DNA of 64,000 nucleotides, from positions 22,198 to 86,197 of the forward strand of contig JBKPDO010000038.1 in the NCBI GenBank assembly GCA_046727955.1, read 5' to 3'. The stretch is from a bacterium (GTDB lineage Bacteria > Actinomycetota > CALGFH01). The notes below the pieces were generated by a model. The model was not told the DNA's origin. It saw only the letters and a program-made list of their open reading frames with translations, and did not search any database. Below, one piece after another: positions 1-64,000 of the stretch. How positions within the stretch are numbered: the first letter of the stretch is position 1; the number at the start of each line of letters is the position of its first letter. Made by a program: the position numbers and the translations under genes.

Positions 1-1167
1 GCGGTCGGGCGGATGGCGCTCGGGCTGGGGGCCGGCGTGCCGCTGGTGGGCCGCTTCGGCCGCCTTTTTCCCGAGTCGGTGGCCGCGGTGTTCGCCGTCG
101 GCGCCCTGGCCGTCTGCGCCCGTGCGGTCGCCCCGGCCGTGACCCGCCGCGCCGCCGACCCCGGCCTGGCAGCCGCCGTGGCCGCGTCGGACGACTCGCT
201 TGCCTACTTCGCGCTGCGCGACGACCGCGTCACCGTCCGTGCCGGCGACGCACTGGTCACCTACGGTGCGGTCGGGTCGGTCGCGCTGGCGGCCGGCGAC
301 CCGCTCGGACCGCCCGAACAGTGGCCGGCCGCGATCGCCGCGTTCCTCGACGCCGCGGCCACGCAGGGCCGGATCGCGGCGGTGCTCGGCTGCGGGGCGG
401 CGGCCGCGGTCTGGCGGGAGGCCGGCCTGACCACGATCTACCTCGGCGACGAGGCGGTGCTCGACCTGCGGCGGTTCTGCCTGGAGGGACGGGCGGTCAG
501 GATCGCCCGCCAGAGCTGGAAGCGGGGCCAGCGAGCCGGCTACACCGCGCTGGTGCGCCGCTCGGGCGATCTCAGCCCAGCCGAGGTGACCGCCCTCGAC
601 GAGCTGTCCCGGCGCTGGCGGGGCGACTCGGCCGAGCGGGGCTTCTCGATGAGCCTCGGCCGCCTGTTCGACCAGCGTGACCCGGACATGCTGGTGGTCG
701 CGGCCAGGGACGCCGACGGACGGGTGCGGGGCTTCCTGCACCTCGTGCCGTGGGGCGCCGACGGGGCCAGCCTGGACGTGATGCGCCGGGACCGGGCGGC
801 GCCCTCCTGGCTGAACGACTTCCTGGTGGTCGAGGCCACACGCCACCTGCCCGAGCTGGGCGTCCAGCGGCTGTCGCTGAATTTCTCGTTCCTGCGGGCG
901 GTGCTGGCGGCCGGATCAGGGCCGGGCGTGCCCGGCCGGCTGCGCGTCGCGCGCTGGCTGCTGCGGCGCCTGTCCGGGCCGTTCCAGATCGAGACGCTGT
1001 ACCGCTTCAACCGCAAGTTCAACCCCGACTGGCAGCCCCGCTACCTGGCCATCGAGGCACTAGAGGAGCTGCCGCGGGTCGCGCTCGCCACCATGCGCGC
1101 CGAGGGTCTGCTCGCCGCACCGTGGCGCCTGCGCAGGCCCCGGGCCGCCGAAGCAGGCGCACCGTGA
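1..1167 (+). CDS. Phosphatidylglycerol lysyltransferase (MprF) C-terminal-domain-like protein (DUF2156/LPG_synthase_C-like), probably 5'-partial at the window edge
   Basis: ORF 13..1167 is open to the window start. The fold-level resemblance is to the C-terminal aminoacyl-PG synthase domain. Codon usage is the GC3-rich pattern typical of real genes here. Confidence 0.45.
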   Translation, partial: AVGRMALGLGAGVPLVGRFGRLFPESVAAVFAVGALAVCARAVAPAVTRRAADPGLAAAVAASDDSLAYFALRDDRVTVRAGDALVTYGAVGSVALAAGDPLGPPEQWPAAIAAFLDAAATQGRIAAVLGCGAAAAVWREAGLTTIYLGDEAVLDLRRFCLEGRAVRIARQSWKRGQRAGYTALVRRSGDLSPAEVTALDELSRRWRGDSAERGFSMSLGRLFDQRDPDMLVVAARDADGRVRGFLHLVPWGADGASLDVMRRDRAAPSWLNDFLVVEATRHLPELGVQRLSLNFSFLRAVLAAGSGPGVPGRLRVARWLLRRLSGPFQIETLYRFNRKFNPDWQPRYLAIEALEELPRVALATMRAEGLLAAPWRLRRPRAAEAGAP

Positions 1168-1189
1168 GGCGTCCATCCGGCGCGACCGC

Positions 1190-1330
1190 CGCCCCGACCG
1201 CCCCCACCACGACCCTCACCACCACGACCCTCACCACCACGACCACCGCCACCAGTCCACCTCACCATCGCCCCCTCAGTGCGGCCCACCATCGCCCCCT
1301 CAGTGCGGCCCACCATGCCCCTGGCCGCGA
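1190..1330. repeat. Intergenic tandem repeats: 18-bp unit caccaccacgaccctcac x2, then 24-bp unit ccaccatcgccccctcagtgcggc x2
   Basis: Direct reading of the sequence between the stop at 1167 and the next gene start. Confidence 0.7.
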
Positions 1331-1385
1331 CCATGCCCCCGTCCGCGGCCACCGCGGCCCCGGCCACCACCACCAGCTCCACCGC

Positions 1386-2504
1386 GTGGCGAGCGACCTG
1401 GTCCATATCCCGTCCAGCCTGCTCCACCAGGTCGGCCGGGCCGGACCGCTGGAGAGCCCGTGGGTGTCGGTCGGATTCGGGACGTTGCTGCTGGCCAGCG
1501 TCGCCACTGCGGTGTGGCGCCGGCGGCGGCGCCCGGCGGGGGCGTTGCGCCATCGCTGGCTGCGCCGGGGCAGCCTGACCGCCTGGCTCATCACCCTGGC
1601 CACCCTCTGCGGCCTTGGCGGGCTGAACACCTACGTTGGCTACGTGCCCACGCTTCCCTCCCTGTTCGGCGCGCTTCCCTTCCACGGCGAGCGGACCGGG
1701 GGCGAGTCCCGGCTGGTGACGCTGAAGATCGGCGCCCGGCGCCTGGACGTGCCGCCGAGCACCGCCTACGTGTACCTGCCGCCCGGCTACGACGACCGGG
1801 CCAACGCGTGCCGCCGCTACCCCGTCGTCTACCTCCTGCACGGCTTCCCAGGCAGCCCGATCGACTGGTTCCGGGCAGCCGAGGTCCAGAAGACCATGGA
1901 CGCGATGCTGGCCCGGCACCTGGTCCAGCCGATGATCCTGGTCGCCCCGGACGCGAGCGGCGGCTGGCTGCACGACTCGGAGATGCTCAACCAGGTCGGC
2001 GGCCCGCAGGTCGAGAGCTATCTCGTCGGTCCGGTCGTCCACGCCGTCGACGCGAGGTTCCGGACGGTCGCGACGCGGGCCGGTCGGGCGATCGGCGGCG
2101 TGTCGAGCGGCGGCTATGGCGCCCTCAACCTGGGCCTGCGACACCAGAACGAGTACTCGGTGATCCTGTCGCTGATGCCCTACGGCAACCCGGGAGGGGT
2201 GACCAGAGCCCTGCTCGGTGGCAGCCATGCCCTCTGGCTGGCCAATTCCCCCGGCTACTACATCCCGACGATGACCTTCCACCACTCGATGAAGGTCGAC
2301 CTACTGGCCGGCAGCCGGGACCCGGAGGCGCGCGAGGCGGCCCGGCTCGCCCGCATGCTGCAGGCCCGCCACCAGCGCGGAGTCTTCACCGAGGTCTCGG
2401 GCGCGACCCACACCTGGCGGGGCGCCCGCACCGAGATCGCCTATGCCCTCGCCTTCGCCAGCGCCCACCTCGGAGACGGCCACCCCGCCCGGGTAACAGC
2501 CTGA
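1386..2504 (+). CDS. Membrane-anchored esterase (putative esterase family PF00756, alpha/beta-hydrolase); start uncertain (GTG 1386 or GTG 1464)
   Basis: There is an N-terminal transmembrane segment. The esterase-family core includes YVYLPPGY...YPVVYLLHG...GGVSSGGYGAL. No in-frame ATG occurs after the upstream stop. Confidence 0.7.
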   Translation: MASDLVHIPSSLLHQVGRAGPLESPWVSVGFGTLLLASVATAVWRRRRRPAGALRHRWLRRGSLTAWLITLATLCGLGGLNTYVGYVPTLPSLFGALPFHGERTGGESRLVTLKIGARRLDVPPSTAYVYLPPGYDDRANACRRYPVVYLLHGFPGSPIDWFRAAEVQKTMDAMLARHLVQPMILVAPDASGGWLHDSEMLNQVGGPQVESYLVGPVVHAVDARFRTVATRAGRAIGGVSSGGYGALNLGLRHQNEYSVILSLMPYGNPGGVTRALLGGSHALWLANSPGYYIPTMTFHHSMKVDLLAGSRDPEAREAARLARMLQARHQRGVFTEVSGATHTWRGARTEIAYALAFASAHLGDGHPARVTA

Positions 2505-2560
2505 ACCCAGGTCGCGCCCCCTGTACAGCTGCCCTGTCACAGCTGCAGGAGTCGTCAGCT
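2505..2560. terminator. Possible bidirectional terminator: imperfect palindrome cctgtacagctgccctgtcacagctgcagg between convergent genes
   Basis: An inverted repeat sits between the esterase stop and a minus-strand ORF stop. There is no T-tract, which is usual in high-GC actinomycetes. Confidence 0.3.
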
Positions 2561-2983
2561 TACGGTGGAATGGTGATACGACCGGCTCGGCGCTCACCGT
2601 CAAGCGCGCGAAGGGCCTGCGTCAGGGTGCTCACGTGGATCTCGCGCTCGCCTCGCTCCCACATCAGCTCGATCGCGTCAAGCAGGGCCCTCGCCTCGCC
2701 AGCCAGCGATTGCGCGGCGCGCAGGCAGGCGTAGGTGTGGCCGGTGCTGCGGGCCGGGTTGATCCGCCCCAGCAGGTCCACGAGCGCGAGGTAGTGGTCG
2801 ATGAAGGAGCACTCGGCGTCGGTCAGCGCCGGGAGGCGCGGGGTGCCCGATCGCATGCTCTCACCCACCGTCGACCGCGCCAAGCGCCGGGAGGACCTGG
2901 CGGCTGGACAGGATATCGCCGACCAGCGCTCCCAGGCGCAGGATCTCGCGTGCCTGGATGTCGACGGGGACGAGGTTGGACAT
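2560..2983 (-). CDS. Hypothetical protein, apparently split across two frames (MSNLVPVDIQAREILRLGALV... then ...DAECSFIDHYLALVDLLGRINPARS...)
   Basis: Two overlapping minus-strand ORFs (2861..2983 and 2560..2878) both have coding-like composition. The function is not recognised. Confidence 0.3.
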
Positions 2984-3248
2984 GCTGCCTCCCGCTCTGG
3001 GTCGCGACTGCCACTGAGACAGTGCCACTGCGCGGCGGGACATCGAGCGGTTTCCGCTGCTGGCAGAGGTCTGAGAGGAGTGCCCAGCTCGTTCGGCACC
3101 GCGTTGTGATCCCTGGACCTGAGCGCGGCGGGCCGCGCCGGCGGACCGTCTGCTGGCCAAGCGTTTTGGTCGCACAGGACCGGGACCGTTTAACCTATCC
3201 GGGCGAACCCGGACGGCAAGGGAAGATGTCCATGCAGAGCTTCAGGCA

Positions 3249-4880
3249 GTGACCGCCGCCACCCCCCTCCTCTCTGATCACTGGCGGTCGCTGCCCGGCC
3301 GGGCCGCGGGCGCCGCTCGGCGACACCGGCTCGTGCTTGCGCTTCTGGTGCTCGGGGTCGCGTTCCGGGTCCTGGTGCAGATCGCCTACCGGCCGCTGCT
3401 GCTGTACATCGACTCATATACCTACCTCGACAACCTGCACCGGCTCGACCCCACCGGTGAGAACCCGATCGGCTACAACCTGTTCCTGCTCCGCCCCGTG
3501 CTCGCGCTGGGAAACCTGGCGGTCCTCGCCGTGCTCCAGCACCTCATCGGCTTGGGCATGGGCGTCGCGATCTACGCACTGCTACTGCGGCGCGGCACCC
3601 GGCGCTGGGTCGCCGCCCTGGCCGCGGCGCCGGTGCTGCTGGACGCCTATCAGGTGCAGATCGAGCACAACCTGATGGCGGACACGCTGTTTCAGGCCAT
3701 GCTGCTGGCGGCGGTGGCGGTGCTGACCTGGCGGCGGACGCCTGGCTACGCCACCGCGGCCGTGGCCGGCGCGCTGCTCGGCGCGGCCGTGCTAGTCCGC
3801 CTTGTCGGCGAGCCGCTGGTGCTCCCGGCGATCGCCTACGTCGTGCTGGTCTCCTCCGGCGGCTGGCGCCGCGTGAGGCTCGCCGCCACCGTGGCCGTCT
3901 GCTTTGCGGCGCCGGTGCTCGCCTACGCCGCCGACTACCAGCACCATACTGGCAAGCTCGGCATCTCCAATACCGGAGGGGCCGCGATGTACGGCCGGGT
4001 CGCGGCGTTCGTAGACTGCTACGATCTCCCACTGCCCGCGTATGAACGTGCCCTCTGCCCGGCCGCGCCCGTCGGCGAACGAGCAAAGGCCGACGATCTG
4101 GTCAACGCTCCGGAATCGCCGCGACGGCAGGTGCAGCCGCCGCCGGGCAAGAGCGCCGCGCAGGTCGAGCGCGACTTCGCCCGGCGTGCCATCGCGCACC
4201 AGCCCCTCGACTATCTGGCGGCGGTGAGCCGCGACTTCGCCAAGGGCTTCGCCCCGACCCGCGTCACCTTCCCAGGCGACGTCCACGTGGACCGCTGGTG
4301 GTTCCCGTTGCAGTACCCGGTCTGGGGTCCCAGGTACAGCCTGCACGACGCGGTCGTGGCGGTCGAGCGCTACGGCGGCGGCGGTCCAGCGGTGCAACGC
4401 CCGCTCGCCGAGGTCCTCCAGGGCTTCCAGCGGAGTGTGGGCTACACGCCCGGTCCGGCCCTCGCGCTCGCGCTGCTCCTTGGGCTTCTAGCCGCGCTCG
4501 GCGCGGGCCGGACCGCGGACCGCCAGCAGCGCGCCGCGTGCCTGCTCTACACGACCACGGGCGCGGGGGTACTGCTGACCGCCGCGCTGTACCAGTTCTC
4601 CTGGCGCTACCAGCTCCCAGGTCTGGTGCTGCTGCCATTGGCGGGCGCCCTCGGAGCGACGGTCCTGGTCCCGTTACATCGGCCCCGTTGCATCAAGACT
4701 GGGACGAGCGTCGTACCGGGCGAACGCCGGCGCGGCGAGCGCGAGCAGCAGGACGCCTGCCATGCAGGCGAGCCCGCCGGACACGACCGCCACGTTCGGA
4801 CCGAACGCCGCCGCCACCGCGCCAGCCTCCAGGTCGCCGAGCCGCGGCCCACCCGCCCCGACGATCATGTTCACTCCTGA
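3249..4880 (+). CDS. GT39/ArnT-PMT-like membrane glycosyltransferase (GT-C fold, polytopic)
   Basis: Multiple TM segments. The N-terminal region is typical of the PMT/ArnT family (YIDSYTYLD...LGMGVAIYAL). Its 3' end reads about 200 bp through the convergent MFS gene, so the C-terminal tail or stop may be wrong. Confidence 0.6.
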   Translation: MTAATPLLSDHWRSLPGRAAGAARRHRLVLALLVLGVAFRVLVQIAYRPLLLYIDSYTYLDNLHRLDPTGENPIGYNLFLLRPVLALGNLAVLAVLQHLIGLGMGVAIYALLLRRGTRRWVAALAAAPVLLDAYQVQIEHNLMADTLFQAMLLAAVAVLTWRRTPGYATAAVAGALLGAAVLVRLVGEPLVLPAIAYVVLVSSGGWRRVRLAATVAVCFAAPVLAYAADYQHHTGKLGISNTGGAAMYGRVAAFVDCYDLPLPAYERALCPAAPVGERAKADDLVNAPESPRRQVQPPPGKSAAQVERDFARRAIAHQPLDYLAAVSRDFAKGFAPTRVTFPGDVHVDRWWFPLQYPVWGPRYSLHDAVVAVERYGGGGPAVQRPLAEVLQGFQRSVGYTPGPALALALLLGLLAALGAGRTADRQQRAACLLYTTTGAGVLLTAALYQFSWRYQLPGLVLLPLAGALGATVLVPLHRPRCIKTGTSVVPGERRRGEREQQDACHAGEPAGHDRHVRTERRRHRASLQVAEPRPTRPDDHVHS

Positions 4881-5999
4881 CAGGCGGCCCCGCATCGCAT
4901 CCGGCGTGACGAGCTGCAGGATGGACGAGCGGAACACCACACTGATGGCGTCGGCCGCGCCGGCCAGAGCGAGCAGGACAAGCGCCAGCCACAGCACCCG
5001 CACTAGACCGAACACGGTGATCGCCGCACCCCAGCCGGCGACCGCGACCAGCACTGCCCGGCCCTGGCGGCGGACGGCCGGCAGCCACCCGCTGAGCAGC
5101 GACGCAAGCAGCGCGCCGGCCGCGGGAGCGGCATAGAGGTAGCCGGCGACCTGCGGGCCACCGTGAAACTGCCCGGCGGCCATGGCCGGGAAGAGGGCGC
5201 GCGGCATGCCGAATACCATCGCGTTGACGTCGGCGAGGAAGACCGTGAGGAGCACCGGCCGCGAACGCAGGAACGCCAGGCCCTCCATGACCGACGACAG
5301 CCCGGCGCGCCGGCCGCCGCCCTCTGGCGACAGCGGCGGCAGCTGGTAGATCGCGGAGATCGCGACGGCGAACGCGCCGACGTCGACAGCATAGGCCGCG
5401 GCGTACCCGCTGGTGCTGATCAGCACGCCCGCGACCAGCGGACCGACGACGATACCGAGGGTGAATACGCCGTGAAACAAGGTGTTGGCGGCGGGGATGT
5501 GGGCCGGACCGACCAGTCGTGGCAGCAATGCCCGGCGGGTCGGCGAGTCGACCGCGGAGAAGGCGGCCTGCACGGCGACGCAGGCGTAGAGAAGCCAGAG
5601 CCGGTCGAGGTGCAGCAGCGCCTGCACCAGCAGCAGCACGCTGACCGCCGCGGATCCGGTCGAGGTCACCAGGATCAGCCGGCGCCGGTCGACGGCGTCG
5701 GCGATGGCGCCACCGTACAGCCCGAAGACGATGAGCGGCACCAGCGCAGCGAACCCGATGAAGCCGACCGCAAGACTGGACCTGGTCAGCGCGAAGACCT
5801 GTAACGGCACGGCGACCAGGGTCACCTGGGCGCCGACCATGGAGGCGCTCTGCCCGATGAAGAGCCGCCGGAAGCCGCCCGAGCTGCGCAACGGCGTCAG
5901 GTCCGTGACCAGCCGGCGACCTGTCACGGCGCCCACTTCTCGCCACCGGCCGGGCCAGCGTCTGATGTCCGACATCCGCTGATCTAACACCACCTCCAT
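4674..5999 (-). CDS. MFS transporter (EntS/MFS_3-like)
   Basis: 12-TM profile. The MFS N-terminal signature FRRLFIGQSASMVGAQV is present. Confidence 0.8.
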   Translation of the reverse strand: MEVVLDQRMSDIRRWPGRWREVGAVTGRRLVTDLTPLRSSGGFRRLFIGQSASMVGAQVTLVAVPLQVFALTRSSLAVGFIGFAALVPLIVFGLYGGAIADAVDRRRLILVTSTGSAAVSVLLLVQALLHLDRLWLLYACVAVQAAFSAVDSPTRRALLPRLVGPAHIPAANTLFHGVFTLGIVVGPLVAGVLISTSGYAAAYAVDVGAFAVAISAIYQLPPLSPEGGGRRAGLSSVMEGLAFLRSRPVLLTVFLADVNAMVFGMPRALFPAMAAGQFHGGPQVAGYLYAAPAAGALLASLLSGWLPAVRRQGRAVLVAVAGWGAAITVFGLVRVLWLALVLLALAGAADAISVVFRSSILQLVTPDAMRGRLSGVNMIVGAGGPRLGDLEAGAVAAAFGPNVAVVSGGLACMAGVLLLALAAPAFARYDARPSLDATGPM

Positions 6000-6072
6000 C
6001 CGGCAAGGCGCCTCCCGCGAGATGCCCCTGCGAGGCGGTCACGTGCGGATCTGCGGCGTTTCGGCCCTCATC

Positions 6073-6290
6073 CTTGCCGCGTGGGCTGCACGTTGCCGCG
6101 CACATCGTCGGTCAGAAGCCCTAAAGCGGATGCCGAAGCAACCATCTACGCGGCAACCTGCATCCCACGCGGCAAAGTCAGGCGCCAAAGGTGCCCGGCG
6201 CGCGGCAAGATGCACCCTACGCGGCAAGGTAAGGTGCCGGCCCCGCGGCAACCTGCACCCACAGCGGCAAGGTGGCTCAGAACGGGCGTC
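6073..6290. promoter_or_regulatory. Repeat array upstream of the eis-like gene. One inverted unit (cttgccgcgtgggctgcacgttgccgcg) is followed by three imperfect direct units of about 45 bp, each holding two GCGGCAA(g/c) half-sites with tgcaYccc.
   Basis: Direct reading of the sequence. Units begin near 6148, 6199 and 6244. The inverted copy lies at 6073-6100. Confidence 0.6.
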
Positions 6291-6336
6291 CAGAAAAGGG
6301 CGTGTGCGGAGGCGCCAGTTCGAGTACAACGGACAC

Positions 6337-7566
6337 ATGGACATCGAGATCCGCCCGATAGGGCCCGACCACTTCCCGCAGTTCTCGCGGGTGCTCGACA
6401 TCGCCTTCGGCGCGGACACCAGCGAGGAAAAGCTCGCCGACGTGCAGCGTAGCCTCGAGTACGACCGCAGCATCGCCGCGTTCGACGGCGACCGGATCGT
6501 GGCGACAGGCGGCGCCGACTCCATGGAGCTGACCCTGCCCGGCCTGACCGCGATCCCGATCGGCGGCCTGACCGCGATCGCCGTCCTGCCGACCTACCGG
6601 CGCCGGGGGATCCTGCGGTCGATCATCGCCAGGCACTTCGAGGACGTCGAGGGGCGGGCCGAGCCCGTGTCGGCGCTGATGGCCTCCGAGTCGACCATCT
6701 ACGGCCGTTTCGGCTACGGCGCGGCCACCATGGCGGCTGAGCTGGAGATCAACACCGACAATGCCGTCTTGCTGCAGCCCCCGGACACGACCGGCCGGCT
6801 GCGCCTGCTCGACAAGGATGAGCGCGCCGCGGTGGTTCGCCCGTTCTACGACCGCGTCCGCAAGGCCCAGCCAGGTGAGCTGTCCCGGATCGACTGGTGG
6901 TGGGAGATGTTCGCCAGCGACCCCAGCTGGCGATTCCAGGGCGACAGCCAGCGCCAGGACGTGGTCTACGAGTCGGAGCCGGGCCGGGTCGACGGCTGGC
7001 TCAGCTACCGGGTCAAGCACGACTGGGAGCACGGGCTTCCCAACAACCTGATCAACGTGTTCCAGCTCTTCGCGCTCACCCCCGAGGCCGGCGGGGCTCT
7101 GTGGGGCTACTGCCTCGACCTCGACCTGGCCGGGACGGTTCGGCTGTTCAGCCGGCCGGTCGACGACCCGCTGCGCTTGTGCCTGGCCGACCCGCGCCGG
7201 CTCCGCACGGTCGGGGTCGCCGATCATCTCTGGATCCGGCTGATCGACCTGCCGGCGGCCATGGAGGCGCGCCGGTACGCGGCCGAGGGGCGCCTGGTGC
7301 TGGAGGTGACCGACGCCGTGCGACCCGGCAACCAGGGCCGCTGGTTGCTGGAGGGGGGCCCGGACGGCGCGAGCTGCCAGCGCACCCGGGACGAGGCCGA
7401 CCTGGCACTCGACGTGGCCGAGCTCGGCGCCGCCTATCTCGGCGGCACCCGGCTGGCGACCTTGGGCCGGGCCGGCCGGGTCCGCGAGGAGGTCCCCGGC
7501 GCTCTGGTGCGGGCCGACGCCATGCTCGCCAGCGACCCGCCGGCCTGGTGCACCACCCACTTCTGA
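6337..7566 (+). CDS. eis: Eis-family GNAT N-acetyltransferase (aminoglycoside acetyltransferase Eis-like, with sterol-carrier-like C-terminal domain)
   Basis: ATG at 6337 is in frame with ORF 6022..7566. Motifs AVLPTYRRRGILR and ESTIYGRFGYG match mycobacterial Eis, and the C-terminal LIDLPAAMEARRY...LEV region also matches. Confidence 0.8.
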   Translation: MDIEIRPIGPDHFPQFSRVLDIAFGADTSEEKLADVQRSLEYDRSIAAFDGDRIVATGGADSMELTLPGLTAIPIGGLTAIAVLPTYRRRGILRSIIARHFEDVEGRAEPVSALMASESTIYGRFGYGAATMAAELEINTDNAVLLQPPDTTGRLRLLDKDERAAVVRPFYDRVRKAQPGELSRIDWWWEMFASDPSWRFQGDSQRQDVVYESEPGRVDGWLSYRVKHDWEHGLPNNLINVFQLFALTPEAGGALWGYCLDLDLAGTVRLFSRPVDDPLRLCLADPRRLRTVGVADHLWIRLIDLPAAMEARRYAAEGRLVLEVTDAVRPGNQGRWLLEGGPDGASCQRTRDEADLALDVAELGAAYLGGTRLATLGRAGRVREEVPGALVRADAMLASDPPAWCTTHF

Positions 7567-7784
7567 TCCAGGGTGAAGGCGATCGGGTTCAGACCGTCCG
7601 CGAAGCGGGCGGCGCGCTCGATCCCCGCCGGCGTAAGCGAGCCCATGATGATCGGGATGCCTCCCTCCTGCCGCGGCTTGGGATTGACGATCGAGGCCGG
7701 GATGCGGAAATAGCGTCCCTCGAAGCTGACCGGGTCGGGAGAGGCAAAGGGCGCAGAGGTGGGCAGCGCGACGCCAAGATCCAT
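7557..7784 (-). pseudogene. Remnant of a luciferase-like monooxygenase (LLM/F420-dependent oxidoreductase class); only the C-terminal roughly 75 aa segment is present
   Basis: FEGRYFRIP...PKPRQEGGIPIIMGS...AARFADGLNP matches the LLM C-terminal region. The N-terminal two-thirds is absent, and the rest of the ORF is antisense to eis. Confidence 0.45.
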
Positions 7785-7968
7785 GGTCCCTCCTCGAGCG
7801 AGTCAGCTTGGCGAGTGCGATCAGGTTATCGGCGCGGCCTGCTCGCCGGCCCGCCCGCACGGTGAAGCTGCTGGCCGCCGACCTTATCAGCGCGGCTCGT
7901 GGCCGCGGGACTCAGACGGCTCGTCGTCGCTTGTCCCTCTGCCAGGCCAGGGCGCCTCACGTCATCGT

Positions 7969-9836
7969 CTACCTCTTCACCCATACCTGGTAGTAGCCGT
8001 CGCCGTAACTGGTCCGATAAGGCAGCTTCGCCAGCAGACGGTATTTGTCATTCGTCCGCAGTTGCCGGAGAAGCTTGTCGTCCAATTCCTTCGTCACTGT
8101 CCAGTTGAGCACGATGACATCGAAATAGGCCTCGCGAATCGCCGCCCGGTAGCCAGGCTCGCCCAAGAGTAGCCTGCCCTTTCGATCCGTGTAGTTGATG
8201 GCGTAGGTGGAGGTCCACTGGTCCGGTGTGGTCTCCGCACGAAGGTAGTATCTGGGCACCGGGTTGGACTCGACCAGGTAGCGTCCCCCTGGTTTGAGCT
8301 GCGACTTGAGCGTGGCGACCATGCGCGTGGAGTCATCCCAGGCATGGTAAAGGTACTGGGATTGGGTGATTCCCAGCGTCAGCAGCGTCACCCAGGCGAG
8401 GATGGCCAGCTGGGGGTACCGGAAATGCGCCCCCATTATCCGACTCAGGCCGACGCCGGCCATGGGAGCCGTGAACAGCAAGCCGTAACCGACGTGCTTG
8501 TGCAGCGACACGCCGGTGTGCAGGTACACCTGGTACGCCGGCGCGAGCAGGGCGGTGCCACACAACAGCAGGCCGAGGGCCAGTCGCCACGGCCGACCAC
8601 GATTCCCATCTCGCCTCATGCGCGGCACCTCGCCCATGCGTTCCCGCCGGACATAGCACACCGTGCCCAACAGCGCGAGAGCGAGCAAGCCCCCACCACA
8701 CTCCAGGCAGTCGAGGAGCAGATCCAGGGGATCTGCGTTGCCAACGGCTCGGGCCGTGGTGGTGACGCGCACGGCGTGGAGATAATCGTCCCCGGCTAGC
8801 GCCAGCGCCCCGGCGAGCGTGGCTGCGGTGAAAGCGGGCAGCAAGATGCCACGCAGCACCAACCCTCCCCACCTGCGGTGCGGGAAGGTGGCCAGCGCGG
8901 CGAGCACGGCTACGGTGGGAAGAAACATGAGAGCGGCGTACTTCACCGCCACCGCGAGCGCCATCACCGGTGCAGCGAGAAGGCACGCCGGGATAGCCAA
9001 GTTGTGAGCGGTACGGACCACGATCCAGGCGGCAAGTGCGAGCAGGAAGATCGTCGCTGCGTCGTAGGTGGCGAAGTTGCCCAGAAACAGGGTGGACTGA
9101 GTGGTGGCGAAGACGGCAGCCGCGCACAAGCCTGCCCGTTCGTTGAACAGCAACCGCGACAGTGAGTAGAGCAGGGCCGTGGCCCCGAGCATGAAGACGA
9201 GGCTCAAGGCACGCGCCGCGGTGAGGCCGAAGGCCGACTCGACTGCGGCGGCAAGCACCGGGTAAAGACCGGCGAGCCAGAAAAGTACGCGGTGAACTCT
9301 GGCGGGACAGGCCTTCCGTAGTGGAAGTGGTCCAGTTGGAGGTGGCCGACGTAGAGATACAGGGCCTCGTCCTCGAACGCGGTGTTCTGCAGCCGGAGAG
9401 ACAGCACGGCCTGCACGACGAGGATGCCGAGCAGGACCGCTCGACTTACCCGAGTGCGGCGGCGGCTCGGCGCGGCTGTCCAGCCGGATTGGGGGACGGA
9501 AGGCACGCTGTAGCCCGGCGTCCGCTGCCTTGGGGTGGCGACGGGGGCGGCCCGGTGCATGGGAGGAGTGGGATGGCCTCGCCCGCGCTGGCCGGGCGGA
9601 CCGTTGCGCTCAAAGCCTGTCCTTGTCTGATTCTCGTCCCAGGACCACGGGTTCGCGGGTGGCGGTTCAGTGGCAGACGGAGGAACGGTGGCACGCCCAT
9701 CCTGATCCCAGGGAAGATACTCGCCGCCGGGACCGATCTCGACGGCGGGGGGTCTAGGGACATTCGTTTCGCCACCGCCATTTCGCTGAGCGGCGATGCG
9801 GCCACCGCCAGGTCGGATTTCTCTCTCAGAGGCCAT
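7969..9836 (-). pseudogene. GT39/ArnT-PMT-like membrane glycosyltransferase with a long Pro-rich N-terminal extension, interrupted by a 1-bp frameshift near 9245-9260
   Basis: N-terminal ORF 9204..9836 (...LLGILVVQAVLSLRLQNTAFEDEALYLYVGHLQLDH...FSGSP) continues in another frame as ORF 7969..9258 (GLYPVLAAAVESAFGL...). It could be a true pseudogene or an indel error. Confidence 0.6.
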
Positions 9837-10882
9837 CAGAGATGCTTCACGTCGAAGCCGAAGAGATCGTTCTCGGCTCTTCGCTTGAACTCGGCGAGTG
9901 CCGATGGATCGCTGTCGATGCGCCAGTCGGCGCGCTTGACGTAGTCGAACCAGATAAAGCCGATGACATCATGCGACGCAGCAACGCCCGCGAAGAGATC
10001 AGCGACGTCCTTGCGCTTCCGCGGCCCCGGCTCCGAGGCCGTCTCGAGGATGAGGATGGGCTTGCGGGCGAACTTGCGCACCGCAGCCGTCGTTGGACCG
10101 AAGAGCGTCGGGAACGTGCTGGCTCCCCTGCCCGTGTAGTAGCCGATCACGCCGATCCAGTCCACGTACGAGTCGCCAGGATAGAACGGCTTGAGCGGGA
10201 CCTGGGGCACTGGGTTGATGACGTTGGGGCTCCACACCCAGATCACGTTGGTTGCCCCGACGTCGAGAAAGATGTCGTGGATTCGCCGCCATGCGCGCAC
10301 GAAGTCAACCGGGGTTGTCGCTGTGGTTCCCCAGGGGTACCAGTGTCCGTTCATCTCGTGTCCGAAGCTGATGGCCACCGGCAGGTTGAGAGTCCGCACG
10401 GCGGTGGCGAACTTCCTGGTGTAATCGTCAGTCGCGCCGTCAGCGATATCCGCGATGGAGGGTTTGAACGGCTCCCACACCATTACGGGCAGGGCGCCTG
10501 CGGCTCGCGCATTTCTGACCCCCTGGGCGTCAAACTGGTCGCCCCACGCGGTGTAATACTCGAGCAGGTTGGGTTGCTTGCCAATCTTCCCCGCAAAGTC
10601 CCCCACCGGGCCAAGGGACTGGGGAGCGCCGCCGAGGGCGGCGCCGAGGTACTTGCGAGGGGGCTTGAGCAGCGGACGCACGTCGAAGGGGACAAACGCC
10701 TCTTCTGACTGCCCCTCCACTGAACCACCGGCGTCCGTTGCACCCTTCGACCGATGATCCATCGGTCCCGAAGAGCACCCGAGGAACGAGCCGAGCAGCC
10801 CTGCAAGCAGTAGCCCGACGATAGGCCGGGGTATCCTCTTGGCGCGGGCCGCCCAGAGAGCACCAAGACGGCTCGTCCTCAT
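9836..10882 (-). CDS. Glycoside hydrolase family 26 (beta-mannanase/endo-beta-glycanase-like) lipoprotein
   Basis: The GH26 catalytic motif FGHEMNGHWYPWG is present. The lipoprotein signal ends in the lipobox LGC. Its start overlaps the upstream GT2 stop (ATGA), and its stop overlaps the downstream GT39-like start (TGATG). Confidence 0.75.
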   Translation of the reverse strand: MRTSRLGALWAARAKRIPRPIVGLLLAGLLGSFLGCSSGPMDHRSKGATDAGGSVEGQSEEAFVPFDVRPLLKPPRKYLGAALGGAPQSLGPVGDFAGKIGKQPNLLEYYTAWGDQFDAQGVRNARAAGALPVMVWEPFKPSIADIADGATDDYTRKFATAVRTLNLPVAISFGHEMNGHWYPWGTTATTPVDFVRAWRRIHDIFLDVGATNVIWVWSPNVINPVPQVPLKPFYPGDSYVDWIGVIGYYTGRGASTFPTLFGPTTAAVRKFARKPILILETASEPGPRKRKDVADLFAGVAASHDVIGFIWFDYVKRADWRIDSDPSALAEFKRRAENDLFGFDVKHL

Positions 10883-12563
10883 GCGACCTCCTCCTTGCGC
10901 GGCTGGACGAGGATGCGGCCGACGATCGCGGCATAGAAAAGTCCGGAGGAGAGCACGAGCGCATAATCCGGTGGGTCCATCGTCACCATCCGCCAGAGGG
11001 CTGCCCCTACCCACACAAGTGCCGTGGCGCCGCCCCAGACGGTGATGCCAGTCCAGAAGCGTCGGGCTTGGTCATTGTTCTTTCTCGCCGAGGAACCGGT
11101 CGGCCGCCACGCCATCTGCCTGCGACGAAGGCTGTCCCAGATGGCGAAGGTGTGGGCCCAGCCGTACATCATCCGGGTGGCCCACGCCTCCAGCCGGTAA
11201 GGGCACTTGTGCCACATCGGAAAGATCAGTGTCGTATAGACCAGGCTGGGGACGATCAGCGTCATGTTCTCGAGGCGCAGCGTCCCCGGCATTGCCAGCA
11301 GCAACGTGATGGGAATGAGCGGGCCCACAAAGGTGAACAGTGCCGTGTGGATGTAGTAGAAAAAGCCGGACAGATAGCACATGCGGGTCCGCAGCCTGAG
11401 CTTTGTCCTCCAGAACTTCTTGCTGCTCAGCAGGTTCATCGTGCCCGAGCACCAGCGGTACTGCTGGGTCTGGAAGGCGCTCACCGTGTCCGGGCATAGG
11501 CCCGTCGACAGCGTGATAGGCACGTAGCGGAGATCCCAGCCGAGGCGGCGCAGGTCAAAGCCCGTGTGCACGTCCTCGGAGTGCGCAATCAGTGTCGTGC
11601 CACCGTTCTGCCTGAGCGCGGCACGCCGGTAGATGGCGCAGCTACCTACGCAGATCGCACCGTCCCTGCGTTGTCGGGCCACCTGGACCGAGCGGTAGAA
11701 GAGCTCCTGCACCGCCCCGGCTCCGCGCTCGATCCAGCTCTGCTCGTCGAGCACCCGGAAGTACTGCGGGGACTGGACAATTGCAATCCTCCGATCGCTC
11801 TCCATGTACGGAAGCAGTTCGTCGAGCAGATCAGGGCGGGAGCGAAATCGGCGTCGAGGATGACGATGTACTCCCCTGAGGAGAAGTGGAACCCGTAGCG
11901 GAGGTTGCCGGCTTTCTTGAACCAGCCCCGGTTCGGGCGGCTGCCATACGCAAAACCGAAGTTGGCCGCCATGGCGGCGACCGCGCGACTACCCGCGTCG
12001 TCGAGGACGCGGGGCGTGACCACCCCTTGATAGTACTGCGCCATCCCGGCGACGTGAGTCCACGTATTGTGCAGCACTTCGAGAGGCTCACCGCACACCG
12101 GCAGGAAGACGTCGACCGTTGGGTACACGGCCGGGCGCCAAGACGACACCAGGCGCCTATGGGCACGCAGGTCGAAATCTCGGCTGAAAGCGTTGACTGA
12201 GAGCGAGATTAGATAGTACGAGATCGTGAAGAGCAGGAGCGGCAGGTATGCCCACATCCAGTGGGCGGAGTGCATGAGCCTGAGCTGGGCCAAGGTCAGG
12301 CAGGTGAAGCTGACGAGAGAGCAGCAGGTGAGCACCCACAGATGCCGCTCGATATAGGAGTACTTCTCCCGATCGTCCGGCGGCTGAGGCAGGAGCCCCG
12401 CGATGCTGGGCGCCGAGCGGTACGCAGCCCGCCTGCGGCTGTGGGTGGCAGTGGTCCGAGTCCCCGCCCCGCGGTCGATGCTCGGACGCTGACGGACGCC
12501 GACACCGCTTGGGAGGGGAGCCGGCCGGGGTTGGAGGGGGGTCACAGCGGCGGATCTCCACAC
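10879..12563 (-). pseudogene. GT2 processive beta-glycan synthase (cellulose synthase BcsA/CslA-like; DxD, TED and QQYRW motifs), with a 1-bp frameshift near 11858
   Basis: ORF 11646..12563 carries DVFLPVCGEP and ILDADFAP then loses frame. ORF 10879..11805 resumes with PYMESDRRIAIVQSPQYF...EDVHTGF...QQYRWCSG. A single missing C in tcccgccctg restores a continuous protein. Confidence 0.7.
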
Positions 12564-12855
12564 GTAGAGGCAGTTACCGGGGCCCCGCGAAAGGCAGCAG
12601 GGAGGTGAGGCGACGCAAGCCTGTCATATCCCTCTTGAGCTAGCAAGAACGTCACTTCACTGAAGCTTCACCTATAGGACGGACAAGTATGATATTACGC
12701 AATCCGCCAGAAGCGAAAGCGGGCGCTCGTTGGATGGCCCAGTGCGACAGACAGCGAGGGTGCGTCTGTCGAACGGGTCGTGGTCTATGCTTGGGTTGCT
12801 AGCTGGGGTGTTCCCGGGCGGGCCAGATGCCGCCGCGGCTGCGCGCATCAGCTGG

Positions 12856-13317
12856 CTACAGGGCCGCGACCTGGTGCTCGCGTGGCCTTTCGGCGAGCAG
12901 GACCGGCGCCTGCAACACCTCGGCCCGCCGCTCCGGCGGGTCCGGGTCGGGCTCGGGCAGGGCGACGGCGCCCGCGCCGGCGAAAGGCCGTGGCCGTCGT
13001 GGTGCCGGCGCGCCCGCGCCTCCGCCGCGCCCGCGGTACACCAGCAAGCCGTTGACCGGGTCCGGGACCGCGTCCAGCGCGGCCCGCACGCTCGGCAGGA
13101 CGCGGAAGGCCTGCCACTGCTCCTCGTCGGCGAAGGCAACCTCGAATACCACGCCCCAGCGGTGCTCGTTCCAGACCCAGTCGACGGCGCCGTTGGAGAT
13201 CGCCGACTCGATCAGCGACGAGCTGTGAGCGTCCTTCCACCGCGCCGCCGAGAACGCCCCGTGAAATACCTCAATGGACCACCACTCCATGGTCCAACTG
13301 TAATCCGCCATCCTCAA
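12856..13317 (-). CDS. Hypothetical Trp-rich protein
   Basis: Minus-strand ORF (MRMADYSWTMEWWSIEVFHG...) has coding-like composition. The overlapping plus ORF looks antisense. No family is recognised. Confidence 0.4.
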   Translation of the reverse strand: MRMADYSWTMEWWSIEVFHGAFSAARWKDAHSSSLIESAISNGAVDWVWNEHRWGVVFEVAFADEEQWQAFRVLPSVRAALDAVPDPVNGLLVYRGRGGGAGAPAPRRPRPFAGAGAVALPEPDPDPPERRAEVLQAPVLLAERPREHQVAAL

Positions 13318-13376
13318 TCGCGGAACCGGCTCATTGCCTTTGACAGGGGTTTGGGGGAGTTCCTAGGCTGGCTGGC

Positions 13377-14294
13377 ATGACCGAGACGTCCCGCTCCAAG
13401 AGCTTGCCCGAGCTACGGCGCCACCGCCTCCACGGGCGCGAGATGGCGGTGCGGGTCGCCGGTGCGGGACCCGTAGTGGTGCTGCTTCACGGCATCATGG
13501 GCAACTCCGCCAACTGGGCCGGGGTGCTGCCGGCCCTGGCCGAGCAGGCGACAGTGGTCGCGCCCGACCTGCCCGGCCACGGCGCCTCCGCCCCGCTGCG
13601 GGGCGACTACTCCGTCCCCGCCTACGCCAACGCCGTCCGCGACCTGCTGGTCACGCTCGGCCACGATCGCGCCACCCTGGTCGGCCACTCGCTCGGCGGC
13701 GGTGTCGCCATGCAGTTCGCCTACCAGTTCCCGCAGCGCTGCGAACGGCTGGTCCTAGTCGACAGCGGCGGCCTGGGCAACCACGCGCCACTGGTGATGC
13801 GGGCGCTGGCGCTGCCGGGCGTCCACCACCTGCTCCCGCTCGCGTGCAACCGCGTCGCCTTCAGCGCGTCCAACCGGCTGGCCAGCTGGTGGCAGCGGCG
13901 CAATGGCGAGCCGTGGCCGCCGAGCCGGCTCGAGGATGCCTGGGCGGGCTACCGCACGCTGTGCCAGAGCGACGGTCGCCGGGTCGTCGCCGATACCATC
14001 CGCACGCTCATCGGGCCGTTCGGGCAGCGAGTGAGCGCGCTCGACCGGCTCTACCTGGCCGGCGGGCTCCCGGTGCTGATCGTGTGGGGTGCGCGGGACC
14101 CGGTCTTCCCGCTCGAGCACGGGCTGGCCGCCCACCGCGCCCTTCCCGGCAGCCGCCTCGAGGTCTTCGAGAACGTCGGTCACCGTCCCCAGTTGGAGGC
14201 CCCGGACCGCCTCGCGCAGGTGCTGCACGACTTCCTGCGCTCCACCGAGCCCGCCGCCTTCACCGAGCAGCGCTGGCGCGAGCTGTTCAGGTGA
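13377..14294 (+). CDS. Alpha/beta hydrolase fold protein
   Basis: The HGxxG oxyanion motif (VVLLHGIMGN) and the nucleophile elbow GHSLGG are present. Length is typical at 305 aa. Confidence 0.8.
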   Translation: MTETSRSKSLPELRRHRLHGREMAVRVAGAGPVVVLLHGIMGNSANWAGVLPALAEQATVVAPDLPGHGASAPLRGDYSVPAYANAVRDLLVTLGHDRATLVGHSLGGGVAMQFAYQFPQRCERLVLVDSGGLGNHAPLVMRALALPGVHHLLPLACNRVAFSASNRLASWWQRRNGEPWPPSRLEDAWAGYRTLCQSDGRRVVADTIRTLIGPFGQRVSALDRLYLAGGLPVLIVWGARDPVFPLEHGLAAHRALPGSRLEVFENVGHRPQLEAPDRLAQVLHDFLRSTEPAAFTEQRWRELFR

Positions 14295-14417
14295 GCCGAT
14301 AGTCTGGCTGGGAGCGCGTCGAGGCGGGACTCGCGAGGTAGCGCGGGTCCGCGGCATGCCAGGCGCGAAGCGGCCGCACAGTGCATCCCAACCTCAACGG
14401 GAAGGCGGAGCAAGATC

Positions 14418-16745
14418 GTGACGACGACCATCCATCAGCAGATCGCCGAGGAGCTCGGCGTGCGCGAGCGGCAGGTCACCGCGGCCGTCGAGCTGCTCGA
14501 CGGTGGCGCCACCGTGCCGTTCATCGCCCGCTACCGCAAGGAAGCGACCGGGACGCTCGACGACGAGCAGTTGCGCACGCTCGAGGACCGCCTGCGCTAC
14601 CTGCGCGAGCTGGAGGAGCGCCGCACGTCGGTGCTGGAGTCGATCCGCGCCCAGGGCAAGCTCGACGACGCGTTCGAGGCGCAGATCATGGCGGCCGATT
14701 CGAAGGCGCGGCTCGAGGACATCTACCTGCCCTACAAGCCCAAGCGTCGCACCAAGGCGCAGATCGCCATCCAGGCGGGTCTGGAGCCGCTGGCCGATCA
14801 GCTCCTGGCCGATCCGACCGGCGATCCGCGGGCGACCGCGGCCCCCTTCGTCGACGCCGACAAGGGCGTGGCCGACGCCGACGCCGCGCTGGACGGCGCA
14901 CGCGCGATCCTGGTCGAGCGCTTCGCCGAGGACGCCGACCTGATCGGCGCGCTGCGCGAGCGGATGTGGTCGAGTGGCCGGCTGCTGTCGCGCGTCCGCG
15001 ACGGCCGGCAGGAGGCCGGCGCCAAGTTCGCCGACTATTTCGACTTCGCGGAGCCCCTCACCAAGCTGCCGTCGCACCGGGTCCTGGCGCTGTTCCGCGG
15101 CGAGAGCGAGGAGGTCCTCGACCTCATGCTCTCGCCGGAGGATGCGCCGCCGCGGCGGGCGGCGCCTGGGTCCGCCGCGCCACCGGGAGCGCCGGCGCCA
15201 ACGACCTCTCAGGCCGGGCTGAGCGGCTACGAGCTGCGCGTCGCCCAGCGCTTCGGCATCGCGGACCGTGGCCGCGCGGCCGACCGCTGGCTGATGGACA
15301 CGGTCCGCTGGGCCTGGCGCACGCGCATCCTCGTCCACCTCAGCATCGACCTGCGCACGCGCCTGTGGCAGGCGGCGGAGGACGAGGCGGTGCGCGTGTT
15401 CGCCGCCAACCTGCGGGACCTGCTGCTCGCCGCCCCGGCCGGGGCGCGCCCGACCATGGGCCTTGACCCCGGCTTCCGCACCGGGGTCAAGGTCGCGGTG
15501 GTCGACGCGACTGGCAAGGTGGTGGCGGCCGAGACGATCTATCCGCACCAGCCGCAGCGGCGCTGGGACGAGGCGATCGCCGTCCTGGCGCGGCTGGTGC
15601 GAGCGCACCGCGTCGAGCTGGTCGCGATCGGCAACGGCACTGCCTCGCGCGAGACCGACAAGCTCGCGGGCGACCTGATCAAGCTGCACCCGCGGCTCGA
15701 CCTCACCAAGGTCGTGGTGTCGGAGGCCGGCGCCTCGGTGTACTCCGCCTCGGCCTACGCCTCCCAGGAGCTGCCTGGGCTGGACGTGTCGCTGCGCGGC
15801 GCGGTCTCCGTCGCCCGGCGGCTGCAGGACCCGCTCGCGGAGCTGGTCAAGATCGACCCCAAGTCGATCGGCGTCGGCCAATACCAGCACGACGTCTCGG
15901 AGAGCAAGCTGTCGCGCTCGCTCTCGGCGGTAGTGGAGGACTGCGTGAACGCGGTCGGCGTCGACGTCAACACCGCCTCGGCGCCGCTGCTGGGGCGCGT
16001 GTCGGGCATCGGCACGGTGCTGGCGGAGAACATCGTGGGACAGCGCGACGCCAACGGCCCCTTCCGTTCGCGCTGGGCACTCGAGGACGTCCCCAGGCTC
16101 GGCCCGAAGGCGTTCGAGCAGTGCGCCGGCTTCCTGCGCATCCGCGGCGGCGACGATCCGCTCGACGCCTCGAGCGTGCACCCCGAGGCCTATCCAGTGG
16201 TGCGCCGCATCCTCGAGGCGACCACCGGCGACATCGCGACGCTGATCGGCAACAGCAGGGTGCTGCGCTCGCTCGAGCCGAAGCGGTTCGTGGACGGGAC
16301 CTTCGGCCTGCCGACCGTGACCGACATCCTCAAGGAGCTGGAGAAGCCGGGGCGTGACCCGCGCCCGGCCTTCAGGACCGCGACCTTCACAGAGGGCGTG
16401 GACACGCTGGAGGACCTCGAGCCCGGCATGCTGCTTGAGGGCGTCGTCACCAACGTCGCCGCCTTCGGTGCGTTCGTGGACGTTGGCGTGCACCAGGACG
16501 GCCTCGTCCACGTCTCGGCGATGTCGCGGACCTTCGTGAAGGACCCGCGCGAGGTGGTCAAGCCGGGCGACGTGGTGCGCGTGAAGGTGCTCAGCGTCGA
16601 CGTCCCCCGCAGGCGCATCTCGCTCACCCTGCGGCTCGACGACACCCCCGAGGCTCGCGCCGCCCCCCGCGCCACCCAGCGCCGCCGCCCGCCCCCTGAC
16701 ACCGCCCTCGGCGAGGCCCTCCGCCGCGCCGGCCTCCGACCCTGA
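14418..16745 (+). CDS. tex: RNA-binding transcription accessory protein Tex (HhH, YqgF-like and S1 domains)
   Basis: The characteristic Tex N-terminus [34 protein letters not shown] is present. The C-terminal S1 domain is present. Length is 775 aa. Confidence 0.9.
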
Positions 16746-16864
16746 GCCCCGCCTCGGCCCTTTGCCCGCCGGCCGGCCCTGAGCTCCGCCCCGGGCTCCG
16801 ACCCTGACCCTCCCCCGGCCCCCGGCCTCCGACCCCTGGCCTCCGACCCTGAGCTCCGCCCCGG
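16731..16864. repeat. About 26-bp direct repeats (gcctccgaccctgagcYccgccYcggc) separated by about 106 bp, downstream of tex
   Basis: Direct reading. Copies lie at 16731-16758 and 16837-16864. Confidence 0.6.
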
Positions 16865-16894
16865 CGGCTGGGGGTATTTCCAGGGGGATCCCCG

Positions 16895-19522
16895 ATGGCG
16901 GTGGGATCGGGCTTGGGGGAGCCTGCGCGCGAGGAGGTGGGCGCGGTGCTGGCTGCGACGTTGAAGGGGCTGCTCGCACGCCGGGCGCGGCTGGCACTCA
17001 CCGCCGCCGCGGTGATGATCGGCGTGGCGCTGGTGGCCGGCACGCTGATGCTCACCGACGCCGTCAGCCGCTCGGTGCGCCAGCTCACCGCACGCGCGCA
17101 AGCCGGCGTGGACGTGGTCGTGCGCAACGCCGACAACGCCGGCGGCGGCCCGCCGCGGGCCATCGGGCCCGATCTGGTCGCCGCCATCAGGGCGGTGCCC
17201 GGAGCGCGGGCGGTGGCGGGGGTGGTGGTCGGCGAGAAGGCGACGATCATCGGCCGCGATGGCTGGCCGATCCGCCATCGGCGCGCGTCGAACCTGGTGA
17301 CGAGCTGGCCAGCCGACCCGGCGCTGGCCGCCGGCTATACGCTGCGGCAGGGCCGCCCTCCGGAGCGTGACGGTGAGGCCCTGCTCGACCAGGCCACTGC
17401 CGGCGCGGCCGGCTGGCGGCTCGACGACACCCTTGGGATCCTCGGCGCGGACGGCGCCCAGCACCGCTTCCGCGTCGTGGGGATCACCGGCTTCGCCGGC
17501 GCCCAGAGCCCGGCCTCCGAGCTCGACACCTTCGACACCCCGACCGTGGCGGTGCTGCAGACGAGCGCGGCGCAGCGCCTGCTGGGCCGCGGCGACACCG
17601 TGGACGAGGTCCGGGTGCGCGCCGCGCCCGGGGTGAGCCCGGACGCGCTGCGCGACCGGATCGCCCACCTGCTGCCCACCGGGCGCCTGGAGGCCGTCAC
17701 CGCCGCCAGCCTTGCCGCCAGGCAGGCCGACGAGGTCCAGAGCTACGTCGACGGGCTCCGCGCGGCTCTGCTGGCCTTCGCGGCCGCCGCCCTGCTGGTC
17801 GGCTCGTCCATCATCTGGAACACCTTCTCGGTGCTGGTCGCCGGGCGCACGCGCGAGGTCGCGCTGCTGCGGCTGCTCGGCGCGACCCGCCGGCAGGTGC
17901 TCGGCTCGGTGCTGCTGGAGGCGACCATCCTCGGGCTGGCCGCCGCGACCGCCGGGGTCGCCGTCGGGGTCGGCGCAGCGCTGGGCCTGGAGGTGCTGCT
18001 GCGCGGGCTAGGGAACACGCTGCCACCCGCCGGACTGGTGCTCGCGCCGCGAACAGTGCTTGCCGGGCTTGCGGTCGGTGCGCTGGTCACCGCGGCGGCG
18101 GCGCTGGCCCCGGCCCGGCGGGCCAGCCGGGTGGCGCCGCTCGAGGCGATCCGCCAGGCCACCCCTTCGGCGCCGCTGCCGGCCGGACGTGCCCGGACCG
18201 CGGTTGGGGTGGGCCTTGCGGCGGTCGGCGGGGCCGGCATCGTGGCCTCGCTGGTGGTGCCGAACAGGACGACGGCCCTGAGCGGCCTCGGCACCTTCGC
18301 TGCCCTGCCCGGCGCCATGGCCCTCGGGCCGGTGCTCGCCCCGGCCCTGGCCCGGGTGGTCGGCGCGCCGCTGGCGCGCGTGGCCGGGGTCGCGGCTCGA
18401 CTCGCCCGCCACAACGTCCTCGGCAACCCGCGACGGTCGGCGGCGACGGTCGGCGTGCTCACGGTCGGGCTGGTCCTGGCGGCCGGCACCAGCGTGCTCG
18501 CCACCTCGGCGTCCCGGTCGGTCCGGGCCGGCATCCAGGCCGGCAGCCACGCCGACCTGTACCTCCAGGGCGCCCTCCCCCTGGCCGCGGTGGCCCGGCT
18601 GAAGGCGCTCCCCGAGGTAGATGCCGCCCTGGCCGTCAAGACCGCCCACGTCCGCATCAGCGGCGGCCGGGTCGGCGTCGACGGGATCGACCCGGCTCCC
18701 GCGGCCCGCATCCTCGACCTCGGCCTGCGCGCCGGCAGCCTCCAAGCGCTGGACCGGCCCGGCGACGGCGTGCTGATCTCGGCCCGGCTGGCCAACGAGA
18801 ACGGCTGGCGGATCGGCAGCCTGATCCCGGTCGGGTTCTCCGAGGCCGGCGTGACCCGCCGGCTGCCGGTCGCCGGGATCTTCGCCCGCGACTCCCTGTT
18901 CGGCAACGACCTCGTGCTGCCCATCGACCTGGTGGACCGCTACTTCCCGCTCGGCCGTGGTCAGGCCGACCTCACGCTGCTGCGCGCCGCCGCGGGCATG
19001 ACCCGGGGCGCGCTGACGGCCGCGGTCCAGCGCGTGCTCGTCCCGTACCCGGGCGTGACCGTCGCCGACCCGGCCGCCTACCAGCGCGAGCGGGCCAGCG
19101 ATCTGGGCGACCTCGGCGGGGCGCTCGGGCTGCTCACCGCGCTGGTCCTGCTCGCGGCTGGTATCGCCACGCTGGGGATCGCCAACACTGTGGCCCTGGC
19201 GGTGGTGGAGCGCACCCGGGAGCTGGGGCTGCTGCGCGCGGTGGGCATGACCGCACGGCAGCTCGCCGCCATGATCCGCTGGGAGTCGGTGATCGTCGCG
19301 GTCTCCGGCGCGGTGCTGGGCATCACCCTCGGGATCGGGCTCGGGGCGGCCATCGCCCACGCCATGACGGTCGAACAGGCCGGCACCGCCACGATTGCCC
19401 TACCAGCGGGGCAGCTGCTGGTCGACTTCGCTCTCGCCGGCTCGGCCGGGCTGCTCGCCGCCGCCGTCCCCGCCCGCCGCGCCGCCCGCCTCGACCTGCT
19501 CACCGCCATCGGCACGGAGTGA
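16895..19522 (+). CDS. ABC transporter permease, FtsX/MacB-like with two FtsX domains (no adjacent ATPase gene)
   Basis: 875 aa. Two blocks of four TM helices are each preceded by a large extracytoplasmic domain, which is the typical duplicated FtsX-like architecture. Confidence 0.75.
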   Translation: MAVGSGLGEPAREEVGAVLAATLKGLLARRARLALTAAAVMIGVALVAGTLMLTDAVSRSVRQLTARAQAGVDVVVRNADNAGGGPPRAIGPDLVAAIRAVPGARAVAGVVVGEKATIIGRDGWPIRHRRASNLVTSWPADPALAAGYTLRQGRPPERDGEALLDQATAGAAGWRLDDTLGILGADGAQHRFRVVGITGFAGAQSPASELDTFDTPTVAVLQTSAAQRLLGRGDTVDEVRVRAAPGVSPDALRDRIAHLLPTGRLEAVTAASLAARQADEVQSYVDGLRAALLAFAAAALLVGSSIIWNTFSVLVAGRTREVALLRLLGATRRQVLGSVLLEATILGLAAATAGVAVGVGAALGLEVLLRGLGNTLPPAGLVLAPRTVLAGLAVGALVTAAAALAPARRASRVAPLEAIRQATPSAPLPAGRARTAVGVGLAAVGGAGIVASLVVPNRTTALSGLGTFAALPGAMALGPVLAPALARVVGAPLARVAGVAARLARHNVLGNPRRSAATVGVLTVGLVLAAGTSVLATSASRSVRAGIQAGSHADLYLQGALPLAAVARLKALPEVDAALAVKTAHVRISGGRVGVDGIDPAPAARILDLGLRAGSLQALDRPGDGVLISARLANENGWRIGSLIPVGFSEAGVTRRLPVAGIFARDSLFGNDLVLPIDLVDRYFPLGRGQADLTLLRAAAGMTRGALTAAVQRVLVPYPGVTVADPAAYQRERASDLGDLGGALGLLTALVLLAAGIATLGIANTVALAVVERTRELGLLRAVGMTARQLAAMIRWESVIVAVSGAVLGITLGIGLGAAIAHAMTVEQAGTATIALPAGQLLVDFALAGSAGLLAAAVPARRAARLDLLTAIGTE

Positions 19523-19540
19523 CGCCCAAAGGAACCCGCG

Positions 19541-20577
19541 TTACAGGCCGGCCTCGGCGAGGAGGAGGTCGACCAGGACCTCGGGGTCGGCGAGGTCGTG
19601 GGGCAGCCCTCGCGATACGAACCAGCTGCAGACCGCGCGCACGTCCCGCTGCAGGAACGTGCGGCCCTGCGGGTTGGCCACGACGTCGACCAGCTGCGGC
19701 AGGTCGATCAGGACCAGCTCCCCGCCATCGACCAGCAGGTTGTACGCCGACAGGTCGCCGTGGGCGTAGCCGCGGCGAGCCAGCGTCACCATGGCGTCGA
19801 AGAGCTGCCGCCACAGGTCTTCCAGCTCGCGCGGATCCGGGTGGAGCTGCACCAACCGCGGCGCGGCCGTGCCCGCGGCGTCCCCGACGAACTCCAGCAA
19901 CAACTCCGTGCCGATCCGCTGGACGGGGTACGGCACGGGAGCCCCGGCCGCCCACAGTTCGCGCAGCGCGGCAAACTCCGCCACCGCCCACTGCTGCGCG
20001 ATGAGGTTGCGGCCGAACTGGCTGCGGCGCTGCATCGCCCGCATCTCGCGGGACGCCCTGACGCGCCGTCCTTCCAGATAGCCCGCGTCCCGATGGAACA
20101 GGCGGTGGTCGCCGCCGCGGTAGCGTTTGGCCGCCATCAGGCAGGCCCGGCCGGCGCCGGGCAGGGCGCGCTCGACCAGGTACACGTCGGCTTCCTTGCC
20201 GGTCTTGAGGACGCCGAGGTCGGAGTCGACCGCGGCAAGCTCGGTGACACCCAGCTCGGGTACGGCTGCGGCCCGCGCTCGTCTGCCCCGTCCCAGCTGG
20301 ACCAACGGTGACCTTCGGGGGGACCGTCATCGCATGCGGCAGCCTCGCGCTTCTGGGCAAGGCGGGCGCGCGCCTCCTCGGTCAGCCGGCCCCTGGTGCG
20401 GGATTGCGGTTGGTCGTCGCGGTTGCGGCGCACCCGCTCGGCCGCGGGCGCGTCGGCCTGGTCGTACAGCTCGTAGAGGGAATCGACGTCGCCGACGTCG
20501 CCGATGTCGCCGGTAAGCAGTCGTTCGATGTCGCGCTCGCGCACGTGTGGCTCCTTGTGAGGGATCGCATCCCCCAC
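19541..20577 (-). pseudogene. RIO1-family serine protein kinase, apparently frameshifted near 20245
   Basis: ORF 19541..20305 holds the kinase core (LKTGKEADVYL, HGDLSAYNLL). ORF 20137..20577 holds the N-terminal region ending ...WSSWDGADERGPQPYPSWV. It joins TELAAVDSDLG only in another frame, so a 1-bp indel is implied. Confidence 0.6.
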
Positions 20578-20859
20578 CGCCGCGCGAGCGCGTCGCCCGC
20601 GTCAGCGACCGGGGAGATGCACGGGAGGGCGCCGGCAAGCACCATCCCTGACGGCGGACACTGCCACGACGCACCTCCTTTGCTCCCCGGCTCACGTATG
20701 CCGGTCGACGACAACGTCGGGAGCACTCTGCCGGGCCGGTGCGAGCGGCGCAAGCGATTTTCCACAGCGTGCCTACGGCTCCAGGACGCGCACGTCCACG
20801 CCCGACCCTGCTGTCGAGACCGCGTGGCCGTCGTCTCCACGTCCTCGAGCCGCGCATGG

Positions 20860-21118
20860 CGGCCTGCAGGCGGCGGCCTTCCCGGTCCTGGCGCCGCTGG
20901 TGTTCGCGTCCTCGGTGTTCGTGCCGGTCAGCTCGATGCCCGGCTGGCTGCAGGCCTTCGCCAAGCACCAGCCGGTCTCGGTGACCGCCTCGGCGGTAAG
21001 GGCGCTGGTCCTGGGAGGGCCCACCGCCTCCTACGTCTGGCAGTCCCTCGCCTGGGCCGCTGGCATCGTCCTGGTCTTCGCTCCCCTGGCCGTCTGGCGC
21101 TACCGCCGCGCCGTGTGA
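20860..21118 (+). pseudogene. C-terminal remnant of an ABC-2 type transporter permease
   Basis: ...FPVLAPLVFASSVFVPVSSMPGWLQAFAKHQPVSV...VWRYRRAV is a typical permease C-terminus. No upstream part is present in any frame. Confidence 0.45.
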
Positions 21119-21125
21119 GCAACCC

Positions 21126-21584
21126 CTACCTCACCCAGCGCCGCTCATAGACGCGGTCGGCGGGTGTCATCGGCTCGCCGCAACTGCTGCACACGGTCGG
21201 GGTGGAGCTGTAGTGCCCGCCATCGCGGTGCAGGATCGACATCTCAAGGTGACGCTGCGGTGGCTTCGTATAGGTCTCTCCCCAGCGGGCGAGCGCGTCG
21301 AGCACGGGCAGCACGTCCGCCCCGGCGTCGGTGATCAGATACTCCCCGTGCATCCGCTGCTTGCCGCGGTACGGCGAGCGGCGCAGCAGCCCGGCGTCGA
21401 CCATCTGTGACAACCGCCGGCTCAGGACGTTGTCCGCGACGTCGAGCCGGTCGCGGAACTGCTCGAACCGGCGCGCCCCGAACAGCGCCTCCCGCAGGAT
21501 CAGCATGACCCACGGGTCGCCCACGACGTCCAGCGAGCGCGCGATCGGGCAGGGATGCTTGGACCAGTCCTGACGTAGTGGCAC
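21126..21584 (-). CDS. HxlR-family winged-helix transcriptional regulator
   Basis: The HxlR signature CPIARSLDVVGDPWVMLILR is present. Size is 152 aa. Confidence 0.85.
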   Translation of the reverse strand: MPLRQDWSKHPCPIARSLDVVGDPWVMLILREALFGARRFEQFRDRLDVADNVLSRRLSQMVDAGLLRRSPYRGKQRMHGEYLITDAGADVLPVLDALARWGETYTKPPQRHLEMSILHRDGGHYSSTPTVCSSCGEPMTPADRVYERRWVR

Positions 21585-21700
21585 GGGATGCTCCTCACGT
21601 CAACTTGCCGCGGGCAGGATACCGGCGTTTACTTTTCTCAGGCAAGTTAACTAGGGTGAGGCACGGACCGACACGGACCGACACATCCTGAAGGCGAGGC

Positions 21701-22900
21701 TTGGCCATGAGAGACGCAGTAATCGTCGACGCAGTGCGCACACCTATCGGAAGGGGCAAGGCGTCCGGCGCCCTGGCCGGAGTGCATCCGGTGGACCTGC
21801 ACGCGCACGCCATCCGCGCTCTCGTCGAACGAGTGGGCATCGACCCGGCGCTGATCGATGACGTCGTCGCCGGGGCTGTCGGGCAGATCGGCGAGCAGAG
21901 CACCAACACCGCGCGGTGGGCCGCGCTCGCGGCTGGACTTCCCGAGTCGGTGCCCGCCGTGACGGTGGACCGGCAGTGTGGCAGCGGCCAGCAGGCGATC
22001 CACTTCGCGGCGCAGGGGGTGATCGCCGGCGCGTACGACGTCGTCGTCGCTTCCGGCGTCGAGTCGATGAGCCATATTCCGATCGGCAGCCAGACGGCCG
22101 GCCGCGACTTCCTGGGGCCAGGCGTCGCCGCCCGCTACCCCGAGGGCCTCGTTCCGCAGGGCGTCAGCGCCGAGCTGATCGCCACCCGCTGGGGTCTGAC
22201 CCGCACCCAGCTAGACGCGTTCGCCACGACCAGCCACCAGCGCGCCGCGGCGGCGTGGGCCGATGGCCGCTTCGACCGCGAGGTAGCGCCACTGAAGGTC
22301 ACCGGTGGCGACGGAACCATGGTCGAGGTAGTGCGTGACGAGTCGGTTCGTCCGGACACCTCCGTGGAGGTCCTCGCCACGCTGAAGCCAGCGTTCTACC
22401 ACGAGCACTGGGCGCGGCGGTTCCCCGACATCGGCTGGAACGTCACCGCGGGAAACTCCTCCCCCGTCAACGACGGCGCCGCCGCGGTCCTGATCACCAG
22501 CAGCGACACTGCCAAGCGGCTCGGCCTGACGCCGCGGGCGCGCCTGCACAGCTTCGCCGTTGTCGGCGACGACCCGCTGCTCATGCTGACGGGCATCCTT
22601 CCAGCCACCACCAAGGTCCTGCGACGGGCCGGCCTCGAACTTGCTGACATCGACGCATTCGAGGTGAACGAGGCGTTCGCCAGCGTCGTCCTGGCCTGGC
22701 AGGCGGAGACGGGAGTGGACCTGGCCAAGGTGAACGTCAACGGAGGCGCGACCGCCCTCGGGCATCCCCTTGGCGCCAGCGGAGCGCGGCTGATGACGAC
22801 GCTGCTGTCCGTGCTCGAGCAGACCGGCGGCAGGTACGGGCTGCAGACGATGTGTGAGGCAGGCGGCCTGTCCAACGCGACCGTCGTCGAGCGGCTCTAG
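21701..22900 (+). CDS. Acetyl-CoA C-acyltransferase (thiolase II family)
   Basis: The thiolase N-terminus VDAVRTPIGR, the active-site region VDRQCGSGQQA, and the C-terminal GGATALGHPLGASGAR are all present. Confidence 0.9.
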   Translation: MAMRDAVIVDAVRTPIGRGKASGALAGVHPVDLHAHAIRALVERVGIDPALIDDVVAGAVGQIGEQSTNTARWAALAAGLPESVPAVTVDRQCGSGQQAIHFAAQGVIAGAYDVVVASGVESMSHIPIGSQTAGRDFLGPGVAARYPEGLVPQGVSAELIATRWGLTRTQLDAFATTSHQRAAAAWADGRFDREVAPLKVTGGDGTMVEVVRDESVRPDTSVEVLATLKPAFYHEHWARRFPDIGWNVTAGNSSPVNDGAAAVLITSSDTAKRLGLTPRARLHSFAVVGDDPLLMLTGILPATTKVLRRAGLELADIDAFEVNEAFASVVLAWQAETGVDLAKVNVNGGATALGHPLGASGARLMTTLLSVLEQTGGRYGLQTMCEAGGLSNATVVERL

Positions 22901-22903
22901 GGT

Positions 22904-22940
22904 ATAGAAAGTGTGGTCTGGGTCGTTGCTGGTGTTGATC
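22904..22940. repeat. Copy A of a 35-bp direct repeat tagaaagtgtggtcYgggtYgttgctggtgttgat, immediately after the thiolase stop
   Basis: It matches 23725-23760 with 2 mismatches. Both copies directly follow a TAG stop codon. Confidence 0.7.
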
Positions 22941-23724
22941 TCGGTTTGGTGTCGTCGCGGGTCGTAGCTCGATACGCCGGTGAGGCTCCAGGTCCCGGTC
23001 CCGCCTGTCGTCTTGCCGCGCACCTTGCCGGTCCGTTGCCTGGTAAGGTCCTGCTCCTGGCATCACGATAGGTGGTCAAGCGTGGAAGTCTTGGCCACAT
23101 CGACACGTCATGCACGTCCCCAGGCAAACACCAGTGCTCGTGGGAGGACCGGGAGCATGGTCTGAGGAGGCACGCGGGATGGATGCGGTTGCAGGCCGCG
23201 TCTGGTCAAGTGGATCCGACAGCCGCCCAGCTGACCATCACACCCGGCCTGGACCCCAACGCACAACACTGGCGCCGGCAGCCGAACCACCGCCACGCCG
23301 CAGAGCAAGCGCCATCGTGGCAGTCGTGCTGCTGGCCAGTGCCATGGTTGGCGCCGGCTGCCGCTCCAACCACCCGTCCACAGCGCGTACCGGAAGCACC
23401 GCTGCACCGCCAGCGACCACGGCGACGTTCGCGGCCACGATCCCCGGCGGCGGCCGACCCAGTGCGACACAGCTGGACAGCACCGCCCGGATCCTGCAAG
23501 CCCGCATGGCCGCAGCCGGCATCCACGGCAGTGCCCGGCGCCAGATCGCGATGCTGCTGGACGGGACCGCGCTCAACAGCGTCGCCGTTGACGACTCGGT
23601 TCCTGCCGACAAGGTCTCGCCAACGCGACGGTGCTGGTGAGCCGCTTGACCGAGCAGCAAGCCAGGACGTTGCAAGCGCTCCTGGCCGGTGGCCCCCTCC
23701 CCCTGCGGCTCCAACGCCAGTAGG

Positions 23725-23760
23725 GCGTGTCTAGAAAGTGTGGTCCGGGTTGTTGCTGGT
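23725..23760. repeat. Copy B of the 35-bp direct repeat (see 22904-22940)
   Basis: Direct sequence comparison. Confidence 0.7.
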
Positions 23761-24033
23761 GTTGATGCGACCCCTCTGCACCAGTTGCCCGCCGGTCCCA
23801 AGCCGCGTCACCGTCAGGGTCTCCTCTTCCGGCTTTCTTGGTCGAGGGTTGCGATGAAGGCGCTCAGCGCCTCCGCCACCGCGGGAGGGAGGAACGGCGA
23901 CAGGTCCGGCCCGGACATCAGCTGCATTCCTCTTGGCGTGAACCACATCGGTGCTCCTCACCCTCCTAGGCGCCTCGATCAGCTCTCCCGAACCCGTCGG
24001 CCGCCCGCAGAACGGGCAGCTCTCTCCCCGTAG

Positions 24034-24062
24034 TGGTGGTGGTGGTGGTGGTGGTGGTGGGT
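24034..24062. repeat. Trinucleotide microsatellite (GTG)9
   Basis: gtggtggtggtggtggtggtggtgggtg, read directly. It sits in a region without a convincing gene. Confidence 0.8.
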
Positions 24063-24358
24063 GACGACCTTGCCCACCTTCCTGAGCTGGCCGCTGCTGC
24101 GAGTCCACGCCCTCCTTCGTCTCCGCGTCCTACGTGCCCCCACCTCGAACCTCCCCCTCGATCAGCGTCGAGTTGTTCCACTCGAGGGCGCTTCCAGCGT
24201 CGTCGTCGGGCGGCTGTGGCCGGCGGGCTCCTCGTCTGGCGTGCCGTGCCGGATGACCTGTTGTTGCACCCGGTCGTGGCGCGTCGCTCCAACCGCGAGG
24301 CCCAAGGCGTGAAACAGCCCCATCAGCAGGACACCCAGGGCGCCGGAGGTGCACGGCC

Positions 24359-24640
24359 TCAGCGGCAGAAATGGCCGACGAAGTCGACGATCTTCCGCGC
24401 CTCGGTTCGGTCCGGATCGAGGTCGGGGTTGTAGATGCACAGCGTCCAGCCGAGGCAGTCGCGCCTCGACAGGGCGGTGCCAACCAGAGTGGTCAGCTCA
24501 ACCCAGGTGAGGCCGCCGTCTTGGGGGTAGTCCACCGCCGCGAGCTGGTCGGTGGCCAGCACGTCGAGATCCACGTGCAGCCACCAGAACCGCCCCCCGT
24601 CTGGGCGGCGTGATGATCATGAGTCCGCTGCAGCACGGGT
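24359..24640 (-). pseudogene. C-terminal remnant of an arginase/agmatinase-family ureohydrolase
   Basis: WWLHVDLDVLATD... is in one frame. It continues as MDLDVLATDQLAAVDYPQDGGLTWVELTTLVGTAL...CIYNPDLDPDRTEA in another. Both match the metal-binding C-terminal part of the arginase family. The N-terminus is absent. Confidence 0.45.
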
Positions 24641-24888
24641 AGATCAGCGCGATGACGGCGGCGGCGCTGTGGTGGCCGTGGCCGCGGTTGATCAACCAGG
24701 TCGTTGCGCCCGAGTTCACCGCTGCAGGAGTGCACCTGCCGCAAGCGCTGCGCCGCCAATGGTTCAACCGTCCACCGCAAGGACGTGGCCGACCAAACTG
24801 TCGCTGCTGCCGCATAGGATCGTCGACCAAGCCCGCGTCCGTCTGCTTGCACACCACCTCCACGACGCCACCCCGAAGGAAGGTGCCT

Positions 24889-25296
24889 GTGACCACCGCG
24901 ACAGAGCCGACGTACCGCACCGGCAAGATCTGCTACATCGAGATCCCCGCCGTTGACGTGGAGCAGTCCGCGGAGTTTTACCGGCGAGCGTTCGGTTGGA
25001 CCATCCGGCGGCGCGATGACGGTTCAATCGCCTTCGACGACACCGTGAACCAGGTCAGCGGCGCTTGGGTGCTCGAGCGCCCGCCGGCGACCGCCCCAGG
25101 CCTCATGGTCTACGTCATGGTCGCTGACGCCGTCGCAGCCGTTGAGGCCGTGCTTGCCGCTGGCGGTGAGATCGTCCAGCCGATTGACCCGAACGCGTCT
25201 GTGGTGTTCGCGTGGTTCCGGGATCCCGCCGGCAATGTGCTTGGCATCTACCAGCAGCCTGGTTTGGCCGAGCTTGAGGCAGGAACGCCGCGCTGA
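24889..25296 (+). CDS. VOC (glyoxalase/bleomycin-resistance/dioxygenase) family protein
   Basis: GTG start at 24889 follows the RBS gaaggaagg. The VOC fold is marked by YIEIPAVDVEQSAEFYRRAFGW...FRDPAGNVLGIY. Confidence 0.75.
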   Translation: MTTATEPTYRTGKICYIEIPAVDVEQSAEFYRRAFGWTIRRRDDGSIAFDDTVNQVSGAWVLERPPATAPGLMVYVMVADAVAAVEAVLAAGGEIVQPIDPNASVVFAWFRDPAGNVLGIYQQPGLAELEAGTPR

Positions 25297-25324
25297 CTTG
25301 CCCGGGACGAGCTGGACGAGAGGT

Positions 25325-25472
25325 GGTCCTCGACGGGCACGCGAACCGGTCCGCCGCGGCAGAGCTGGTCCTGTCACCGAACACGGTCGCCACCCACCTA
25401 CGATCGATCTTCGGCAAGCTTCAGGTCACCTCCCGGGTCCAGCTCACCCGCGCCGTCCTGGCGCAGAAGTAA
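25325..25472 (+). pseudogene. Orphan C-terminal LuxR-type HTH fragment
   Basis: ...AAELVLSPNTVATHLRSIFGKLQVTSRVQLTRAVLAQK matches the LuxR/FixJ HTH consensus. No receiver or effector domain lies upstream. Confidence 0.45.
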
Positions 25473-25569
25473 GGCCCAGCTGGGCTACCATTTGCGCAGA
25501 TCCCGCGATGCATTAAGAATGCGTTTCCAGGCGGTTGTTTCCGGTTTACTACGTACAGGCGGGAAGAGC

Positions 25570-26700
25570 ATGGCGGAGGGGCAGCCCACGCTCGATGACC
25601 CTGGTGGCGTGGTGGTGAAGCCGTTCGTCGGCCGCGCCAAGCATCTGGCCGAGCTGCGGGCGGCACTGGATGAGGCCGTCGCCGGCCGCGGCTCGCTGGT
25701 GCTGATCACCGGCGAGCCCGGGATCGGCAAAACGCGCCTTGCCGAGCACCTCGCGCTGGACGCGGCGCCGCGCGGCGCCGCGATGCCGGTGGGTCGGGCT
25801 CTGGTGGGACGGGGGTAGCGGGCTTCCCCCACATGGATAGGGCCGCGGCGCTGCGAGCTGAACCTGGGACTGGCCGGGGCGCGCATGGCCATCGGCGAGG
25901 TCGCCGCAGCCGTGCCGGCTACGAGGAGGCCGCCGCGCTGGCCAGGCGTCTCGGCAGCCCGAGCGGCTCGCCCGCGCCGCCCTCGGCCTCGGCGCCGAGG
26001 ATATCGTCTTCACCGTCGACGACCCGCAGATCCGCCTACTCGAGGAGGCGCTCGGCGGACTCGGCGGCCTGGGCGGACTCGGCGGGGACCCGGACGGATC
26101 CGGAGGACCGCACGCTGCCCAGGTGGATCAGGGGCTGCGCGCCAGGGTCCTCGCCCGGCTCGCCAGAGCACTGCTGTACACCCGCGAGGTGGAGCGGCGC
26201 GCCTCGCTCTGCGAGCAGGCGGTCGCCATCGCCCGCCGCGTCGGCGACCCGGCCACCCTCGCCGCGGTGCTCAGCGACTCGCACACAGCGACCCTGGGGC
26301 TCGAAGGGTCGGTGCGGCAGCTGCTGGCCACCGCCACCGAGATCGTGCAGCTCGCCGAGGCCGCCGGCGACCGGATTCCGGCGTTGCAGGGCCGCGCCCT
26401 GCGCAGCGTCGACCTGCTGGAGCTGGGTGAGGCGGCGGCCATGCGCGCCGAGATCGAGACCTACGAGCGCGGTGCGCGAGAGCTGCGCCAGTCGCACCTG
26501 CTCTGGCCGGCCCTGATGCTGCGCGCCAACCTCGCCATCATCGACGGCCGCTTCGACGAGGCCGGGCAACTCACCGATGAGGCGCTGGCCATGGGCCGCC
26601 GCGCCGGCGACCCCGCCGCCATCACCACGCACCTGGGCTTCCACAGCGTGGTCGGGCTGGTGAGGGAACCTCGCTCTGCTGGAAGACGCCTTCCGCGAGA
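25570..26700 (+). pseudogene. Fragmented LAL-type (large ATP-binding LuxR-family) regulator: N-terminal AAA/P-loop piece (25570-25818) and TPR-like middle piece (26123-26700) in different frames with gaps
   Basis: The Walker A region PFVGRAKHLAELRAALDEAVAGRGSLVLITGEPGIGKTRLAEHLA is followed by a stop. A later ORF carries the helical repeat region typical of LAL/MalT-like regulators. Confidence 0.45.
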
Positions 26701-27008
26701 TCGTGAAGCGCGCGCCGGTGTTCGTCTTCCGCACTTGGCCAGCACCTGCACCGCAGCGTCCGCACCGGCGGCTTCTGCGCCTACGACCCCGACCCGGCGC
26801 TGCGGGTCACCTGGAAGCTCTGAACGTAGTGGCTATGCCAGCGGGTGGGTTGGCAGCGACCGGTTGGCAGCGACCGCATAAACTACACGCGGTGTGGAGC
26901 TCTGCGCAAGGGGCGGCACGCGACCGCAACGTTCCCTTGCGAATTTGCGCCCCGTTATCGCAAGGCGCGAGAATTCCCGCCCACGCGCATTCTCCCGGGG
27001 AGACGCCC

Positions 27009-27803
27009 ATGAGCGTGTTCGAGCCACACACGGACCAAAGGTCCGACGGCGGCAGCCACCTCCCGACCCTTGACGTCGCGCTGCGCGGCCGCAAGGGTGA
27101 GCAGGTCGCCGCCTACATCCAGGAGCTGGCGACGCGCCTCGACCAGCAGCGCGCCCGCGCCGAGCAGGCGGAGCAGGCCGCATCGCACCTGCAGAGAGAG
27201 GTGGACGCGCAGCGCAACCAGCCGCCGCCTTCGTTCGACCACTTGGGGTCGGAGGCCGCCAAAGTGCTGGAGGAGGCGGGCCGATCGGCCAAGGTGCTGA
27301 TAGAGGAGGCCACCAGCCGCGGCAAGACGATCGTCGAGCAGGCGAAGGAACGCGCCGCTGACGTGATGGAGGCGGCTGAGCACGACGTTCAGACCCGTCT
27401 GGACGCCGCCCACCAGGCCGCGGAGCAGATGCTCGCCAAGGCCGGCAACGAGCGGTCGGCCGTGGACGCGCAGACCAGGCGCCTGCGCGATTACCGTGAC
27501 GGCCTGATCGGCCACCTCGGACGGGTGCATGCTGACCTCGCAAGATTCCTGGCGGAGGTGAGCGATCCCCCGTCCGCCCAGTCCGCCGGCGCCGAGACCA
27601 AGCCCGCGCAGGCAAAGCCCGCGCAGCCGAGGCCTGAGCAGCCCAAGGTCGCGCAGACCAAGGTCGAGAGGACGGAGGTCCAAGCCGCGGCCGAGAGCTC
27701 AGGGCACACACCCGCGGCCGAGGCCGAGACCGACGCGGCGGCGACTGTCGAGATGAAGCCGGCGGCCGCGTCGGCGATCAGCGCCGCTCGCCCTCCGAAG
27801 TAG
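27009..27803 (+). CDS. DivIVA domain-containing coiled-coil protein
   Basis: ATG at 27009. The DivIVA motif LPTLDVALRGRKGEQVAAYIQEL is present. A long coiled-coil is followed by a Pro/Ala/Gln-rich tail. Confidence 0.7.
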   Translation: MSVFEPHTDQRSDGGSHLPTLDVALRGRKGEQVAAYIQELATRLDQQRARAEQAEQAASHLQREVDAQRNQPPPSFDHLGSEAAKVLEEAGRSAKVLIEEATSRGKTIVEQAKERAADVMEAAEHDVQTRLDAAHQAAEQMLAKAGNERSAVDAQTRRLRDYRDGLIGHLGRVHADLARFLAEVSDPPSAQSAGAETKPAQAKPAQPRPEQPKVAQTKVERTEVQAAAESSGHTPAAEAETDAAATVEMKPAAASAISAARPPK

Positions 27804-28036
27804 CTATCGGCCCCAGATCCGCCCAGGCGCGCCGCGCGCGGACGCTCCACCTTGCCGCGCGGGGCGCGCCTTGCCTTGCGGTTGGTCGCTGCGCCGTCCG
27901 ATATGGAGGCTTTCGGGTGCCGGCCGCGCGGCAAACTGTCCTACGGGCGGCAAGGTCCGGTTCCATTCCGGTGCTCGACGGAAGGGTGGAAGATCGCTCA
28001 TCGTGGTGATCGGCGTCCAGCAAAGGAGGCTGCGGG

Positions 28037-29221
28037 ATGACCGAGCCGACGATGAAGATCAGGCTGGCGGGACGGATGGAGCGGCTCGGGACCGAGTCCG
28101 CGTTCGAGGTCCTGGCACGGGCGCGGGCGCTCGAGGCCGAGGGCCGGACCATCATCCATCTGGAGATCGGCGAGCCCGACTTCGACACCCCTGAGCACAT
28201 CCGCGAGGCGGCCAAGGCCGCCCTCGACGCCGGGCACACCCATTACGTCCCGGCGCCGGGCATCATGCCGCTCCGTGAGGCGGTCGCCGACTTCCTCGAG
28301 CGGACGGGCCGCCTGCGCACCGACCCCGCCCGGGTCATCGTCACCCCAGGGGCCAAGCCGATCATGTTCTTCACCATCCTCGCCCTGTGCGAGGAGGGCG
28401 ACGAGGTCATCCTGCCCGACCCGGGCTTTCCGATGTACGAATCCATCACCGCGTTCGCCGGGGCGCGGCCGGTGCCGATCCCATTGCGGGAGCACAACGG
28501 CTTCCGCCTCGACCCACAAGAGCTTGCCTCACTGGTTACCGAGCGGACCAAGCTCCTCATCCTGTGCTCGCCGCACAACCCCTGCGGAAGCGCTCTGACC
28601 CGGGACGACCTGGAGGCGATCGCCAGCTTGGCGATCGAGCGCGACCTGCTGGTGCTGGCCGACGAGGTCTACTGGGCCATCTCCTACGACCGGCCGCACG
28701 CGAGCATCCTCGACTTCGACGGGATGCGGGAGCGGACCGTGCTGCTGGACGGCTGGTCGAAGACGTTCGCGATGACCGGCTGGCGGCTGGGGTTCGGGGT
28801 GTTCCCGCCGGCGCTGGTCGAGCCGGTCACGCGACTGGTGGTGAACTCGGTCTCGTGCACCTCCGCTCACAGCCAATACGCGGCCATCGCCGCCCTGACC
28901 GGCCCGTGGGAGCCGGTCGAGCGCATGGTCGCCGAGTTCCGCCGGCGCCGCGACGTGATCGTGGACGGCCTGAACCTGATCCCCGGCCTGCACTGCCTGC
29001 GGCCTGAGGGCGCGTTCTACGTGTTCCCGAGCATCGCCGACCTGGGACGGTCCGCGGACGAGGTGGAGCGGCTGCTGCTGGATCGGGCGGGCGTGGCCTG
29101 CCTGGCCGGGACGGCGTTCGGTAGCAGCGGCGAAGCCTACCTCCGCTTCTCCTACGCCAATTCGGTGGAGAACATCCAAGCTGCCCTCGACGCGGTCCGC
29201 GCGACCCTCGAGGACCTGTAG
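28037..29221 (+). CDS. Pyridoxal-phosphate-dependent aminotransferase, class I/II (aspartate/aromatic aminotransferase-like)
   Basis: The PLP-lysine region SKTFAMTGWRLG is present. The fold I aminotransferase length and motifs fit. Confidence 0.85.
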   Translation: MTEPTMKIRLAGRMERLGTESAFEVLARARALEAEGRTIIHLEIGEPDFDTPEHIREAAKAALDAGHTHYVPAPGIMPLREAVADFLERTGRLRTDPARVIVTPGAKPIMFFTILALCEEGDEVILPDPGFPMYESITAFAGARPVPIPLREHNGFRLDPQELASLVTERTKLLILCSPHNPCGSALTRDDLEAIASLAIERDLLVLADEVYWAISYDRPHASILDFDGMRERTVLLDGWSKTFAMTGWRLGFGVFPPALVEPVTRLVVNSVSCTSAHSQYAAIAALTGPWEPVERMVAEFRRRRDVIVDGLNLIPGLHCLRPEGAFYVFPSIADLGRSADEVERLLLDRAGVACLAGTAFGSSGEAYLRFSYANSVENIQAALDAVRATLEDL

Positions 29222-29226
29222 CGCGG

Positions 29227-30456
29227 TCAGCGGAAGACGCCGGTGTGGCCGAGGGAATAGCGACCGGGCTGGGGGTAGACGCACAGGCCGTGCGGGCCCG
29301 CCCCGACCGGGATGCGGGCAAGCAGCCGCCCGCTACGGGTGTCGATCGCGTACACCTCGCGGTTGTAGCGGCCAGACAGCCATAGCACCCGGCCGTCGGC
29401 GGAGACCCCGCCCATGTCGGGACTGCCCCCGCCCGGCAGGCGCCAGGTCGCGATCACCCGGCGGCTCGCGAACGAGATCAGCGACACCGACCCCTCGCCG
29501 CGGTTCGACACGTACAGGACCCGTGAGTCGCGGCTGGCGTACAGACCGTGCGTGCCCTTGCCGGTCGCGACGAAGCCGATCACCTTCATCAGCTCTCCGT
29601 TCACCATCCACACGCCACCCGCGGCCATGTCGGCCACGTAGAACACCCGGCCATCCGGCGACAGCTTCACGTCCTGCGGCATCGCGCCCGGCCGCAGCCG
29701 CAGCGTTCCCAGCAACCGCCGGCCGGCGATATCGACCTTCAGCAGCTCGCTGCTGAACTCGCAGCTCGCCACCGCATAGCGCCCGTCGGCGCTGAAATCC
29801 ATGTGGTCGACGCCAAGGCACGGCACCTTGAGCGAGTCGCGCAGCCGCATGCTGTGGGCGTCGCGGAAATCGAGCCGGCGCAACTGCTCGGCCACCACGA
29901 TCGCGAAGCGCCCGTCAGGGGTGAAATAGAGGTTGTACGGGTCGGCGACGGGCACGCGCCTGCCGGGCCTGCCCGTGCGCGGGTCGATCGCGGTGAGGCT
30001 GTTGCCCTGGGTGTTGTCGACCCAGAGCGTGCGCAGGTCCCACGAGGGCGTCACGTGGTGCGGCTGCCGGCCGGTGGCGAAATGCGCGACCACTTTGAAC
30101 CGCTTCGGGTCGATCACGTCGACCGTGCCGCTTTCCGAGTTCGGCACATAGACCAGCGACCGAAAGCCACGCACGACCGGGCTGAGCATGCCCGGCCGGT
30201 CCGCGGCGTAGACGTCGCCGGGGTCGAGCGGCGGCGGCATGCCCGGCAGCGGAGTGCGCGCCGCCACCTGCCCCCTGGTGCCGTCCGGCGCCCGGTCACC
30301 CGGCGGAGCGGATTCCGTCGACGTGGACGGCGGCGGCCGGTCGGCGGCACGCCGGTCCTGCTCCGACCCGCAGCCTGTGGCCAGGACGAGCAGTGTGACC
30401 GTAAGCATGAGCGTTAGGGTGATACCGCACCGTTGGCGGCGGGTCGTGAAGGTCAT
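29227..30456 (-). CDS. YVTN/YncE-family beta-propeller repeat lipoprotein
   Basis: The lipoprotein signal ends in LATGCGS. Repeated roughly 40-aa YVTN-type beta-propeller units follow (VYVPNSESGTVDVID, LYFTPDGRFAIV, FYVADMAAGGVWMV, and others). Confidence 0.75.
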   Translation of the reverse strand: MTFTTRRQRCGITLTLMLTVTLLVLATGCGSEQDRRAADRPPPSTSTESAPPGDRAPDGTRGQVAARTPLPGMPPPLDPGDVYAADRPGMLSPVVRGFRSLVYVPNSESGTVDVIDPKRFKVVAHFATGRQPHHVTPSWDLRTLWVDNTQGNSLTAIDPRTGRPGRRVPVADPYNLYFTPDGRFAIVVAEQLRRLDFRDAHSMRLRDSLKVPCLGVDHMDFSADGRYAVASCEFSSELLKVDIAGRRLLGTLRLRPGAMPQDVKLSPDGRVFYVADMAAGGVWMVNGELMKVIGFVATGKGTHGLYASRDSRVLYVSNRGEGSVSLISFASRRVIATWRLPGGGSPDMGGVSADGRVLWLSGRYNREVYAIDTRSGRLLARIPVGAGPHGLCVYPQPGRYSLGHTGVFR

Positions 30457-30817
30457 GGCTCTCGCAATAACCGAGGCGGGGGACACGGGTGACGCTGACC
30501 AGCGCGATGCCCAGAGCCACGGCTGACGTGGCGATCATAACGGCCAGCGCCCCGCGCGTCATGGAATGCACAGCGTCGTCCACGAACAGCAGCGTAGCGG
30601 CCAGCACGGCGACCGGGAAGGCGACGCCCCCGACCCCGCCACGGTCCGTCCGTGCTGCCGGCCGGCGCTCACGCCGCCCGCGCGGGCGGCGTCGAGTTGT
30701 ACAGGCCCTTCGTCGACGTGTAGGCACGCTTGTCCAGCTTGGGCGGGGCCGCGCGGATCTTCGCCACGGCTGCCGGGTCGAGGTGCACCCGCTGCCGCTC
30801 CCGCTGGCCCCAGATGG

Positions 30818-30862
30818 CCACGTTGGCCACGTTGGCCACGTTGGCCACGTTGGCCACGCCAG
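30818..30862. repeat. 9-bp tandem repeat (gccacgttg) x5
   Basis: ggccacgttggccacgttggccacgttggccacgttggccacgcc, read directly. The coding status of the surrounding 30.46-30.92 kb is unclear. Confidence 0.8.
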
Positions 30863-30919
30863 GCATGCCCATCAGCCGCGGCCTGATCTTCCAGCGGGCC
30901 AGCACGAGGTCGGGTAGCC

Positions 30920-31273
30920 TCAATTAGTCCTCATGGGCCAGTAGGCGGGCCGCCCCGTCGTGTACCCCACGGTGAGGCTGGCCGTGGCCTGGTGCACGAG
31001 CGCTCCGCTGGTCCCGGTGACGCGGAGCGTATAGGTTCCACGTGGCGTCCATGCGGTGGTCGTCACCCGGAGCGTCGACGTCCCCGGCGCCGCCACCGGG
31101 TTGGGCGACCAGGTCGCCGACGTGCCAGCCGGCAGGCCGGCCAGGGAGAGCGAGACGCTGCCGGCGAAGCCGCCGATCGATCCGACCGAGACGGTGTACG
31201 AGGCGGTCTGGCGGCGCGAGATGGTGATCGAGGACGGGCTGATCGCCAGCGAGAAGTCGCGAGCGGACACCAC
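30920..31273 (-). pseudogene. Isolated beta-sandwich (Ig-like/NEW3/CARDB-like) domain fragment, probably the C-terminal piece of a larger secreted protein
   Basis: 117-aa ORF rich in Ser/Thr/Gly with alternating beta-strand pattern (TLRVTTTAWTPRGTYTLRVTGTSG). It abuts an unrelated fragment on the opposite strand. Confidence 0.3.
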
Positions 31274-31289
31274 CAGAGTGATCGAGGCG

Positions 31290-31541
31290 GTGTGCGCGGA
31301 TCAACGCCAACGGCGGCCAAGACAACCGCGGCACCGGTCTGGGCCTGGCGATCGTCAAGGCGATCGTGGAGGCGCACGGCGGCACGGTGAGCGTGGCCAG
31401 CACCCTCGGCCAGGGAACCACCTTTACCATGCGGCTGCCCGGCTTCCAGGCCTCGCAGCACATGCCGCCGTTCCACCTGGTCGACGATCGCGCCGCCCGC
31501 GACGCTGACGGCGGCCGCGGTCATGGCGCCCGCTCGATCTG
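31290..31541 (+). pseudogene. C-terminal remnant of a sensor histidine kinase (HATPase_c G2 box)
   Basis: ...[40 protein letters not shown] is the canonical end of the HK ATP-binding domain. No upstream HisKA or sensor region is present. Confidence 0.5.
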
Positions 31542-31638
31542 AGCCCACCCGCGCCGGGATCTTGCTACCCAGCTCCACCCGCCACCACCGAATCTCGCCC
31601 GCACATAAGGCCACCCCGCCGTGCGCATCGGATGACCA

Positions 31639-31902
31639 TCAGTGTGGACGGTAGACGACGTGGCGGTGCTGGATCCTGTGGACGGTGACGACCTTACGGT
31701 CATCGTCCACCTCGTAGATGACCCGATAGTCTCCGCGCCGCGCTGAGTACAGCCCGAACAGCTCACCTACAAGGGGCTTGCCGGCGCGGCGCGGATTCTC
31801 GGCGATGGGGCCCCGGATGGCCTGGAGCGCGGCGTCACGCACCTTCTCTGGAAGCTGGTTGAGGTGGCGGATCCCTTCCCGCGTGATCTCGACCTCGAAC
31901 AC
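31639..31902 (-). CDS. Type II toxin-antitoxin system RelE/ParE-family toxin
   Basis: 87 aa, located 10 bp downstream of a Phd/YefM-type antitoxin gene. The fold is RelE/ParE-like (RGDYRVIYEVDDDRKVVTVHRIQHR). Confidence 0.75.
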   Translation of the reverse strand: MFEVEITREGIRHLNQLPEKVRDAALQAIRGPIAENPRRAGKPLVGELFGLYSARRGDYRVIYEVDDDRKVVTVHRIQHRHVVYRPH

Positions 31903-31912
31903 GAGGCCGTAC

Positions 31913-32167
31913 CTACACCTGATCGCGCAGCGGAACCGTGTCGCCGGCAGCGGCCTGCCGACGGGAGATGCGTAGTGATTCCATCAATTCGTCGTCCTGC
32001 AGGATGTCCAGAGTCTCTTCCAGCGATGCAAGATCATCGGGACTCAGCAGGACGAAGGATGGTCGTCCGTTGCGAGTGACCAGGATCCGTTCATGCTCCC
32101 GCTCGACCCGGTCGGCCACCTCGGAAAGGTGGGCCTTTACTTCGGAGAATGGCAGTGCCTCACTCAT
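31913..32167 (-). CDS. Type II toxin-antitoxin system Phd/YefM-family antitoxin
   Basis: The N-terminal Phd/YefM signature LPFSEVKAHLSEVADRVEREHERILVTRNGRPSFVLLSPDDLASLEETLDIL is present. Confidence 0.8.
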   Translation of the reverse strand: MSEALPFSEVKAHLSEVADRVEREHERILVTRNGRPSFVLLSPDDLASLEETLDILQDDELMESLRISRRQAAAGDTVPLRDQV

Positions 32168-32289
32168 AGGTCAAGATTTTGACCTAACTCGGCTCTCCAG
32201 GTCAACCATAGCGCTGGGATGCCTGGTCGGTCGCCTTGGCAGGCTGATGGCTGGCTGCGCGGACCGGTCGGCCGCGTAGACTCGTCGGC

Positions 32290-32859
32290 ATGAGCACCGG
32301 CGAGGCCGCAGCCGATCGTGGCCGGTTGCGCCGTGTCCCGACCCACGAGCTCACGGCATCGGAGATCCGTGCGATCCGGGAGCTGGTGTGGGCTGCGTTC
32401 TCGTCCGGTGACGAAGCGTTCACCGAGGACGACTGGCAGCACTCGATCGGTGGCATGCATTTCGTGCTCGAGCTGGACGGCAAGATCCTCGCCCATGCGT
32501 CCGTGGTCGAACGCGAGCTGCACGTCGGCGGCCAGTCAGTGCGAACCGGCTATGTCGAAGCCGTCGCGACGGATCCGGACCGGCAGGGCCAAGGACTCGG
32601 CACACGGTTGATGAGCGACGTCACGTCGTACATCCAGGAGCACTTCCGTCTCGGCGCCCTGGGCACCGGCAGGCACCACTTCTACGAGCGCCTCGGCTGG
32701 CTGACGTGGCAAGGCCCTACGTCCGTCCGGACCGAGGACGGCACCCATCGAACGCCCGGCGAGGACGGCTACGTCCTTGTCTTGCCCACGCCATCTTCGC
32801 CCAGCCTCGATCTCACGGCAGCCATCAGCTGTGAGTGGCGGCCGGGTGACGTCTGGTGA
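32290..32859 (+). CDS. GNAT N-acetyltransferase, aminoglycoside 2'-N-acetyltransferase AAC(2')-I-like
   Basis: DWQHSIGGMHFVL and the C-terminal CEWRPGDVW resemble mycobacterial AAC(2')-I. Length is 189 aa. Confidence 0.65.
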   Translation: MSTGEAAADRGRLRRVPTHELTASEIRAIRELVWAAFSSGDEAFTEDDWQHSIGGMHFVLELDGKILAHASVVERELHVGGQSVRTGYVEAVATDPDRQGQGLGTRLMSDVTSYIQEHFRLGALGTGRHHFYERLGWLTWQGPTSVRTEDGTHRTPGEDGYVLVLPTPSSPSLDLTAAISCEWRPGDVW

Positions 32860-33030
32860 CCTTCGAGCAAGCCTGGCGCCACATCGAGCCACCCGGCCGT
32901 CGAAGCCTGGAGCTCGCCTATGCCTCGCTCGTGTCAGGCGCGCTTGCATGCGGCGCCGTCCTCACGGATGCGTCCGGGGCGATCGTGGCGGAGGGCCGCA
33001 ACCGCGCCTACGACCCGCTGGGAGGTGAGA
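32856..33030 (+). pseudogene. N-terminal fragment of a CMP/dCMP-type nucleoside (tRNA-adenosine-like) deaminase, truncated before the zinc-binding motifs
   Basis: LELAYASLVSGALACGAVLTDASGAIVAEGRNRAYDP resembles the deaminase N-terminus. The frame then runs into the convergent DinB gene. Its start overlaps the aac(2')-like stop (GTGA). Confidence 0.35.
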
Positions 33031-33058
33031 CGGGTCAACGAGCGCCGAACGAGCGGTT

Positions 33059-33589
33059 TCAGCGCTGTACCGCCGTGATGGTCTGCTCGAGCTGCCGCAG
33101 GTGCGCACGGTCATGGCCGGCTGTGGTCTCGGTCAAAAGCCGGAAGCTGGTCGCGCCGCGCTCCTCGTGGATGCCAATGCGGTCCCACAGGACCTCGGGT
33201 GTCTGCGTGATGAGCACGAGGTTGGCCATGCGAAGCGCAGTGAAGCCGTCGAGCAGCTCCGGGAACGCCGGTCGTGCCAGGGTCGCCCAGGCCTCTTGGT
33301 CGTAGCCGATGAGCTGGGGTGTGTCCTGCGCAAGGATGGAGCGCGCCCGGAACGAGTAGGCGATCTCCGCGTCCCACAGGTGGCCCAGCAGCTCCGCGGC
33401 TGACCACTCCCCCTGCTCGGGCCGCCTGCCAAGCAGTTCTCCGGCCAGCCCGCTCGCCTGATCTCGCACGGTCCGCGGCGTCGCCGCCAGCACCTCGACC
33501 GGGTCCCGCCCACCCAGCAGCGCCAGCAGCTCCCGCTGGTAGCCCTGCGGGTCCGCGACCGGGTCCGCCACGATGATCCGCTCTTCCAT
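33059..33589 (-). CDS. DinB/YfiT-like (DinB_2) family protein
   Basis: It has the DinB_2 metal-binding helical-bundle signature (AAELLGHLWDAEIAY...AGHDRAHLRQL). Confidence 0.65.
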   Translation of the reverse strand: MEERIIVADPVADPQGYQRELLALLGGRDPVEVLAATPRTVRDQASGLAGELLGRRPEQGEWSAAELLGHLWDAEIAYSFRARSILAQDTPQLIGYDQEAWATLARPAFPELLDGFTALRMANLVLITQTPEVLWDRIGIHEERGATSFRLLTETTAGHDRAHLRQLEQTITAVQR

Positions 33590-33815
33590 CTCACCTCCAG
33601 GATCGGTGCGGCTGAGACTCAGCCCAGTTGTCAGGATGGGCCAGCGCCGTGCCAGGCCCGTCCCGGTGGGTACGATACCGATTCACTGGGCCGGCTAGGA
33701 CGTGCCACCGCGAGCAGGTGCGCGCTGAGGCCAAGCAGCGACCGCTTCGCCTCCACCATCGGCGCCGCCAAGGTTAGGCTGGTTTCCCGCCGTCGACAGG
33801 AGTCACATAGAAGTC

Positions 33816-34829
33816 ATGATGAGGGCGCGCCGGCCGAGGCCGCGGATGTGGCTGGTGGTGGGGCTGGTCATCCTGGTCGCGGCGGCGCTGCTGTACCGCC
33901 CGCCGTACCTGGTGATCTCCCCCGGCACCGCCTTCGACATCAGCGGCGACGTCACCATCAGCGGCACCAAGGTGACCAGGCTGCACGGCCACTACCTGGC
34001 CGCCACCGTGCGCCTTAGCCAGGACAGCGCGCTCGGCACGCTGATCGCCGCCCTTCGGCCCGACCGGGAGGTGGTCCCCGCCTCCCAGGTGCTGCCGCCC
34101 GGCGTCTCGCCCGGCCGCTACTTCGTGCAGCAGCGGGCGATCTACCAGGAGAGCCAGCGTCTCGCCGCGGGGGCCGCGGCCATGGCGGTTGGCTTGCCGG
34201 TGCGCATCCAGGGCAGCGGCGCCCAGGTGGTCGACGTGGTCCGCGGCTCACCGGCGGCTGGGACGCTGCGCCCAGGCGACGTCATCGTTGCCGTCGACGG
34301 CCGGCGCATCGCGACCGTCCAGCAGCTCCAGGACAGAGTGCGCTCGCGCCCCACCGGCAGCCGTTTCGCGCTGACCGTCGAGCGCGGCGGAAGACGGGTC
34401 GAGGTGACGCTGCGCAGCGCCCACCTCTCCAACCTGGCCGCCGGGGCCGGCATCGGGGTGGCGGCCCAGACCCGCAACCTCAAGGTGAGCCTGCCCTTCC
34501 GGATCAGCTTCCGGGACCGGCCGGAGGTCGGTGGGCCGTCCGCCGGGCTGGTCTACGCTCTCACCATCGCCGACCTCCTCGCCCCCGCTGACTACGCCGA
34601 GGGCCGGACCATCGCGGCGACCGGGGCGATCGGCGTCGACGGCGACGTCAGCCCGGTGGGCGGCGTCACCGAGAAAGCCATCGGCGTCCGGGAGGCCGGC
34701 GCGAGCGAGTTCCTGGTGCCGTCCCAGGAGATCGGCGACGCGCGCCACGCCGACGTGTCGGGCCTGCAAGTCCGCGGCGTCGACCGCCTGCAGGGCGCCC
34801 TGCGCCTGCTGGCGCCCGGCACCTCCTGA
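33816..34829 (+). CDS. PDZ domain-containing Lon-like S16 peptidase (YlbL/SepM-like), membrane anchored
   Basis: The layout is an N-terminal TM anchor, a PDZ domain, and a Lon proteolytic domain with the catalytic serine motif GPSAGL. Confidence 0.8.
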   Translation: MMRARRPRPRMWLVVGLVILVAAALLYRPPYLVISPGTAFDISGDVTISGTKVTRLHGHYLAATVRLSQDSALGTLIAALRPDREVVPASQVLPPGVSPGRYFVQQRAIYQESQRLAAGAAAMAVGLPVRIQGSGAQVVDVVRGSPAAGTLRPGDVIVAVDGRRIATVQQLQDRVRSRPTGSRFALTVERGGRRVEVTLRSAHLSNLAAGAGIGVAAQTRNLKVSLPFRISFRDRPEVGGPSAGLVYALTIADLLAPADYAEGRTIAATGAIGVDGDVSPVGGVTEKAIGVREAGASEFLVPSQEIGDARHADVSGLQVRGVDRLQGALRLLAPGTS

Positions 34830-34872
34830 GCGATCCCCTCTGAGCGACATCCCCTCTGATAGCCTCTCGCGC

Positions 34873-35571
34873 GTGACCACGACGGACGGACCCGGCCAGG
34901 AGGAGGCTCCGCTCCAGCGCCGCCCCCAGCTGGCCCTGCTGGTGGAGGGCGGCGACCGCAAGGGGCTGCTCCACGACATGACCGCGGCGATCATGCGCCA
35001 CGGCGGTGACATCTTCTCGGTCGAGATCGTCGAGCGGGGCGCCCGCAGCGCGATCTACTGGGAGCTGGACGCGGTCGAGGATCCGGAGAGCCTGGAGCGG
35101 GCCTTCCTGGACATCGACGTGGTCAGCTCGGTGCGCCGGCTGCCGAGCATGTTCCAGGTCTACGGCAAGCGCGTCATCGTGGTCGGCGCGGGCGTGCAGG
35201 TCGGCCAGGTCGCCCTCGGCGCCATCGGCGAGGCCGACCGGCACAACATCCGGGGCGAGAAGATCAGCGTGGACACGATCCCGATCGTGGGCGAGGAGAA
35301 CCTCGCGAATGCGGTGCGGGCGGTGGCCAGGCTCCCGCGCGCGGTAGCGGTGGTGCTTGCGGGGTCGCTCATGGGCGGAGAGGTCACCGAGGCGGTCGAC
35401 GAGGTGCGGGCGCACAACATCCTGGTCGTCTCGCTGAACATGGCCGGCTCGGTCCCGGAGCACGCCGACCTGGTGGTGACCGATCCGGTGCAGGCGGGGG
35501 TCATGGTGGTGATGGCGGTGGCCAGCACGGCCCGCTTCGACATCGCCCGGGTCCGCGGCCACCGCTTCTGA
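34873..35571 (+). CDS. ACT domain-containing protein (ACT followed by a conserved actinobacterial C-terminal domain)
   Basis: The ACT signature is LALLVEGGDRKGLLHDMTAAIMRHGGDIFSVEI. GTG start at 34873. The stop abuts the convergent GNAT gene. Confidence 0.55.
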   Translation: MTTTDGPGQEEAPLQRRPQLALLVEGGDRKGLLHDMTAAIMRHGGDIFSVEIVERGARSAIYWELDAVEDPESLERAFLDIDVVSSVRRLPSMFQVYGKRVIVVGAGVQVGQVALGAIGEADRHNIRGEKISVDTIPIVGEENLANAVRAVARLPRAVAVVLAGSLMGGEVTEAVDEVRAHNILVVSLNMAGSVPEHADLVVTDPVQAGVMVVMAVASTARFDIARVRGHRF

Positions 35572-35573
35572 GG

Positions 35574-36089
35574 TCAGAGCAGGAGGCCCATGACGACGGC
35601 GTCCCACAGCTCGCCGTTGCGGCGTCGGTAGTGGCGACGGCGCAGGCCCTCGCGCTCGAACCCGAACTTCTCGTAGAGGGCGATCGCCGCCTGGTTGTGG
35701 GGCCACACCTCGAGCGAGACCTTGTGGGCGCCGGCCTCGCGCGCCCAGTCGATCCCGGCCCGGAGCAGGGCGCTCCCCACCCCACGGCCCCGCCAGCCAC
35801 TGGCGACCATCATGCCGAGGTCCGCCACGCCGTAGCTGGCCAGCTCCATCCACAGGTCACCCACCAGCTTCGACCCGGTGTCGGCGACCAGCAGCAGCGC
35901 ACGTTCCTCGTCGATCGCCCGCGCCAGTCCCTGCCGGCGGCGCTCGGTGTCGAGCGGCACCTCGGTACCGATCCAGCGCCCCTCGGCGGCGACCGCCGCC
36001 AGCAGGTCGATCAGCGCATCGACGTCCTGCTCGTGGGCACGCCGGATCGCCACCTCGGGGAGCGGCTGCTGCATAAGCGGCTGCTGCAT
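35574..36089 (-). CDS. GNAT family N-acetyltransferase
   Basis: The acetyl-CoA-binding motif WRGRGVGSALL is present. The start contains a duplicated 15-bp unit giving MQQPLMQQPL. Confidence 0.75.
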   Translation of the reverse strand: MQQPLMQQPLPEVAIRRAHEQDVDALIDLLAAVAAEGRWIGTEVPLDTERRRQGLARAIDEERALLLVADTGSKLVGDLWMELASYGVADLGMMVASGWRGRGVGSALLRAGIDWAREAGAHKVSLEVWPHNQAAIALYEKFGFEREGLRRRHYRRRNGELWDAVVMGLLL

Positions 36090-36134
36090 AACCTGACCTC
36101 ACAGGTCCGTGGCGACTCGAGGACGCCATTGTGC

Positions 36135-36230
36135 CGCGCTCGACCCCGTCCTCGAACCTGACCGGCGCGCTCCGCGACCCGGCCGGCAACGTCTTCGGCG
36201 TGTACGAGCACCACCACTGATCGCCGGGAC
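36135..36230 (+). pseudogene. Short C-terminal fragment of a VOC-family protein (...LRDPAGNVFGVYEHHH*)
   Basis: The end motif matches the intact VOC gene at 24889-25296. Only about 30 codons are present. Confidence 0.3.
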
Positions 36231-36514
36231 GGGAGCAATCGACAGGAAGGCTCGCACGCCCGCCGTGCTTGACACAGCTCCCCGCCGCAGGCAGGGTTGT
36301 CGCATGACCGTCGTGTACCTCACCCGGAACCGCGCGCTGGACTACCAGCGCGTCGTCTCCTGCGCCTGTATGAGGACCCGGCGGTCACCGCGCGGGCGCT
36401 AGCTCGCCTCCCGTTCCCCACCTCATCTGACCGCCGGGCTTTTGGGCGTGCCGTGCATGCGCGCGCCACCGGCCTGCCAGCCGCGACGCCGACCTCCACT
36501 GGAGGCATGACCGA

Positions 36515-38155
36515 ATGCAATTCCTCCGCAGGGAGCAGACCCTCAACCAGATCGAGCGCTGGAAGCTCGAGCGACACCCGCTGGACGTACGCCAGGCGGT
36601 CCTCGAGCGCTATGCGGCCGAGGGGCCGGACGCGATCGCCGCGGTCCCTGGCGAGGCGGAGCGGCTCAAGTGGGTCGGGCTGTACCCGCAGCGGCAGGGA
36701 GGGGACGCCTTCATGCTGCGCATCAAGATCCCCGGCGGGCGGCTGCGGGCCGAGCAGGCCAGTGTCATCGGCGAGCTGGCCGAGGAGCTCGCGCGCGGCC
36801 CGGCGCCGAACCCGGTGTTCGGGCAGGGGTTCCTCGATCTCACCACCCGGCAGGACGTCCAGCTCCACTGGCTCCGGATCGGCGACGTGCCCGAGATCTG
36901 GCGCCGCCTGGGGGAGGTCGGGGTCACCACCATCCAGGCGTGCGGCGACTCCGCGCGCAACGTGCTGTGCTGCCCGGTCTCCGGGCTCGACGACGACGAG
37001 GTGGTGGACGCCTACCCGGTGGCGCTGGCGATCTCCGACTACTTCACCGGCAACCGCGAGTATGCGAACCTGCCGCGCAAGTTCAAGATGAGCGTCACCG
37101 GCTGCCGCGAGGACTGCGCCAACGCTCAGATCAACGACGTCGGGCTGTGGCCGGCCCGCCTGGCCGACGGCACCGTTGGGTTCAACCTGCTGGTCGGCGG
37201 GGGCCTCTCCGACGGGCCGCGGATGGCCTCTGACATCGACGTGTTCGTGGTGCCCGACCAGGCGGTCGAGCTCGCCCGCGCGATCGCCCAGCTCTTCGGC
37301 GAGCTCGGCGACCGGGAGAACCGCTGGACCTGCCGGATGCGCTACCTGGTGCAGGAGCTGGGACCAGAGGGCTTCCGGGAGGAGCTGGCGCGGCGGGCCG
37401 CCTTCCCGCTCACCCCTGCCGGCGAGACGCTCACGCGCCGCCACCGCGGCGACCACGTGGGCGTCCACCGGCAAAAGCAGCCCAACCTGCACTACGTCGG
37501 GCTGAGCGTCACCGTCGGGCGCATGTCCGGCGGGCAGCTGGTCGAGGCGGCGCGGCTCGCCTCGGCCTACGGCTCGGGCGAGCTGCGGCTGGCCACCGAC
37601 CAGAACCTCATCCTTCCGGGAGTCCAGCGGGAGCGGCTGGACGACCTGCTGGCCGAGCCGCTGCTGGCTGAGTGCTCGCCCAGCCCGGGACCCTTCGAGC
37701 GCGGGGCGGTCGCCTGCACCGGCAGCGAGTTCTGCCGCTTCGCCATCGTGGAGACCAAGGCAAGGACCGCCACGCTGGCCCGCTGGCTGGACCAGCACGT
37801 CGACCTCGGCGACGAGGAGATCATCCGGCTGCACGTGTCCGGCTGCTCGGCCTCGTGCGCCCAGCCGCAGATCGCCGACATCGGCTTCAGAGGAGAGATC
37901 GCCCACCAAGGCGAGGCCATCGTCGAGGCGGCCGACATCGGGCTCGGCGGCAGCCTGGGGCGGGACGCGGCCTTCATCGACTGGGTCGAGGGCGCCCACC
38001 CCCTCGACCAGGCGCCCGCCGCCCTGGCGCGGCTGCTCACCCGCTACCGGACCGAGCGTGGCGACGGCGAGCGGTTCCACGAGTGGTGCCGGCGGGTGGG
38101 CAACGACGCTTTGCGCGCGACGATCCGAGACGTCAGCAGTCAGGAGGCAGGCTGA
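36515..38155 (+). CDS. Siroheme [4Fe-4S] sulfite/nitrite reductase hemoprotein, assimilatory NirA/SirA family
   Basis: 546 aa with two NIR_SIR ferredoxin-like halves. The cluster and siroheme Cys motif is CTGSEFCRFAIVE...VSGCSASCAQPQIADIGF. A ggagg RBS precedes the ATG at 36515. Confidence 0.85.
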   Translation: MQFLRREQTLNQIERWKLERHPLDVRQAVLERYAAEGPDAIAAVPGEAERLKWVGLYPQRQGGDAFMLRIKIPGGRLRAEQASVIGELAEELARGPAPNPVFGQGFLDLTTRQDVQLHWLRIGDVPEIWRRLGEVGVTTIQACGDSARNVLCCPVSGLDDDEVVDAYPVALAISDYFTGNREYANLPRKFKMSVTGCREDCANAQINDVGLWPARLADGTVGFNLLVGGGLSDGPRMASDIDVFVVPDQAVELARAIAQLFGELGDRENRWTCRMRYLVQELGPEGFREELARRAAFPLTPAGETLTRRHRGDHVGVHRQKQPNLHYVGLSVTVGRMSGGQLVEAARLASAYGSGELRLATDQNLILPGVQRERLDDLLAEPLLAECSPSPGPFERGAVACTGSEFCRFAIVETKARTATLARWLDQHVDLGDEEIIRLHVSGCSASCAQPQIADIGFRGEIAHQGEAIVEAADIGLGGSLGRDAAFIDWVEGAHPLDQAPAALARLLTRYRTERGDGERFHEWCRRVGNDALRATIRDVSSQEAG

Positions 38156-39333
38156 TGGCCGCGTTCAAGATCAGGGAGGAGATGAACGGCATCGCCGAGG
38201 CGCCGGGCAAGACCTGGTTCTGGGACCTCGAGGACGCCGTCATCGATGCCGACCGCTGCATCCAGTGCGGCGCCTGTGTGGCCGTCTGCCCCAGCGACTC
38301 GATCGGCATCGGCTCCGACGATCTGCCCACGCTGGTCAAGATGTGCACCGGCTGCTCGCTGTGCTGGGACTTCTGCCCGCGGGGCGGGCTGCGCCACGAG
38401 GCGACCTGGAAGCTCACCGGCACCGCCGGCGGTGGGATGGCCGCGGTCCGTGAGCGCTACAGCGCCCGCACGCGGCCGTCGATCCGCGGCGCGCAGGACG
38501 GCGGGGTGGTCAGCGCGATCCTGATCGCGCTGCTCGAGGAGGGCGAGCTGGACGGGGCGCTGCTGGCCCGCGAGAGCGCTACCGAGCCTTGGAAGGGCGA
38601 GGCGTTCCTGGCGCGCACACCCGCCGACGTGATCGAGTGCGCCGGCAGCTTCTACAACCAGACCATGGCGCTCGGCCACCTCGACCTGAAAGGCGTGGAG
38701 CTGCCGCCCGACCCGCGCATCGCTGTGGTCGGCACTCCCTGCGAGATCGAGGGGATCAGGGCCATGCAGGCCCGGCCCTGGTACTGGGGATCGGCCAGGG
38801 TCGACTGGGTGGTGCTGACCGTTGCGCTGCTGTGCACCAAGAGCTTCAACTACGAGAAGCTCATGGTGGGCGAGATCGAGCGCAGGCGCGGGATCCCGCT
38901 GCACCGGATCGACCGGGTGGACGTGATCCGCGGCAAGCTGATCGTCCAGGGCCACGAGGGCGAGACGCTGCTGGAGGAGCCGATCCGCGAGTTCCACGGC
39001 GCCGCGCTGAAGGGCTGCGACGAGTGCACCGATTTCCTCGGCAATGCCGCCGACTTGTCGGTGGGCAGCGTGGGCAGCTCCGACGGCTGGTCCAGCCTGC
39101 TGATCCGGACCGACAGGGGGCGGGCGGCCGTGCGGCGCGCCCGCGACCGGCTGGAGCTGCGCGAGCTGGAGCGGCCGGAGGGACTGGAGAAGCTGGAGGC
39201 GCTCGACAAGCGCGTCGCCTTCGAGCACCTCGCGCGCAAGTTCGACCCCGAGGCGCCGCTGTTCGTGGACTACGAGGAGCATCTCGACTCCTACAGCGGG
39301 ACGGACCGGGCGCCGGTGACCCGTGACCGCTGA
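38155..39333 (+). CDS. FrhB/FdhB/FpoF-family coenzyme F420 hydrogenase/dehydrogenase beta-subunit-like protein with an N-terminal 2x[4Fe-4S] ferredoxin domain
   Basis: CIQCGACVAVCP and CTGCSLCWDFCP are in the N-domain. FrhB-type blocks follow (GGVVSAILIALLEEGELDGALLA, VGTPCEIEGIRAM, GCDECTDFLGNAADLSVGSVG). The ATG overlaps the nirA-like stop (TGATG) and sits behind a caggagg RBS. Confidence 0.8.
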   Translation: MAAFKIREEMNGIAEAPGKTWFWDLEDAVIDADRCIQCGACVAVCPSDSIGIGSDDLPTLVKMCTGCSLCWDFCPRGGLRHEATWKLTGTAGGGMAAVRERYSARTRPSIRGAQDGGVVSAILIALLEEGELDGALLARESATEPWKGEAFLARTPADVIECAGSFYNQTMALGHLDLKGVELPPDPRIAVVGTPCEIEGIRAMQARPWYWGSARVDWVVLTVALLCTKSFNYEKLMVGEIERRRGIPLHRIDRVDVIRGKLIVQGHEGETLLEEPIREFHGAALKGCDECTDFLGNAADLSVGSVGSSDGWSSLLIRTDRGRAAVRRARDRLELRELERPEGLEKLEALDKRVAFEHLARKFDPEAPLFVDYEEHLDSYSGTDRAPVTRDR

Positions 39334-39480
39334 GAGCCTGTTTGCATTCGGGGGGGAGCCCGAGGCGGCTCCCCCCCGAACCCCCCCATCGGGTACCTCG
39401 CCCGGGTCCCGGGTCGGGGGTGAGCCGCGCAATCGGGCAGGTTCGCCGGGGCCCAGTGGCCCTTCGCAAACAGGCTCTGA
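39332..39480. promoter_or_regulatory. Highly structured intergenic element. 14-bp inverted repeats (tgagagcctgtttgc / gcaaacaggctctga) bracket a perfect G7/C7 hairpin (gggggggagcc-cgaggc-ggctccccccc) and a second small palindrome (gggcccagtggccc).
   Basis: Direct reading. The left IR overlaps the frhB-like stop codon, and the right IR ends 7 bp before the next ATG. Confidence 0.55.
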
Positions 39481-39486
39481 GGGGGC

Positions 39487-39808
39487 GATGGCAGGCGCTG
39501 CGCTGGAGCTGGAGCTGCCGCTGCCGCAGGAGCCGGCCGAGCTGCTGGCCGAGACGCGGGCGCTGGTGGAACGGTCCTCTGCTGAGGGTGCGGCCCTGAT
39601 CGACCAGGGCGAGTGGATCGTCGAGCCTCTCTGGCGGGACTGGGGGACGGAGCTGGAGCAGGCGGGGATGCGGCGCGAGGAGCTTGTCCAGGTCGCCATC
39701 GACTACCGCATGGAGCTGTGGCTCTGGGTGATGCGCGAGCGCACCTGGCCCCACTGCTCGAGCGGCCTGCGCGGTCGCGTTCTCCGCCGCCTCGCCGCGG
39801 GGCTCTAG
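39487..39808 (+). CDS. Hypothetical protein (107 aa), co-directional with and immediately downstream of the nirA-frhB-like pair
   Basis: ORF with coding-like composition (MAGAALELELPLPQEPAELLAETRALVERSS...). It is followed by a strong hairpin. Confidence 0.45.
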
Positions 39809-39825
39809 CCCGCCAAGGGCGGGCT
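39796..39825 (+). terminator. Perfect 13-bp-stem hairpin ggctctagcccgcc-aagg-ggcgggctagagcc, a factor-independent-like terminator without T-tract
   Basis: Direct reading. It overlaps the stop of the 39487-39808 ORF. Confidence 0.5.
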
Positions 39826-39900
39826 AGAGCCCCGGTCAAGTAGCCGGTATTGAGGTGATTGGGTGGCCACCGGGGGCGGCTCGCAGGGCTGGGAGCTGTA
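39826..39900. repeat. Copy 1 of a roughly 60-70 bp repeat CCGGTCAAGTAGCCGGTaTTGAGGTGATTGGGTGGCCaCCGGGGGCGGCtCGCAGGGC
   Basis: Near-identical to 61069-61140 (4 mismatches in 57 bp). A partial further match (tatgcgggggcctgggccccccgc) lies at 39990-40020. Confidence 0.7.
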
Positions 39901-40029
39901 CGTATGGTCTGACGCTGCATGCTGCGCCGCCTACTTGACCGGCGCTCTAGTGGTCAACAAACGAGTCAAGTTTCGAGGGCGGAGCCCTCACCGCTTTGGG
40001 GGGTATGCGGGGGCCTGGGCCCCCCGCAG

Positions 40030-41160
40030 CTAGGCCTCGGCGATGCGGTCGCCGTAGCGCTCCTCCACGCGGCGGACCCTCCACAGCAGCACCGAGCCGA
40101 TCCAGGCGGCCAGGAACATCGCCACGATGACGTAGCCGAGCACGCCGAAGTCGAGCTTCTGGTCGAGGAACTCGAAGAACGCGCCGTGCCAGCCGAGCCT
40201 GTTGCTGAGGACCTGCAGGATCTCGATGCTGCCGATCAGCAGGGCGACCGCCACCGATAGGCCAGTGGTGGTGATGTTGTACCAGATCTTCCGCAGCGGA
40301 CTGGAGAACGCCCACCCGTAGGCCTTGGACATCAGCGCTCCGTCGGTGGTGTCCATCATGCTCATCCCCGCCGCGAACAGCAGCGGCAGCGAGATCACCG
40401 CCCAGAACGATACCCTGCCGGTGGCGACCCCGGCGGTCAGCGCCAGCAGGCCGACCTCGCTGGCGGTGTCGAAGCCCAGGCCGAACAGCAGCCCGAGCGG
40501 GTACATCTGCCAGGAGTGGTTGATCAGCTTCTGCGCCCGGCCGCCGAGGATGCGGTTGACGAAGCCGCGCTGCAGCAGCAGCTCCTCGAGGTGCTCGCGG
40601 TGGTAGGTGCCCTGCTTCATCTGCCGCCAGATGCGGACGATCTCCAGCAGCACGATCAGGTTGAGCACGCCGATGACCCACAGGAACACCCCGGAGACGC
40701 TGGCGCCGATGGTCCCGCCGACGTTTTGCCACCCGGGGATGCGCGACTCCACCGCCTTGGCCGCAACCGCCAGGCCCAACGCCAGCGAGAACACGACGGT
40801 GGAGTGGCCAAGCGAGAAGAAGAACCCCACCCCGAGGGGTCGCTTGCCCTTCTGCAGCATGAAGCGGGTGGTGTCGTCGATCGCGGAGATGTGGTCGGCG
40901 TCGAAGGCGTGGCGCAGCCCGAAGGTGTAGGCCAGCACGCCAGCGCCGGCGAAGGCCGGGTACTTGGACGCCACCCCGACGAACAGCCCCCAGCCGAGCA
41001 CGTGCAGCAGCGCGATGAAGCCGTACATGCTGCCGAGCCTTCCCCACTCGCTCGGGGTGAACAGGGTGAGCGCGCGGGTCAGGCGCCCCTGTGCCGGCTG
41101 AGTGGACCGGGCGAACCGGGCGGGCCGGGCGGACCGGGCGGACCGGACGTCGACGGCCAT
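40030..41160 (-). CDS. hoxN: HoxN/HupN/NixA-family high-affinity nickel/cobalt permease (NiCoT)
   Basis: The NiCoT signature in TM2 is LRHAFDADHISAIDD. A second motif is LGFDTASEV. There are 8 TM segments. The N-terminus contains 9-bp repeats (cgggcggac) at 41102-41150. Confidence 0.85.
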   Translation of the reverse strand: MAVDVRSARSARPARFARSTQPAQGRLTRALTLFTPSEWGRLGSMYGFIALLHVLGWGLFVGVASKYPAFAGAGVLAYTFGLRHAFDADHISAIDDTTRFMLQKGKRPLGVGFFFSLGHSTVVFSLALGLAVAAKAVESRIPGWQNVGGTIGASVSGVFLWVIGVLNLIVLLEIVRIWRQMKQGTYHREHLEELLLQRGFVNRILGGRAQKLINHSWQMYPLGLLFGLGFDTASEVGLLALTAGVATGRVSFWAVISLPLLFAAGMSMMDTTDGALMSKAYGWAFSSPLRKIWYNITTTGLSVAVALLIGSIEILQVLSNRLGWHGAFFEFLDQKLDFGVLGYVIVAMFLAAWIGSVLLWRVRRVEERYGDRIAEA

Positions 41161-41402
41161 TCGCTGCTCCCTTCCTCCGCTATTCGTGCCTGCTGGCGTC
41201 CCTCACAGATCGGTGATGCCGGCGGTCGACCGCAGCCATACTTGCATGTTAGTTGCAACTAGGCAAGGGTCGTACGACCATGCGGAGGGCAGCAGCGCCG
41301 CTCGAGCAGCGGCCCGGGCAATGCAGCTATCTCGGCTCTGGGCCAAGCGGACCAGACCGGGCCGTGCCGGCCTGCCGGGCCGTGCCGGCCTGCCGCGATG
41401 CC

Positions 41403-41951
41403 TCAGGAGCCGATGCGAGCGCTGCGACGCTCGAGCAGCAGCACGTCCCGCCAGCGGCCATTGAGCTGCCCGAGGCGCTCGCGCACCCCTACCACGCGGA
41501 AGCCGCAACGGCGGTGCAGCGCAAGGCTCGGGCCGTTCTCGGGGAAGATGCCGGTCTGCACCGTCCAGATCCCTGCCGCCTCGGCGCCCTCTACCAGCGC
41601 GGCCAGCAGGCGCCGGCCGACCCCCATGCCCTGCGCGCGCCCGGCGACGTAGATGCTGTCCTCGGCCACGCCCGCGTAGACGCAGCGGTCGGACACGGGC
41701 GCGAGCGCCGCCCAGGCAAGGACGCCGCCGGACTCGCCGCCGGACTCGCCGCCGGACTCGCCACTGCCGGTGGCGGCTCGGGCCACCAGCCGGTGGCCGG
41801 CCAGGTGGCTCGAGTCCCAGCGCTCCCAGGTGGGCGGGGTGGTCTCGAAGGTGGCATTGCCAGTGGCGATGCCCTCGGCGTAGATCGCGGCGACCACCGG
41901 CCAGTCCTCGGGGCGGAGCGGGTCGATCCGCGGTGGCTGATTCATCTTCAT
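41403..41951 (-). CDS. GNAT N-acetyltransferase of the phosphinothricin acetyltransferase (PAT/Bar) type, with an in-frame 12-bp x3.5 tandem insertion (GESGGESGGESGG)
   Basis: PAT-like motifs are present (IDPLRPEDWPVVAAIYAEGIATGNATFE...YVAGRAQGMGVGRRLL). The tandem repeat ccggactcgccg lies at 41738-41775. Confidence 0.7.
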   Translation of the reverse strand: MKMNQPPRIDPLRPEDWPVVAAIYAEGIATGNATFETTPPTWERWDSSHLAGHRLVARAATGSGESGGESGGESGGVLAWAALAPVSDRCVYAGVAEDSIYVAGRAQGMGVGRRLLAALVEGAEAAGIWTVQTGIFPENGPSLALHRRCGFRVVGVRERLGQLNGRWRDVLLLERRSARIGS

Positions 41952-42056
41952 CCCGCTAACGATAAGCCCTGCCCTCCCAAGCGGCGACGGCGCCCTGACC
42001 GAGCTTGACCTTGTCACTGGTGGCACCCTCTATCGTGCGGGCGAAGGAGGGAGCTG

Positions 42057-42413
42057 ATGCGGATCGGAGAGCTGGCGCGGCGGTCGGGCGCGAGTGCCCG
42101 GTCGCTGCGCTACTACGAGCAGCAAGGCCTGCTGCAGGCGGCGCGACAGCCCAACGGCTACCGCGAGTACGGCGAGACCGAGCTCACGCTGGTCAAGGAG
42201 ATCCGCTCGCTGCTGGACAGCGGCTTCGACCTGGATGAGATCCGGCCGTTCGTCGAGTGCCTGCGCAGCGGCATCCAGGCGCGCCAGCAGTGCCCGGGCG
42301 CCCTGGAGGTGTACCAGCAGAAGCTTGTGGAGCTGGACGCCTACGTCTCCAGGCTGCAACTGCTCCGCGAGCGCGTGGCTGGCGAGCTGGACCGCTTCAC
42401 GGCCAACCAGTGA
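42057..42413 (+). CDS. MerR-family transcriptional regulator
   Basis: The N-terminal MerR HTH is MRIGELARRSGASARSLRYYEQQGLL. A coiled-coil dimerisation helix with Cys residues (CLRSGIQARQQCPG) follows. Confidence 0.85.
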   Translation: MRIGELARRSGASARSLRYYEQQGLLQAARQPNGYREYGETELTLVKEIRSLLDSGFDLDEIRPFVECLRSGIQARQQCPGALEVYQQKLVELDAYVSRLQLLRERVAGELDRFTANQ

Positions 42414-42457
42414 CCCAGACCAGCTCCCGATCCCGGACATCCGAGGAGGAGCCCGCC

Positions 42458-42793
42458 ATGCGCACCACCACGAACATCGCCCACGTGACCGACGCCACCT
42501 TCGAGGCCGAGGTGCTGCGGTCCCCGCGCCCCGTGCTGGTGGACTTCTGGGCCGAGTGGTGCCCCCCGTGCAAGCTGCTCGAGCCGGTCCTGGAGGCGAT
42601 CGCGGAAGAGCAGCGGGACGCGCTCACGGTCGTGAAGCTCAACATCGAGGAGCACCAGCGGACCGCCTCGCGCTACGGGGTCATGAGCTTCCCGACGATG
42701 GCCCTGTTCATCGGCGGCGTCGAGAAGACGCGCCTGATCGGCGCCATGCCCAAGCGCGCCATCCTCGCGGAGCTCGGCGAGTTCCTCGGCTGA
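42458..42793 (+). CDS. Thioredoxin with non-canonical WCPPCK active site
   Basis: Thioredoxin fold of 111 aa (FEAEVLRSPRPVLVDFWAEWCPPCKLL...SFPTMALF). A gaggagg RBS precedes it. The stop is directly adjacent to the convergent ltrA-like stop. Confidence 0.85.
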   Translation: MRTTTNIAHVTDATFEAEVLRSPRPVLVDFWAEWCPPCKLLEPVLEAIAEEQRDALTVVKLNIEEHQRTASRYGVMSFPTMALFIGGVEKTRLIGAMPKRAILAELGEFLG

Positions 42794-43999
42794 TCAGCGG
42801 CCGGCGCGCCGTGCCCGGCGGCTCTCGACGACGAAGCCGCCGACCACGATCACCACCAGCGCGCCGAGCTGCGCGTCCGCTGAGACCACCGTGCCGAGGA
42901 TCGAGCTGGGCAGCGCGAGGATGGCGATCGCCAGCCGCGCCGCCGTCGGGCCGGTGCCAAGGATCCACCTGAACAACGCCAGCCCGGCGACGTAGGTGGC
43001 CACGCCGGCGGCGAGAAACCACGCGGTCGAGGCGGCGACCGGCTCGCCGTAGTGGCCGATGGCCCCCTTGACCCCGGCGGCGAGCACGATGATCCCGCCC
43101 AGGATCGGCAGGAACGCGTAGCCGAACGCGAACAGCGCCAGCCAGGGGCCGCGTTCGGGGGACGCGTCGCCCAGCGCCCGCTCGGCCCGCTCGTCCTCGC
43201 TGTCGAAGTACAGCCACCACAGCGCAGCGGCCAGGGCCAGGCCGAGCGCCGCGGTGATCACGACGCCGGCGCCCAAGGGGCCGTGGGCCAGGCCGATGCC
43301 GACGGCGACGATGGACTCACCGAGCGCGATCAGCACGATGAGCCCGTGGCGCTCGACGAAGTGCGCTGCCCGGATCCTGAATCCGCTCACCGCCGTGAAG
43401 GCCGGGCTGATCCAGTGCAGCGCGAACCCCGCCGACCACAGCGTCCACTGGACCGCGCCGCCGGTGAAGCCGGCGGCGAGCAACAGCAGTGCGGTGATCG
43501 CGTTGGACGGCCCCAGCCGGGTCATGGCGCGCACCGCGCTCTCCTGGCTCGACAGCAGGAACATCCCGGTGTGCACCAGCGTGACGACCAGATACCCGAG
43601 GCCGAAGGCCACACCGCGGTCGCCGAACGCGCCGGGGATGGCAAGGGCGACGACCAGGAAGGCGGCCATGCCGAACAGCATCAGCAGCCGCAGCGACGGC
43701 TCGCGGGGCGGCACCGCGTTGGTCAGCCACGCGTAGCCGCCGTACATCCACCACACGTTGCCGAAGATGAGCGCGACGCGCGCCACGCCGGTCACCGTGG
43801 GCTCGGCGGCCAGCAGGCTGGTGAGCTGCGTGATGGTGAAGACGAAGACGAGGTCGAAGAACAGCTCGACGGTCGAGACCCGGGCCTCCTCGGTCGGCTT
43901 GGCGAGCGTCACGGCAACGATCCCCGAGAGTCGGCCAGGTCGATCAGTCCCATCACCTGTCCCCCACAACGCACCACGACAAACAGCAAGCCTACCCAA
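42794..43999 (-). CDS. Low-temperature-requirement A (LtrA) family membrane protein
   Basis: The LtrA N-terminal signature RVSTVELFFDLVFVFTITQL is present. It is a polytopic membrane protein. Confidence 0.75.
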   Translation of the reverse strand: MGRLAVCRGALWGTGDGTDRPGRLSGIVAVTLAKPTEEARVSTVELFFDLVFVFTITQLTSLLAAEPTVTGVARVALIFGNVWWMYGGYAWLTNAVPPREPSLRLLMLFGMAAFLVVALAIPGAFGDRGVAFGLGYLVVTLVHTGMFLLSSQESAVRAMTRLGPSNAITALLLLAAGFTGGAVQWTLWSAGFALHWISPAFTAVSGFRIRAAHFVERHGLIVLIALGESIVAVGIGLAHGPLGAGVVITAALGLALAAALWWLYFDSEDERAERALGDASPERGPWLALFAFGYAFLPILGGIIVLAAGVKGAIGHYGEPVAASTAWFLAAGVATYVAGLALFRWILGTGPTAARLAIAILALPSSILGTVVSADAQLGALVVIVVGGFVVESRRARRAGR

Positions 44000-44018
44000 G
44001 GACTTGGAGCCAGCGGCG

Positions 44019-44092
44019 TGGACGGACCCTTGGCGGACCTTAGCGAACCTCGGTGGACCCCCGGCGGACCCTCGGCGGACCCTCGGCTGACC
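44019..44092. repeat. Imperfect 11-bp tandem array (cggcggaccct-like x6) in the ltrA upstream region
   Basis: ggcggaccttagcgaacctcggtggacccccggcggaccctcggcggaccctcggctgaccc, read directly. Confidence 0.6.
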
Positions 44093-44094
44093 CG

Positions 44095-44865
44095 CTACTC
44101 TCCTGGTCCGCCGACCGTGACGCCGCTCGGCGGCCCCATGGCGGCCAGGTCCTGAAACGTGAGCGCGGGGCCAGTCAGGGGCGTCCTGGCGGGGGACCGC
44201 AGCCCGTCCAGGACCAGGTCGAGGTGACGGTGCGCCAGGCTCGCCGCGACGGCGAGCGGGAATGGTCCGGGCAGCGGGCGGGTCAGGCGCACCAGCAGCA
44301 GGCCGATGTCGCCGGACGCCACGTCCGCCCGCAGCAGCCCGTTCCCGCGGGCCGTGGCGATGATCTGGTCGAGCGGCTCGGTCGAGGCGCGGCGCGCGGC
44401 CAGCAGCTCGTCGTCCATGGTGATCCTGCCAACCAGGACCGGCATCGCCGCCGCGATGCGCAGGTCGAGCGCGCGGTGCATATAGCGCGCCAGCGCCCGG
44501 AAGGCGTCGGGCTCCTCGGCCAGGGCGGCGCGGCCCTCCTCGCCCGACCGGTGGAGGAGCTCGAGCGCGAGCTGGCGCAGCAGGTCCGGACGGTCGGGGA
44601 AGCGCCGGTACAGCGTGGCGATGCCCACGCCAGCGCGGCGGGCGACGTCGTCCAGCGGCGCGTCCGCGCCCCGCTCGATGAACACGTCGCGGGCCGCGGA
44701 CAGGATCCGCTCGCGATTGCGGCGGGCGTCGGCGCGCATGCGCCGCGCCCGCGCGGGCGCGGCGTTCGTCGTGGCGGCGTTCGTCGTGGCGGCGTTCGTC
44801 GTGGCGGCGTTCGTCGTGGCGGCGTTCGTCGTGGCGGCGTTCGTCGTGGCGGCGTTCGCGGTCAC
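44095..44865 (-). CDS. TetR/AcrR-family transcriptional regulator whose N-terminus is encoded by a 15-bp x6 perfect tandem repeat (NAATT)6
   Basis: The TetR HTH is ILSAARDVFIERGADAPLDDVARRAGVGIATLYRRF. The repeat ggcggcgttcgtcgt x6 lies at 44758-44852. GTG start at 44865. Confidence 0.8.
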   Translation of the reverse strand: MTANAATTNAATTNAATTNAATTNAATTNAATTNAAPARARRMRADARRNRERILSAARDVFIERGADAPLDDVARRAGVGIATLYRRFPDRPDLLRQLALELLHRSGEEGRAALAEEPDAFRALARYMHRALDLRIAAAMPVLVGRITMDDELLAARRASTEPLDQIIATARGNGLLRADVASGDIGLLLVRLTRPLPGPFPLAVAASLAHRHLDLVLDGLRSPARTPLTGPALTFQDLAAMGPPSGVTVGGPGE

Positions 44866-44980
44866 GTGACCTCCTCCATCAATCGCTCAATATGGAGGAG
44901 TTTCCTCCACTTCAGCGAAGGATAGCATCCGGCGTGCCGGTGGTGGACCCGGTGGGCGCCGGCGACGCGTTCGTTGCCGA

Positions 44981-46718
44981 CTACCTCTCAGATGCCGCTG
45001 GCTCCCTGGGCGGCGAGGAACAGGCCCACGGCGATGATGGCGGCAGCGCTCGCCAGCGGCAGGGCCCGGCTGAGCCCGGCGAGTCCCAGGCGCGGCCCAC
45101 ACGCGCCCACGCTGGGGAGGCAGCGCCCTGGTCGAGCGCGACGCCCCGGTCGACCGCGGCGCGCCGGTCGACCGCGGCGCGGACCCGGACCAGCAGCATG
45201 CCAGAGCCGGTAAGAGTCAGCGCCATGCCAGCGCCGTATGCCAGCACCAGCAGCACGCCGAACCAGGCACGGCCGAGCGCGATCGCGCCGAGCAGCACGA
45301 CCAGGGCCGACGGGCTGGGCACGAGCCCGCCGGCGAACCCCATCGATACCAGGCTCCGCCAGCCCGGCGGCCGGTGGTGGTCCAGGGCGCCGCCCGGCGG
45401 ATGCGTGTGACCAGGAGGCGGGTCGGCGCGGCCGGCCGAGCCAGCGTGGCCCGGCAGGTGCATGTGACCAGGTGGGGCGGCGCAGGCGTGCCCGGGCGAG
45501 TGAGCGTGCCCGGCCGAGTGGGCGTGGCGGTGGGCGTGGTGGTGGCGGGCGGTGTGCAGAACCCCGGCGAAGGAGGGTCACGCCGATTGAGGCCAGCAGG
45601 AGGCCGCTGGCGAGGCCGAGCAAGGGGTCCTGGCGCTCGGGCGCGAGCGCGGTCGAGGCCGACAGCGCGATCCCGAGCGCCAGGACCCCGGCGGTGTGGG
45701 TGAGCGTGACCGTCGACGCGACCAGCAGCGCCTGTGACAGCGAGCTGCGCAGGCCGGGGAGGTAGGCGGCCATGATCGTCTTGCCGTGCCCCGGAGCCAG
45801 CGCGTGGATCGCGCCGAGCAGCAGCGCCAGCGCAACCGCCAGGGCACCGAAGGCGGGACCGAGGCGCTGGCGGGCGACTAGTTCAGTGAAGGCGCGGGTG
45901 GCCCGGTCCACCGCCATGGGCACGGCCGCCCGCCGCGGCGCCGCCTCCGGTCCCCCACCCTCCGAGGCCGCGCCCGCCGCCGCGGTGCCGCCGGGCCGGA
46001 ACGAGACCGTGGCGGCGCGTTGGTCAAGCGGCGAGCGCAGCAGGTCCTTGGGGTAGCTGGTGAGGCGGGCGCTGGCGCTGGCGGCCGGCACGTCGCGCGA
46101 GGTCACCGTTGTGCCGTCACCGACAGCCGTGACCTCGCGCCAGCCGACGCGGCCTGCATAGTCGCCGTTGGTGAGGGTGAGGGTCCCGCCCGCGAGGGTC
46201 CCGCGGGTCTCCCCGGCGAGGGCCCCGCGGGTCTCCCCGGCGAGGGTCCCACCCGCGAGGGTCCCACCCGCGGGGGTTCGACTCGGGGGCGCCTGGCCTC
46301 GGGCAGTGGCGAGGCCGCATTCGAGGCGGAGGGTGGGCAGACCGCCGGCCCCAGGCGGGAAACTCATCCGGCTCGCCACCGTGACCAGGTCGAGGCGGCG
46401 CCCGTCCAAGCGCAGGACCAGCCCACCGGCCAGCCGCGGGCAGCTCGCCGACCGCCAGGCGCTCGCCTCCGCCGACGACACCGACTGATCACCATCGGCG
46501 TCGATCTCCTGCCGAGTCTGGAAGGCCGGGATCTCCGCCATGTCCACCACGTAGTCGACCTCGACACGGTCCGGCAGCAGGCGCAGCCCGGCGTACTGGT
46601 TGACGGTGAAATTCCCGAGCGGGTGCGCGGCCGCGGCCCCCGCTGAGACCAGCAGCAGCCCCACCGCCAGCGCAGCCACCGCGGCCAGCCGCACACCCGC
46701 GCGCCGCATCCTGACCAT
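44981..46718 (-). pseudogene. NicO/RcnA-family nickel/cobalt transporter with an N-terminal signal peptide and periplasmic domain. It is repeat-rich and broken by at least one frameshift, possibly two.
   Basis: One frame holds the signal peptide, HPLGNFTVNQY, and the NicO signature HALAPGHGK. The His-rich loop and C-terminal TM region (HTHPPG...GLVPSPSALVVLLGAIALGRAWFGVLLVLAYGAGMALTLT) are in another frame. Internal tandem repeats lie at 46190-46270 and 45148-45186. Confidence 0.55.
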
Positions 46719-46928
46719 AGCGAAGGCGCCGGGGCCAGTCCGCGGGCGCACGGCGCACACGGGGCGCACGGGGCGCACGGGGCGCCGCGGGGTGAGGCCG
46801 CGGATCCGGATCGGCAAGGTCGTCCTCCCGTCGTCGGTCACGAGTGCTTCGGACCCGACGCAAAGACGGATGGGCGGCAATCCAAAGTGTCGATCCGAAA
46901 GGGACGAGGTCCGGTCCTGGGGCGAGCC

Positions 46929-48389
46929 TCAGACGGGCTGGAACAGGCTGCGAAGGTCAGCCTCGTGCTCCGGGTCGGCGAGCATCACGACCTCGTCGCC
47001 GGCCTGCAGCCGGGTGTCAGCGCGCGCTGGGACCAGGTGGCCATCGCGGATGACCAGGCTGACCCAGACGTCCTCGTGACACGGCAGCTCCGAGATGGTG
47101 ACGCCGTCGGCTCGCGAGCCTGGGGCGACGTGGTGGCGGTGGAGGGCCTCGGGCTCCCGCTGAAAGCGCACGCCCAGGCTCCACGGCTCCGGCTCCACCG
47201 TGCGCAGCGGCACCCGCAGGCGATGCGCCAGCGCCGGGACCAGGCTGCCCTGGACGATGACGGAGAACGCGGTCACGACGAAGACGATGTTGTAGAGGCG
47301 CTCGGCCCCGGCGACGCCGGCGCCGAGGACGAAGGCGCCGAGCAGGATCGGCACCGCGCCCTTCAGGCCGGTCCACAGCACGAACAGGCGCTCCCCCCGC
47401 CGCAGGTCGACCGGCCACAGCAGCAGGCCCACCAGCACCGGGCGGACCACCAGCACCAGCAGCACCGCCAAGACCAGGCCGATCAGCAAGGCGCCGCCGT
47501 CGGGCAGGTCGCTCAGGTGGATGGTCAGGCCCAGCAGCACGAATGCGACGATCTCGGCGAGGCTGGCGAGCGCCGACTGGAACCGCTCGATCTCGCCCTT
47601 ATACGGGGCGCGCTCGTCGCCGAGCAGGATCCCGGCGACGAACACCGCCAGGAACCCCGACCCCCGCAGGACGCTGGCCGCCCCGTAGATCGCCAGCGCC
47701 CCGCCGAGGACCCGGAGCGGGTACAGGCCCTCGCTGGGCAGCGGCAGGCGGCGCATCACCCGGAGCAGCAGCCGGCCACCGAGCACGCCGACCACCACAC
47801 CGACCACCATCTGCAGGACGAACTGCAGCGCGACGGCCGCCACCGCCCGGCCGCCGCTGCCGCCGACGGCCAGCAGGGCGATCATCAGCGAGATGCCGAC
47901 CGGATCGTTGGCGCCGGACTCCCCCTCCAGCAGGGTCCCGCTGCGGCCGGCGACCTCGCGACGGCCCAGCACCGAGAACACCACCGCCGGGTCGGTCGGG
48001 GCCACCGCGGTGCCCAGCAGCAGGGACAGCCGCCACTCCAGCCCGAACAGCAGATTGGCGCAGACCGCGACCGCACCGGCGGTGAGCAGCGTCCCGACCA
48101 CGCCGATCCAGACCGTCGCCAGTGACGCCGTGCGGAACCGCCGCCAGCCGATGTGCAGACCACCGTTGAACAGGATCAGGGCCAGCGCGACGGTGACGAC
48201 CTTCTCGACCGTGTCGACCCGCAGCCGGCCGAGCGATGGCGCCAGGTCAGAGGCGACCGCGGCGCACAGCAGGAAGATCGCCGGGGCGGGGATGCGCAGC
48301 CGCTCGCTGAGCCGGTTGGAGAGCACCCCCGCAAGCCCCACCGCCGCGACGGCCAGCACCACCAGCCCGAAGGACGCGACGCTGGTCAC
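46929..48389 (-). CDS. Monovalent cation:proton antiporter (CPA1, NhaP2/K+-H+ antiporter-like) with C-terminal TrkA_C (RCK_C) domain
   Basis: 486 aa. About 12 TMs carry CPA1 motifs (LLEGESGANDPVGISL). The cytoplasmic RCK_C-like tail is ...ELPCHEDVWVSLVIRDGHLVPARADTRLQAGDEVVMLA. Confidence 0.8.
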   Translation of the reverse strand: MTSVASFGLVVLAVAAVGLAGVLSNRLSERLRIPAPAIFLLCAAVASDLAPSLGRLRVDTVEKVVTVALALILFNGGLHIGWRRFRTASLATVWIGVVGTLLTAGAVAVCANLLFGLEWRLSLLLGTAVAPTDPAVVFSVLGRREVAGRSGTLLEGESGANDPVGISLMIALLAVGGSGGRAVAAVALQFVLQMVVGVVVGVLGGRLLLRVMRRLPLPSEGLYPLRVLGGALAIYGAASVLRGSGFLAVFVAGILLGDERAPYKGEIERFQSALASLAEIVAFVLLGLTIHLSDLPDGGALLIGLVLAVLLVLVVRPVLVGLLLWPVDLRRGERLFVLWTGLKGAVPILLGAFVLGAGVAGAERLYNIVFVVTAFSVIVQGSLVPALAHRLRVPLRTVEPEPWSLGVRFQREPEALHRHHVAPGSRADGVTISELPCHEDVWVSLVIRDGHLVPARADTRLQAGDEVVMLADPEHEADLRSLFQPV

Positions 48390-48660
48390 CGGCGAAGACC
48401 TCCTGGACGAAGACAGGCTGTCCGGACGCCGACCAGCCTTCCCGGCACACCGTGCGGTCCAGGATAGTGGAAGCGACCTCCGCCATCCGCGAGCAGCCAG
48501 TAGGTCACGTGGGGGACCTCGGCTTCCACGCCGACCGCTGCCCGGTCGCCCGCACCATCGGCGGCTGCGTCGACATCACCACCAGCCTGGAGCTCACCAC
48601 GCTAGGACCGGAAGGGGGGAGCTCCAGCGGATCCGTTGTCCCGCGGTAGGATCGTTGGCG

Positions 48661-49295
48661 TCATGGATCCGACATCGTTGCTACGGCGGGAACGGCAGGC
48701 GCTCTGCGAAACGCTGTCTGGCCTCGGACCCGACGCCCCGACGCTGTGCCAGGGCTGGACGACCGCCGACCTGGCCGCTCACCTTGTGGTCCGCGAGCGG
48801 GAGCCGCTGGCGGCGATCGGCATCGTCCTTCCCGGCCCGTTCGTCAGCTTCAACCACCGCCGCATGGAGGCGGCCAAGGCGCGAGGCTACGACTGGCTCG
48901 TGACCCGGCTGCGCTCGGGCCCGCCCCGCCTGTGGCGGCTTCGGCCGGTGGCCGCCGCCGACATCGTGGAGAACTTCGTGCACCACGAGGACGCGCGGCG
49001 GGCCAACGGGCTCGACCCGCGGCTGGCGGACCCCGACCTGGATCCGGCGCTGTGGAGGATGGTCGGGCCCACGGGGCGGCGGCAACTACGTCGTTTCCGC
49101 GGCTTCGGGGTGGTCGCCGGGGGCAACAATGGGCGCGACGCTGTGCTGCGTCGTGGATTTCCCGAGGTCAGGATCAGCGGCAGCCCCGGCGAGCTGCTTC
49201 TCTACCTGCTCGGCCGCAAGCAGGCTGCCCGCGTCGAGCTGTCGGGCTCGGACATGGCGGTCGCGGCGCTGGAGAACGCGCCGCTCCGTGCGTAG
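48661..49295 (+). CDS. Mycothiol-dependent maleylpyruvate isomerase N-terminal-domain (DinB_2) protein, TIGR03085-like
   Basis: The MDMPI_N-like region is LLRRERQALCETLSGLGPDAPTLCQGWTTADLAAHLVVRE. Confidence 0.6.
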
Positions 49296-49361
49296 CAACC
49301 GCCCTACGGGGCAATCACGTACATTAGCCAACTGTCGTCGCCACGCGAACGGAGGAGCGTC

Positions 49362-49925
49362 ATGACCCAAGCGGTCGAGATCCCCGGCTACGTAGCGGGC
49401 ACCTGGACCCTCGACCCGGTCCACACCAACATCTCGTTCAGCGTCCGCCACTATATGGTGAGCAAGGTCCGCGGCCACTTCAGCCGCTTCGAGGGCGAGA
49501 TCGTCACCGCGCCCAACCCGCTCGACTCGCGGGCGACGGCCACGATCGACATGACCTCGGTCGACACCGGCCATCCCCAGCGGGACGACGACCTGCGCTC
49601 GGCGAACTACTTCGATATCGAGACCTACCCGCAGATGACCTACCACTCCACCAGCATCCGCCGGGCGGACGGCGGCTTCCTGGTCGACGGTGAGCTGACG
49701 CTGCACGGGGTGACCCGCCCGGTCCAGCTCCAGGTGGAGGCCAATGGCTTCAGCAAGGACCCCTACGGCGGCACCCGGGCCGGGTTTTCCGCCACAGGCG
49801 AGATCAGCCGCAAGGACTTCGGTCTCACCACCGACATCCCGATGGAGGGCGGCGGCGTGGTGGTCGGCGCCAGGATCCAGATCATCATCGAGGCCGAGGC
49901 GGTCCTCGAAGCGCCTGCCGCCTGA
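49362..49925 (+). CDS. YceI-family polyisoprenoid-binding protein
   Basis: The YceI beta-barrel signature is TWTLDPVHTNISFSVRHYMVSKVRGHFSRFEGEI ... GDLTLHGVTRPV. Confidence 0.85.
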   Translation: MTQAVEIPGYVAGTWTLDPVHTNISFSVRHYMVSKVRGHFSRFEGEIVTAPNPLDSRATATIDMTSVDTGHPQRDDDLRSANYFDIETYPQMTYHSTSIRRADGGFLVDGELTLHGVTRPVQLQVEANGFSKDPYGGTRAGFSATGEISRKDFGLTTDIPMEGGGVVVGARIQIIIEAEAVLEAPAA

Positions 49926-50042
49926 CACGCGGGCGGACGCGGATCACGACGACGGGGCCGGCATCAGGGGCCGGCCCCGTCGCGTAATCAGGTCACCTTG
50001 TCGGGTCACCTCGTATAACGGAGGTCACGTCATGTGACCGGG

Positions 50043-50457
50043 TTACGCCGCCTCGCGCAGCGACTCCTTCCTCGACGCGTCCGCACCCGCCGGGACCAGG
50101 GCCTTGAGCCCGTGCTCGGCGCGCCAGGATGCGATCTCGCGAACCGTCAGCCCAATGAAGCCCAGGCCGACGAACCCGAGCGCCGCGGCGAAGGACAGCC
50201 ACGTCACCAGGGAACCGGTGAAGACCAGGCTCGCCACGATGGTCCAGATGCCGAGCGCCCCCAGAAAGCCGTCGAGCACCCGCTGCACCACGCCGCGAGA
50301 GCGGTCCAGCTGGGCGACCGCCACGATGAGCACCACTGCGATGGCAATGGCGAACGCCAGCCAAGCCGTCACCGCTGGGGTGAAGGCCTGGCTCGCGACC
50401 ACGACGAACCCACCGAGCAGCGCGATGGCCGCGTTGGTCAGGTACCGCGTGCTCATC
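50043..50457 (-). CDS. Small integral membrane protein (4 TM), function unknown
   Basis: The hydrophobic profile fits. It is divergent from a TetR gene. Confidence 0.5.
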
Positions 50458-50535
50458 AGCGCACCTCCTCTCCTTCGGAGCAATGTGTTATCGAAACCAT
50501 CCGTTTAGTTTCGACCCACGCTAGAATGAACCGCT

Positions 50536-51156
50536 ATGAGTGAGCGTCCTATTCCCACCACCCCGAAACGGGGTCGCCCACGCAGCCAGCGAGCCATGCG
50601 GGCAATCCTGCGCGCGGCCGCCGACCTGCTCGAGGAGCAGGGCCTCAGCCGTGTCAGCGTGGACGAGATCGCCGCGCGGGCCGGGGTCAGCAAGGCCACC
50701 ATCTACCGATGGTGGGACTCGAAAGAGGCGCTCGCCCTGGACGCGTTCCGGGAAGAGCTGGTCGAGCGCGAGGGGCCGGTCCCGGATACCGGCTCGCTGG
50801 CCGGCGACCTGCTGGCGCAGCTGCGGACGAGGATCCGGGCGCTGGGGAGCTCCCCGGCGACCGGGCGCACGCTGGTCGCACTGGCGGCGGAGGCGGCCCT
50901 CGACGCCGAGCTGCGCGAAGCCTACCGCGCTCACCTGCTGGAGCCGCTGCGGCGCGAGGGGCGCGAGGTCTTCCAGAAGGCCATCGAGCGCGGCGAGATC
51001 TCGGCCGACACCGACGTGGACGTCGCCCTCGACCTCATCTACGGAGCCCTCAACCAGCGCCTGTTCCAGGGGCACGCGCCTGTGGACGACCACTTCGCCC
51101 GCGCCGCGGTCGACATCGTGGTCCGCGGCCTCACCCAGGCTTCGACCCATAAATGA
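50536..51156 (+). CDS. TetR/AcrR-family transcriptional regulator
   Basis: The HTH is ILRAAADLLEEQGLSRVSVDEIAARAGVSKATIYRWW. Confidence 0.85.
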   Translation: MSERPIPTTPKRGRPRSQRAMRAILRAAADLLEEQGLSRVSVDEIAARAGVSKATIYRWWDSKEALALDAFREELVEREGPVPDTGSLAGDLLAQLRTRIRALGSSPATGRTLVALAAEAALDAELREAYRAHLLEPLRREGREVFQKAIERGEISADTDVDVALDLIYGALNQRLFQGHAPVDDHFARAAVDIVVRGLTQASTHK

Positions 51157-51216
51157 CAAAAGTGCCATGGAGGCGAAGCCCTTGACTATCAGAAGATATC
51201 TTCCTATTCTTGGCTC

Positions 51217-51573
51217 ATGCGTCGTAAACAGGGTTCTCTGGTGCCGCTCGAAGAGGCGATGCTGGCAGCGGCGGTGGACCTGGTCAGAGCTGGCAGACCG
51301 GAGTTCCACGGCTTCGCCATCGCCAAGGAGCTCTGGGGGCGGGAGGCGGGCCGTCGCCTGACCGCGCACGGCACCCTCTACAAGGCGCTCGATCGGCTGG
51401 AGCGCTCCGGCCTGCTCGCCAGCCGCTGGGAGGACCCCACAGTCGCCGCGGAGCAAGGTCGCCCGCGCCGACGCCTCTACCAGATCACCCCTGTCGGCGA
51501 GCAGGCGCTGGCGCGCGTTCGAGCGGCCCGCGCCAGGCGCGCCAGCGGCCGCCCCAGGATCGCGGAGACATGA
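51217..51573 (+). CDS. PadR-family transcriptional regulator
   Basis: The PadR winged helix is FHGFAIAKELW...TLYKALDRLERSGLLASRWEDP...RRRLYQITPVGEQAL. Confidence 0.85.
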   Translation: MRRKQGSLVPLEEAMLAAAVDLVRAGRPEFHGFAIAKELWGREAGRRLTAHGTLYKALDRLERSGLLASRWEDPTVAAEQGRPRRRLYQITPVGEQALARVRAARARRASGRPRIAET

Positions 51574-52262
51574 GCCGCGAGCCGCCGCTCCTGCTTCGTG
51601 CGGCCGAGGCGTGGGTCGCGCTCTACACGCGAGGGCTCCCCAGCGAGCTCCGCGAGGCCAGACGAGCCGAGCTACGCTCAGACCTCTGGGAGCACCTGCA
51701 GGACGCGGCGGCCCACGGCCACAGCCGGCTTCGCTGGTCCGCCGAGGTGACCGGGCGTGTCGCCCGTGGAATCGTCTCCGACCTGTGGTGGAGGTTCGAG
51801 CGACAGGCAGCTGCTCGCTCACGGATGACCGTGCCGGCGCAGCGGCAACGTGTCGCCTCACTGTTCAGATGGGTGGTCGAGCCGGTGGTGGTCCTCGGCC
51901 TGCTGGGTGCGTGGCTCAGGCTCAGCACCTCAGCGGTCGTGCTGGTCGGCGCGCTGGTGTGGCTGTTCGCCGCCCTGACCGTTGTGCGGATGAAGCTGCT
52001 CGGCCGGTCCAGCAGCGAGGTGGCCTCGGTACCCGGCGGGGCCGAGGCGACCGCGGGCCCGGGAAGGGCCTGGCGTCTCTGGCTCCTGCTGGTCGCCAGC
52101 GTCTTGGTGCTCGTGGGCGTCGGAGCCAAGGCAGCCTTGGGAACGCGGTCCGCGGTGGTCGACCTCGTCGTGCCAGTGGCGATGGTCGGCGTCATCAGCT
52201 CCGTCCTCATGCTCGCGGGCGAGTACGCGAGAAGGTCGCGCCGGCAGCGCCGCGGCGAATGA
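51570..52262 (+). CDS. PadR-associated membrane protein (hypothetical, 4 TM), ATGA-overlapped with the padR stop
   Basis: The overlap gives translational coupling. Hydrophobic segments follow a cytoplasmic N-domain. Confidence 0.55.
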   Translation: MSREPPLLLRAAEAWVALYTRGLPSELREARRAELRSDLWEHLQDAAAHGHSRLRWSAEVTGRVARGIVSDLWWRFERQAAARSRMTVPAQRQRVASLFRWVVEPVVVLGLLGAWLRLSTSAVVLVGALVWLFAALTVVRMKLLGRSSSEVASVPGGAEATAGPGRAWRLWLLLVASVLVLVGVGAKAALGTRSAVVDLVVPVAMVGVISSVLMLAGEYARRSRRQRRGE

Positions 52263-52413
52263 GACTTGGACGACATGGCCGCGCATGACAGACCTGTCGC
52301 GGAGGCGTAGTGAGTCATTTCGATGATCAGTAGTTGGTGCGATCCGCCACACGATCGAACATGATCCGCGAGCCCCACGGCGGCCGCGAGGCCGACCAGG
52401 GGAGATCCACGAT

Positions 52414-53313
52414 CTAGACCTGAGCGAGATCGAGCAGGCGATAGACGGGCGGGCGGTGCAGTCTCGTGGCCTGACAGGTGAGCGGGCGCTCAGGGCCGGC
52501 GGCGGAGACCCGCAGGCGGACCAGCCAGCGGCCGCCGGTCTCGGCGGCGAAACGCACCGCGACCGCGCCGTCGGAACCCGCCCCGCGCCACTCGGCCACC
52601 AGGTCGTCGAGGCCGGTCAGGTCCCGCTCGCGGCGGAGGAAGTGCTCGGCCGCCTGCACCACCGGCGGGTACCAGCAGCGCCCGCGATAGTGCTCGAGGT
52701 CGAGACGGCCGCGCTCGTGCAGCCCAACCACCCGCAGCGCCTCCGCCGGGCCGACCCGGCCGTAGTAGACCCCCTGGGGCAGACAGACGAGGTTGCCCGC
52801 GAAGCGGTCCCCGCCGATGTGCGAGCACTCCCAGACGCGCTCGCCCAGCTCGCCGACGAGCGCCTGGGCCAGCGGCCGGCCCCAGATTGCGCAGCACTGA
52901 TCGTGTCGGCCGTTGGTGCAGGCGAGATAGACCGGCCTACCGGCTGGGACGCCATACCTCGGCGGCTCCCCCCCACTGAGCCGTGTCCAGTCCAGACCGA
53001 ACAGCTCACTTGGGTCGTCCAGGCGGAGCTCCTCCATCCAGCCCGCCTGCCTGCTGGTATGGGCGAGGAAGGCACGGTGTGGGCCGGGCGGTGTCCGGCC
53101 CGGCCGGCGGATGAGCACCACGCGCGCCCCGACCGCGTGCGCGCGCTGGTGCAGCGCTCGGCCCAGGGCGGGGTCGAGGCGGCTCTCGACGAGCGCCTCG
53201 CGGCCCCACGGGCCCGGCTGCTCGACCAGCACCCAGCCGCGCACGCGCGAGGCGGTTGCAATGAGCGGCTCGCCCAGCACGCGGGAGACCTCGCTGCAGA
53301 GCCTGTCAGGCAA
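52414..53313 (-). CDS. Sucrase/ferredoxin-like (thioredoxin-like [2Fe-2S]) family protein
   Basis: The Cys-rich core is PVYLACTNGRHDQCCAIWGRPLA...CSHIGGDRFAGN. Confidence 0.55.
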   Translation of the reverse strand: MPDRLCSEVSRVLGEPLIATASRVRGWVLVEQPGPWGREALVESRLDPALGRALHQRAHAVGARVVLIRRPGRTPPGPHRAFLAHTSRQAGWMEELRLDDPSELFGLDWTRLSGGEPPRYGVPAGRPVYLACTNGRHDQCCAIWGRPLAQALVGELGERVWECSHIGGDRFAGNLVCLPQGVYYGRVGPAEALRVVGLHERGRLDLEHYRGRCWYPPVVQAAEHFLRRERDLTGLDDLVAEWRGAGSDGAVAVRFAAETGGRWLVRLRVSAAGPERPLTCQATRLHRPPVYRLLDLAQV

Positions 53314-54535
53314 CGACTTCGAGCTCCAGCAGGCCCTCTCGGATCAGCCGGCGGACCAGGACGAGCCGGCTCTCTGGGTCGAGCTCACCGGCAAGGTCGG
53401 CCACGGCGAAACGCTCACGCCGCAGCAGCGCGCGCAGGGCCGGCTCCACCCACGCGGGGAAGGTGAGGCGTCGGTCGCCCAGCTCCAGCACGGGCCGGCC
53501 GCCGTTGTCGCGTCGCAGGCGGCAGACCGAGCCGGCGCGCCGCCACACCACGGTCGCGTCCGAGACCGCCTCGAGCGCCAGGAGCTGCTGTAGCTGCCCG
53601 GTGAGGATCGGCGGGCGCGACGACCAGAAGCGCTGCGTCGCCGCGTCCGCGAGCTGGGCGGGGTCGAGCTTGCCGAGGCGGCGCTGCAGCTCACCGAGCT
53701 GCTCGGCCGCGGCGGCGGCGATCGCCCCCGGGTCGTCGGCGAACCCGGCCGGAAGGGCCTGACCGAACGCTCGGTCGTCGAGCACCTCCAGCACCGCGCG
53801 GCGCAGCACCTCGTGCCACTTGTAGGTGAGGACGCCGACGGTGAGATGGGCGGAGGCGGACTGCTCGGTCCAGACCGCGTGCGGGAAGCCGAGCGGCACA
53901 TAGAGGCAGTCGCCGCGCTCGAGGGTCACGTCGAGCAGGCGCGCGCCGGGTTCCTTGGGGTCGTTACCGGGGCCGGGCGCGTAGACCTCCCACCGCTTAC
54001 GGCCATGGACCTGCAGCACGAAGACGTCGTGGCCATCGGCATGCAGCCCGAGCCCGCGCGAGGACTGCGGGGTGACGTAGGCGTTGACCTGCACCGGATG
54101 CGTGAGCGTGAGCTCGAGGTCGCGGCAGAAGCGGGTCAGCGGCAGCCAATAGCGGTGCAGGCTCTGCAGCACGATGGTGGCGCCTTCGGCGAAATGCCGG
54201 TAGACCTTGCCCGGGTCGACGAGGTCGGCAAGCGGTTTCGAGCCGACCGTGCCCGACTTGGTGTAGCGCTCCGGTGGCAGCGACGCCCCGTCCCTAACCA
54301 TCCGGAAGGCCGGGACGCGCAGGGACGCGGCCGCCACCAGGTGATCGACGTCAGCGATGCTGAACAGGTCGGCGAAACCCTCCGGACTGGTTCGCGCCCG
54401 GTGCAGCGGGGCGCGGGTCCAGTGCTCGCTGATGAACCGCTCTGGATCGCCGACGCAGCGACGCAGCGCGTTACCGGTCGGTGCCGTCGGAATCGCCGCC
54501 AAGACCCCTGTCGGTGGCATCGGTCCCATCGGCAT
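53306..54535 (-). CDS. JmjC/cupin-4-type oxygenase-like protein. The annotated start is uncertain because a long Pro/Thr/Ala repeat region lies upstream in the same frame.
   Basis: The cupin core is HADGHDVFVLQVHGRKRWEVY...YVPLGFPHAVWT. The in-frame upstream repeat PTAPTPAA extends to 54793. Confidence 0.65.
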   Translation of the reverse strand: MPMGPMPPTGVLAAIPTAPTGNALRRCVGDPERFISEHWTRAPLHRARTSPEGFADLFSIADVDHLVAAASLRVPAFRMVRDGASLPPERYTKSGTVGSKPLADLVDPGKVYRHFAEGATIVLQSLHRYWLPLTRFCRDLELTLTHPVQVNAYVTPQSSRGLGLHADGHDVFVLQVHGRKRWEVYAPGPGNDPKEPGARLLDVTLERGDCLYVPLGFPHAVWTEQSASAHLTVGVLTYKWHEVLRRAVLEVLDDRAFGQALPAGFADDPGAIAAAAAEQLGELQRRLGKLDPAQLADAATQRFWSSRPPILTGQLQQLLALEAVSDATVVWRRAGSVCRLRRDNGGRPVLELGDRRLTFPAWVEPALRALLRRERFAVADLAGELDPESRLVLVRRLIREGLLELEVVA

Positions 54536-54740
54536 CCGCGCCGTCGGCGTCGTCGGCGTCGTCGGCCGTGTCGTCGCCGCCGGAGTCGGTGCCGCCGGCG
54601 TCGGTGCCGTCGGCGTCGTCGCCGCGGGAGTCGGTGCCGTCGGCGTCGCCGCCGCGGGAGTCGGTGCCGTCGGCGTCGCCGCTGTCCGAGACGTCGGTAC
54701 CGTCCACACCATCCGCGCGGTCGGTGCCGTCCGCGTCGCC
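54535..54740. repeat. Roughly 33-bp imperfect tandem repeats (gtcggtgccgtcggcgtcgYcgccgcgggagtcg x3-4). They read as PTAPTPAA in one frame and DADGTDSRG in another.
   Basis: Direct reading. It is ambiguous whether this is the 5' extension of the cupin gene or a separate acidic-repeat ORF (54471..54926, minus strand). Confidence 0.6.
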
Positions 54741-55072
54741 GGCGCTGTCGGTCCCGTCGGTGGTGCCGCCCGTCTGCGGCCCCGTGGAGCCACTCTGCGA
54801 GGTGAAGATGTCGTCGTCCCGGAGGGGCGGGTTGTCAGCGCTCATCGCGAAGCCTCCAGCGAAGGACCGGGTCATGCCCTGGTCGGCGGATGCGCATGCC
54901 ACTGCCAGACAGCTGCAAGCTACCACGGACGATCCGGCGGCCGCGCGCTCGGCACGGCGACGCCGGGTCGTTGCGTCGGCTTGTCTCGTCTGGAAGAAGT
55001 AGCGTCTCGACCCGCGGGGAGCCGTAGGCTCGGGAAGTTGTATGGTACACGCATCTATGGCATAGTCGTCCG

Positions 55073-55543
55073 GTGTCCACCCCCGTCGCGCCTTCCGAGA
55101 CCACGAGCGGGCGCCGGCTGCTGCTCGCGCTGGTGACCGTCGCTCGGCGGCTCAAGCCCCGCGCCGCCGACGGCAGCATCGACCGGGCGTCGGTGTTCGT
55201 GCTCCACAGCGTCCTCGCCAACGGCCCACTGCGCGTGTCCGAGCTGGCCAAGTGCATGGAGCTGGACTCCTCGACGGTGAGCAGGCACGTCAGCCACCTC
55301 GAGGAGGTTGGCTACCTGACCCGCACCGGCGACCCCGACGATCGCCGGGCCGCGCGCGTTCTGCTGACCGAAAGGGGCCGCGCGATCCTCGACGAGGCCA
55401 TTCAGTCGCAGGCGGCGGTCATCGACCGGGCGATCGCCGACTGGGCCGACGAGGACCGCCAGACGCTCACCGCGCTCATGACACGGCTGGCCTCCAGCGT
55501 CGATCGGCTGACCGCGGAAAAGGAGACGAAGGAGACCGGATGA
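55073..55543 (+). CDS. MarR-family transcriptional regulator
   Basis: The MarR wHTH is [52 protein letters not shown]. Confidence 0.85.
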
Positions 55544-57237
55544 CCACACCCGCCGGAGACCCACCCCCGGCCGCGACCGGCACCGGTACCGGTACCGCCG
55601 CCGGCGGGCCTGACGCTCCTGGCCCGCAGTACCTCTCGCACCGGCAGATCGTCGTCGTCCTCTTCGGGGTCATGGCCGGCATGCTGCTCGCCGCCCTCGA
55701 CCAGGGCATCGTGGGCACCGCCCTGCCGCGTATCGTCAGCGAGCTCGGCGGCCTCGACCGGCTGTCGTGGGTCGTCACCGCCTACCTGCTGACCTCCACG
55801 GCGGCGACACCGCTGTGGGGCAAGCTCTCCGACCTGTACGGGCGGCGCATGATCTTCCAGATCGCCATCGGGATCTTCCTGGCCGGCTCAGCGCTGGCCG
55901 GGCTCAGCCAGAACATGGCTGAGCTCATTGCCTTCCGCGCCCTGCAGGGCGTCGGCGGCGGCGGCCTGTTCGCGATCGCGCTCAGCATCATCGGCGACGT
56001 CATCCCGCCTCGCGAGCGCGGCCGTTACCAGGGCTACTTCGGCGCGGTCTTCGGCATCTCGAGCGTGGCCGGCCCGCTGCTCGGCGGCTGGTTCACCGAC
56101 GGCCCCGGCTGGAGGTGGATCTTCTACATCAACCTGCCGGTCGGCTTCGCCGCGCTGGTGGTCACCTCGATCGTGCTGCGGATGCCGGTCGTCCGGCGCG
56201 AGCACCGGATCGACTACCTCGGCGCGGCCACCATCGTCGCGGCCGTGTCCAGCCTGCTGCTGTACCTCGACTGGCGAGGCAACGACTACGGCTGGACCGA
56301 GGCGGGCGCACTCGCTCTGCTGGCGGGCTTCCTCCTACTCGTGGTCGCGTTCGTCCTGATCGAGCGGCACACCGCCGAGCCGATCATCCCGATACGGCTG
56401 TTCCGCAACCAGATCTTCAGCGTCAGCAACGGCTTCGGTTTCCTGACCGGAGTCGCGATGTTCGGGGCGATCATCTTCCTGCCGGTCTATCTGCAGGCTG
56501 TCAGGGGCTTCTCGCCGACCGCCTCGGGACTGGCCCTGCTGCCCGCCATCGTCGGCATCTTCACGACCTCGATCTCGTCGGGCCGGCTGATCACCAAGAC
56601 CGGCCGCTACAAGATCTACCCGGTCATCGGCGCGGTGGTGCTGGTGGTCTCCCTGTTCCTGCTGTCGAAGCTGGCCGTTGACACGCCCTTCTGGCAGATC
56701 GCGCTGTACGAGTACCTGTTCGGGGCCGGTCTCGGGTTCACCCTGCAGACGGTCGTGGTGGCGGTCCAGAACTCGGTGGACTTCCGCGACCTCGGCACGG
56801 CCACCAGCTCGACCACGTTCTTCCGGCAGATGGGCGGCTCCATTGGCGCGGCCGTATTCGGGGCGGTGCTCTCGAGCCGGCTCGCCCACTACCTGAGCGA
56901 GGAGCTGCCGCGCGCCGGGATCCGGCCGGGCGGGGGCGGCGCGGCGGTCGATGCCAACGACGTCCAGGCGATCCAGCGCCTCGCCGAGCCGGTCAAGGGC
57001 ATCGTGCTCGGCGCCTTCACCCACGCCCTGAACGACGTCTTCCTGGTCGGCGTGCCGTTCCTGGTGCTGGCGTTCGTGGTGTCGCTGTTCCTCAAGGAGA
57101 TCCCGCTGCGCACGGCCCAGGGCCCAGGCGGCCCAAGTGGCCCAAGTGGCCCAGGCGGCCTGGATGCCCCGGACGCCCCGGCGGCGGCCGGTCGAGGCGC
57201 TGGCGTGGAGGTCCCCGCCCCGACCTTCGGCGACTGA
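55540..57237 (+). CDS. MFS transporter, DHA2 (EmrB/QacA, 14-TM) drug:H+ antiporter family
   Basis: The ATG overlaps the marR stop (ATGA). The DHA2 motifs include [13 protein letters not shown]. Confidence 0.85.
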
Positions 57238-57257
57238 GGCGACTGCGGCGGCTGTGG

Positions 57258-57953
57258 TCAAGACTGGGCGTGGCGGCCGAGCACGAGCCAGATCGCGTAC
57301 GCGGGCTCCGACCCCGGGTTGCTCAGCCGGTGCGGGGTGGTGGCCGGGAAGCTGATCGCGGCGCCCGCGGTCAGCTCATACGAGTCGAAGCCAACCTCGA
57401 CCACCAACAGCCCCGAGAGGACATAGCCGAATTCCTGGCCGGCGTGCCGCATGAACGCGCCCTCGCTCGAGGAGCAGCCGCCCGGGGAGTAGGTCACGTG
57501 CAGGAATTCCACGCCCGGCAGCGAGCCCTCGGTCAGCCGGCGCCATTCCACTCCGGAGTCGAGCTCCAGGACGTCGTGCTCACCAGAGCGCTGGAAGGAG
57601 AAGAAGCCCTCGGCCTCGGGGCCACGGGCCAGCGTCACGTGCGTCCGGGCGCCCTCGCCTCCGCCCTCCCGCACGCGCGGGCGGTCCTCAGGCGGCGGGA
57701 CCGGAGCCCCGGCGAGCAGGCCATCCAGCGACGTGCCCAGCAGGTTGACGATGTCGAACAGCTTGCTCACGGAGGGCTGCGCCTTGCCGGTCTCGATTTG
57801 CGACAGCGCGCTGGCGCTCATCCCGAGGCGACGCGCCATCTCGCGAAGTGACATTCCCTGCCGCAGGCGCTCGGCCCGCAGCCGGGCCCCCAGGTCCAGC
57901 GCGGGCACTCCTGTCGGCGTCGTCTCTGGCGCTCGCTGTCCCGGCGCGTCCAT
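57258..57953 (-). CDS. XRE-family HTH transcriptional regulator with C-terminal cupin domain
   Basis: The HTH_XRE is LGARLRAERLRQGMSLREMARRLGMSASALSQIETGKAQPSVSKLFDI. The C-terminal cupin_2 is LHVTYSPGG...HAGQEFGYVLSG. Confidence 0.8.
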   Translation of the reverse strand: MDAPGQRAPETTPTGVPALDLGARLRAERLRQGMSLREMARRLGMSASALSQIETGKAQPSVSKLFDIVNLLGTSLDGLLAGAPVPPPEDRPRVREGGGEGARTHVTLARGPEAEGFFSFQRSGEHDVLELDSGVEWRRLTEGSLPGVEFLHVTYSPGGCSSSEGAFMRHAGQEFGYVLSGLLVVEVGFDSYELTAGAAISFPATTPHRLSNPGSEPAYAIWLVLGRHAQS

Positions 57954-58083
57954 CCCAGCACTGTACAGACTCGACGGAGGCACCAGGATCGCCTTCCTCG
58001 ACCACGTTGCACGAGAGCTGGTTCTCGCTAGCATGTAGTGGAGGGATTTCCTCCGGATACATTGGATGCTTGGAGGACCGGAC

Positions 58084-58848
58084 ATGCAGCTCCAGATCGT
58101 CAACCCACGGCCCAAGTACCAGCGCGTCAAGCTGATCGACCCGCCACCGCTCGGCTACATCCACATCTCCGCCGCGGTGGACCTCCCTCCCGGACGCATC
58201 CCGTTGCCGCCCAGGAGCTCGAAGCGGGCGGCGCTGCTCACGCGGCTCAAGGCGCTCGCCCGGCAACTGGAGACGCTCGCGACCGTGGAGAAGGCCACCG
58301 TCTACCGCGGAATCCTCCTCCCGCCTGCCGGTGGCTACGCCAGGCAGGCGGTTCACCCCGCGCGCTACGACGTGGTGGTGCTCGTCGAGACCACGTCGCC
58401 CGAGGTCATCGAGGAGGTCCAGGCCTCGGAGCCCTACAGGCAGCTCGTCGAGGCGATGACCGCGGCCGCGACCGACGTGCACGTCATGGCCGCCCATTGC
58501 CCCAAGCGCATCGGCGACGTCGATAAGACCCGCCCGGGCCTGTTCCTGTTCAACTATTTCGTGGCCGAGGACCGCGAGGTCGCGCTCGAGCTGTGGGATT
58601 ACCTCGCCGACTGGTACGCGGTAGAGACCGGCCTGAACAACTCCACTCTGCTGGAGCCCATCGACAAGGCCGACTACGTGTTCGTCAACCACGCTCGCTG
58701 GGACTCGAGCCTGCCACGGGTCATGCTCGAGCAGTTCCTCAAGCCCACTTTCTGGACCTACGTCCTGGCCAACCTGCGGGCCAACCGGGTCGGCGCAATG
58801 CCGAGCCTCTACCGCCTCGCGCGGACGCGGACGCCGGCCGCCGGCTGA
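58084..58848 (+). CDS. Hypothetical protein (255 aa), divergent from the XRE-cupin regulator
   Basis: ORF with good coding composition (MQLQIVNPRPKYQRVKLIDPPPLGYIHI...). No family is recognised. Confidence 0.45.
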   Translation: MQLQIVNPRPKYQRVKLIDPPPLGYIHISAAVDLPPGRIPLPPRSSKRAALLTRLKALARQLETLATVEKATVYRGILLPPAGGYARQAVHPARYDVVVLVETTSPEVIEEVQASEPYRQLVEAMTAAATDVHVMAAHCPKRIGDVDKTRPGLFLFNYFVAEDREVALELWDYLADWYAVETGLNNSTLLEPIDKADYVFVNHARWDSSLPRVMLEQFLKPTFWTYVLANLRANRVGAMPSLYRLARTRTPAAG

Positions 58849-58851
58849 CCA

Positions 58852-59039
58852 TGCCCGTCCCGGTGCTTTGGGGCGCCAGCGGCCTGTTCGGCCGGCTTCC
58901 CGCGCTCGACGTCTGGCGCGACTACGCCGACGAGGTCAAGGGAGCCGCGATCCCCGACTGCGGCCACTTCCTGCCGGAGGAGCAGCCTGAGCGCGTCCTT
59001 GGCGAGCTCGCTGGTTTCCTGCCGAACCTGGCCGGTTAG
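58852..59039 (+). pseudogene. C-terminal 62-aa remnant of an alpha/beta hydrolase (haloalkane-dehalogenase-like tail)
   Basis: MPVPVLWGASGLFGRLPALDVWRDYADEVKGAAIPDCGHFLPEEQPERVLGELAGFL matches the alpha/beta-hydrolase C-terminus. The catalytic His is present. No N-terminal part exists. Confidence 0.45.
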
Positions 59040-59043
59040 CCTC

Positions 59044-59085
59044 GATTCCCGGTGCGGTAATTGAGTTGAGATGCCGATCGGGGCG
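59044..59085. repeat. Left copy of a roughly 40-bp inverted repeat pair (ggttagcctcgattcccggtgcggtaattgagttgagatgcc)
   Basis: Its reverse complement matches 60782-60823 at 37/40 positions. Confidence 0.75.
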
Positions 59086-59681
59086 GGAGTCGAGATGGAG
59101 CCCCCACCCGCCCTCTCTGCGGTGCCGCCCGCCGACCTGCCAGAAGACTTCCGCCAGCGATCACGATTGCACGCGGTCGCCTGCTCTGCCTCACAGCGTC
59201 GGTCGAACCGTATCAGGTGCTTCAGGTGCTGGCGCCGCGCGGAGTTGCGTGAACCCTTGGGTCCAACCAGGAAGGACTCGGCCAGCCGACCGTGGCATCC
59301 CAAACCGAAACCGTTTGTCGGGCTGGCCCAACCCGTTCACCACCCGTTCACGTCGACCAGTTCAGGCGGCACAGCCACCGACGGCGGCGGCGACACCACG
59401 CTGCGCGCGCCGCAGGGCCTGGCGATCGAGTTCCTGCGCGTCCCCGAGCGCAAGAGCGTCAAGCATCGCCTGCACCTGGACCTGCGCACCAGCGGTTTCG
59501 CCGCCGCGGTCGACCAGGCGGTGGCGCTCGGCGCGAGCCGAGCCGACGACGTCTGCGCAGGAGCAGGAGGCCGATGGCAGGGACGCCGCGACCCCGACGG
59601 CGACGAGTTGTGCCTCCTGCACCCCGTCCCTGAACCAGGCTTTGGGGTTGCGACCTGTGGCTGGACGGCTTGGCGTCCACC

Positions 59682-60392
59682 TCAGGCGAGGTCGCGCAGG
59701 TGCTCGGCGGCGAGCAGGGCCACGGCGGGGTGATGGGTCCACATGCCCTCTGGCCGGGCCAGGCCGAGGTCGGCCAGCACGGTCTCCTCGCCGTCGCCGA
59801 GCACCACGGCCAGGCGGTCGTCGCCCTGCCCGCGGTCGGGGCGCCGGCGCACCCGCACGCGCTCGCCCTGCGGCAGGTCCAGGGCGGCAGTGTCGCCGGC
59901 GACCAGATCGATGGCGACGCCGCGCTCGGCGGCGGCGCGCAGCGCCGGCGTCAGCTCGGCAAGCTCGCCGCTTGGGATGGCGGCGGCCAGCCGCTCGCGC
60001 GTGCGGTCGATCGCCCGCCGCATGGAGTCGACCACGTGGCCCCCCCCGGACAGGCTCCAGGTCAGCTTGGTGTCCTGCTCGTGGCCGAGCTGGGCGAGGC
60101 CCTGCTCGACCGCGGTCAGGTTGGACTGCATGCGCTCGCGCAGCGTGGCGGTCAGGTCCCGGTAGGGGACCGGCGCCCAGAGGGTGGGGTCGGAGCGCTG
60201 CACGAGCACCGCCCCCTTCTGGAGCAGCCGCTCGAGGGTCTCGTAGACCTTGGAGGTCGGGATGGCGGCGGTCTTGGCGACCTCGTGCCCGTTGGCCGGT
60301 GAGCGCTGGAGCAGGGCGCAGTAGGCACGGGCCTCGTACTGGGAGAAGCCGAGGGGCTGGAGCCGCTGGACGAGCTCGTCGATGCCGGCCAC
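59682..60392 (-). CDS. TrmB-family transcriptional regulator
   Basis: The N-terminal TrmB HTH is LGFSQYEARAYCALLQRSPANGHEVAKTAAIPTSKVYETLERL. The TrmB C-terminal domain is present. Confidence 0.75.
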   Translation of the reverse strand: MAGIDELVQRLQPLGFSQYEARAYCALLQRSPANGHEVAKTAAIPTSKVYETLERLLQKGAVLVQRSDPTLWAPVPYRDLTATLRERMQSNLTAVEQGLAQLGHEQDTKLTWSLSGGGHVVDSMRRAIDRTRERLAAAIPSGELAELTPALRAAAERGVAIDLVAGDTAALDLPQGERVRVRRRPDRGQGDDRLAVVLGDGEETVLADLGLARPEGMWTHHPAVALLAAEHLRDLA

Positions 60393-60781
60393 GCGACCGC
60401 CTCCCTTGACTGCACTACCGCGGTAGTGTCATAGTGTCTCGCGAACTACTACCGCAGTAGTATAGCAAAGAGGAGCTGAGGCAAATGTCCGATCCCATCG
60501 CCGGCTGGCTGGTGGTGCGGAACACCGGCGCCCTGGCGCGCTCCGCCCTCCCCGACGCCCCGGTCATCGACGAGCCCGAGCGCGTCAAGCCCAGGCGCGG
60601 GCGCCGCCGCGCCGCCCTCTCCCTGCGCCGGCTCGCCGACCGCCTCGACCCAGCACCAAGGACTGCTGCCAGCGCCATGTAGCAACGTGGCAGGTCCGCC
60701 GCCCCGTCCAGCTCCGGCCGGTCGGGGCGGTGTCGCGTCTGGGAGGCGTGGGGACAGGCGTGGGGACAGGCGTGGCGGTCG

Positions 60782-60823
60782 GGCATCTCAACTCAATTAC
60801 CGCACCAGGAATCGAGGTTAGCG
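60782..60823. repeat. Right copy of the roughly 40-bp inverted repeat pair
   Basis: See 59044-59085. It also encodes the last 9 codons (ANLDSWCGN*) of the methyltransferase fragment. Confidence 0.75.
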
Positions 60824-61047
60824 ATTCTCGGTCTCGCGCTGATGCAGAGCAGCGATGGTGAGCTTCCGGCCGTGACCGTGGTCTCGAATCCGTGCTTGGC
60901 CAGGGCAGCGGTCACTGCCTCCGTGACCCGGCCCGCCTGCTCCTGGCCCGGTGTCTCATAGATCAGGCGCAGCACACCACCCGGACGCAACAGATCCTTT
61001 ATGAGCAGCAGTTCCGCGTCAGCCGGCCGCACCCAGAACAGGTTCAC
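60793..61047 (-). pseudogene. C-terminal remnant of a class I SAM-dependent methyltransferase
   Basis: ...LLLIKDLLRPGGVLRLIYETP... is the typical post-motif-III region. The N-terminal half, including the SAM-binding motif I, is absent and replaced by the 61069-61140 repeat. Confidence 0.4.
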
Positions 61048-61068
61048 GTTGATCGCGAAAACCTGGAG

Positions 61069-61140
61069 CGCCGGTCAAGTAGCCGGTTTTGAGGTGATTG
61101 GGTGGCCGCCGGGGGCGGCGCGCAGGGCCAGGACCGCTCA
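61069..61140. repeat. Copy 2 of the roughly 60-70 bp repeat first seen at 39826-39900
   Basis: Direct sequence comparison. Confidence 0.7.
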
Positions 61141-61176
61141 TACAGGGCCTGGCCCCCCGCCGGGGAATGGCCGATC

Positions 61177-61545
61177 ATGAGAAGGCCCGACTGCCCTTCT
61201 GAGGAGGGCCGACCGATGCCGCCTGCCCGCCCAGTTCGGGGCCGCATCGCCTTGGGGGTTGTCACCGCCTTCGTGGTGCTGCTGGCCCTCTCCGGCATGG
61301 CGCTGGTGGTGAGCGCCGGCGACGCCACGGGTCGGGCCTTTGGCGCGGTCGAGCTGGCAATGGGCCTGCTGATCCTGAGTCTCCTGGTCCCGATGTGGCG
61401 CGGGCCGCGGCCACCCGGGCCCGGGAGCGGACTGCGGCCACCCGGGCCCACGCCCGGGCCACCCGCGGGGCCACCCACGCCCGGGCCACCCCCCGGGCCG
61501 CCCGCGGACCCCACGCCCGGGCCACCCGCCGGGCCATCCGCCTGA
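61177..61545 (+). CDS. Small membrane protein with Pro-rich (PTPGPPAGP-like) repetitive C-terminal tail; start uncertain
   Basis: Two TM helices are followed by imperfect Pro/Gly repeats encoded at 61430-61540. Confidence 0.35.
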   Translation: MRRPDCPSEEGRPMPPARPVRGRIALGVVTAFVVLLALSGMALVVSAGDATGRAFGAVELAMGLLILSLLVPMWRGPRPPGPGSGLRPPGPTPGPPAGPPTPGPPPGPPADPTPGPPAGPSA

Positions 61546-61549
61546 GAGC

Positions 61550-61813
61550 TCACCGGATCCCGAACCTGGCCCGAACCTGGGGCCGTACCAGCAGGAGCAC
61601 CAGCCCGACGTCGATCAGCAACCCCAGGATCCCGCGCAGCAGCGTGGCGTCGAGGACCAGCATGACCAGCGCAAGTGGCCACGCCCAGCGCTGCCACCGC
61701 AGCAGGCCGATGCCAGTCCCGACCGTCCCGGCTACCAAGAGCAACGGCAGGACGACGGCGCCAAGCGAAAGCGCGTGCACCACGGCCAAGACGGCGACCA
61801 CAACAAAGCCCAC
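61550..61813 (-). CDS. Small hydrophobic membrane protein (2-3 TM)
   Basis: 87-aa ORF MGFVVVAVLAVVHALSLGAVVLPLLLVAGTVG.... It may start further upstream. Confidence 0.4.
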   Translation of the reverse strand: MGFVVVAVLAVVHALSLGAVVLPLLLVAGTVGTGIGLLRWQRWAWPLALVMLVLDATLLRGILGLLIDVGLVLLLVRPQVRARFGIR

Positions 61814-61918
61814 CGCCTTGATAAAGAAGACGATGGCCGCGATGATGACTGACCGCTCAGGGTCTATGGCGCCCTTCCCCTGTCAAACGATGAGCCTGGG
61901 CTGCGTTACGGCACGGCG

Positions 61919-62944
61919 TTACGGCACGAGGATGCCGCGGCCTTGGAGGCGGCCGCCGTCCAGATCGTCCATGGAGTCGTTGACCGCGTCCAGCGGATAG
62001 GTCTGAGTGTGCAGCTTGACCTTGCCCTGGGCCGCCAGGGTCATCAGCTCGGCCAGGTCGTTGTAGGTGCCGACCAGGTTGCCGATGACGTTGCGCTCGG
62101 TGGAGATGATGTCGATCGTCGGCACCTCCACAGTGCCGCCGTAGCCGATCACGAAGTGCGAGCCGGCCCGCCTGGTCATCTGCCAGGCGTGCGCCTCGGC
62201 GCCCCGCTCCCCCACGAAGTCGATGACGACCTCGGCGCCCTGACCGTCGGTGAGCTCTTTGACCTGCTCGACCTGGTCGCCGGTCGCCTGCACGACGTGG
62301 TCGGCGCCCATGCCCTGGGCCAGCTCGAGCGCCGGCTCGGAGCGGTCGACCACGATGATCTCGGCCGGGGTGAGCGCCTTCAGCGACTGGATGCCGATGT
62401 GGCCGAGCCCGCCGGCGCCGATCACCACCGCCTTCGTCCCTGGGTACAGCAGCGGGGCCGCCTTCTTGACCGCGTGGTAGGCGGTCAGGCCGGCGTCGGC
62501 CAGGGCGGCCACGTCCGCGGGCTGCAGCGCCGGGTCGATCTTGACGACCGCGCGGGCGCCGGTCTTCAGGAAGTCGGCCATGCCGCCGTCGACGGTGAGC
62601 CCCGGGAAGCTCGAGCTCACGCAGTGCATGTCCTGGCCGGCGCGGCAGGCGCGGCACAGCCCACAGGTGGCCTGCGGGTGCAGGATGACGGTGTCGCCCG
62701 GCACGACATGGGTGACGCCGGCGCCGACCTCGTGGACCCAACCCGCGTTTTCGTGCCCGAGGGTGAACGGCAGCGGCGTGCCGGTCAGCTCGGCCCACTG
62801 CCCCTCGACCAGGTGCAGGTCGGTGCGGCACAGCCCGGCCCCGCCGATGCGCACGATCACGTCGAGCGGGCCGGTGATCTGCGGGTCGGGGACCTGCTCG
62901 ACGACGGGCCGTTGCTCGTACTTTTGCAGTCGGACCGCCTTCAT
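61919..62944 (-). CDS. Zinc-binding NAD(P)-dependent alcohol dehydrogenase (MDR family)
   Basis: The catalytic zinc motif is GHENAGWV. The structural zinc cysteines are CGLCRACRAGQDMHC. The Rossmann motif is VVIGAGGLGHIGIQ. Start at MKAVRLQ. Confidence 0.85.
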   Translation of the reverse strand: MKAVRLQKYEQRPVVEQVPDPQITGPLDVIVRIGGAGLCRTDLHLVEGQWAELTGTPLPFTLGHENAGWVHEVGAGVTHVVPGDTVILHPQATCGLCRACRAGQDMHCVSSSFPGLTVDGGMADFLKTGARAVVKIDPALQPADVAALADAGLTAYHAVKKAAPLLYPGTKAVVIGAGGLGHIGIQSLKALTPAEIIVVDRSEPALELAQGMGADHVVQATGDQVEQVKELTDGQGAEVVIDFVGERGAEAHAWQMTRRAGSHFVIGYGGTVEVPTIDIISTERNVIGNLVGTYNDLAELMTLAAQGKVKLHTQTYPLDAVNDSMDDLDGGRLQGRGILVP

Positions 62945-63089
62945 GGCTGCTCGCCTCCTTCCGCCCCCGAGGTCACGGCCGGCGGGGGCGCCGGGGTCGG
63001 GGTGAAACGGGACCCGGGGAGGCCCCAGGTGCGGAAGAACTCCCCGGTCTTGCGACACAACTCCACGTTGAGGGCGCTCGCCGTGTGGA

Positions 63090-63422
63090 TGATCGCGTTG
63101 GCCCGCCGCCGCGCCGCGACCACGCTGCCGCGCGTCGCGGGGCCACCGTCAGGCCCCGCGAGCAGCGGCGCGGCCGGCCCCGTGTCCTGACCGGCGCGCT
63201 GGCGCCGGTCGAGGTGCTGCAGGACCGCCTCGCGTGCCGCCAGCGACAGGAAGGTGATCCGCGCGCGGGGAGGTCGCGGCTGAGCGCTGTGAGGGGAGGG
63301 TGCACGAGCTGGCAGAGCGAGGAGCCGTCCCACGCGACGAGCGAGACGTCGCCGGGCACCGACAGCCCCATCTCCTGCGCCACCGCCACCCCGGCCACCG
63401 CCACCCCGGCCACCGCCATCAC
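63090..63422 (-). pseudogene. C-terminal remnant of a LacI-family regulator (effector-binding domain tail), frame-disrupted
   Basis: ...VAQEMGLSVPGDVSLVAWDGSSLCQLVHPPLTA... matches the LacI C-terminal region. No HTH or N-terminal subdomain is present. The frame changes downstream. Confidence 0.35.
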
Positions 63423-63835
63423 GCGGAGCGCTCCCGCTGATACGCACCCGCGGTGCGTTTACAGTCCGGCTCCATCGGCTTATCCGGTTCAGTAACTTGG
63501 GCGCCGGGAAACTTCCTCTTGAGGTGAGAGTGATCACTCTCTATCATTCTCTCGAGTCCGCCTCGCCGCCGTTCAAGAGGCCGGCCAAGAGGCCGGCGCG
63601 GAGCGCGAAGACCAAGGGAGGCCCCGATGATCGCTCCGCCGCCGGCCGTCGCGCCGTCACCACCGCCGTGCTGGTGCGGTCAGCCCGGCCAGAGCCACAC
63701 CTCCGACCACACCCCACCCGCCGACCACACCCCACCCGCCGACCACGACTACGCCCCCGCGCAAGGGGTCGAGTCGGAAGCCTACGACGCCTGGTGAGCC
63801 GGGTCCTCACCACCCTTATCAAGGGAGGTTCCCGA

Positions 63836-64000
63836 TGCTCACCCATGCCCCCTTCGAGGCTGCCGACGAACCCGGCGACCAGCAGGGCGAGATCCTAGTG
63901 CTCCCCCTGCAGTTCGTCGTCGCCCCCGACCACGGCCGCTTCCACCCCACCACCCCCACGCACCCAGGCAACACCCGCCTGGACGTCGGCGCGCTCGTCG
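63836..64000 (+). CDS. Hypothetical protein, 3'-partial at the window end
   Basis: The ATG follows the RBS aagggagg. The ORF runs off the end of the window. Confidence 0.4.

Follow-up and report, generated by a model that had tools for sequence, protein, structure and literature searches.

The window, by which we mean the whole 64,000-nucleotide stretch of DNA that was analysed, contains 48 intact genes and 18 defective features (~27% of features), and intact coding sequence accounts for 66.8% of its length. Some genes are interrupted by small indels and many others are reduced to truncated remnants. The features on which the analysis bears are listed by position, with matches to profiles and proteins given as matched positions over total length.

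7434-7784, minus strand: internal fragment of an F420-dependent LLM-class oxidoreductase, 116-aa ORF (Bac_luciferase 141-218/314; TIGR03619 131-211/247)
7959-12739: low-GC island with the cassette GT2-GH26-GT39 on the minus strand (composition and blastn)
7969-9560, minus strand: pseudogene of an ArnT/GT39-like (PMT_2) glycosyltransferase (1-bp deletion at 9267; frame switch in a GC3 model)
9836-10882, minus strand: intact GH26 glycoside hydrolase (348 aa)
10879-12579, minus strand: pseudogene of a cellulose-synthase-like GT2 (1-bp deletion at 11838 and 2-bp deletion at 12579)
19541-20544, minus strand: RIO1-like kinase (1-bp deletion at 20247, private to the window)
20900-21118, plus strand: orphan C-terminal tail of an ABC-2 permease, 72-aa ORF (ABC2_membrane 165-209/211)
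24362-24616, minus strand: putative C-terminal tail of the arginase family (Arginase 204-270/280, E 0.004, 17 bits, under the curated cut-off; GC3 0.87)
25323-25475, plus strand: LuxR-type HTH tail, 49-aa ORF (GerE 13-55/57)
25520-25818, plus strand: head of a LAL/STAND regulator, Walker-A region only (AAA_16 1-59/167)
25862-26881, plus strand: central helical-repeat piece of a LAL/STAND regulator, in a frame different from that of the head of the same regulator
30546-30923, minus strand: FtsX-like permease remnant (~83 nt homologous, matched to contig L133) with an 84-aa repeat-containing ORF
30920-31273, minus strand: 117-aa ORF, putative isolated Ig-like/beta-sandwich domain (sequence pattern)
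31282-31542, plus strand: histidine-kinase ATPase tail (HATPase_c 68-108/111)
44900-44985, plus strand: possible PfkB sugar-kinase signature remnant of ~25 aa (VVDPVGAGDAFVA) in the TetR-RcnA intergenic gap, read from the sequence
44988-46718, minus strand: pseudogene of an RcnA/NicO-type nickel-cobalt efflux protein (one G gained at 45565, one C lost at 45098)
58818-59039, plus strand: C-terminal tail of an alpha/beta hydrolase, 62-aa ORF (phmmer E 8e-13 to fluoroacetate dehalogenase 233-300/306)
59389-59620, plus strand: VOC/glyoxalase tail (Glyoxalase_6 34-106/106)
60885-61137, minus strand: 84-aa ORF, putative methyltransferase C-terminus (sequence pattern)
63141-63458, minus strand: fragment of a LacI-family ligand-binding domain (Peripla_BP_3 84-135/167)

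We compared the window with contigs from 11 other assemblies: eight JGI metagenomes (of which several may share one site or series, their libraries being independent and their populations perhaps not), one Logan run and two NCBI MAGs. Every base is covered by other assemblies (2-8 fold, median 5), and the contigs are collinear with the window over its whole length, without a break, at 99.4-100% identity. Across the 64 kb, only one indel and five SNPs are private to the window relative to the covering assemblies. The preliminary description of this DNA had reported frameshifts in the GT39, GT2, RIO kinase and NicO genes, and all four exist, at some 20-115 bp from where it had placed them. The deletion in GT39, the 1-bp deletion in GT2 and both indels in RcnA recur in 3-5 other assemblies. 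The same description had located the frameshifts in contexts resembling G/C homopolymers and had considered an indel-prone assembly as their source. The contexts are indeed short runs of G/C, of 1-4 bases, and none is a long homopolymer. That consensus errors of a long-read assembly in G/C runs produced the frameshifts is very improbable. The window, at 64 kb, is longer than the longest contig retrieved from the same population (53.6 kb), as it could be if another assembly technology had been used, and one lesion, that of the RIO kinase, is private to the window and is the sole frameshifting difference in an otherwise intact and conserved gene. Yet the other lesions are repeated by independent assemblies, the private differences amount to a single indel against five SNPs, and the runs are short. 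Such an error might apply to RIO at most. The numerous private indels in long homopolymers that would betray a long-read artefact were not found.

The same data bear on the orphan fragments, which mis-joined contigs or a chimeric MAG might have produced. The fragments do lie at the junctions of blocks, and some of these junctions coincide with the loss of synteny to sister contigs. However, every fragment junction is crossed unbroken by several independently assembled contigs: the region 22.9-27 kb is spanned by L003, L004, L005, L015, L016 and L020, and that at 58.8-63.8 kb by L110-L112 and L117-L122. We therefore rejected mis-joining, a possibility the preliminary description had allowed for, and give it hardly any credence. 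Collinear and nearly identical contigs from 11 assemblies exclude both mis-joins and indel-prone assembly for nearly everything in the window. The lesions are real and heritable. Since the same ones occur in up to eight independent metagenome assemblies, they represent ordinary gene decay rather than sequencing artefacts, with RIO as one possible exception. Judging from the consensus assemblies, the lesions of GT39 and RcnA and all the stubs appear to be fixed, whereas that of GT2 appears to be still segregating. It had also been suggested that the frameshifted genes be compared with intact orthologues, and this comparison was informative: full-length counterparts whose collinearity is broken by the lesion exist for GT39 (the protein P0001), GT2 (555 and 583 aa), RcnA (P0121) and RIO (334 aa).

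In the RIO kinase, the lesion is a missing C at 20247 (GACCACCC to GACACCC) that takes ~99 N-terminal residues out of frame. In each of the five covering assemblies with DNA, the C is present and the ORF has 334 aa; a sixth (3300067032) has a call of the same length. As the gene is intact in six other assemblies, the lesion is either a very recent private mutation or a single consensus error, and we put the odds of the latter at about even. The RIO homologues in GTDB genomes align from residue ~18-40 onwards. In the window, an ORF of 254 aa is left in which the kinase domain is complete, and this ORF might still be expressed.

The island of 4.8 kb has a GC content of 64-66%, compared with ~71% in its flanks. 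It matches the contigs L123-L125 of a sister lineage with 94-96% identity (blastn), and this homology is confined to 7959-12739 and ends sharply on both sides. The sequence beside the cassette in these contigs is unrelated to the window and has 71-77% GC; the drop in GC at the cassette is seen in both genomes. The cassette thus shows the deviant composition and the unrelated context in another genome that mark a genomic island. The boundaries show no flanking repeats of at least 7 nt, the window has no tRNA, and no integrase domain was found in it. The sister lineage (L123-L130) has the whole cassette intact, with genes encoding 583, 349 and 530 aa. In the window, the deletion in GT39 (GGTCC to GGTC on the minus strand) splits the gene into ORFs of 118 and 429 aa, and is identical in all five covering loci; the repaired model of 530 aa has 95% identity over 100% of the length of the intact 530-aa P0001. 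The 429-aa ORF could still be expressed. The GH26 gene, 348 aa against 349 in the sister, differs by only one indel, which is of 3 bp and in frame.

The GT2 lesion at 11838 lies in a run of C that counts CCC in the window, CCCC in the contigs L015/L213 and CCCCCC in the sister, and is exactly the missing C in tcccgccctg that had been noticed in the preliminary description. Repairing the frame gives a single match to Glycos_transf_2 (profile positions 2-166/168). One MAG of the same population (GCA_046730375.1, which contains L015/L213) has an intact allele of 555 aa; the frameshifted allele is found in four loci from three other assemblies. Compared with the sister, GT2 also lacks 2 bp at 12579 (codon ~17), a fixed difference whose effect on the gene is uncertain. 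An intact cassette with 94-96% identity in the unrelated context of the sister fits the decay of a horizontally acquired cassette. We suggest that the cassette, which probably makes a cell-surface polysaccharide, was gained by horizontal transfer and is being lost ("failed HGT"). If so, it neatly illustrates how a glycan cassette is lost soon after its transfer, which by itself implies no unusual lifestyle.

The RcnA gene had been credited with a single lesion near 45450: a frameshift is there, but it results from two indels, at 45565 and 45098. These compensate each other, leaving the ORF open with ~153 codons out of frame, a segment that takes in the His-rich loop and two TM helices. Repair extends the match to NF007454 from 15-108 (47.2 bits) to 15-243/283 (85.7 bits) and that to NicO from 4-94 to 4-228/287. 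The repaired gene is collinear with the intact 540-aa P0121 (86% identity), from which it differs by only these two gaps of a length that is not a multiple of three. The gene for P0121 adjoins a Na+/H+ exchanger gene, and the one beside RcnA has 97% DNA identity to that of the sister. At both sites, the 5-6 covering loci (4-5 assemblies) show no indel relative to the window, and contigs of four assemblies carry the identical call of a 609-aa ORF. The PfkB signature next to the gene is weak (phmmer E 0.002 to KDG kinase 238-262/309 and E 0.03 to ribokinase 237-265/313).

One could regard these indels as on/off switching of surface-glycan and transporter genes, by phase variation or programmed frameshifting, rather than as decay. 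The GT2 run does vary by one C within one population (CCCC vs CCC) and reaches CCCCCC in the sister, the cassette is probably involved in the cell surface, and the RcnA indels leave an open frame. Still, known contingency tracts are much longer than 3-4 bases, GT39 in this cassette has a fixed lesion that is not part of any repeat, none of the sites has a slippery heptamer, and in RcnA the out-of-frame stretch takes the place of conserved TM helices and of the His-rich loop. Contingency loci have long simple tracts of variable length; here we found a C3/C4 tract that varies only between assemblies. We thus consider switching extremely improbable.

Most of the isolated fragments of the preliminary description are confirmed by partial matches to profiles or PDB sequences, although the Ig-like and methyltransferase ORFs have no match in Pfam or PDB and the deaminase head it had listed was not located in the window. 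Partial matches to family models with no adjacent partner were found for the LLM, ABC-2, GerE, AAA_16, HATPase_c, VOC, LacI and alpha/beta-hydrolase fragments, and six-frame scans of the DNA around the remnants revealed no partner halves. The upstream partner of the ABC-2 tail is absent in every frame, and the LuxR-type tail, which has a precomputed GerE match in five assemblies, has no receiver or effector domain upstream. The LLM fragment adjoins the island and overlaps the 3' end of an Eis-like GNAT gene, with an identical call in seven assemblies. The 117-aa putative Ig-like ORF is called in all assemblies. A second VOC gene, at 24889-25296, is intact (3-119/121). That genuine deletions and rearrangements had occurred was well surmised. 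The LAL pieces correspond to residues ~1-85 and ~480-740 of proteins of ~1000-1150 aa, so that ~400 internal and ~400 C-terminal residues are missing. The proteins matched by the central piece have an N-terminal AAA_16 domain, and one also has a C-terminal GerE. In one assembly (L005), this piece has a further deletion of 26 bp at 25895. Similarly, window positions 30546-30628 match positions 11198-11280 of the sister contig L133, inside an ORF of 978 aa with an FtsX domain upstream of a YNCE gene: ~83 nt are left of the FtsX-like gene.

The density of defects in the window is above the 1-5% of pseudogenes usual in prokaryotes (PMC11078800). The surroundings are different: by the gene tables of L007 and L117, coding sequence makes up 91% and 90% of the flanks (3.7 and 7.6 kb), where the genes are full-length. 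The share is 92% at the sister locus L123, and the window itself includes long normal blocks (13.3-20.5, 33-44 and 47-58.8 kb). Of the eight indel polymorphisms that shift the frame, seven fall outside intact genes and the eighth is the RIO lesion (p ~0.003 by a binomial estimate in which intact genes make up 67% of the window), whereas eight of the 13 in-frame indels are inside intact genes. Relative to the sister, the broken genes have dN/dS values of 0.24-0.32, no higher than those of the intact GH26 and Na+/H+ exchanger genes (0.32-0.33) and with no rise towards 1. We read this as a sign of recent inactivation rather than of retained function.

These observations also argue against genome-wide reductive evolution under relaxed selection in a lineage that is bottlenecked or restricted to a host, i.e., an early stage of the process seen in M. 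leprae or Sodalis. The local fraction of defective features (~27%, with 67% of intact coding), the very low diversity of the population (~1-2 SNPs per kb) and a fairly high share of nonsynonymous SNPs (34 vs 24 synonymous in coding sequence, for a rough pN/pS of ~0.5) would be in line with it. Against it stand the densely coding flanks, the normal blocks and, RIO aside, the lack of frameshift polymorphism in intact genes. Neither the coding path nor six-frame scans of the junk regions revealed domains of transposases, IS elements or integrases. The 71% GC and the many genes for regulators and efflux are typical of large free-living genomes, and the organism recurs across many environmental metagenomes. 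We therefore find such genome-wide decay quite unlikely, and the data do not demonstrate that the window is a product of relaxed selection in such a lineage, or a MAG artefact.

Our favoured explanation, to which we assign a probability of about 0.8, is that this DNA represents a natural population of a free-living, high-GC soil actinomycete, as yet uncultured, and that the genuine and mostly recent inactivations in the window are clustered in a few flexible patches. Replication slippage in very short G/C runs would produce small indels, and hence frameshifts in dispensable genes, among them two of the three genes of the acquired surface-glycan cassette (GT2 and GT39) and one of two nickel/cobalt transporters. 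Larger deletions and rearrangements would reduce regulators, transporters and enzymes to isolated heads, middles or tails, stubs that may persist merely because deletion has yet to clear them. That the affected genes are dispensable and have lost their function is what these data suggest. Many bacterial pseudogenes arise from failed HGT, and bacterial pseudogenes are cleared fast (PMC11078800, PMC2916853). A broader scenario, which we think unlikely, is that the patches are what we see of a larger process, a wave of gene inactivation under way throughout the population of an abundant and clonal uncultured soil actinomycete, i.e., a free-living lineage whose genome has begun to erode following a bottleneck and in which the loss of the surface-glycan cassette still segregates, possibly under selection by phages or grazers. 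In annotations, the loci of GT39, GT2 and RcnA, together with some dozen short ORFs, are now called hypothetical proteins and deserve labels of pseudogenes or remnants: the 609-aa "NicO" ORF called in four assemblies has ~150 residues out of frame. More generally, independent metagenome assemblies of one population can substitute for read-level validation and tell real lesions apart from possible consensus errors.

Among known systems, the cassette resembles the failed-HGT pseudogenes of Liu et al. 2004, as summarised in PMC11078800, in its deviant composition (64-66% GC in a genome of 71%), its intact presence elsewhere in another context, and the frameshifts in two of its three genes. It differs in that we found neither mobility genes nor attachment repeats, and in that one of its lesions (GT2) is still polymorphic, so that the loss is caught in progress. 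As in the young pseudogenes of Salmonella (Kuo and Ochman 2010, PMC2916853), the frameshifts are recent and specific to strains or populations, dN/dS is not yet raised and a short life is expected, but the window is from an environmental, uncultured actinomycete and has many older deletion stubs beside the young frameshifts. Mycobacterium leprae, with 36.5% of pseudogenes (PMC11078800), is also an actinobacterium and is in a similar range of defective density; it differs from the window's organism, with its flanks of ~90% coding, high GC, wealth of regulators and environmental distribution. Finally, long-read homopolymer errors share with these lesions the single-base indels beside G/C bases, but four of the five 1-bp frameshift sites are reproduced by independent assemblies, the runs are of 1-4 bases, and only one indel is private.

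The 64-kb window (GC 71%, no Ns) carries both broken genes and orphan gene fragments, as the preliminary description had reported. A third-position-GC frame model of the whole window supplied the coding path; in several places the path switches frame on the same strand, and over long stretches the model shows no sign of coding. The 48 intact genes make up 66.8% of the window, the 18 defective features 16%, and other non-coding or unassigned sequence 17%. Two contigs of the same population (L007 and L117) extend just beyond the window, and by their gene tables that adjoining DNA is 90-91% coding; a sister-lineage locus (L123) is 92% coding, and the pseudogene share in most prokaryotes is 1-5% (PMC11078800). 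The local density of defects is therefore clearly high. Defective material is nevertheless patchy, with clusters at 7.4-12.7, 20.5-21.1, 22.9-26.9, 30.5-31.6, 44.9-46.7, 58.8-61.9 and 63.0-63.8 kb and normal blocks between them. The suggestion that selection is relaxed across the genome, or that the organism is host-restricted, found no support in any of the tests made. A Pfam scan of the coding path found Tex, a MacB/FtsX permease, a thiolase, an aminotransferase, MFS pumps, a ParE/Phd pair and numerous TetR/MarR/PadR/MerR/XRE regulators; this gene content is ordinary for a free-living actinomycete. Rfam and tRNA scans of the window gave no rRNA, tRNA or Rfam family.

An indel-prone assembly had been offered as an alternative reading of the frameshifts. 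We located replicates of the window by exact-protein look-ups across other assemblies: JGI metagenomes 3300078518, 3300086680, 3300061536, 3300079549, 3300078327, 3300082284, 3300086682 and 3300078493, one Logan run, and the NCBI MAGs GCA_046725455.1 and GCA_046730375.1. They cover all bases 2-8x (median 5), at 99.4-100% identity, and only 5 SNPs and 1 indel are private to the window relative to all of them. No publication on the assembly accessions turned up in a literature search. Given these counts and the unbroken collinearity of the replicates, mis-joined contigs are ruled out as the source of the fragments. So is a generally indel-prone assembly, since there is a single private indel in 64 kb, with a possible exception at that one site, in the RIO kinase gene.

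Eight frameshifting indel events separate the assemblies. Apart from the RIO lesion, all of them fall between genes or within remnants, at seven sites (11837, 25895, 32955, 39371, 52373, 59259 and 63550). The placement of at least 7 of 8 frameshifts in the 33% of sequence that is not intact (p ~0.003, our own binomial estimate) indicates that purifying selection acts on the genes called intact but not on the remnants. In-frame indels fall inside intact genes in 8 of 13 cases, within codon repeats. Codon or short tandem repeats differ in copy number from one assembly to another at 1263, 24032, 30815, 44758, 54471-54875 and 60744, by multiples of 3 bases at all but the GTG run at 24032. At their N-termini, an esterase varies by 24 bp and a TetR by a 30-bp 'NAATT' repeat; the other variants include a 9-bp 'VAN' unit, several indels in an acidic D/G/T-repeat protein, and 12 bp at 60744.

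Four otherwise conserved genes are frameshifted, and intact orthologues of all four were found in other assemblies:

7969-9560, minus strand: GT39/ArnT-like gene, frameshifted
10879-12579, minus strand: GT2 gene, frameshifted
19541-20544, minus strand: RIO kinase gene, frameshifted in the window only
44988-46718, minus strand: RcnA-type NicO gene, two compensating frameshifts

The RIO kinase gene lacks a C at 20247, as had been suspected; each of the five other assemblies with sequence at this site has the 334-aa gene, and so does a sixth by its gene call. The long form is ancestral, because homologues in GTDB genomes align from residue ~18-40. The GTDB scan was of no further help with ancestral states, since the best matches (Pseudonocardiales and a Microflora Danica MAG) are distant (66-70% identity) and tblastn found no synteny of the locus among them; the window's own species is absent from these matches. 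No other frameshift is private to the window, and none of the others falls in an otherwise constrained gene. The ratio of 1 private indel to 5 private SNPs fits the natural ratio among the other assemblies, and the odds are about even between a private mutation and a single consensus error. The remaining ORF of 254 aa keeps the whole kinase domain.

The RcnA-type gene had been described as carrying a single indel; the frameshift is real, but there are two. As called, the gene is an open ORF of 609 aa without a Pfam hit, with a His-rich loop and two conserved helices in another frame. Repair at two sites raises the NF007454 score from 47.2 bits (15-108) to 85.7 bits (15-243 of 283), extends the Pfam NicO match from 4-94 to 4-228, and yields a model collinear with an intact 540-aa orthologue (P0121). 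Of the eight gaps in the DNA alignment to the intact orthologue, only two shift the reading frame, an extra G at 45565 and a missing C at 45098; the lengths of the remaining six are divisible by three. The loci that cover these two sites, 5-6 in 4-5 assemblies, show no indel against the window there, and contigs of four assemblies have the same 609-aa ORF call. This is a modestly interesting case of a compensating frameshift pair that masks a presumably dead transporter within an open ORF. Only this one of the two NicO-family genes is broken: 4 kb away, a HoxN-type gene (40030-41160) is intact (NicO 3-286 of 287, 304 bits).

Most of the reported orphan fragments were recovered as partial matches to families or proteins:

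LLM oxidoreductase fragment: positions 141-218 of 314 of the family model
ABC-2 tail: 165-209 of 211
GerE fragment: 13-55 of 57
AAA_16 head: 1-59 of 167
HATPase_c tail: 68-108 of 111
59389-59620, Glyoxalase_6 (VOC) tail: 34-106 of 106
Peripla_BP_3 fragment: 84-135 of 167
alpha/beta-hydrolase tail: residues 233-300 of a 306-aa dehalogenase

The VOC tail is thus a true remnant, and another VOC gene (24889-25296) is intact. An arginase tail and a PfkB signature gave weak but consistent matches. The Ig-like ORF and the methyltransferase tail had no match in PDB and Pfam searches and a deaminase head was looked for and not located, so these three are unconfirmed. The reported TPR piece matches residues ~480-740 of proteins of 1000-1150 aa with an N-terminal AAA_16, one also with a C-terminal GerE. 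Together with the AAA_16 head, this implies that the head and middle of a LAL-type regulator survive, with ~400 residues missing between them and ~400 after. Another remnant, ~83 nt long, comes from an FtsX-like permease gene whose product has 978 aa in a sister contig (L133). Both cases support the view that genuine deletions occurred. The neighbouring gene in L133 is an FtsX-type permease, and the idea that an 84-aa 'VANVAN' ORF is an RND fragment is unsupported; the ORF itself had no database hit. A metagenome scan with the aminotransferase found only this distant sister (89% DNA identity, partial synteny), which has no LAL gene. Its aminotransferase and YNCE genes are separated by 2.8 kb (L133 4665-7434), including a DUF6851/VCPO-like 504-aa gene, and lie 5 nt apart in the window (29221-29227), which reflects either a clean deletion in the window or an insertion in L133.

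Three further features were observed. Between the divergent genes for an MFS protein and an Eis-like GNAT, a 19-30 nt unit, CCTTGCCGCGTGGGnTGCA, occurs in a cluster of four copies (6072-6272; one forward, three reverse), with 5 matches where 0.23 were expected. A sister contig (L132 2975-3192) has a related element downstream of its intact RcnA gene; the cluster may represent an array of operators or a repeat of the REP/MITE kind. A 543-aa GT-C-like membrane protein gene (3249-4880, plus) and an MFS gene (4674-5999, minus) are convergent and overlap by ~200 nt (4674-4880); several assemblies call a wrong-frame 470-aa ORF without Pfam hit in place of the 441-aa MFS. At 36515-39333, a siroheme NIR_SIR sulfite/nitrite reductase gene (546 aa) overlaps by 1 nt the following gene, whose 392-aa product is an FrhB/FdhB-like F420-binding subunit that carries a 4Fe-4S dicluster. 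F420-dependent sulfite reductase (Fsr) is known as a fusion in methanogens, and we take this pair to resemble it, here as two genes.

The GT39 and GT2 genes form, with GH26, one cassette (7959-12739, GC 64-66%). In GT39, the PMT_2 body is out of frame with the N-terminal helix and FEDEALY loop, which share a frame. Alignment to the intact orthologue bears out the reported frameshift as a single C missing at 9267 (GGTCC to GGTC), common to all five covering loci. Its repair gives a 530-aa model that is 95% identical over 100% of its length to an intact 530-aa protein (P0001) and matches hundreds of others. In GT2, the reported missing C in tcccgccctg was exact: the run is CCC in the window and three other assemblies, CCCC in GCA_046730375.1, where the gene is intact (555 aa), and CCCCCC in the sister lineage. 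Repair restores one continuous Glycos_transf_2 match (2-166 of 168) and a CelA-like match. Compared with the sister, 2 bp are also deleted at codon ~17, a state that is fixed across the population. Three of the five private SNPs (11074, 11435, 11442) lie inside 370 bp of this pseudogene, perhaps a sign of relaxed constraint, or else of a small recombination tract. Relative to sister lineages, dN/dS is 0.28 for GT39, 0.24 for GT2 and 0.32 for RcnA, similar to the intact GH26 (0.32) and Na+/H+ exchanger (0.33), which implies that the frameshifts are recent relative to the 3-12% divergence from the sisters.

In the sister lineage (GCA_009772855.1, GCA_009772115.1, GCA_009772055.1 and several ENA assemblies), the cassette is intact (583, 349 and 530 aa), with 94-96% DNA identity. 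It is low in GC there too, within flanks (GC 71-77%) that are unrelated to the window, and homology ends sharply at both boundaries. Repeats, tRNA and integrase were looked for at the island and none was found. Low GC and sharp ends in an unrelated context are the signature of a putative horizontally moved cassette, which would now be decaying in this host. We regard the window as ordinary, well-documented pseudogene biology in a lineage that is itself undescribed, with the modestly interesting detail of a transferred glycan cassette apparently caught mid-loss. Failed transfers are the reported origin of many bacterial pseudogenes, and a decaying cassette of this kind agrees with such an origin (PMC11078800).

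Follow-up and report, generated by a model that had tools for sequence, protein, structure and literature searches.

A horizontally mobile GT2-GH26-GT-C gene cassette of actinomycetes that probably makes and decorates a cell-surface beta-glycan

What do bacteria build with a processive glycosyltransferase, a glycan hydrolase and a polytopic membrane protein that are encoded by three tightly coupled genes? Such a trio occupies the minus strand of the 64-kb window (the whole stretch of DNA that was analysed), in the order GT2, GH26 and GT-C, with open reading frames at 12563..10879, 10882..9836 and 9836..7969. In the comparisons below, L001-L004 are near-identical contigs and L089-L093 are close relatives with different flanks. 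The features of the locus are as follows.

7959..12739, minus strand: whole cassette of 4.8 kb (leader plus three genes), delimited by homology to differently flanked close relatives
12564..12739, minus strand: AT-rich leader/promoter region that moves with the cassette, conserved in L089-L091
10879..12563, minus strand: processive GT2 synthase, BcsA-like and without PilZ (Pfam GT2 models, PDB and fold matches), a pseudogene in this strain
11838..11840, minus strand: GT2 frameshift, CCC versus CCCC in intact alleles, between the DADF motif and RPDLLDELLPYMESD
10887-10896, minus strand: Shine-Dalgarno sequence AAGGAGGAGG, 4 nt upstream of the GH26 ATG
10879..10882, minus strand: GT2/GH26 stop/start overlap ATGA, read directly in the sequence (GTCGCATGAGG)
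9836..10882, minus strand: GH26 lipoprotein of the CtLic26A-like (lichenase) subgroup (PF02156, PDB profile search), intact
10775-10777, minus strand: GH26 lipobox Cys36, motif LLGSFLGC
10355-10357, minus strand: GH26 catalytic Glu176, invariant
10043-10045, minus strand: GH26 catalytic Glu280, invariant
9834..9838, minus strand: GH26/GT-C stop/start overlap TGATG, read directly in the sequence (CTCTGATGGCC)
7969..9836, minus strand: GT-C (PMT_2/ArnT-like) polytopic protein (PMT_2, Foldseek), a pseudogene in this strain
9747..9752, minus strand: poly-C tract in the GT-C N-terminal tail, length-polymorphic (C5, C6 or C7)
9366-9371, minus strand: GT-C D156-E157, in the conserved F[QE]DEALYL motif
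9267, minus strand: GT-C frameshift, single C (GGTCTTTAC) versus CC in the intact allele (GGTCCTTTAC)

A preliminary description of this DNA had chained the three minus-strand genes through ATGA and TGATG overlaps, and reading both junctions confirmed the coupling. The same 4-nt overlaps are present in S. canus, and the TGATG between GH26 and GT-C is kept in L089 and L092. All 79 species loci that could be evaluated keep the three-gene order; they are hosted by Streptomyces, Kitasatospora, Streptacidiphilus, Actinacidiphila, Sphaerisporangium, Spirillospora, Planotetraspora and MAGs. The refuting case named in the preliminary description, a synteny unique to this assembly, thus fails decisively. 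dN/dS values of 0.23-0.33 across all three genes indicate purifying selection.

Judged from sequence comparison, the 4.8-kb three-gene unit is a horizontally mobile cassette. Similarity to L089-L091 by blastn (94-96% identity) is confined to window positions 12739..7959, and that to L092/L093 (86%) covers 12631..7930; the flanks of the cassette differ between close relatives, and in one of them an integrase adjoins it. The GC content of the cluster (0.649) is the lowest of any 4.6-kb stretch in the window (mean of such stretches 0.709, sd 0.021; window value 0.710), and GC3 is 0.79-0.84 in the cassette genes versus 0.93-0.95 in flanking genes. An AT-rich promoter had been proposed at 12564-12760; the AT-richness stands (GC 0.579, among the lowest 0.4% of 197-bp windows), but a search of this interval for a sigma-70-type consensus promoter, Rfam elements and a BldD box came back empty.

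The first gene starts at GTG 12563, or possibly at GTG 12545, ahead of which lies GGAG. Its earlier reading as a processive GT2 enzyme with QQYRW agrees with Pfam models, BcsA matches and motifs alike: the frame-repaired product scores 82.9 bits with Glyco_trans_2_3 and 58.2 bits with Glycos_transf_2, and carries VLDD, KKAGN, DADF, QSPQYF, SEDVH and QQYRW. A PDB sequence search returned BcsA only (106-113 bits), and Foldseek with the AF2 model of an 83% identical protein, P0242, ranked BcsA best (E = 8.5e-19), with CesA, HAS and CslF6 next. At the gating loop W(Q/R)PTGS takes the place of FxVTxK, which is reportedly fully conserved in BcsA, CrdS and BgsA (PMC6821405), and this puts the synthase outside the beta-glucan synthase clades known so far.

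The second gene had been described as a GH26 enzyme with a lipobox, and both elements are present: the protein scores 55.2 bits with PF02156 (cut-off 20.2), contains HEMNGHWYPWG, and has LLGSFLGC with a Ser/Gly-rich linker after it. Another 4 contigs encode it with 100% identity, and a lipobox-like motif, by a permissive pattern, occurs in 80 of 81 orthologues. Against the PDB, the GH26 profile matches CtLic26A over the full domain of ~250 residues (156 bits, E = 7e-45), in an alignment that takes in the C-terminal K..DWR region.

Which polymer would such an enzyme act on? The preliminary description left a choice between beta-mannan and a mixed-linkage glycan, with mannan as its first option, and automatic annotation also reads the locus as mannan. 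Mannanases make up the majority of characterised GH26 enzymes, and JGI names this protein 'mannan endo-1,4-beta-mannosidase'. However, mannanase structures match the profile only partially, with 30-50 bits over ~90-110 residues around the acid/base Glu, and the synthase is BcsA-like and unrelated to any known mannan synthase. We therefore consider a beta-mannan or glucomannan product, with GH26 as a beta-mannanase, very unlikely; of the two earlier options the mixed-linkage one has the better support, and a mixed-linkage beta-glucan is the polymer favoured by these matches.

Plain cellulose, a beta-1,4-glucan made by a second CslA-like system with GH26 as its cognate endoglucanase, is a further candidate, because BcsA is the closest solved relative of the synthase in both sequence and fold, JGI labels the GT2 homologues cellulose synthase (UDP-forming), and the PDB entries of the best GH26 match are titled 'Endoglucanase H'. 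We regard it as improbable, since the synthase reaches 158 bits with the NCBIfam CelA equivalog, under its cut-off of 699, and has a different gating-loop motif, and since BcsB, PilZ and GlxA are absent from the cassette. By its reference title, the CelH domain that the GH26 matches is the lichenase CtLic26A, and no cellulase. Hydrolases of known cellulose systems belong to GH8, GH6 or GH5, whereas the cassette has a GH26.

The third gene had been assigned a GT-C fold of the ArnT/PMT type, which the data bear out. The protein scores 36.3 bits with PMT_2 (cut-off 26.1) and is composed of a disordered N-terminus, ~11-12 TM helices and, at its C-terminus, an extracytoplasmic alpha/beta domain. 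Its fold was examined through the AF2 model of an 83% identical protein, P0122 (pLDDT 72.8, residues 1-122 disordered), for which the top Foldseek matches are all GT-C: ALG12, STT3, ALG9, AglB, PglB, ArnT and AftB. Two details of the earlier assignment need correction. The cytoplasmic N-terminus, given as ~190 aa, corresponds to a disordered, Pro/Gly/Arg-rich region of ~125 aa (18% Pro), and the label 'GT39' is not established, the data extending to the GT-C fold, PMT_2 membership and the DE motif. This motif lies in the first extracytoplasmic loop; 49 loci retain it, and 32 have lost its Asp. A second PMT_2 gene accompanies 28 of the 32 Asp-lost loci versus 1 of the 49 DE-retaining ones (Fisher p = 2e-16, in a test that ignores phylogeny), and the one such second protein examined, from S. 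canus, has a DE motif in RDEHATW.

What would the GT-C protein transfer? A UDP-glucose 6-dehydrogenase gene (TuaD match, 386 bits) lies directly downstream in 63 of 81 loci and nearly always co-occurs with a GT2 resembling polyprenyl-phosphate-hexose transferases, which is found in 65 of 81 and matches AglJ, PpgS and ArnC-type models; GtrA is present in 28 of 81. These accessory donor genes are typical of most Streptomyces loci, and the donor pathway is absent from the window cassette and from 13 'core-only' loci. Their position beside the GT-C gene implies that its product may act as a transferase of lipid-linked sugar on the outer side of the membrane. Both the mobility of the cassette and these Streptomyces donor genes had been missed in the preliminary description.

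Alternatively, the dehydrogenase might feed the synthase itself and not the GT-C protein, giving a glucuronic-acid-containing alternating polymer comparable to pneumococcal type 3 cellubiuronic acid or hyaluronan. Besides the downstream position of the dehydrogenase gene, hyaluronan synthases are among the Foldseek matches of the GT2, and its W-x-P-T-G-S loop looks more like the loops of WGT(R/K) type in hyaluronan and chitin synthases than like FxVTxK. Such a product seems rather improbable to us, because the dehydrogenase is absent throughout the 64-kb window and from the other core-only cassettes, its usual pairing with the GT2 that resembles polyprenyl-phosphate transferases agrees with a donor route by way of a lipid-linked sugar, and the synthase is nearer BcsA than hyaluronan synthase in sequence and fold.

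Might the module make no free exopolysaccharide at all? The GT-C protein could be a Pmt-like O-glycosyltransferase of GH26 or secreted proteins, or the module could glycosylate an acceptor of lipid or teichoic-acid type. Pfam places the protein in PMT_2, some GT-C homologues also match PMT (PF02366), the Ser/Gly-rich linker of GH26 would suit protein glycosylation, and teichoic acids and O-antigens receive sugars from three-component GT2/GtrA/GT-C systems. Yet the folds of Pmt4 and Pmt1/2 match weakly (E = 1e-2 and worse) next to those of ALG, STT3 and ArnT, and a strictly co-inherited, BcsA-like channel-forming synthase with its glycanase would be left unexplained, making this reading highly improbable.

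The cassette thus probably makes and decorates an uncharacterised cell-surface beta-glycan. We think it reasonably likely that it constitutes a synthase-dependent glycan module that is complete in itself and moves horizontally, with a mixed 1,3/1,4 beta-glucan as the most likely product. Going by fold and motifs, the membrane-integrated, BcsA-related GT2 would build a beta-linked glycan from a UDP-sugar and extrude it through its own transmembrane channel, working without a PilZ/c-di-GMP domain and without BcsB. If BcsZ/CslZ are a guide, the GH26 enzyme, lipid-anchored on the outer face of the membrane, would trim or release the nascent chain; since CtLic26A, a mixed-linkage beta-1,3;1,4-glucanase, is its closest characterised relative, the chain would most likely be a beta-glucan that combines 1,3 with 1,4 linkages, or something closely derived from it. 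The GT-C protein may branch or modify the polymer extracytoplasmically from a polyprenyl-phosphate sugar, because most Streptomyces versions encode the donor pathway adjacent to it, and probably doubles as a structural partner of the synthase.

Is the copy in this strain still active? Single-base frameshifts had been noted in both transferase genes; they exist, at 11838-11840 and 9267 and not at 11858 and 9245. Inserting one C at the GT2 site restores a 561-aa protein that aligns end to end with homologues, and the repaired GT-C reads SGSPVLYPVLAAA, matching all orthologues. Both 1-nt deletions are common to the window, L001 and L002 in an alignment of the near-identical contigs, and both sites are intact in L003, L004, L089-L093 and all 80 genome loci. 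Homopolymer artefacts of assembly or sequencing, with a locus that is functional in the organism, would be the other explanation. Systematic sequencing error at homopolymers is possible in principle, every indel among the near-identical contigs falls in a C run, and the indel:SNP ratio in the cassette is high (3:8 versus L003). At 9747..9752 the window, L001 and L002 carry a C6 tract, L003 carries C7 and L004 carries C5; C6 stays in frame with the coupled ATG, and C7 leads to a premature stop in that frame. Against an artefact, the same two deletions recur in three separate assembly records that differ by SNPs, the window differs from L001 by 1 indel across 20.9 kb, a C3 versus C4 or C versus CC run is an atypical error context, and at least 7 contigs encode the truncated 429-aa form. 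An artefact, like the mis-assembly considered earlier, is therefore unlikely, and the frameshifts, shared by three assemblies while relatives have intact sites, are read as real, recent inactivating mutations. With a 1-nt deletion in each transferase gene, the local copy would be non-functional and is, on this sequence, a recently inactivated, decaying allele of an otherwise selected cassette.

How does the cassette relate to known systems? We found no description of a GT2-GH26-GT-C module in a full-text literature search, and the preliminary description was right that it differs from the CslA/GlxA/CslZ arrangement of actinomycetes; our verdict is an uncharacterised variant of synthase-dependent exopolysaccharide machinery, a role that we infer from sequence. 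Like BcsA-BcsB-BcsZ and CslA-GlxA-CslZ-LpmP, it pairs a membrane-integrated processive GT2 with D, DxD, ED, QxxRW, KAG and QxPQ motifs with a cognate extracytoplasmic glycanase in the same operon. Unlike them, it has no PilZ, BcsB, GlxA or LPMO, its hydrolase is GH26 and not GH8 or GH6 (the retrieved CslA/GlxA literature contained no mention of GH26), its synthase has W(Q/R)PTGS instead of FxVTxK and falls far under the CelA equivalog cut-off, and its third partner is invariably a GT-C protein.

The rhizobial BgsBA and Romboutsia RiGT2 mixed-linkage beta-glucan synthases are likewise PilZ-less, BcsA-like and without BcsB (PMC10374906, PMC5567048), as compared by description, and a product of their type would suit a lichenase-type hydrolase such as that of the cassette. 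However, the cassette lacks the membrane-fusion partner BgsB and the FxVTxK reported as conserved in BgsA (PMC6821405), and no GH26 or GT-C is described as cognate in BgsBA/RiGT2. The best solved relative of its GH26, the lichenase domain CtLic26A of C. thermocellum CelH, has the catalytic motifs HE(M/A)NGxWYPW and (E)T/F-A-S in common with it, as well as K..DWR..P.AL near the C-terminus; CtLic26A is secreted and serves degradation in the cellulosome, whereas the cassette GH26 is a predicted membrane-anchored lipoprotein in a biosynthetic operon. Three-component extracytoplasmic glycosylation systems include GtrA/GtrB/GtrC, CsbB-GtcA-YfhO, GacI-L and the mycobacterial PpgS/Rv3779. They resemble the 65 of 81 loci in which GT-C is accompanied by the polyprenyl-phosphate-hexose-transferase-like GT2, often with GtrA, whereas the window cassette carries GT-C only. 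These systems decorate Wzy-, ABC- or teichoic-type polymers, whereas the acceptor of the cassette is presumed to be synthase-dependent.

Three consecutive reading frames fill 7969-12563 on the minus strand of the window, and the gene set of the cassette consists of GT2, GH26 and GT-C genes only:

12564-12760: AT-rich upstream region
10879-12563, minus strand: GT2 synthase gene
9836-10882, minus strand: GH26 gene
7969-9836, minus strand: GT-C membrane protein gene

Pfam agrees with the preliminary description on the families of the three genes (GT2, GH26 and PMT-like), and direct reading bears out the stop/start overlaps it had noted, ATGA at 10879-10882 and TGATG at 9834-9838. The GH26 ATG is preceded, at a distance of 4 nt, by a strong Shine-Dalgarno sequence, AAGGAGGAGG. 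The upstream region had also been described as unusually AT-rich; its GC content of 0.579 places it in the lowest 0.4% of 197-bp windows, and the cluster itself is the lowest-GC 4.6-kb stretch in the window (0.649 versus a mean of 0.709). A scan of this leader for sigma-70-type promoters gave 0 matches (0.4 expected), and Rfam at E <= 1 also gave 0, arguing against a c-di-GMP or other riboswitch there. The BldD box TNAC(N5)GTNA occurs 3 times in the window, never close to the locus and not above chance; terminator-like hairpins do not exceed chance either, with none after the GT-C stop, and TTA (bldA) codons are absent from both the window and the Streptomyces canus cluster. In NCBIfam, none of the three proteins has an equivalog.

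On the frame-repaired GT2, Pfam reports Glyco_trans_2_3 (82.9 bits) and Glycos_transf_2 (58.2 bits), both above their cut-offs. The GT-A domain carries the processive GT2 signature of D, DxD, (T)ED and QxxRW, together with KAG and QxPH/Q, and VLDD, KKAGN, DADF, QSPQYF, SEDVH and QQYRW are invariant in 20 family members. The only solved structures that match the repaired 561-aa protein by sequence are those of BcsA (113 bits for Escherichia coli, 106 bits for Rhodobacter sphaeroides). An AF2 model (pLDDT 73.3) was obtained for an intact homologue that shares 83% identity; its GT domain is surrounded by 2 helices on the N-terminal side and about 5 on the C-terminal side, and Foldseek ranks BcsA best (E = 8.5e-19), followed by plant CesA, HAS, CslF6 and chitin synthase. 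From this model the GT2 is predicted to have a transmembrane channel architecture like that of BcsA, CesA and HAS. Plain cellulose is one rival reading of the polymer. The GT2 is not a canonical cellulose synthase, because it reaches only 158.5 bits against the CelA equivalog (TIGR03030, cut-off 699.1), has no match to PilZ, is not accompanied by a BcsB-like protein in either of the two partner genes of the cassette, and lacks the FxVTxK gating loop, in whose place all 20 members have W(Q/R)PTGS; the score against PRK11498 is 124.8 bits, with a cut-off of 992. FxVTxK is fully conserved in BcsA, CrdS and BgsA according to a comparative study (PMC6821405). The start of the GT2 gene is ambiguous (12545-12563): GTG at 12563 yields 561 aa, and GTG at 12545, which has GGAG upstream, yields 555 aa, the length also called for this gene in related contigs. 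In the group of L089, one of the relatives with 94-96% identity, an extra C in the upstream C run opens the frame to an ATG, giving 583-aa calls.

The second protein matches PF02156 with 55.2 bits (cut-off 20.2), and a profile of its family matched 42 sequences in the PDB, nearly all of them GH26 enzymes. A putative polymer of mannan, the second rival, would suit the automatic name "mannan endo-1,4-beta-mannosidase." That name is poorly founded, because characterized beta-mannanases align only partially, around the acid/base glutamate, with 30-50 bits, whereas the GH26 domain of Clostridium thermocellum "Endoglucanase H" aligns over its whole length (E = 7e-45, 156 bits); the closest similarity in this profile search is thus not to mannanases. 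The title of its reference identifies this domain as the lichenase CtLic26A. Two catalytic glutamates, E176 (GHEMNG, acid/base) and E280 (ILETA, nucleophile), are invariant in 13 sequences, and the two motifs align to HEaNG and AEfaS of CtLic26A. As far as sequence comparison can tell, mixed-linkage beta-glucanase is a better lead for this enzyme than mannanase. Its N-terminus reads MRTSRLG...LLAGLLGSFLG-C36, with the Cys following the hydrophobic segment 21-39, and under a permissive pattern 80 of 81 orthologues have a lipobox-like motif that ends in Cys. By signal peptide and lipobox, the GH26 protein is a predicted bacterial lipoprotein.

The third protein matches PMT_2 (PF13231) with 36.3 bits (cut-off 26.1). 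A PDB sequence search gave no match at E <= 1, and structure prediction was therefore used. The AF2 model of an 83%-identical 622-aa homologue (pLDDT 72.8, residues 1-122 disordered) consists of a bundle of 11-12 helices and a C-terminal alpha/beta domain. GT-C enzymes take almost all of Foldseek ranks 1-35, with ALG12 at the top (E = 5e-7) and STT3, ALG9, AglB, PglB, ArnT and AftA/B/D among the other neighbors; Pmt4 (E = 1e-2) and Pmt1/2 (3e-2) come behind ALG, STT3 and ArnT. Directly after TM1, in the first extracytoplasmic loop, the sequence F-E-D156-E157-A-L-Y has the position and type of the GT-C catalytic acidic motif, making D156-E157 the putative catalytic pair. Homologues are named variously across sources as ArnT family, GT39 or PMT. 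The earlier assignment as GT39/ArnT-PMT-like therefore holds for PMT_2 and the GT-C fold; GT39 in particular is not established, having no sequence match in the PDB and only distant fold similarity to Pmt. The Pro-rich N-terminal tail, previously put at about 190 aa, is rather about 125 residues long (18% Pro, 14% Gly, 11% Arg). Its length varies without loss of the reading frame set by the coupled ATG: in the relatives with 94-96% identity, 32 codons (96 bp, in frame) are deleted from it (window 9566-9661; approximately 9995-9999 in L089).

GH26 relatives were sought in one genome per GTDB species, yielding 488 confirmed relatives, and the best 80 of these 488 loci were fetched. The order GT2-GH26-GT-C on one strand is kept in 79 of the 79 loci with enough flanking sequence, and the synteny is accordingly not peculiar to this assembly. 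Carriers include Streptomyces, Kitasatospora, Streptacidiphilus, Actinacidiphila, Sphaerisporangium, Spirillospora, Planotetraspora and uncultured Actinomycetota. In S. canus, 4-nt overlaps link the core genes to one another, and the operon runs on into further genes:

a second PMT_2 protein
a UDP-glucose 6-dehydrogenase, with 386 bits to TuaD
a 253-aa GT2, best matching polyprenyl/dolichyl-phosphate hexose transferases (AglJ, PpgS and ArnC-type models)
a GtrA protein

Across 81 loci, UDP-glucose dehydrogenase is found in 63, the small GT2 in 65, GtrA in 28 and an extra PMT_2 in 29. Core-only loci (13/81) include most of those outside Streptomycetaceae, and the window cassette is likewise core-only: when four S. 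canus proteins (UDP-glucose dehydrogenase, small GT2, GtrA and PMT_2) were searched against the 64-kb window by tblastn, none had a match. The dehydrogenase in related loci suggests a third rival, a backbone containing glucuronic acid, as does the W-x-P-T-G loop of the synthase, which we presume to resemble the loops of HAS and chitin synthase. The whole S. canus region lies between truA and rplM-rpsI-glmM. In S. canus (L005, the S. canus locus, 2232-8081, minus strand) and about 20 related loci, the Streptomyces cluster is preceded by divergently oriented genes for a PF12708 beta-helix protein, which is pectate-lyase/rhamnogalacturonase-epimerase-like, and a 1447-aa ASH/Ig-repeat protein; both may be further components of the system.

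The acidic motif of the core GT-C varies with this gene content. D-E is kept in 49 of the 81 loci, only 1 of which has a second PMT_2, whereas the Asp is replaced in the other 32, 28 of which have one (Fisher p = 2e-16, uncorrected for phylogeny). The second PMT_2 of S. canus, the only copy whose motif was examined, has an RDEHATW DE motif. This pairing of Asp loss with a second PMT_2 suggests that the system needs GT-C catalysis and that the core GT-C is also kept for a noncatalytic role, presumably as the membrane partner of the synthase. In the Asp-less subtype (S. canus, L005 11005-12678 and 12675-14216, and 28 other loci), PQEAKF stands for QDEALY, loop 1 has a 26-aa deletion, and the extra PMT_2 is immediately downstream.

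Three contigs from other MAGs or samples carry the three genes intact at 94-96% DNA identity, and their homology to the window is confined to 12739-7959, a segment made up of the AT-rich leader and the three genes, with unrelated flanks. A copy with 86% identity (L092) has a phage-type integrase (PF00589; 6312-7463, minus strand) about 650 bp downstream, followed by an HTH protein, which suggests carriage on an integrative element. GC3 of the three window genes is 0.79-0.84, versus 0.93-0.95 in their neighbors; GC3 of the S. canus cluster is host-like. Bounded homology, differing flanks, the integrase and GC3 thus indicate that this 4.8-kb unit is a horizontally moving cassette that reached the lineage relatively recently. 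Searches at the cassette ends for boundary repeats or att-like sites gave short chance matches only, with no terminal repeats. Plasmid homologues are limited to distant GH26 proteins (28-36%) on plasmids of Micrococcales, Deinococcus and Halococcus, and the one context inspected was uninformative. Window 7434-7784 (minus strand), which is separated from the 3' boundary of the cassette by about 175 bp, encodes 116 aa of a luciferase-like (LLM) monooxygenase (PF00296, profile 141-218 of 314); this fragment lacks its N-terminal half, overlaps the 3' end of a convergent Eis-like acetyltransferase gene and is probably the remnant of a gene, left at a recombination scar. Splitting of an LLM gene by the cassette is unsupported, since the other flank holds no LLM half. 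Farther out, window 4693-6105 (minus strand) and opposite-strand calls (L001, a near-identical JGI contig, 14778-17634) are overlapping ORFs of 470 and 543 aa without a Pfam match, at least one of which is probably spurious in this high-GC DNA.

A one-base frameshift had been reported in both glycosyltransferase genes. Alignment with near-identical contigs confirms both and shifts their positions by about 20 nt, to 11838-11840 (CCC versus CCCC) in GT2 and 9267 (C versus CC) in GT-C. Both deletions are common to the window, L001 and the NCBI MAG contig L002, all three of which are separated by SNPs, and the window differs from L001 by one indel in 20.9 kb; we accordingly hold systematic homopolymer error to be an unlikely source of the frameshifts. 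The near-identical contigs L003 and L004 (99.7-99.8% identity) have the extra C in GT2, L003 also in GT-C, and the truncated GT-C of 429 aa is encoded by at least 7 contigs. A poly-C tract in the N-terminal tail of GT-C is C5, C6 or C7 among near-identical contigs, and the C7 of L003 puts the gene out of frame with its coupled ATG. As a conserved mechanism, programmed frameshifting or phase variation was rejected because the C3/C4 and C/CC sites are not slippery and the C5-C7 tract is not kept in an 86%-identical relative. Compared with intact relatives, dN/dS is 0.23-0.33 for all three genes, and in our reading a selected cassette is undergoing inactivation in this population. Between window 1-20881 and L001, 5 of 8 SNPs fall inside the 4.8-kb cassette (23% of the length; binomial p ~0.02), which hints at relaxed constraint or recombination.

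Families, predicted folds, operon coupling, strict co-inheritance, the lipoprotein signal, catalytic residues and donor-pathway genes in most Streptomyces loci are the observations on which a mechanism can be built. The GT2 would polymerize and export a beta-glycan; the anchored GH26 would trim or release it, much like BcsZ and CslZ in the case of cellulose-type polymers; and the GT-C, working on the outer face with a polyprenyl-phosphate donor, would add a sugar while doubling as a structural partner. Judged from the enzyme sequences, a beta-glucan in which 1,3 and 1,4 linkages are mixed is the most likely polymer. We tentatively propose, as a possibility that we rate clearly below even, that the cluster represents an unrecognized class of synthase-dependent exopolysaccharide system, in which a BcsA-like synthase exports a mixed-linkage (1,3;1,4) beta-glucan or related glycan and the GT-C is both an obligatory membrane partner and an extracytoplasmic branching enzyme using polyprenyl-phosphate sugars; in addition to CslA/GlxA and MatAB, Streptomyces would then have a third system for glycans of the hyphal surface, one that spreads among actinomycetes as a 4.8-kb mobile cassette.

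Surface glycans of Streptomyces control hyphal tip integrity, pellet formation and adhesion, and to our knowledge the systems studied there are CslA/GlxA and MatAB only. A cluster conserved in many species (488 relatives) is hence a candidate third one. We know of no GT-C decoration of a synthase-dependent polymer; such decoration, if true, would link two well-known logics of glycan assembly. The compact three-gene core with its own leader should be easy to transfer to a heterologous host. Since the window copy is broken, it serves as a pointer to the family, not as a working system, and with this copy pseudogenized the interest lies in the family and not in the strain. Mixed-linkage beta-glucans are of biotechnological interest (PMC13438883), and our literature searches found no description of one from an actinomycete.

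The arrangement had been considered undescribed in actinomycetes, and full-text literature searches indeed found no description of GT2-GH26-GT-C; the only GH26-containing actinomycete exopolysaccharide cluster they returned is of the Wzx/Wzy type, from Actinoplanes (PMC13390465). Among known systems, the cassette differs from BcsA proper by the CelA and PRK11498 scores, PilZ, FxVTxK and BcsB, and it falls outside BgsBA. It also differs from CslA-GlxA-CslZ, as neither the radical copper oxidase GlxA nor the endoglucanase CslZ lies beside the synthase, in the window or in S. canus. The Gtr-type three-component system needs a small GT2 and GtrA, which the window lacks and which related loci have in 65/81 and 28/81 cases, respectively. 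Overall, it is the synthase-dependent exopolysaccharide systems that the three-gene module is proposed to resemble in the way it works.

Follow-up and report, generated by a model that had tools for sequence, protein, structure and literature searches.

The three genes found between positions 36515 and 39808 of the window (the whole 64-kb stretch of DNA analysed here) probably form a cassette for a two-subunit F420H2:sulfite oxidoreductase of assimilatory sulfate reduction, accompanied by a small accessory protein. The original prediction of an F420H2-linked siroheme reductase is thereby supported at the level of sequence, with F420 as the putative electron donor and with the hemoprotein and the FrhB-like subunit as presumable partners in a physical complex.

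Organization of the cassette

The gene of the NirA/SirA-type hemoprotein (546 aa) occupies positions 36515-38155 of the forward strand and opens at the first in-frame start past a stop, and it is followed on the same strand by that of the FrhB-like protein (38155-39333, 392 aa). As described from the beginning, the two genes overlap in a TGATG (38153-38157), in which the TGA stop (38153-38155) and the ATG (38155-38157) have one A in common, and direct reading of the sequence reveals a Shine-Dalgarno-like cAGGAGG at 38141-38147 of the same strand, inside the 3' end of the hemoprotein gene and 7 nt ahead of the ATG at 38155. This overlap, kept in many relatives, would couple the translation of both subunits and thus favour their equimolar synthesis. 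A unit of two genes had been claimed, whereas the conserved unit comprises three, with the c6 ORF (39488-39808, +) added downstream.

On the upstream side, the ORF map places a GNAT acetyltransferase gene (35574-36089, reverse strand) divergent from the hemoprotein gene, leaving an intergenic region (36090-36514, +) which is the presumed promoter region of the cassette. As the promoter and terminator scan of positions 35900-40100 was empty, without any match to the sigma-70 consensus, and Rfam gave no family anywhere in the window (71% GC), no regulatory element is shown for this region.

The hemoprotein

The assignment of the first protein to the siroheme-[4Fe-4S] reductase family was confirmed by matches, each in two stretches, to the Pfam families NIR_SIR (E 1.4e-53) and NIR_SIR_ferr (E 8.2e-38), and the diagnostic cysteines that had been pointed out (CTGSEFC...SGCSASC) correspond to the cluster/siroheme residues C401, C407, C444 and C448. 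These four were invariant among 66 homologues, as were R69, R112, R148, K189, K191, C143 and Y57, the last being a candidate counterpart of the cross-link Tyr69 of SirA.

The substrate had been left open between sulfite and nitrite. An F420H2-dependent assimilatory nitrite reductase, with the same wiring but with nitrite as the physiological substrate, would fit several of the matches, since the best one in NCBIfam was the ferredoxin-nitrite reductase NF007125 (429.9 bits), and the best full-length matches in the PDB were plant nitrite reductases, with tobacco NiR (1e-95) ahead of SirA from Mycobacterium tuberculosis (1zj8, 1.8e-77). Fsr enzymes can act on nitrite as well, FsrII being a nitrite reductase (PMC9295563, PMC13381448); moreover, no sulfur gene adjoins the cassette in the source window. 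However, the NF007125 score is below the cut-off of 594, and K191 takes the position of the NiR-specific Asn226 of the tobacco enzyme, being a Lys in 66/66 homologues, so that the hemoprotein has neither the score nor the Asn by which the ferredoxin-nitrite reductase equivalog is recognized. Among the chains of tobacco NiR, the N226K mutant (3vlx) departs from the rest at this site alone. When the active-site segment alone was compared, 1zj8 became the top PDB match, and the LPRKFK of the hemoprotein agrees with LPRKYK of SirA, not with LPRKWN of NiR. The 'NirA' of M. tuberculosis is likewise a misnomer for a sulfite reductase (reference cited in PMC11237513). In addition, cysH, sat and cysC are recurrent neighbours in relatives, as detailed below. 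Nitrite as the physiological substrate is therefore very unlikely. Sulfite is taken as the substrate because of the context of cysH, sat, cysC, TauE and siroheme synthase genes in relatives together with the SiR-type Lys191, and the protein is most likely, judging from these comparisons, an assimilatory-type siroheme-[4Fe-4S] sulfite reductase of the NirA/SirA lineage.

SirA (NirA, Rv2391, 1zj8) is of the same family and length as the hemoprotein, and both have in common LPRK(F/Y)K and ACGD (ACGDCPR in SirA, ACGDSAR here), in such a way that the K-x-K anion site and the ACGD-motif Cys, a partner in the Tyr-Cys cross-link, are present in the protein of the window. In 1zj8 this Cys would be C161, assuming a tag of 11 residues in the deposited chain. 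SirA differs in that its electrons come from a soluble ferredoxin and in that it lacks an FrhB-like partner gene.

The FrhB-like subunit

The domains predicted for the second protein were all detected above the Pfam cut-offs, with a Fer4 dicluster at residues 28-78 (CIQCGACVAVCP, CTGCSLCWDFCP), FrhB_FdhB_N at 102-176 (E 3e-21) and FrhB_FdhB_C at 188-338 (E 6.5e-34). The eight ferredoxin Cys, C196, C227, C288 and the residues of the QDGG and S-x-YN motifs were invariant in 73 homologues, and C291 and G304/S305/G307 of GSVGS were found in 72/73 due to one alignment gap; thus, 11 of the 12 cluster cysteines are present in 73/73 homologues and C291 in 72/73. The nearest relatives with a solved structure in the PDB were all F420-reactive modules, namely the N-terminal half of Fsr (E 2e-45), the F420-reducing CODH subunit 8riu_B (E 8e-40) and FrhB (E 1e-32). 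An AF2 model built from a 10-sequence alignment was of low confidence (mean pLDDT 54) and served as a coarse fold check only, with no residue-level reading of the F420 pocket; its top Foldseek matches were the same structures as in the PDB search, with 8riu_B as the first. Because the scores are below all three NCBIfam equivalog cut-offs for FrhB, FpoF and subunit F (TIGR03289, 144.7 vs. 331.5 bits; NF040616, 140 vs. 475; NF006808, 135.4 vs. 444), the subunit is, by these profiles, a member of the superfamily that is neither FrhB proper nor FpoF.

These low scores could also be read in favour of a sulfite reductase with a donor other than F420, in which the FrhB-like subunit would, in the manner of HCAR, accept electrons through its flavin and Fe-S centres from a donor such as NAD(P)H or reduced ferredoxin. 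The FrhB fold is indeed present in the ferredoxin-dependent HCAR (5dqr), and the F420-binding residues are ill-defined in the FrhB family, with Fsr crystals showing no F420 density (PMC10229431). Against this, HCAR is a remote PDB match (E 1e-4) compared to the F420-reactive modules (1e-32 to 1e-45). The gene neighbourhoods described below bear on the same question.

Conservation of the pairing

The pairing had been expected to be conserved, and the hemoprotein gene was found directly upstream of the FrhB-like gene in 75/75 related loci with upstream DNA, these being the closest that could be checked, from Rubrobacterales, Acidimicrobiales, other Actinomycetota and Chloroflexota. A local accident of the source MAG was thus rejected as its origin. 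The 1-nt stop/start overlap recurs in 47 of these loci and a 4-nt overlap is found in 6 more (53/75 in total), and the identities of both proteins are correlated from one locus to another (r = 0.64, n = 62). The FrhB-like subunit has relatives in at least 586 species-level genomes, which belong to Rubrobacteria, Acidimicrobiia, other Actinomycetota and Chloroflexota.

These data weigh on whether both proteins work together. The hemoprotein retains the full architecture of the ferredoxin-dependent enzymes, and it could be an ordinary SirA fed by ferredoxin, merely co-transcribed with a separate F420H2-oxidising enzyme acting on a soluble carrier or other acceptor; FpoF is reportedly active in soluble form in Methanosarcina mazei. 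Nevertheless, such independence is difficult to reconcile with adjacency in 75/75 loci of two phyla, with the conserved stop/start overlap and with the correlated divergence of the two proteins; furthermore, the built-in 2x[4Fe-4S] ferredoxin domain is a natural replacement for the soluble ferredoxin, and the FrhB module stands within a stable complex in every structurally characterised relative (PMC10229431, PMC11493965). Independent action of the two proteins is therefore unlikely, and a complex between them is the reading followed here.

Sulfur and F420 genes around the cassette

At least one sulfate-assimilation gene was located within 6 kb of the cassette in 66/80 loci. Most loci carry cysH, sat and cysC, whose representatives score above the NCBIfam cut-offs, with cysH directly upstream in 41/62 loci and sat no more than 1 kb downstream in 43 of the 61 loci with room for it; TauE and siroheme synthase genes also belong to this context. 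The proximity of cysH in many relatives parallels that of cysH and sirA in M. tuberculosis, where they are presumably adjacent. Neither nas nor narK was represented among the probes used for the context or in those recurrent neighbour clusters that carried an annotation (some clusters being unannotated).

In Rubrobacterales, 24 of the 27 loci with sufficient DNA have a same-strand cofE upstream, as a rule with cofD ahead of it, and both were above their equivalog cut-offs (TIGR01916, 277 vs. 181 bits, and TIGR01819, 314 vs. 257 bits). Some of these loci have, in addition, a gene for a PPOX-F420/FbiB-C-terminal fusion and another for an LLM-class oxidoreductase downstream. This cofD/cofE linkage was observed in Rubrobacterales and some unclassified Actinomycetota alone, and was absent from the Acidimicrobiales and Chloroflexota loci.

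In the source window, no cys or cof gene accompanies the cassette within the 64 kb. The absence of cysH, cysDN or nitrate-assimilation neighbours, already indicated in the original prediction, extends to the rest of the window, where the search for cys, nas and F420 genes was negative. Representatives of cofD, cofE, cysH, sat, cysC, cysN, TauE, LLM, PPOX/FbiB-C and sirC gave no tblastn match in the window, and NCBIfam and Pfam scans of 1-28, 28-50 and 50-53 kb revealed no sulfur or F420 gene, with 53-64 kb covered by tblastn alone.

In favour of a donor different from F420, the Acidimicrobiales and Chloroflexota loci and the source window have no cof genes beside the cassette, whereas the same-strand row of cof genes in the 24 Rubrobacterales loci, with more F420-family genes downstream, counts against it. 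F420 or its biosynthesis genes have also been reported in actinobacteria generally, in marine Acidimicrobiales and in Thermomicrobium roseum, of the Chloroflexi (PMC8498797; PMC10205998). Altogether, a donor other than F420 is rather unlikely, and F420H2 is kept as the candidate donor in what follows.

The spacer and the third gene

The FrhB-like gene and c6 are separated by a 154-nt spacer (39334-39487, +) that is delimited by the two arms of an inverted repeat (12 nt, perfect; GAGCCTGTTTGC at 39334-39345 and 39466-39477), and that as RNA folds with -103 kcal/mol (z = -4.8 vs. shuffles). It is present in one copy in the window and was matched elsewhere only in contigs of the same MAG, the equivalent spacer having ~16 nt in most relatives.

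The c6 gene (39488-39808, +) encodes an orphan protein of 106 aa with a six-helix fold. Its homologue is located 3' of the FrhB-like gene in 76/77 loci, and other relatives are fused to an FrhB-like protein or to a CysD-like protein. The possibility of a spurious high-GC ORF was rejected. The c6 protein is probably a subunit encoded by the cassette or an accessory factor, and it may have a role in the enzyme.

Comparison with known systems and proposed mechanism

The architecture had been presented as novel, which was overstated, because a two-subunit "aFsr" was already put forward, from bioinformatics only, by Susanti & Mukhopadhyay 2012 (PMC3448663), and homologues from Rubrobacter xylanophilus (Rxyl_0964) and Thermobaculum terrenum are included in its supplementary trees and in Fig. 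4 of PMC9295563. As described there, aFsr consists of an aSir-type hemoprotein and, as a separate protein, a homologue of Fsr-N/FpoF that bears a 2x[4Fe-4S] ferredoxin domain, a two-gene plan in common with ours. By its predicted products, the cassette is a member of the aFsr kind, itself known so far by prediction, as it has an aSir-type alpha (aFsr-alpha-like hemoprotein) and an Fsr-N/FpoF-like beta with a third Cys set (aFsr-beta-like subunit) encoded by adjacent co-oriented genes. The Rubrobacter and Thermobaculum lineages of aFsr-beta in those papers are also among the closest loci here. In its published description aFsr is a haloarchaeal enzyme. Discussion of aFsr was found solely in two papers of one group, and the passages of PMC3448663 that were consulted contain neither the spread over at least 586 bacterial species genomes nor the operon linkage to cofD/cofE and sat-cysC-cysH nor the third gene. 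No biochemical test of a bacterial aFsr, or assay of any member, was found in the published literature.

For the FrhB-like subunit, the closest enzyme with a solved structure is Fsr of Methanococcales (EC 1.8.98.3; PDB 7np8, 7npa), whose residues 4-316 align with the whole 392-aa protein (E 2e-44), every cluster cysteine being shared along with the QDGG, S-x-Y and GSVGS motifs. The logic proposed for both is the same, from F420H2 to flavin, an Fe-S relay and siroheme. Nevertheless, Fsr is one polypeptide from archaeal anaerobes, with a reductase half made of one Dsr/AsrC-like repeat into which ferredoxin domains are inserted, whereas the cassette, hosted by Actinomycetota and Chloroflexota, has a separate, pseudo-dimeric reductase of the aSir/NirA type, to which Fsr-C gave a weak match (E 5e-8) over ~150 residues (66-212). 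In Ca. Ethanoperedens, the F420-reducing CODH and the formylmethanofuran dehydrogenase (8riu_B, 8rja_E; PMC11493965) have an FrhB-type subunit as a separate chain, with a ferredoxin domain at its N-terminus. This subunit connects F420 to an enzyme that depends on ferredoxin elsewhere, although with another catalytic partner, in the direction of F420 reduction and in an archaeal host.

In the proposed electron path, F420H2 would transfer a hydride to a flavin that the 392-aa subunit binds within its FrhB-type module, and the flavin would pass single electrons to the module's own [4Fe-4S] cluster (C196, C227, C288, C291) and from there to the two [4Fe-4S] clusters of the N-terminal ferredoxin domain. 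This domain would act as a tethered ferredoxin, docking on the 546-aa SirA-type hemoprotein and feeding its [4Fe-4S]-siroheme centre, where sulfite, putatively bound by R69, R112, R148, K189 and K191, would undergo a six-electron reduction to sulfide.

Implications

The roles of F420 in bacteria lie mostly in secondary metabolism, in the reduction of xenobiotics and in the stress resistance of mycobacteria. The FrhB-type coupling module is treated as archaeal only in the main F420 review and the main F420-enzyme classification (PMC8498797, PMC8518648). It is possible, if doubtful, that the three-gene cassette encodes the first bacterial enzyme of the FrhB/'FDRC' class, with F420H2 providing the reducing power of sulfur assimilation to hundreds of species of aerobic soil Actinomycetota and Chloroflexota and with c6 as an obligate new subunit or assembly factor. 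As the whole operon is present in cultured Rubrobacter species, the idea is directly testable. The labels 'ferredoxin-nitrite reductase' and 'coenzyme F420 hydrogenase subunit beta' that pipelines assign to the cassette genes need correction. If the proposed function is true, a ferredoxin-dependent siroheme enzyme could be rewired by a single added flavin/Fe-S subunit with its own ferredoxin domain, and the predicted F420-linked type of sulfite reductase would be widespread in soil bacteria, where F420H2 would feed the core assimilatory step from sulfite to sulfide, giving F420 a role in the primary metabolism of aerobic bacteria.

Two overlapping genes for a siroheme reductase and an FrhB-like protein

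The ORF map and the sequence placed the hemoprotein gene at 36515-38155 (+ strand, 546 aa) and the FrhB-like gene at 38155-39333 (+ strand, 392 aa), in exact agreement with the original prediction. The TGATG overlap and the caggagg ribosome-binding site that it claimed were also both read: the TGA stop lies at 38153-38155 (+), its A being the first base of the ATG at 38155, and the cAGGAGG motif at 38141-38147 (+), 7 nt 5' of this ATG. The domains proposed for each product were likewise matched. The hemoprotein contains two NIR_SIR (E 1.4e-53) and two NIR_SIR_ferr domains (E 8.2e-38), and the FrhB-like protein contains a dicluster ferredoxin domain (residues 28-78) followed by FrhB_FdhB_N (102-176, E 3e-21) and FrhB_FdhB_C (188-338, E 6.5e-34). 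The nearest NCBIfam models were ferredoxin-nitrite reductase and 'NirA family' for the hemoprotein, and FrhB, FpoF and F420H2 dehydrogenase subunit F for the FrhB-like protein; as all scores fell below the curated equivalog cut-offs, both proteins lie outside those named subfamilies. An identical 392-aa protein is encoded on nine metagenome or MAG contigs, among them NCBI GCA_046725455.1.

Conservation of the pairing

When one genome per species was scanned for relatives of the FrhB-like protein, at least 586 stretches were obtained, and the best 80 of these loci were used for context analysis. They belong to Rubrobacter and Rubrobacteraceae, with the cultured R. taiwanensis among them, Acidimicrobiales, unclassified Actinomycetota and Chloroflexota (Thermomicrobiaceae, Thermobaculum). 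A NirA/SirA-like gene was found directly 5' of the FrhB-like gene, on the same strand, in all 75 loci whose contig extends upstream of the match; the other 5 of the best 80 end at a contig edge and were left out of the count. The pairing is thus conserved in related genomes. Of the 75 loci, 47 retain the 1-nt overlap of stop and start codons and 6 have a 4-nt overlap, most of the remaining loci having a gap of at most 13 nt. Moreover, the identities of the two proteins to their window counterparts co-vary over loci (r = 0.64, n = 62). That the two proteins act independently is therefore unlikely, given this invariable adjacency and the conserved overlap.

Gene context and active-site residues point to sulfite

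Neighbouring ORFs were clustered and the cluster representatives were named by NCBIfam, with scores above the cut-offs for sat (548 vs. 387 bits), cysH (256 vs. 154), cysC (280 vs. 244), cofE (277 vs. 181) and cofD (314 vs. 257). In Rubrobacterales, the row on one strand consists of cofD, cofE, a gap of 1-2.5 kb (with an MFS gene inside in some loci), cysH, the hemoprotein gene, the FrhB-like gene, a small ORF, sat, cysC and a TauE-family permease gene. The Acidimicrobiales row is cysH, hemoprotein and FrhB-like genes, with siroheme-synthase and cysN genes divergent, and that of Chloroflexota is a gene for a siroheme synthase N-terminal domain, cysH, hemoprotein and FrhB-like genes. Under strict counting criteria and with flanks of 6 kb, at least one sulfate-assimilation gene was present in 66/80 loci, sat within 1 kb 3' in 43/61, cysH directly 5' in 41/62, and cofE 5' in 24 of the 27 Rubrobacterales loci with enough DNA. 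The original prediction had left the choice between sulfite and nitrite open; the cysH, sat and cysC context of the relatives settles it in favour of sulfite.

Over its full length, the hemoprotein matches plant nitrite reductases (1e-95) somewhat more closely than M. tuberculosis SirA (1.8e-77); for the active-site segment, SirA was the top-ranked match. The discriminating position is a Lys in the window protein (LPRKFK) and in SirA (LPRKYK), whereas tobacco NiR shows LPRKWN. The deposited chain 3vlx differs from the other tobacco NiR chains at precisely this position (Asn to Lys); it is the N226K mutant, which is reported to gain sulfite-reductase-like behaviour. Residues R69, R112, R148, K189, K191, Y57, C143 and the four cluster/siroheme Cys were invariant in 66 homologues, and C143 pairs in the alignment with the first Cys of SirA ACGDCPR, presumably Cys161, which in SirA is cross-linked to a Tyr. 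A nitrite reductase function of the cassette is disfavoured, as both Lys191 and the sulfur gene context speak against it.

About 5 kb 3' of the FrhB-like gene, the Rubrobacterales row repeatedly includes a fusion gene that joins a PPOX-class F420-dependent oxidoreductase domain of the TIGR03668 type to an FbiB C-terminal (nitroreductase-like) domain. In some of these loci it is preceded by an LLM-class oxidoreductase gene, whose nearest families are F420-dependent LLM families, with scores below their cut-offs. This extension of the row suggests a larger F420-centred operon in Rubrobacterales.

The electron donor

The eight ferredoxin Cys, a third Cys set (C196, C227, C288 and C291) and the checked residues of QDGG, S-x-YN and GSVGS are kept in 73 FrhB-like homologues, apart from a single gap in the alignment and a small number of conservative replacements, and all these features align with those of Fsr, the single-chain F420-dependent enzyme. 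The nearest solved structures in a PDB search were all F420-reactive: the N-terminal half of Fsr (2e-45, 2e-44), F420-reducing CODH and Fwd subunits of Ca. Ethanoperedens (8e-40, 2e-30; PMC11493965) and FrhB (1e-32), the ferredoxin-dependent HCAR being far weaker (1e-4). The AF2 model of the FrhB-like protein was poor (pLDDT 54), but Foldseek nonetheless gave the same ranking. F420 density is absent from the Fsr crystals (PMC10229431).

The cofD/cofE synteny in relatives is the sole direct genomic link of the cassette to F420. Outside Rubrobacterales no cof genes lie near the cassette, which together with the HCAR precedent would fit a donor other than F420; this we consider improbable in view of the homology ranking and of that same synteny. 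The sequences themselves establish the domain content, the ligands, the gene pairing and the context; from these we infer F420H2 as the donor, and likewise a complex of the two proteins and its stoichiometry. [quoted passage not shown] This domain would serve the SirA-type hemoprotein as an integral ferredoxin, and the [4Fe-4S]-siroheme centre would reduce sulfite to sulfide. The relay of Fsr (PMC10229431) follows the same scheme, but in the cassette its Dsr-type half would be swapped for a separate assimilatory-type enzyme.

A third gene and its spacer

A 106-aa ORF follows the FrhB-like gene at 39488-39808 (+), and homologues lie directly 3' of the FrhB-like gene in 76/77 loci with room, usually at a spacing of about 16 nt. 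The protein is annotated as 'hypothetical', matched no Pfam or NCBIfam family, and gave a confident six-helix model for which no fold match was found in the PDB. An exhaustive profile search yielded 269 representative clusters in all. In one of these proteins (P0173, 523 aa) and in two similar fragments, the 106-aa-type domain is fused to the C-terminus of an FrhB-like protein; in another (P0251) it precedes a PAPS_reduct domain, read as CysD-like. The FrhB fusions could be products of stop-codon read-through or sequencing artefacts; artefact or not, they and the CysD fusion tie the 106-aa protein to the putative cassette system, in which it may serve as subunit, adaptor or maturation factor.

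The spacer between the two genes in the window (39334-39487, +) measures 154 nt, is present as one copy in the window, carries a perfect 12-nt inverted repeat, GAGCCTGTTTGC, at both ends, and contains a 13-bp G/C hairpin (fold -103 kcal/mol, z = -4.8). As the spacing is only about 16 nt in most relatives, the spacer resembles either an insertion specific to this lineage or an element for mRNA processing or stability.

Other genes and features of the window

The cassette is solitary within the window (GC 71%), with no sulfur-assimilation or F420 gene beside it. No match was obtained by tblastn over the 64 kb with representatives of cofD, cofE, cysH, sat, cysC, cysN, TauE, sirC and two F420-enzyme families, and family scans of the flanks gave no relevant gene, so that the original statement on the lack of neighbouring cys or nas genes holds for this genome. 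The 5' neighbours encode a PDZ/Lon_C protein, a DUF5612/ACT protein and a divergent GNAT protein, and the 3' neighbours a NicO transporter, GNAT, MerR, thioredoxin, LtrA and TetR. The full-length NicO-family nickel/cobalt transporter gene (40030-41160, - strand) lies just 3' of the cassette, and the MerR and thioredoxin genes sit between it and the gene for a 630-aa protein (44988-46880, -) with only a weak partial NicO match. A ParE-toxin/PhdYeFM-antitoxin pair (31639-31902 and 31913-32167, -) was found through precomputed Pfam matches of identical contigs from the same MAG. The stretch 8000-13000, with a G+C content of 64-66% vs. about 71%, holds a truncated-looking cellulose-synthase-like glycosyltransferase gene (10879-11805, -) and ORFs without family matches, and may be acquired DNA.

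Relation to predicted aFsr enzymes

Exactly this arrangement was named 'aFsr' by Susanti and Mukhopadhyay in 2012, with aSir as aFsr-alpha and an Fsr-N homologue as aFsr-beta, and was assigned to haloarchaea (PMC3448663), which lowers the novelty originally presumed. Rubrobacter xylanophilus Rxyl_0964 and a Thermobaculum terrenum protein appear in the supplementary trees of that work and in Fig. 4 of Heryakusuma et al. 2022 (PMC9295563). Four features were not found in the available text of these two papers or of two field overviews (PMC8518648, PMC8498797): a strict unit of three genes, its operon linkage with cofD/cofE and sat-cysC-cysH, an active-site signature of the SiR type and a spread over at least 586 species genomes. 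Literature searches found no biochemical test of an aFsr-type enzyme; the cassette is thus a further member of a kind known only as a prediction. The reading as a split F420H2-dependent siroheme reductase, with its substrate narrowed to sulfite, is supported by domains, pairing and the context of relatives, and the cassette can be described as a putative aFsr-type sulfite reductase. The overviews treat the FrhB-type class as limited to Archaea or Euryarchaeota, and the putative enzyme type is at odds with this textbook view of its F420 module as 'archaeal only'; cultured Rubrobacter would offer an easy test ground for it.
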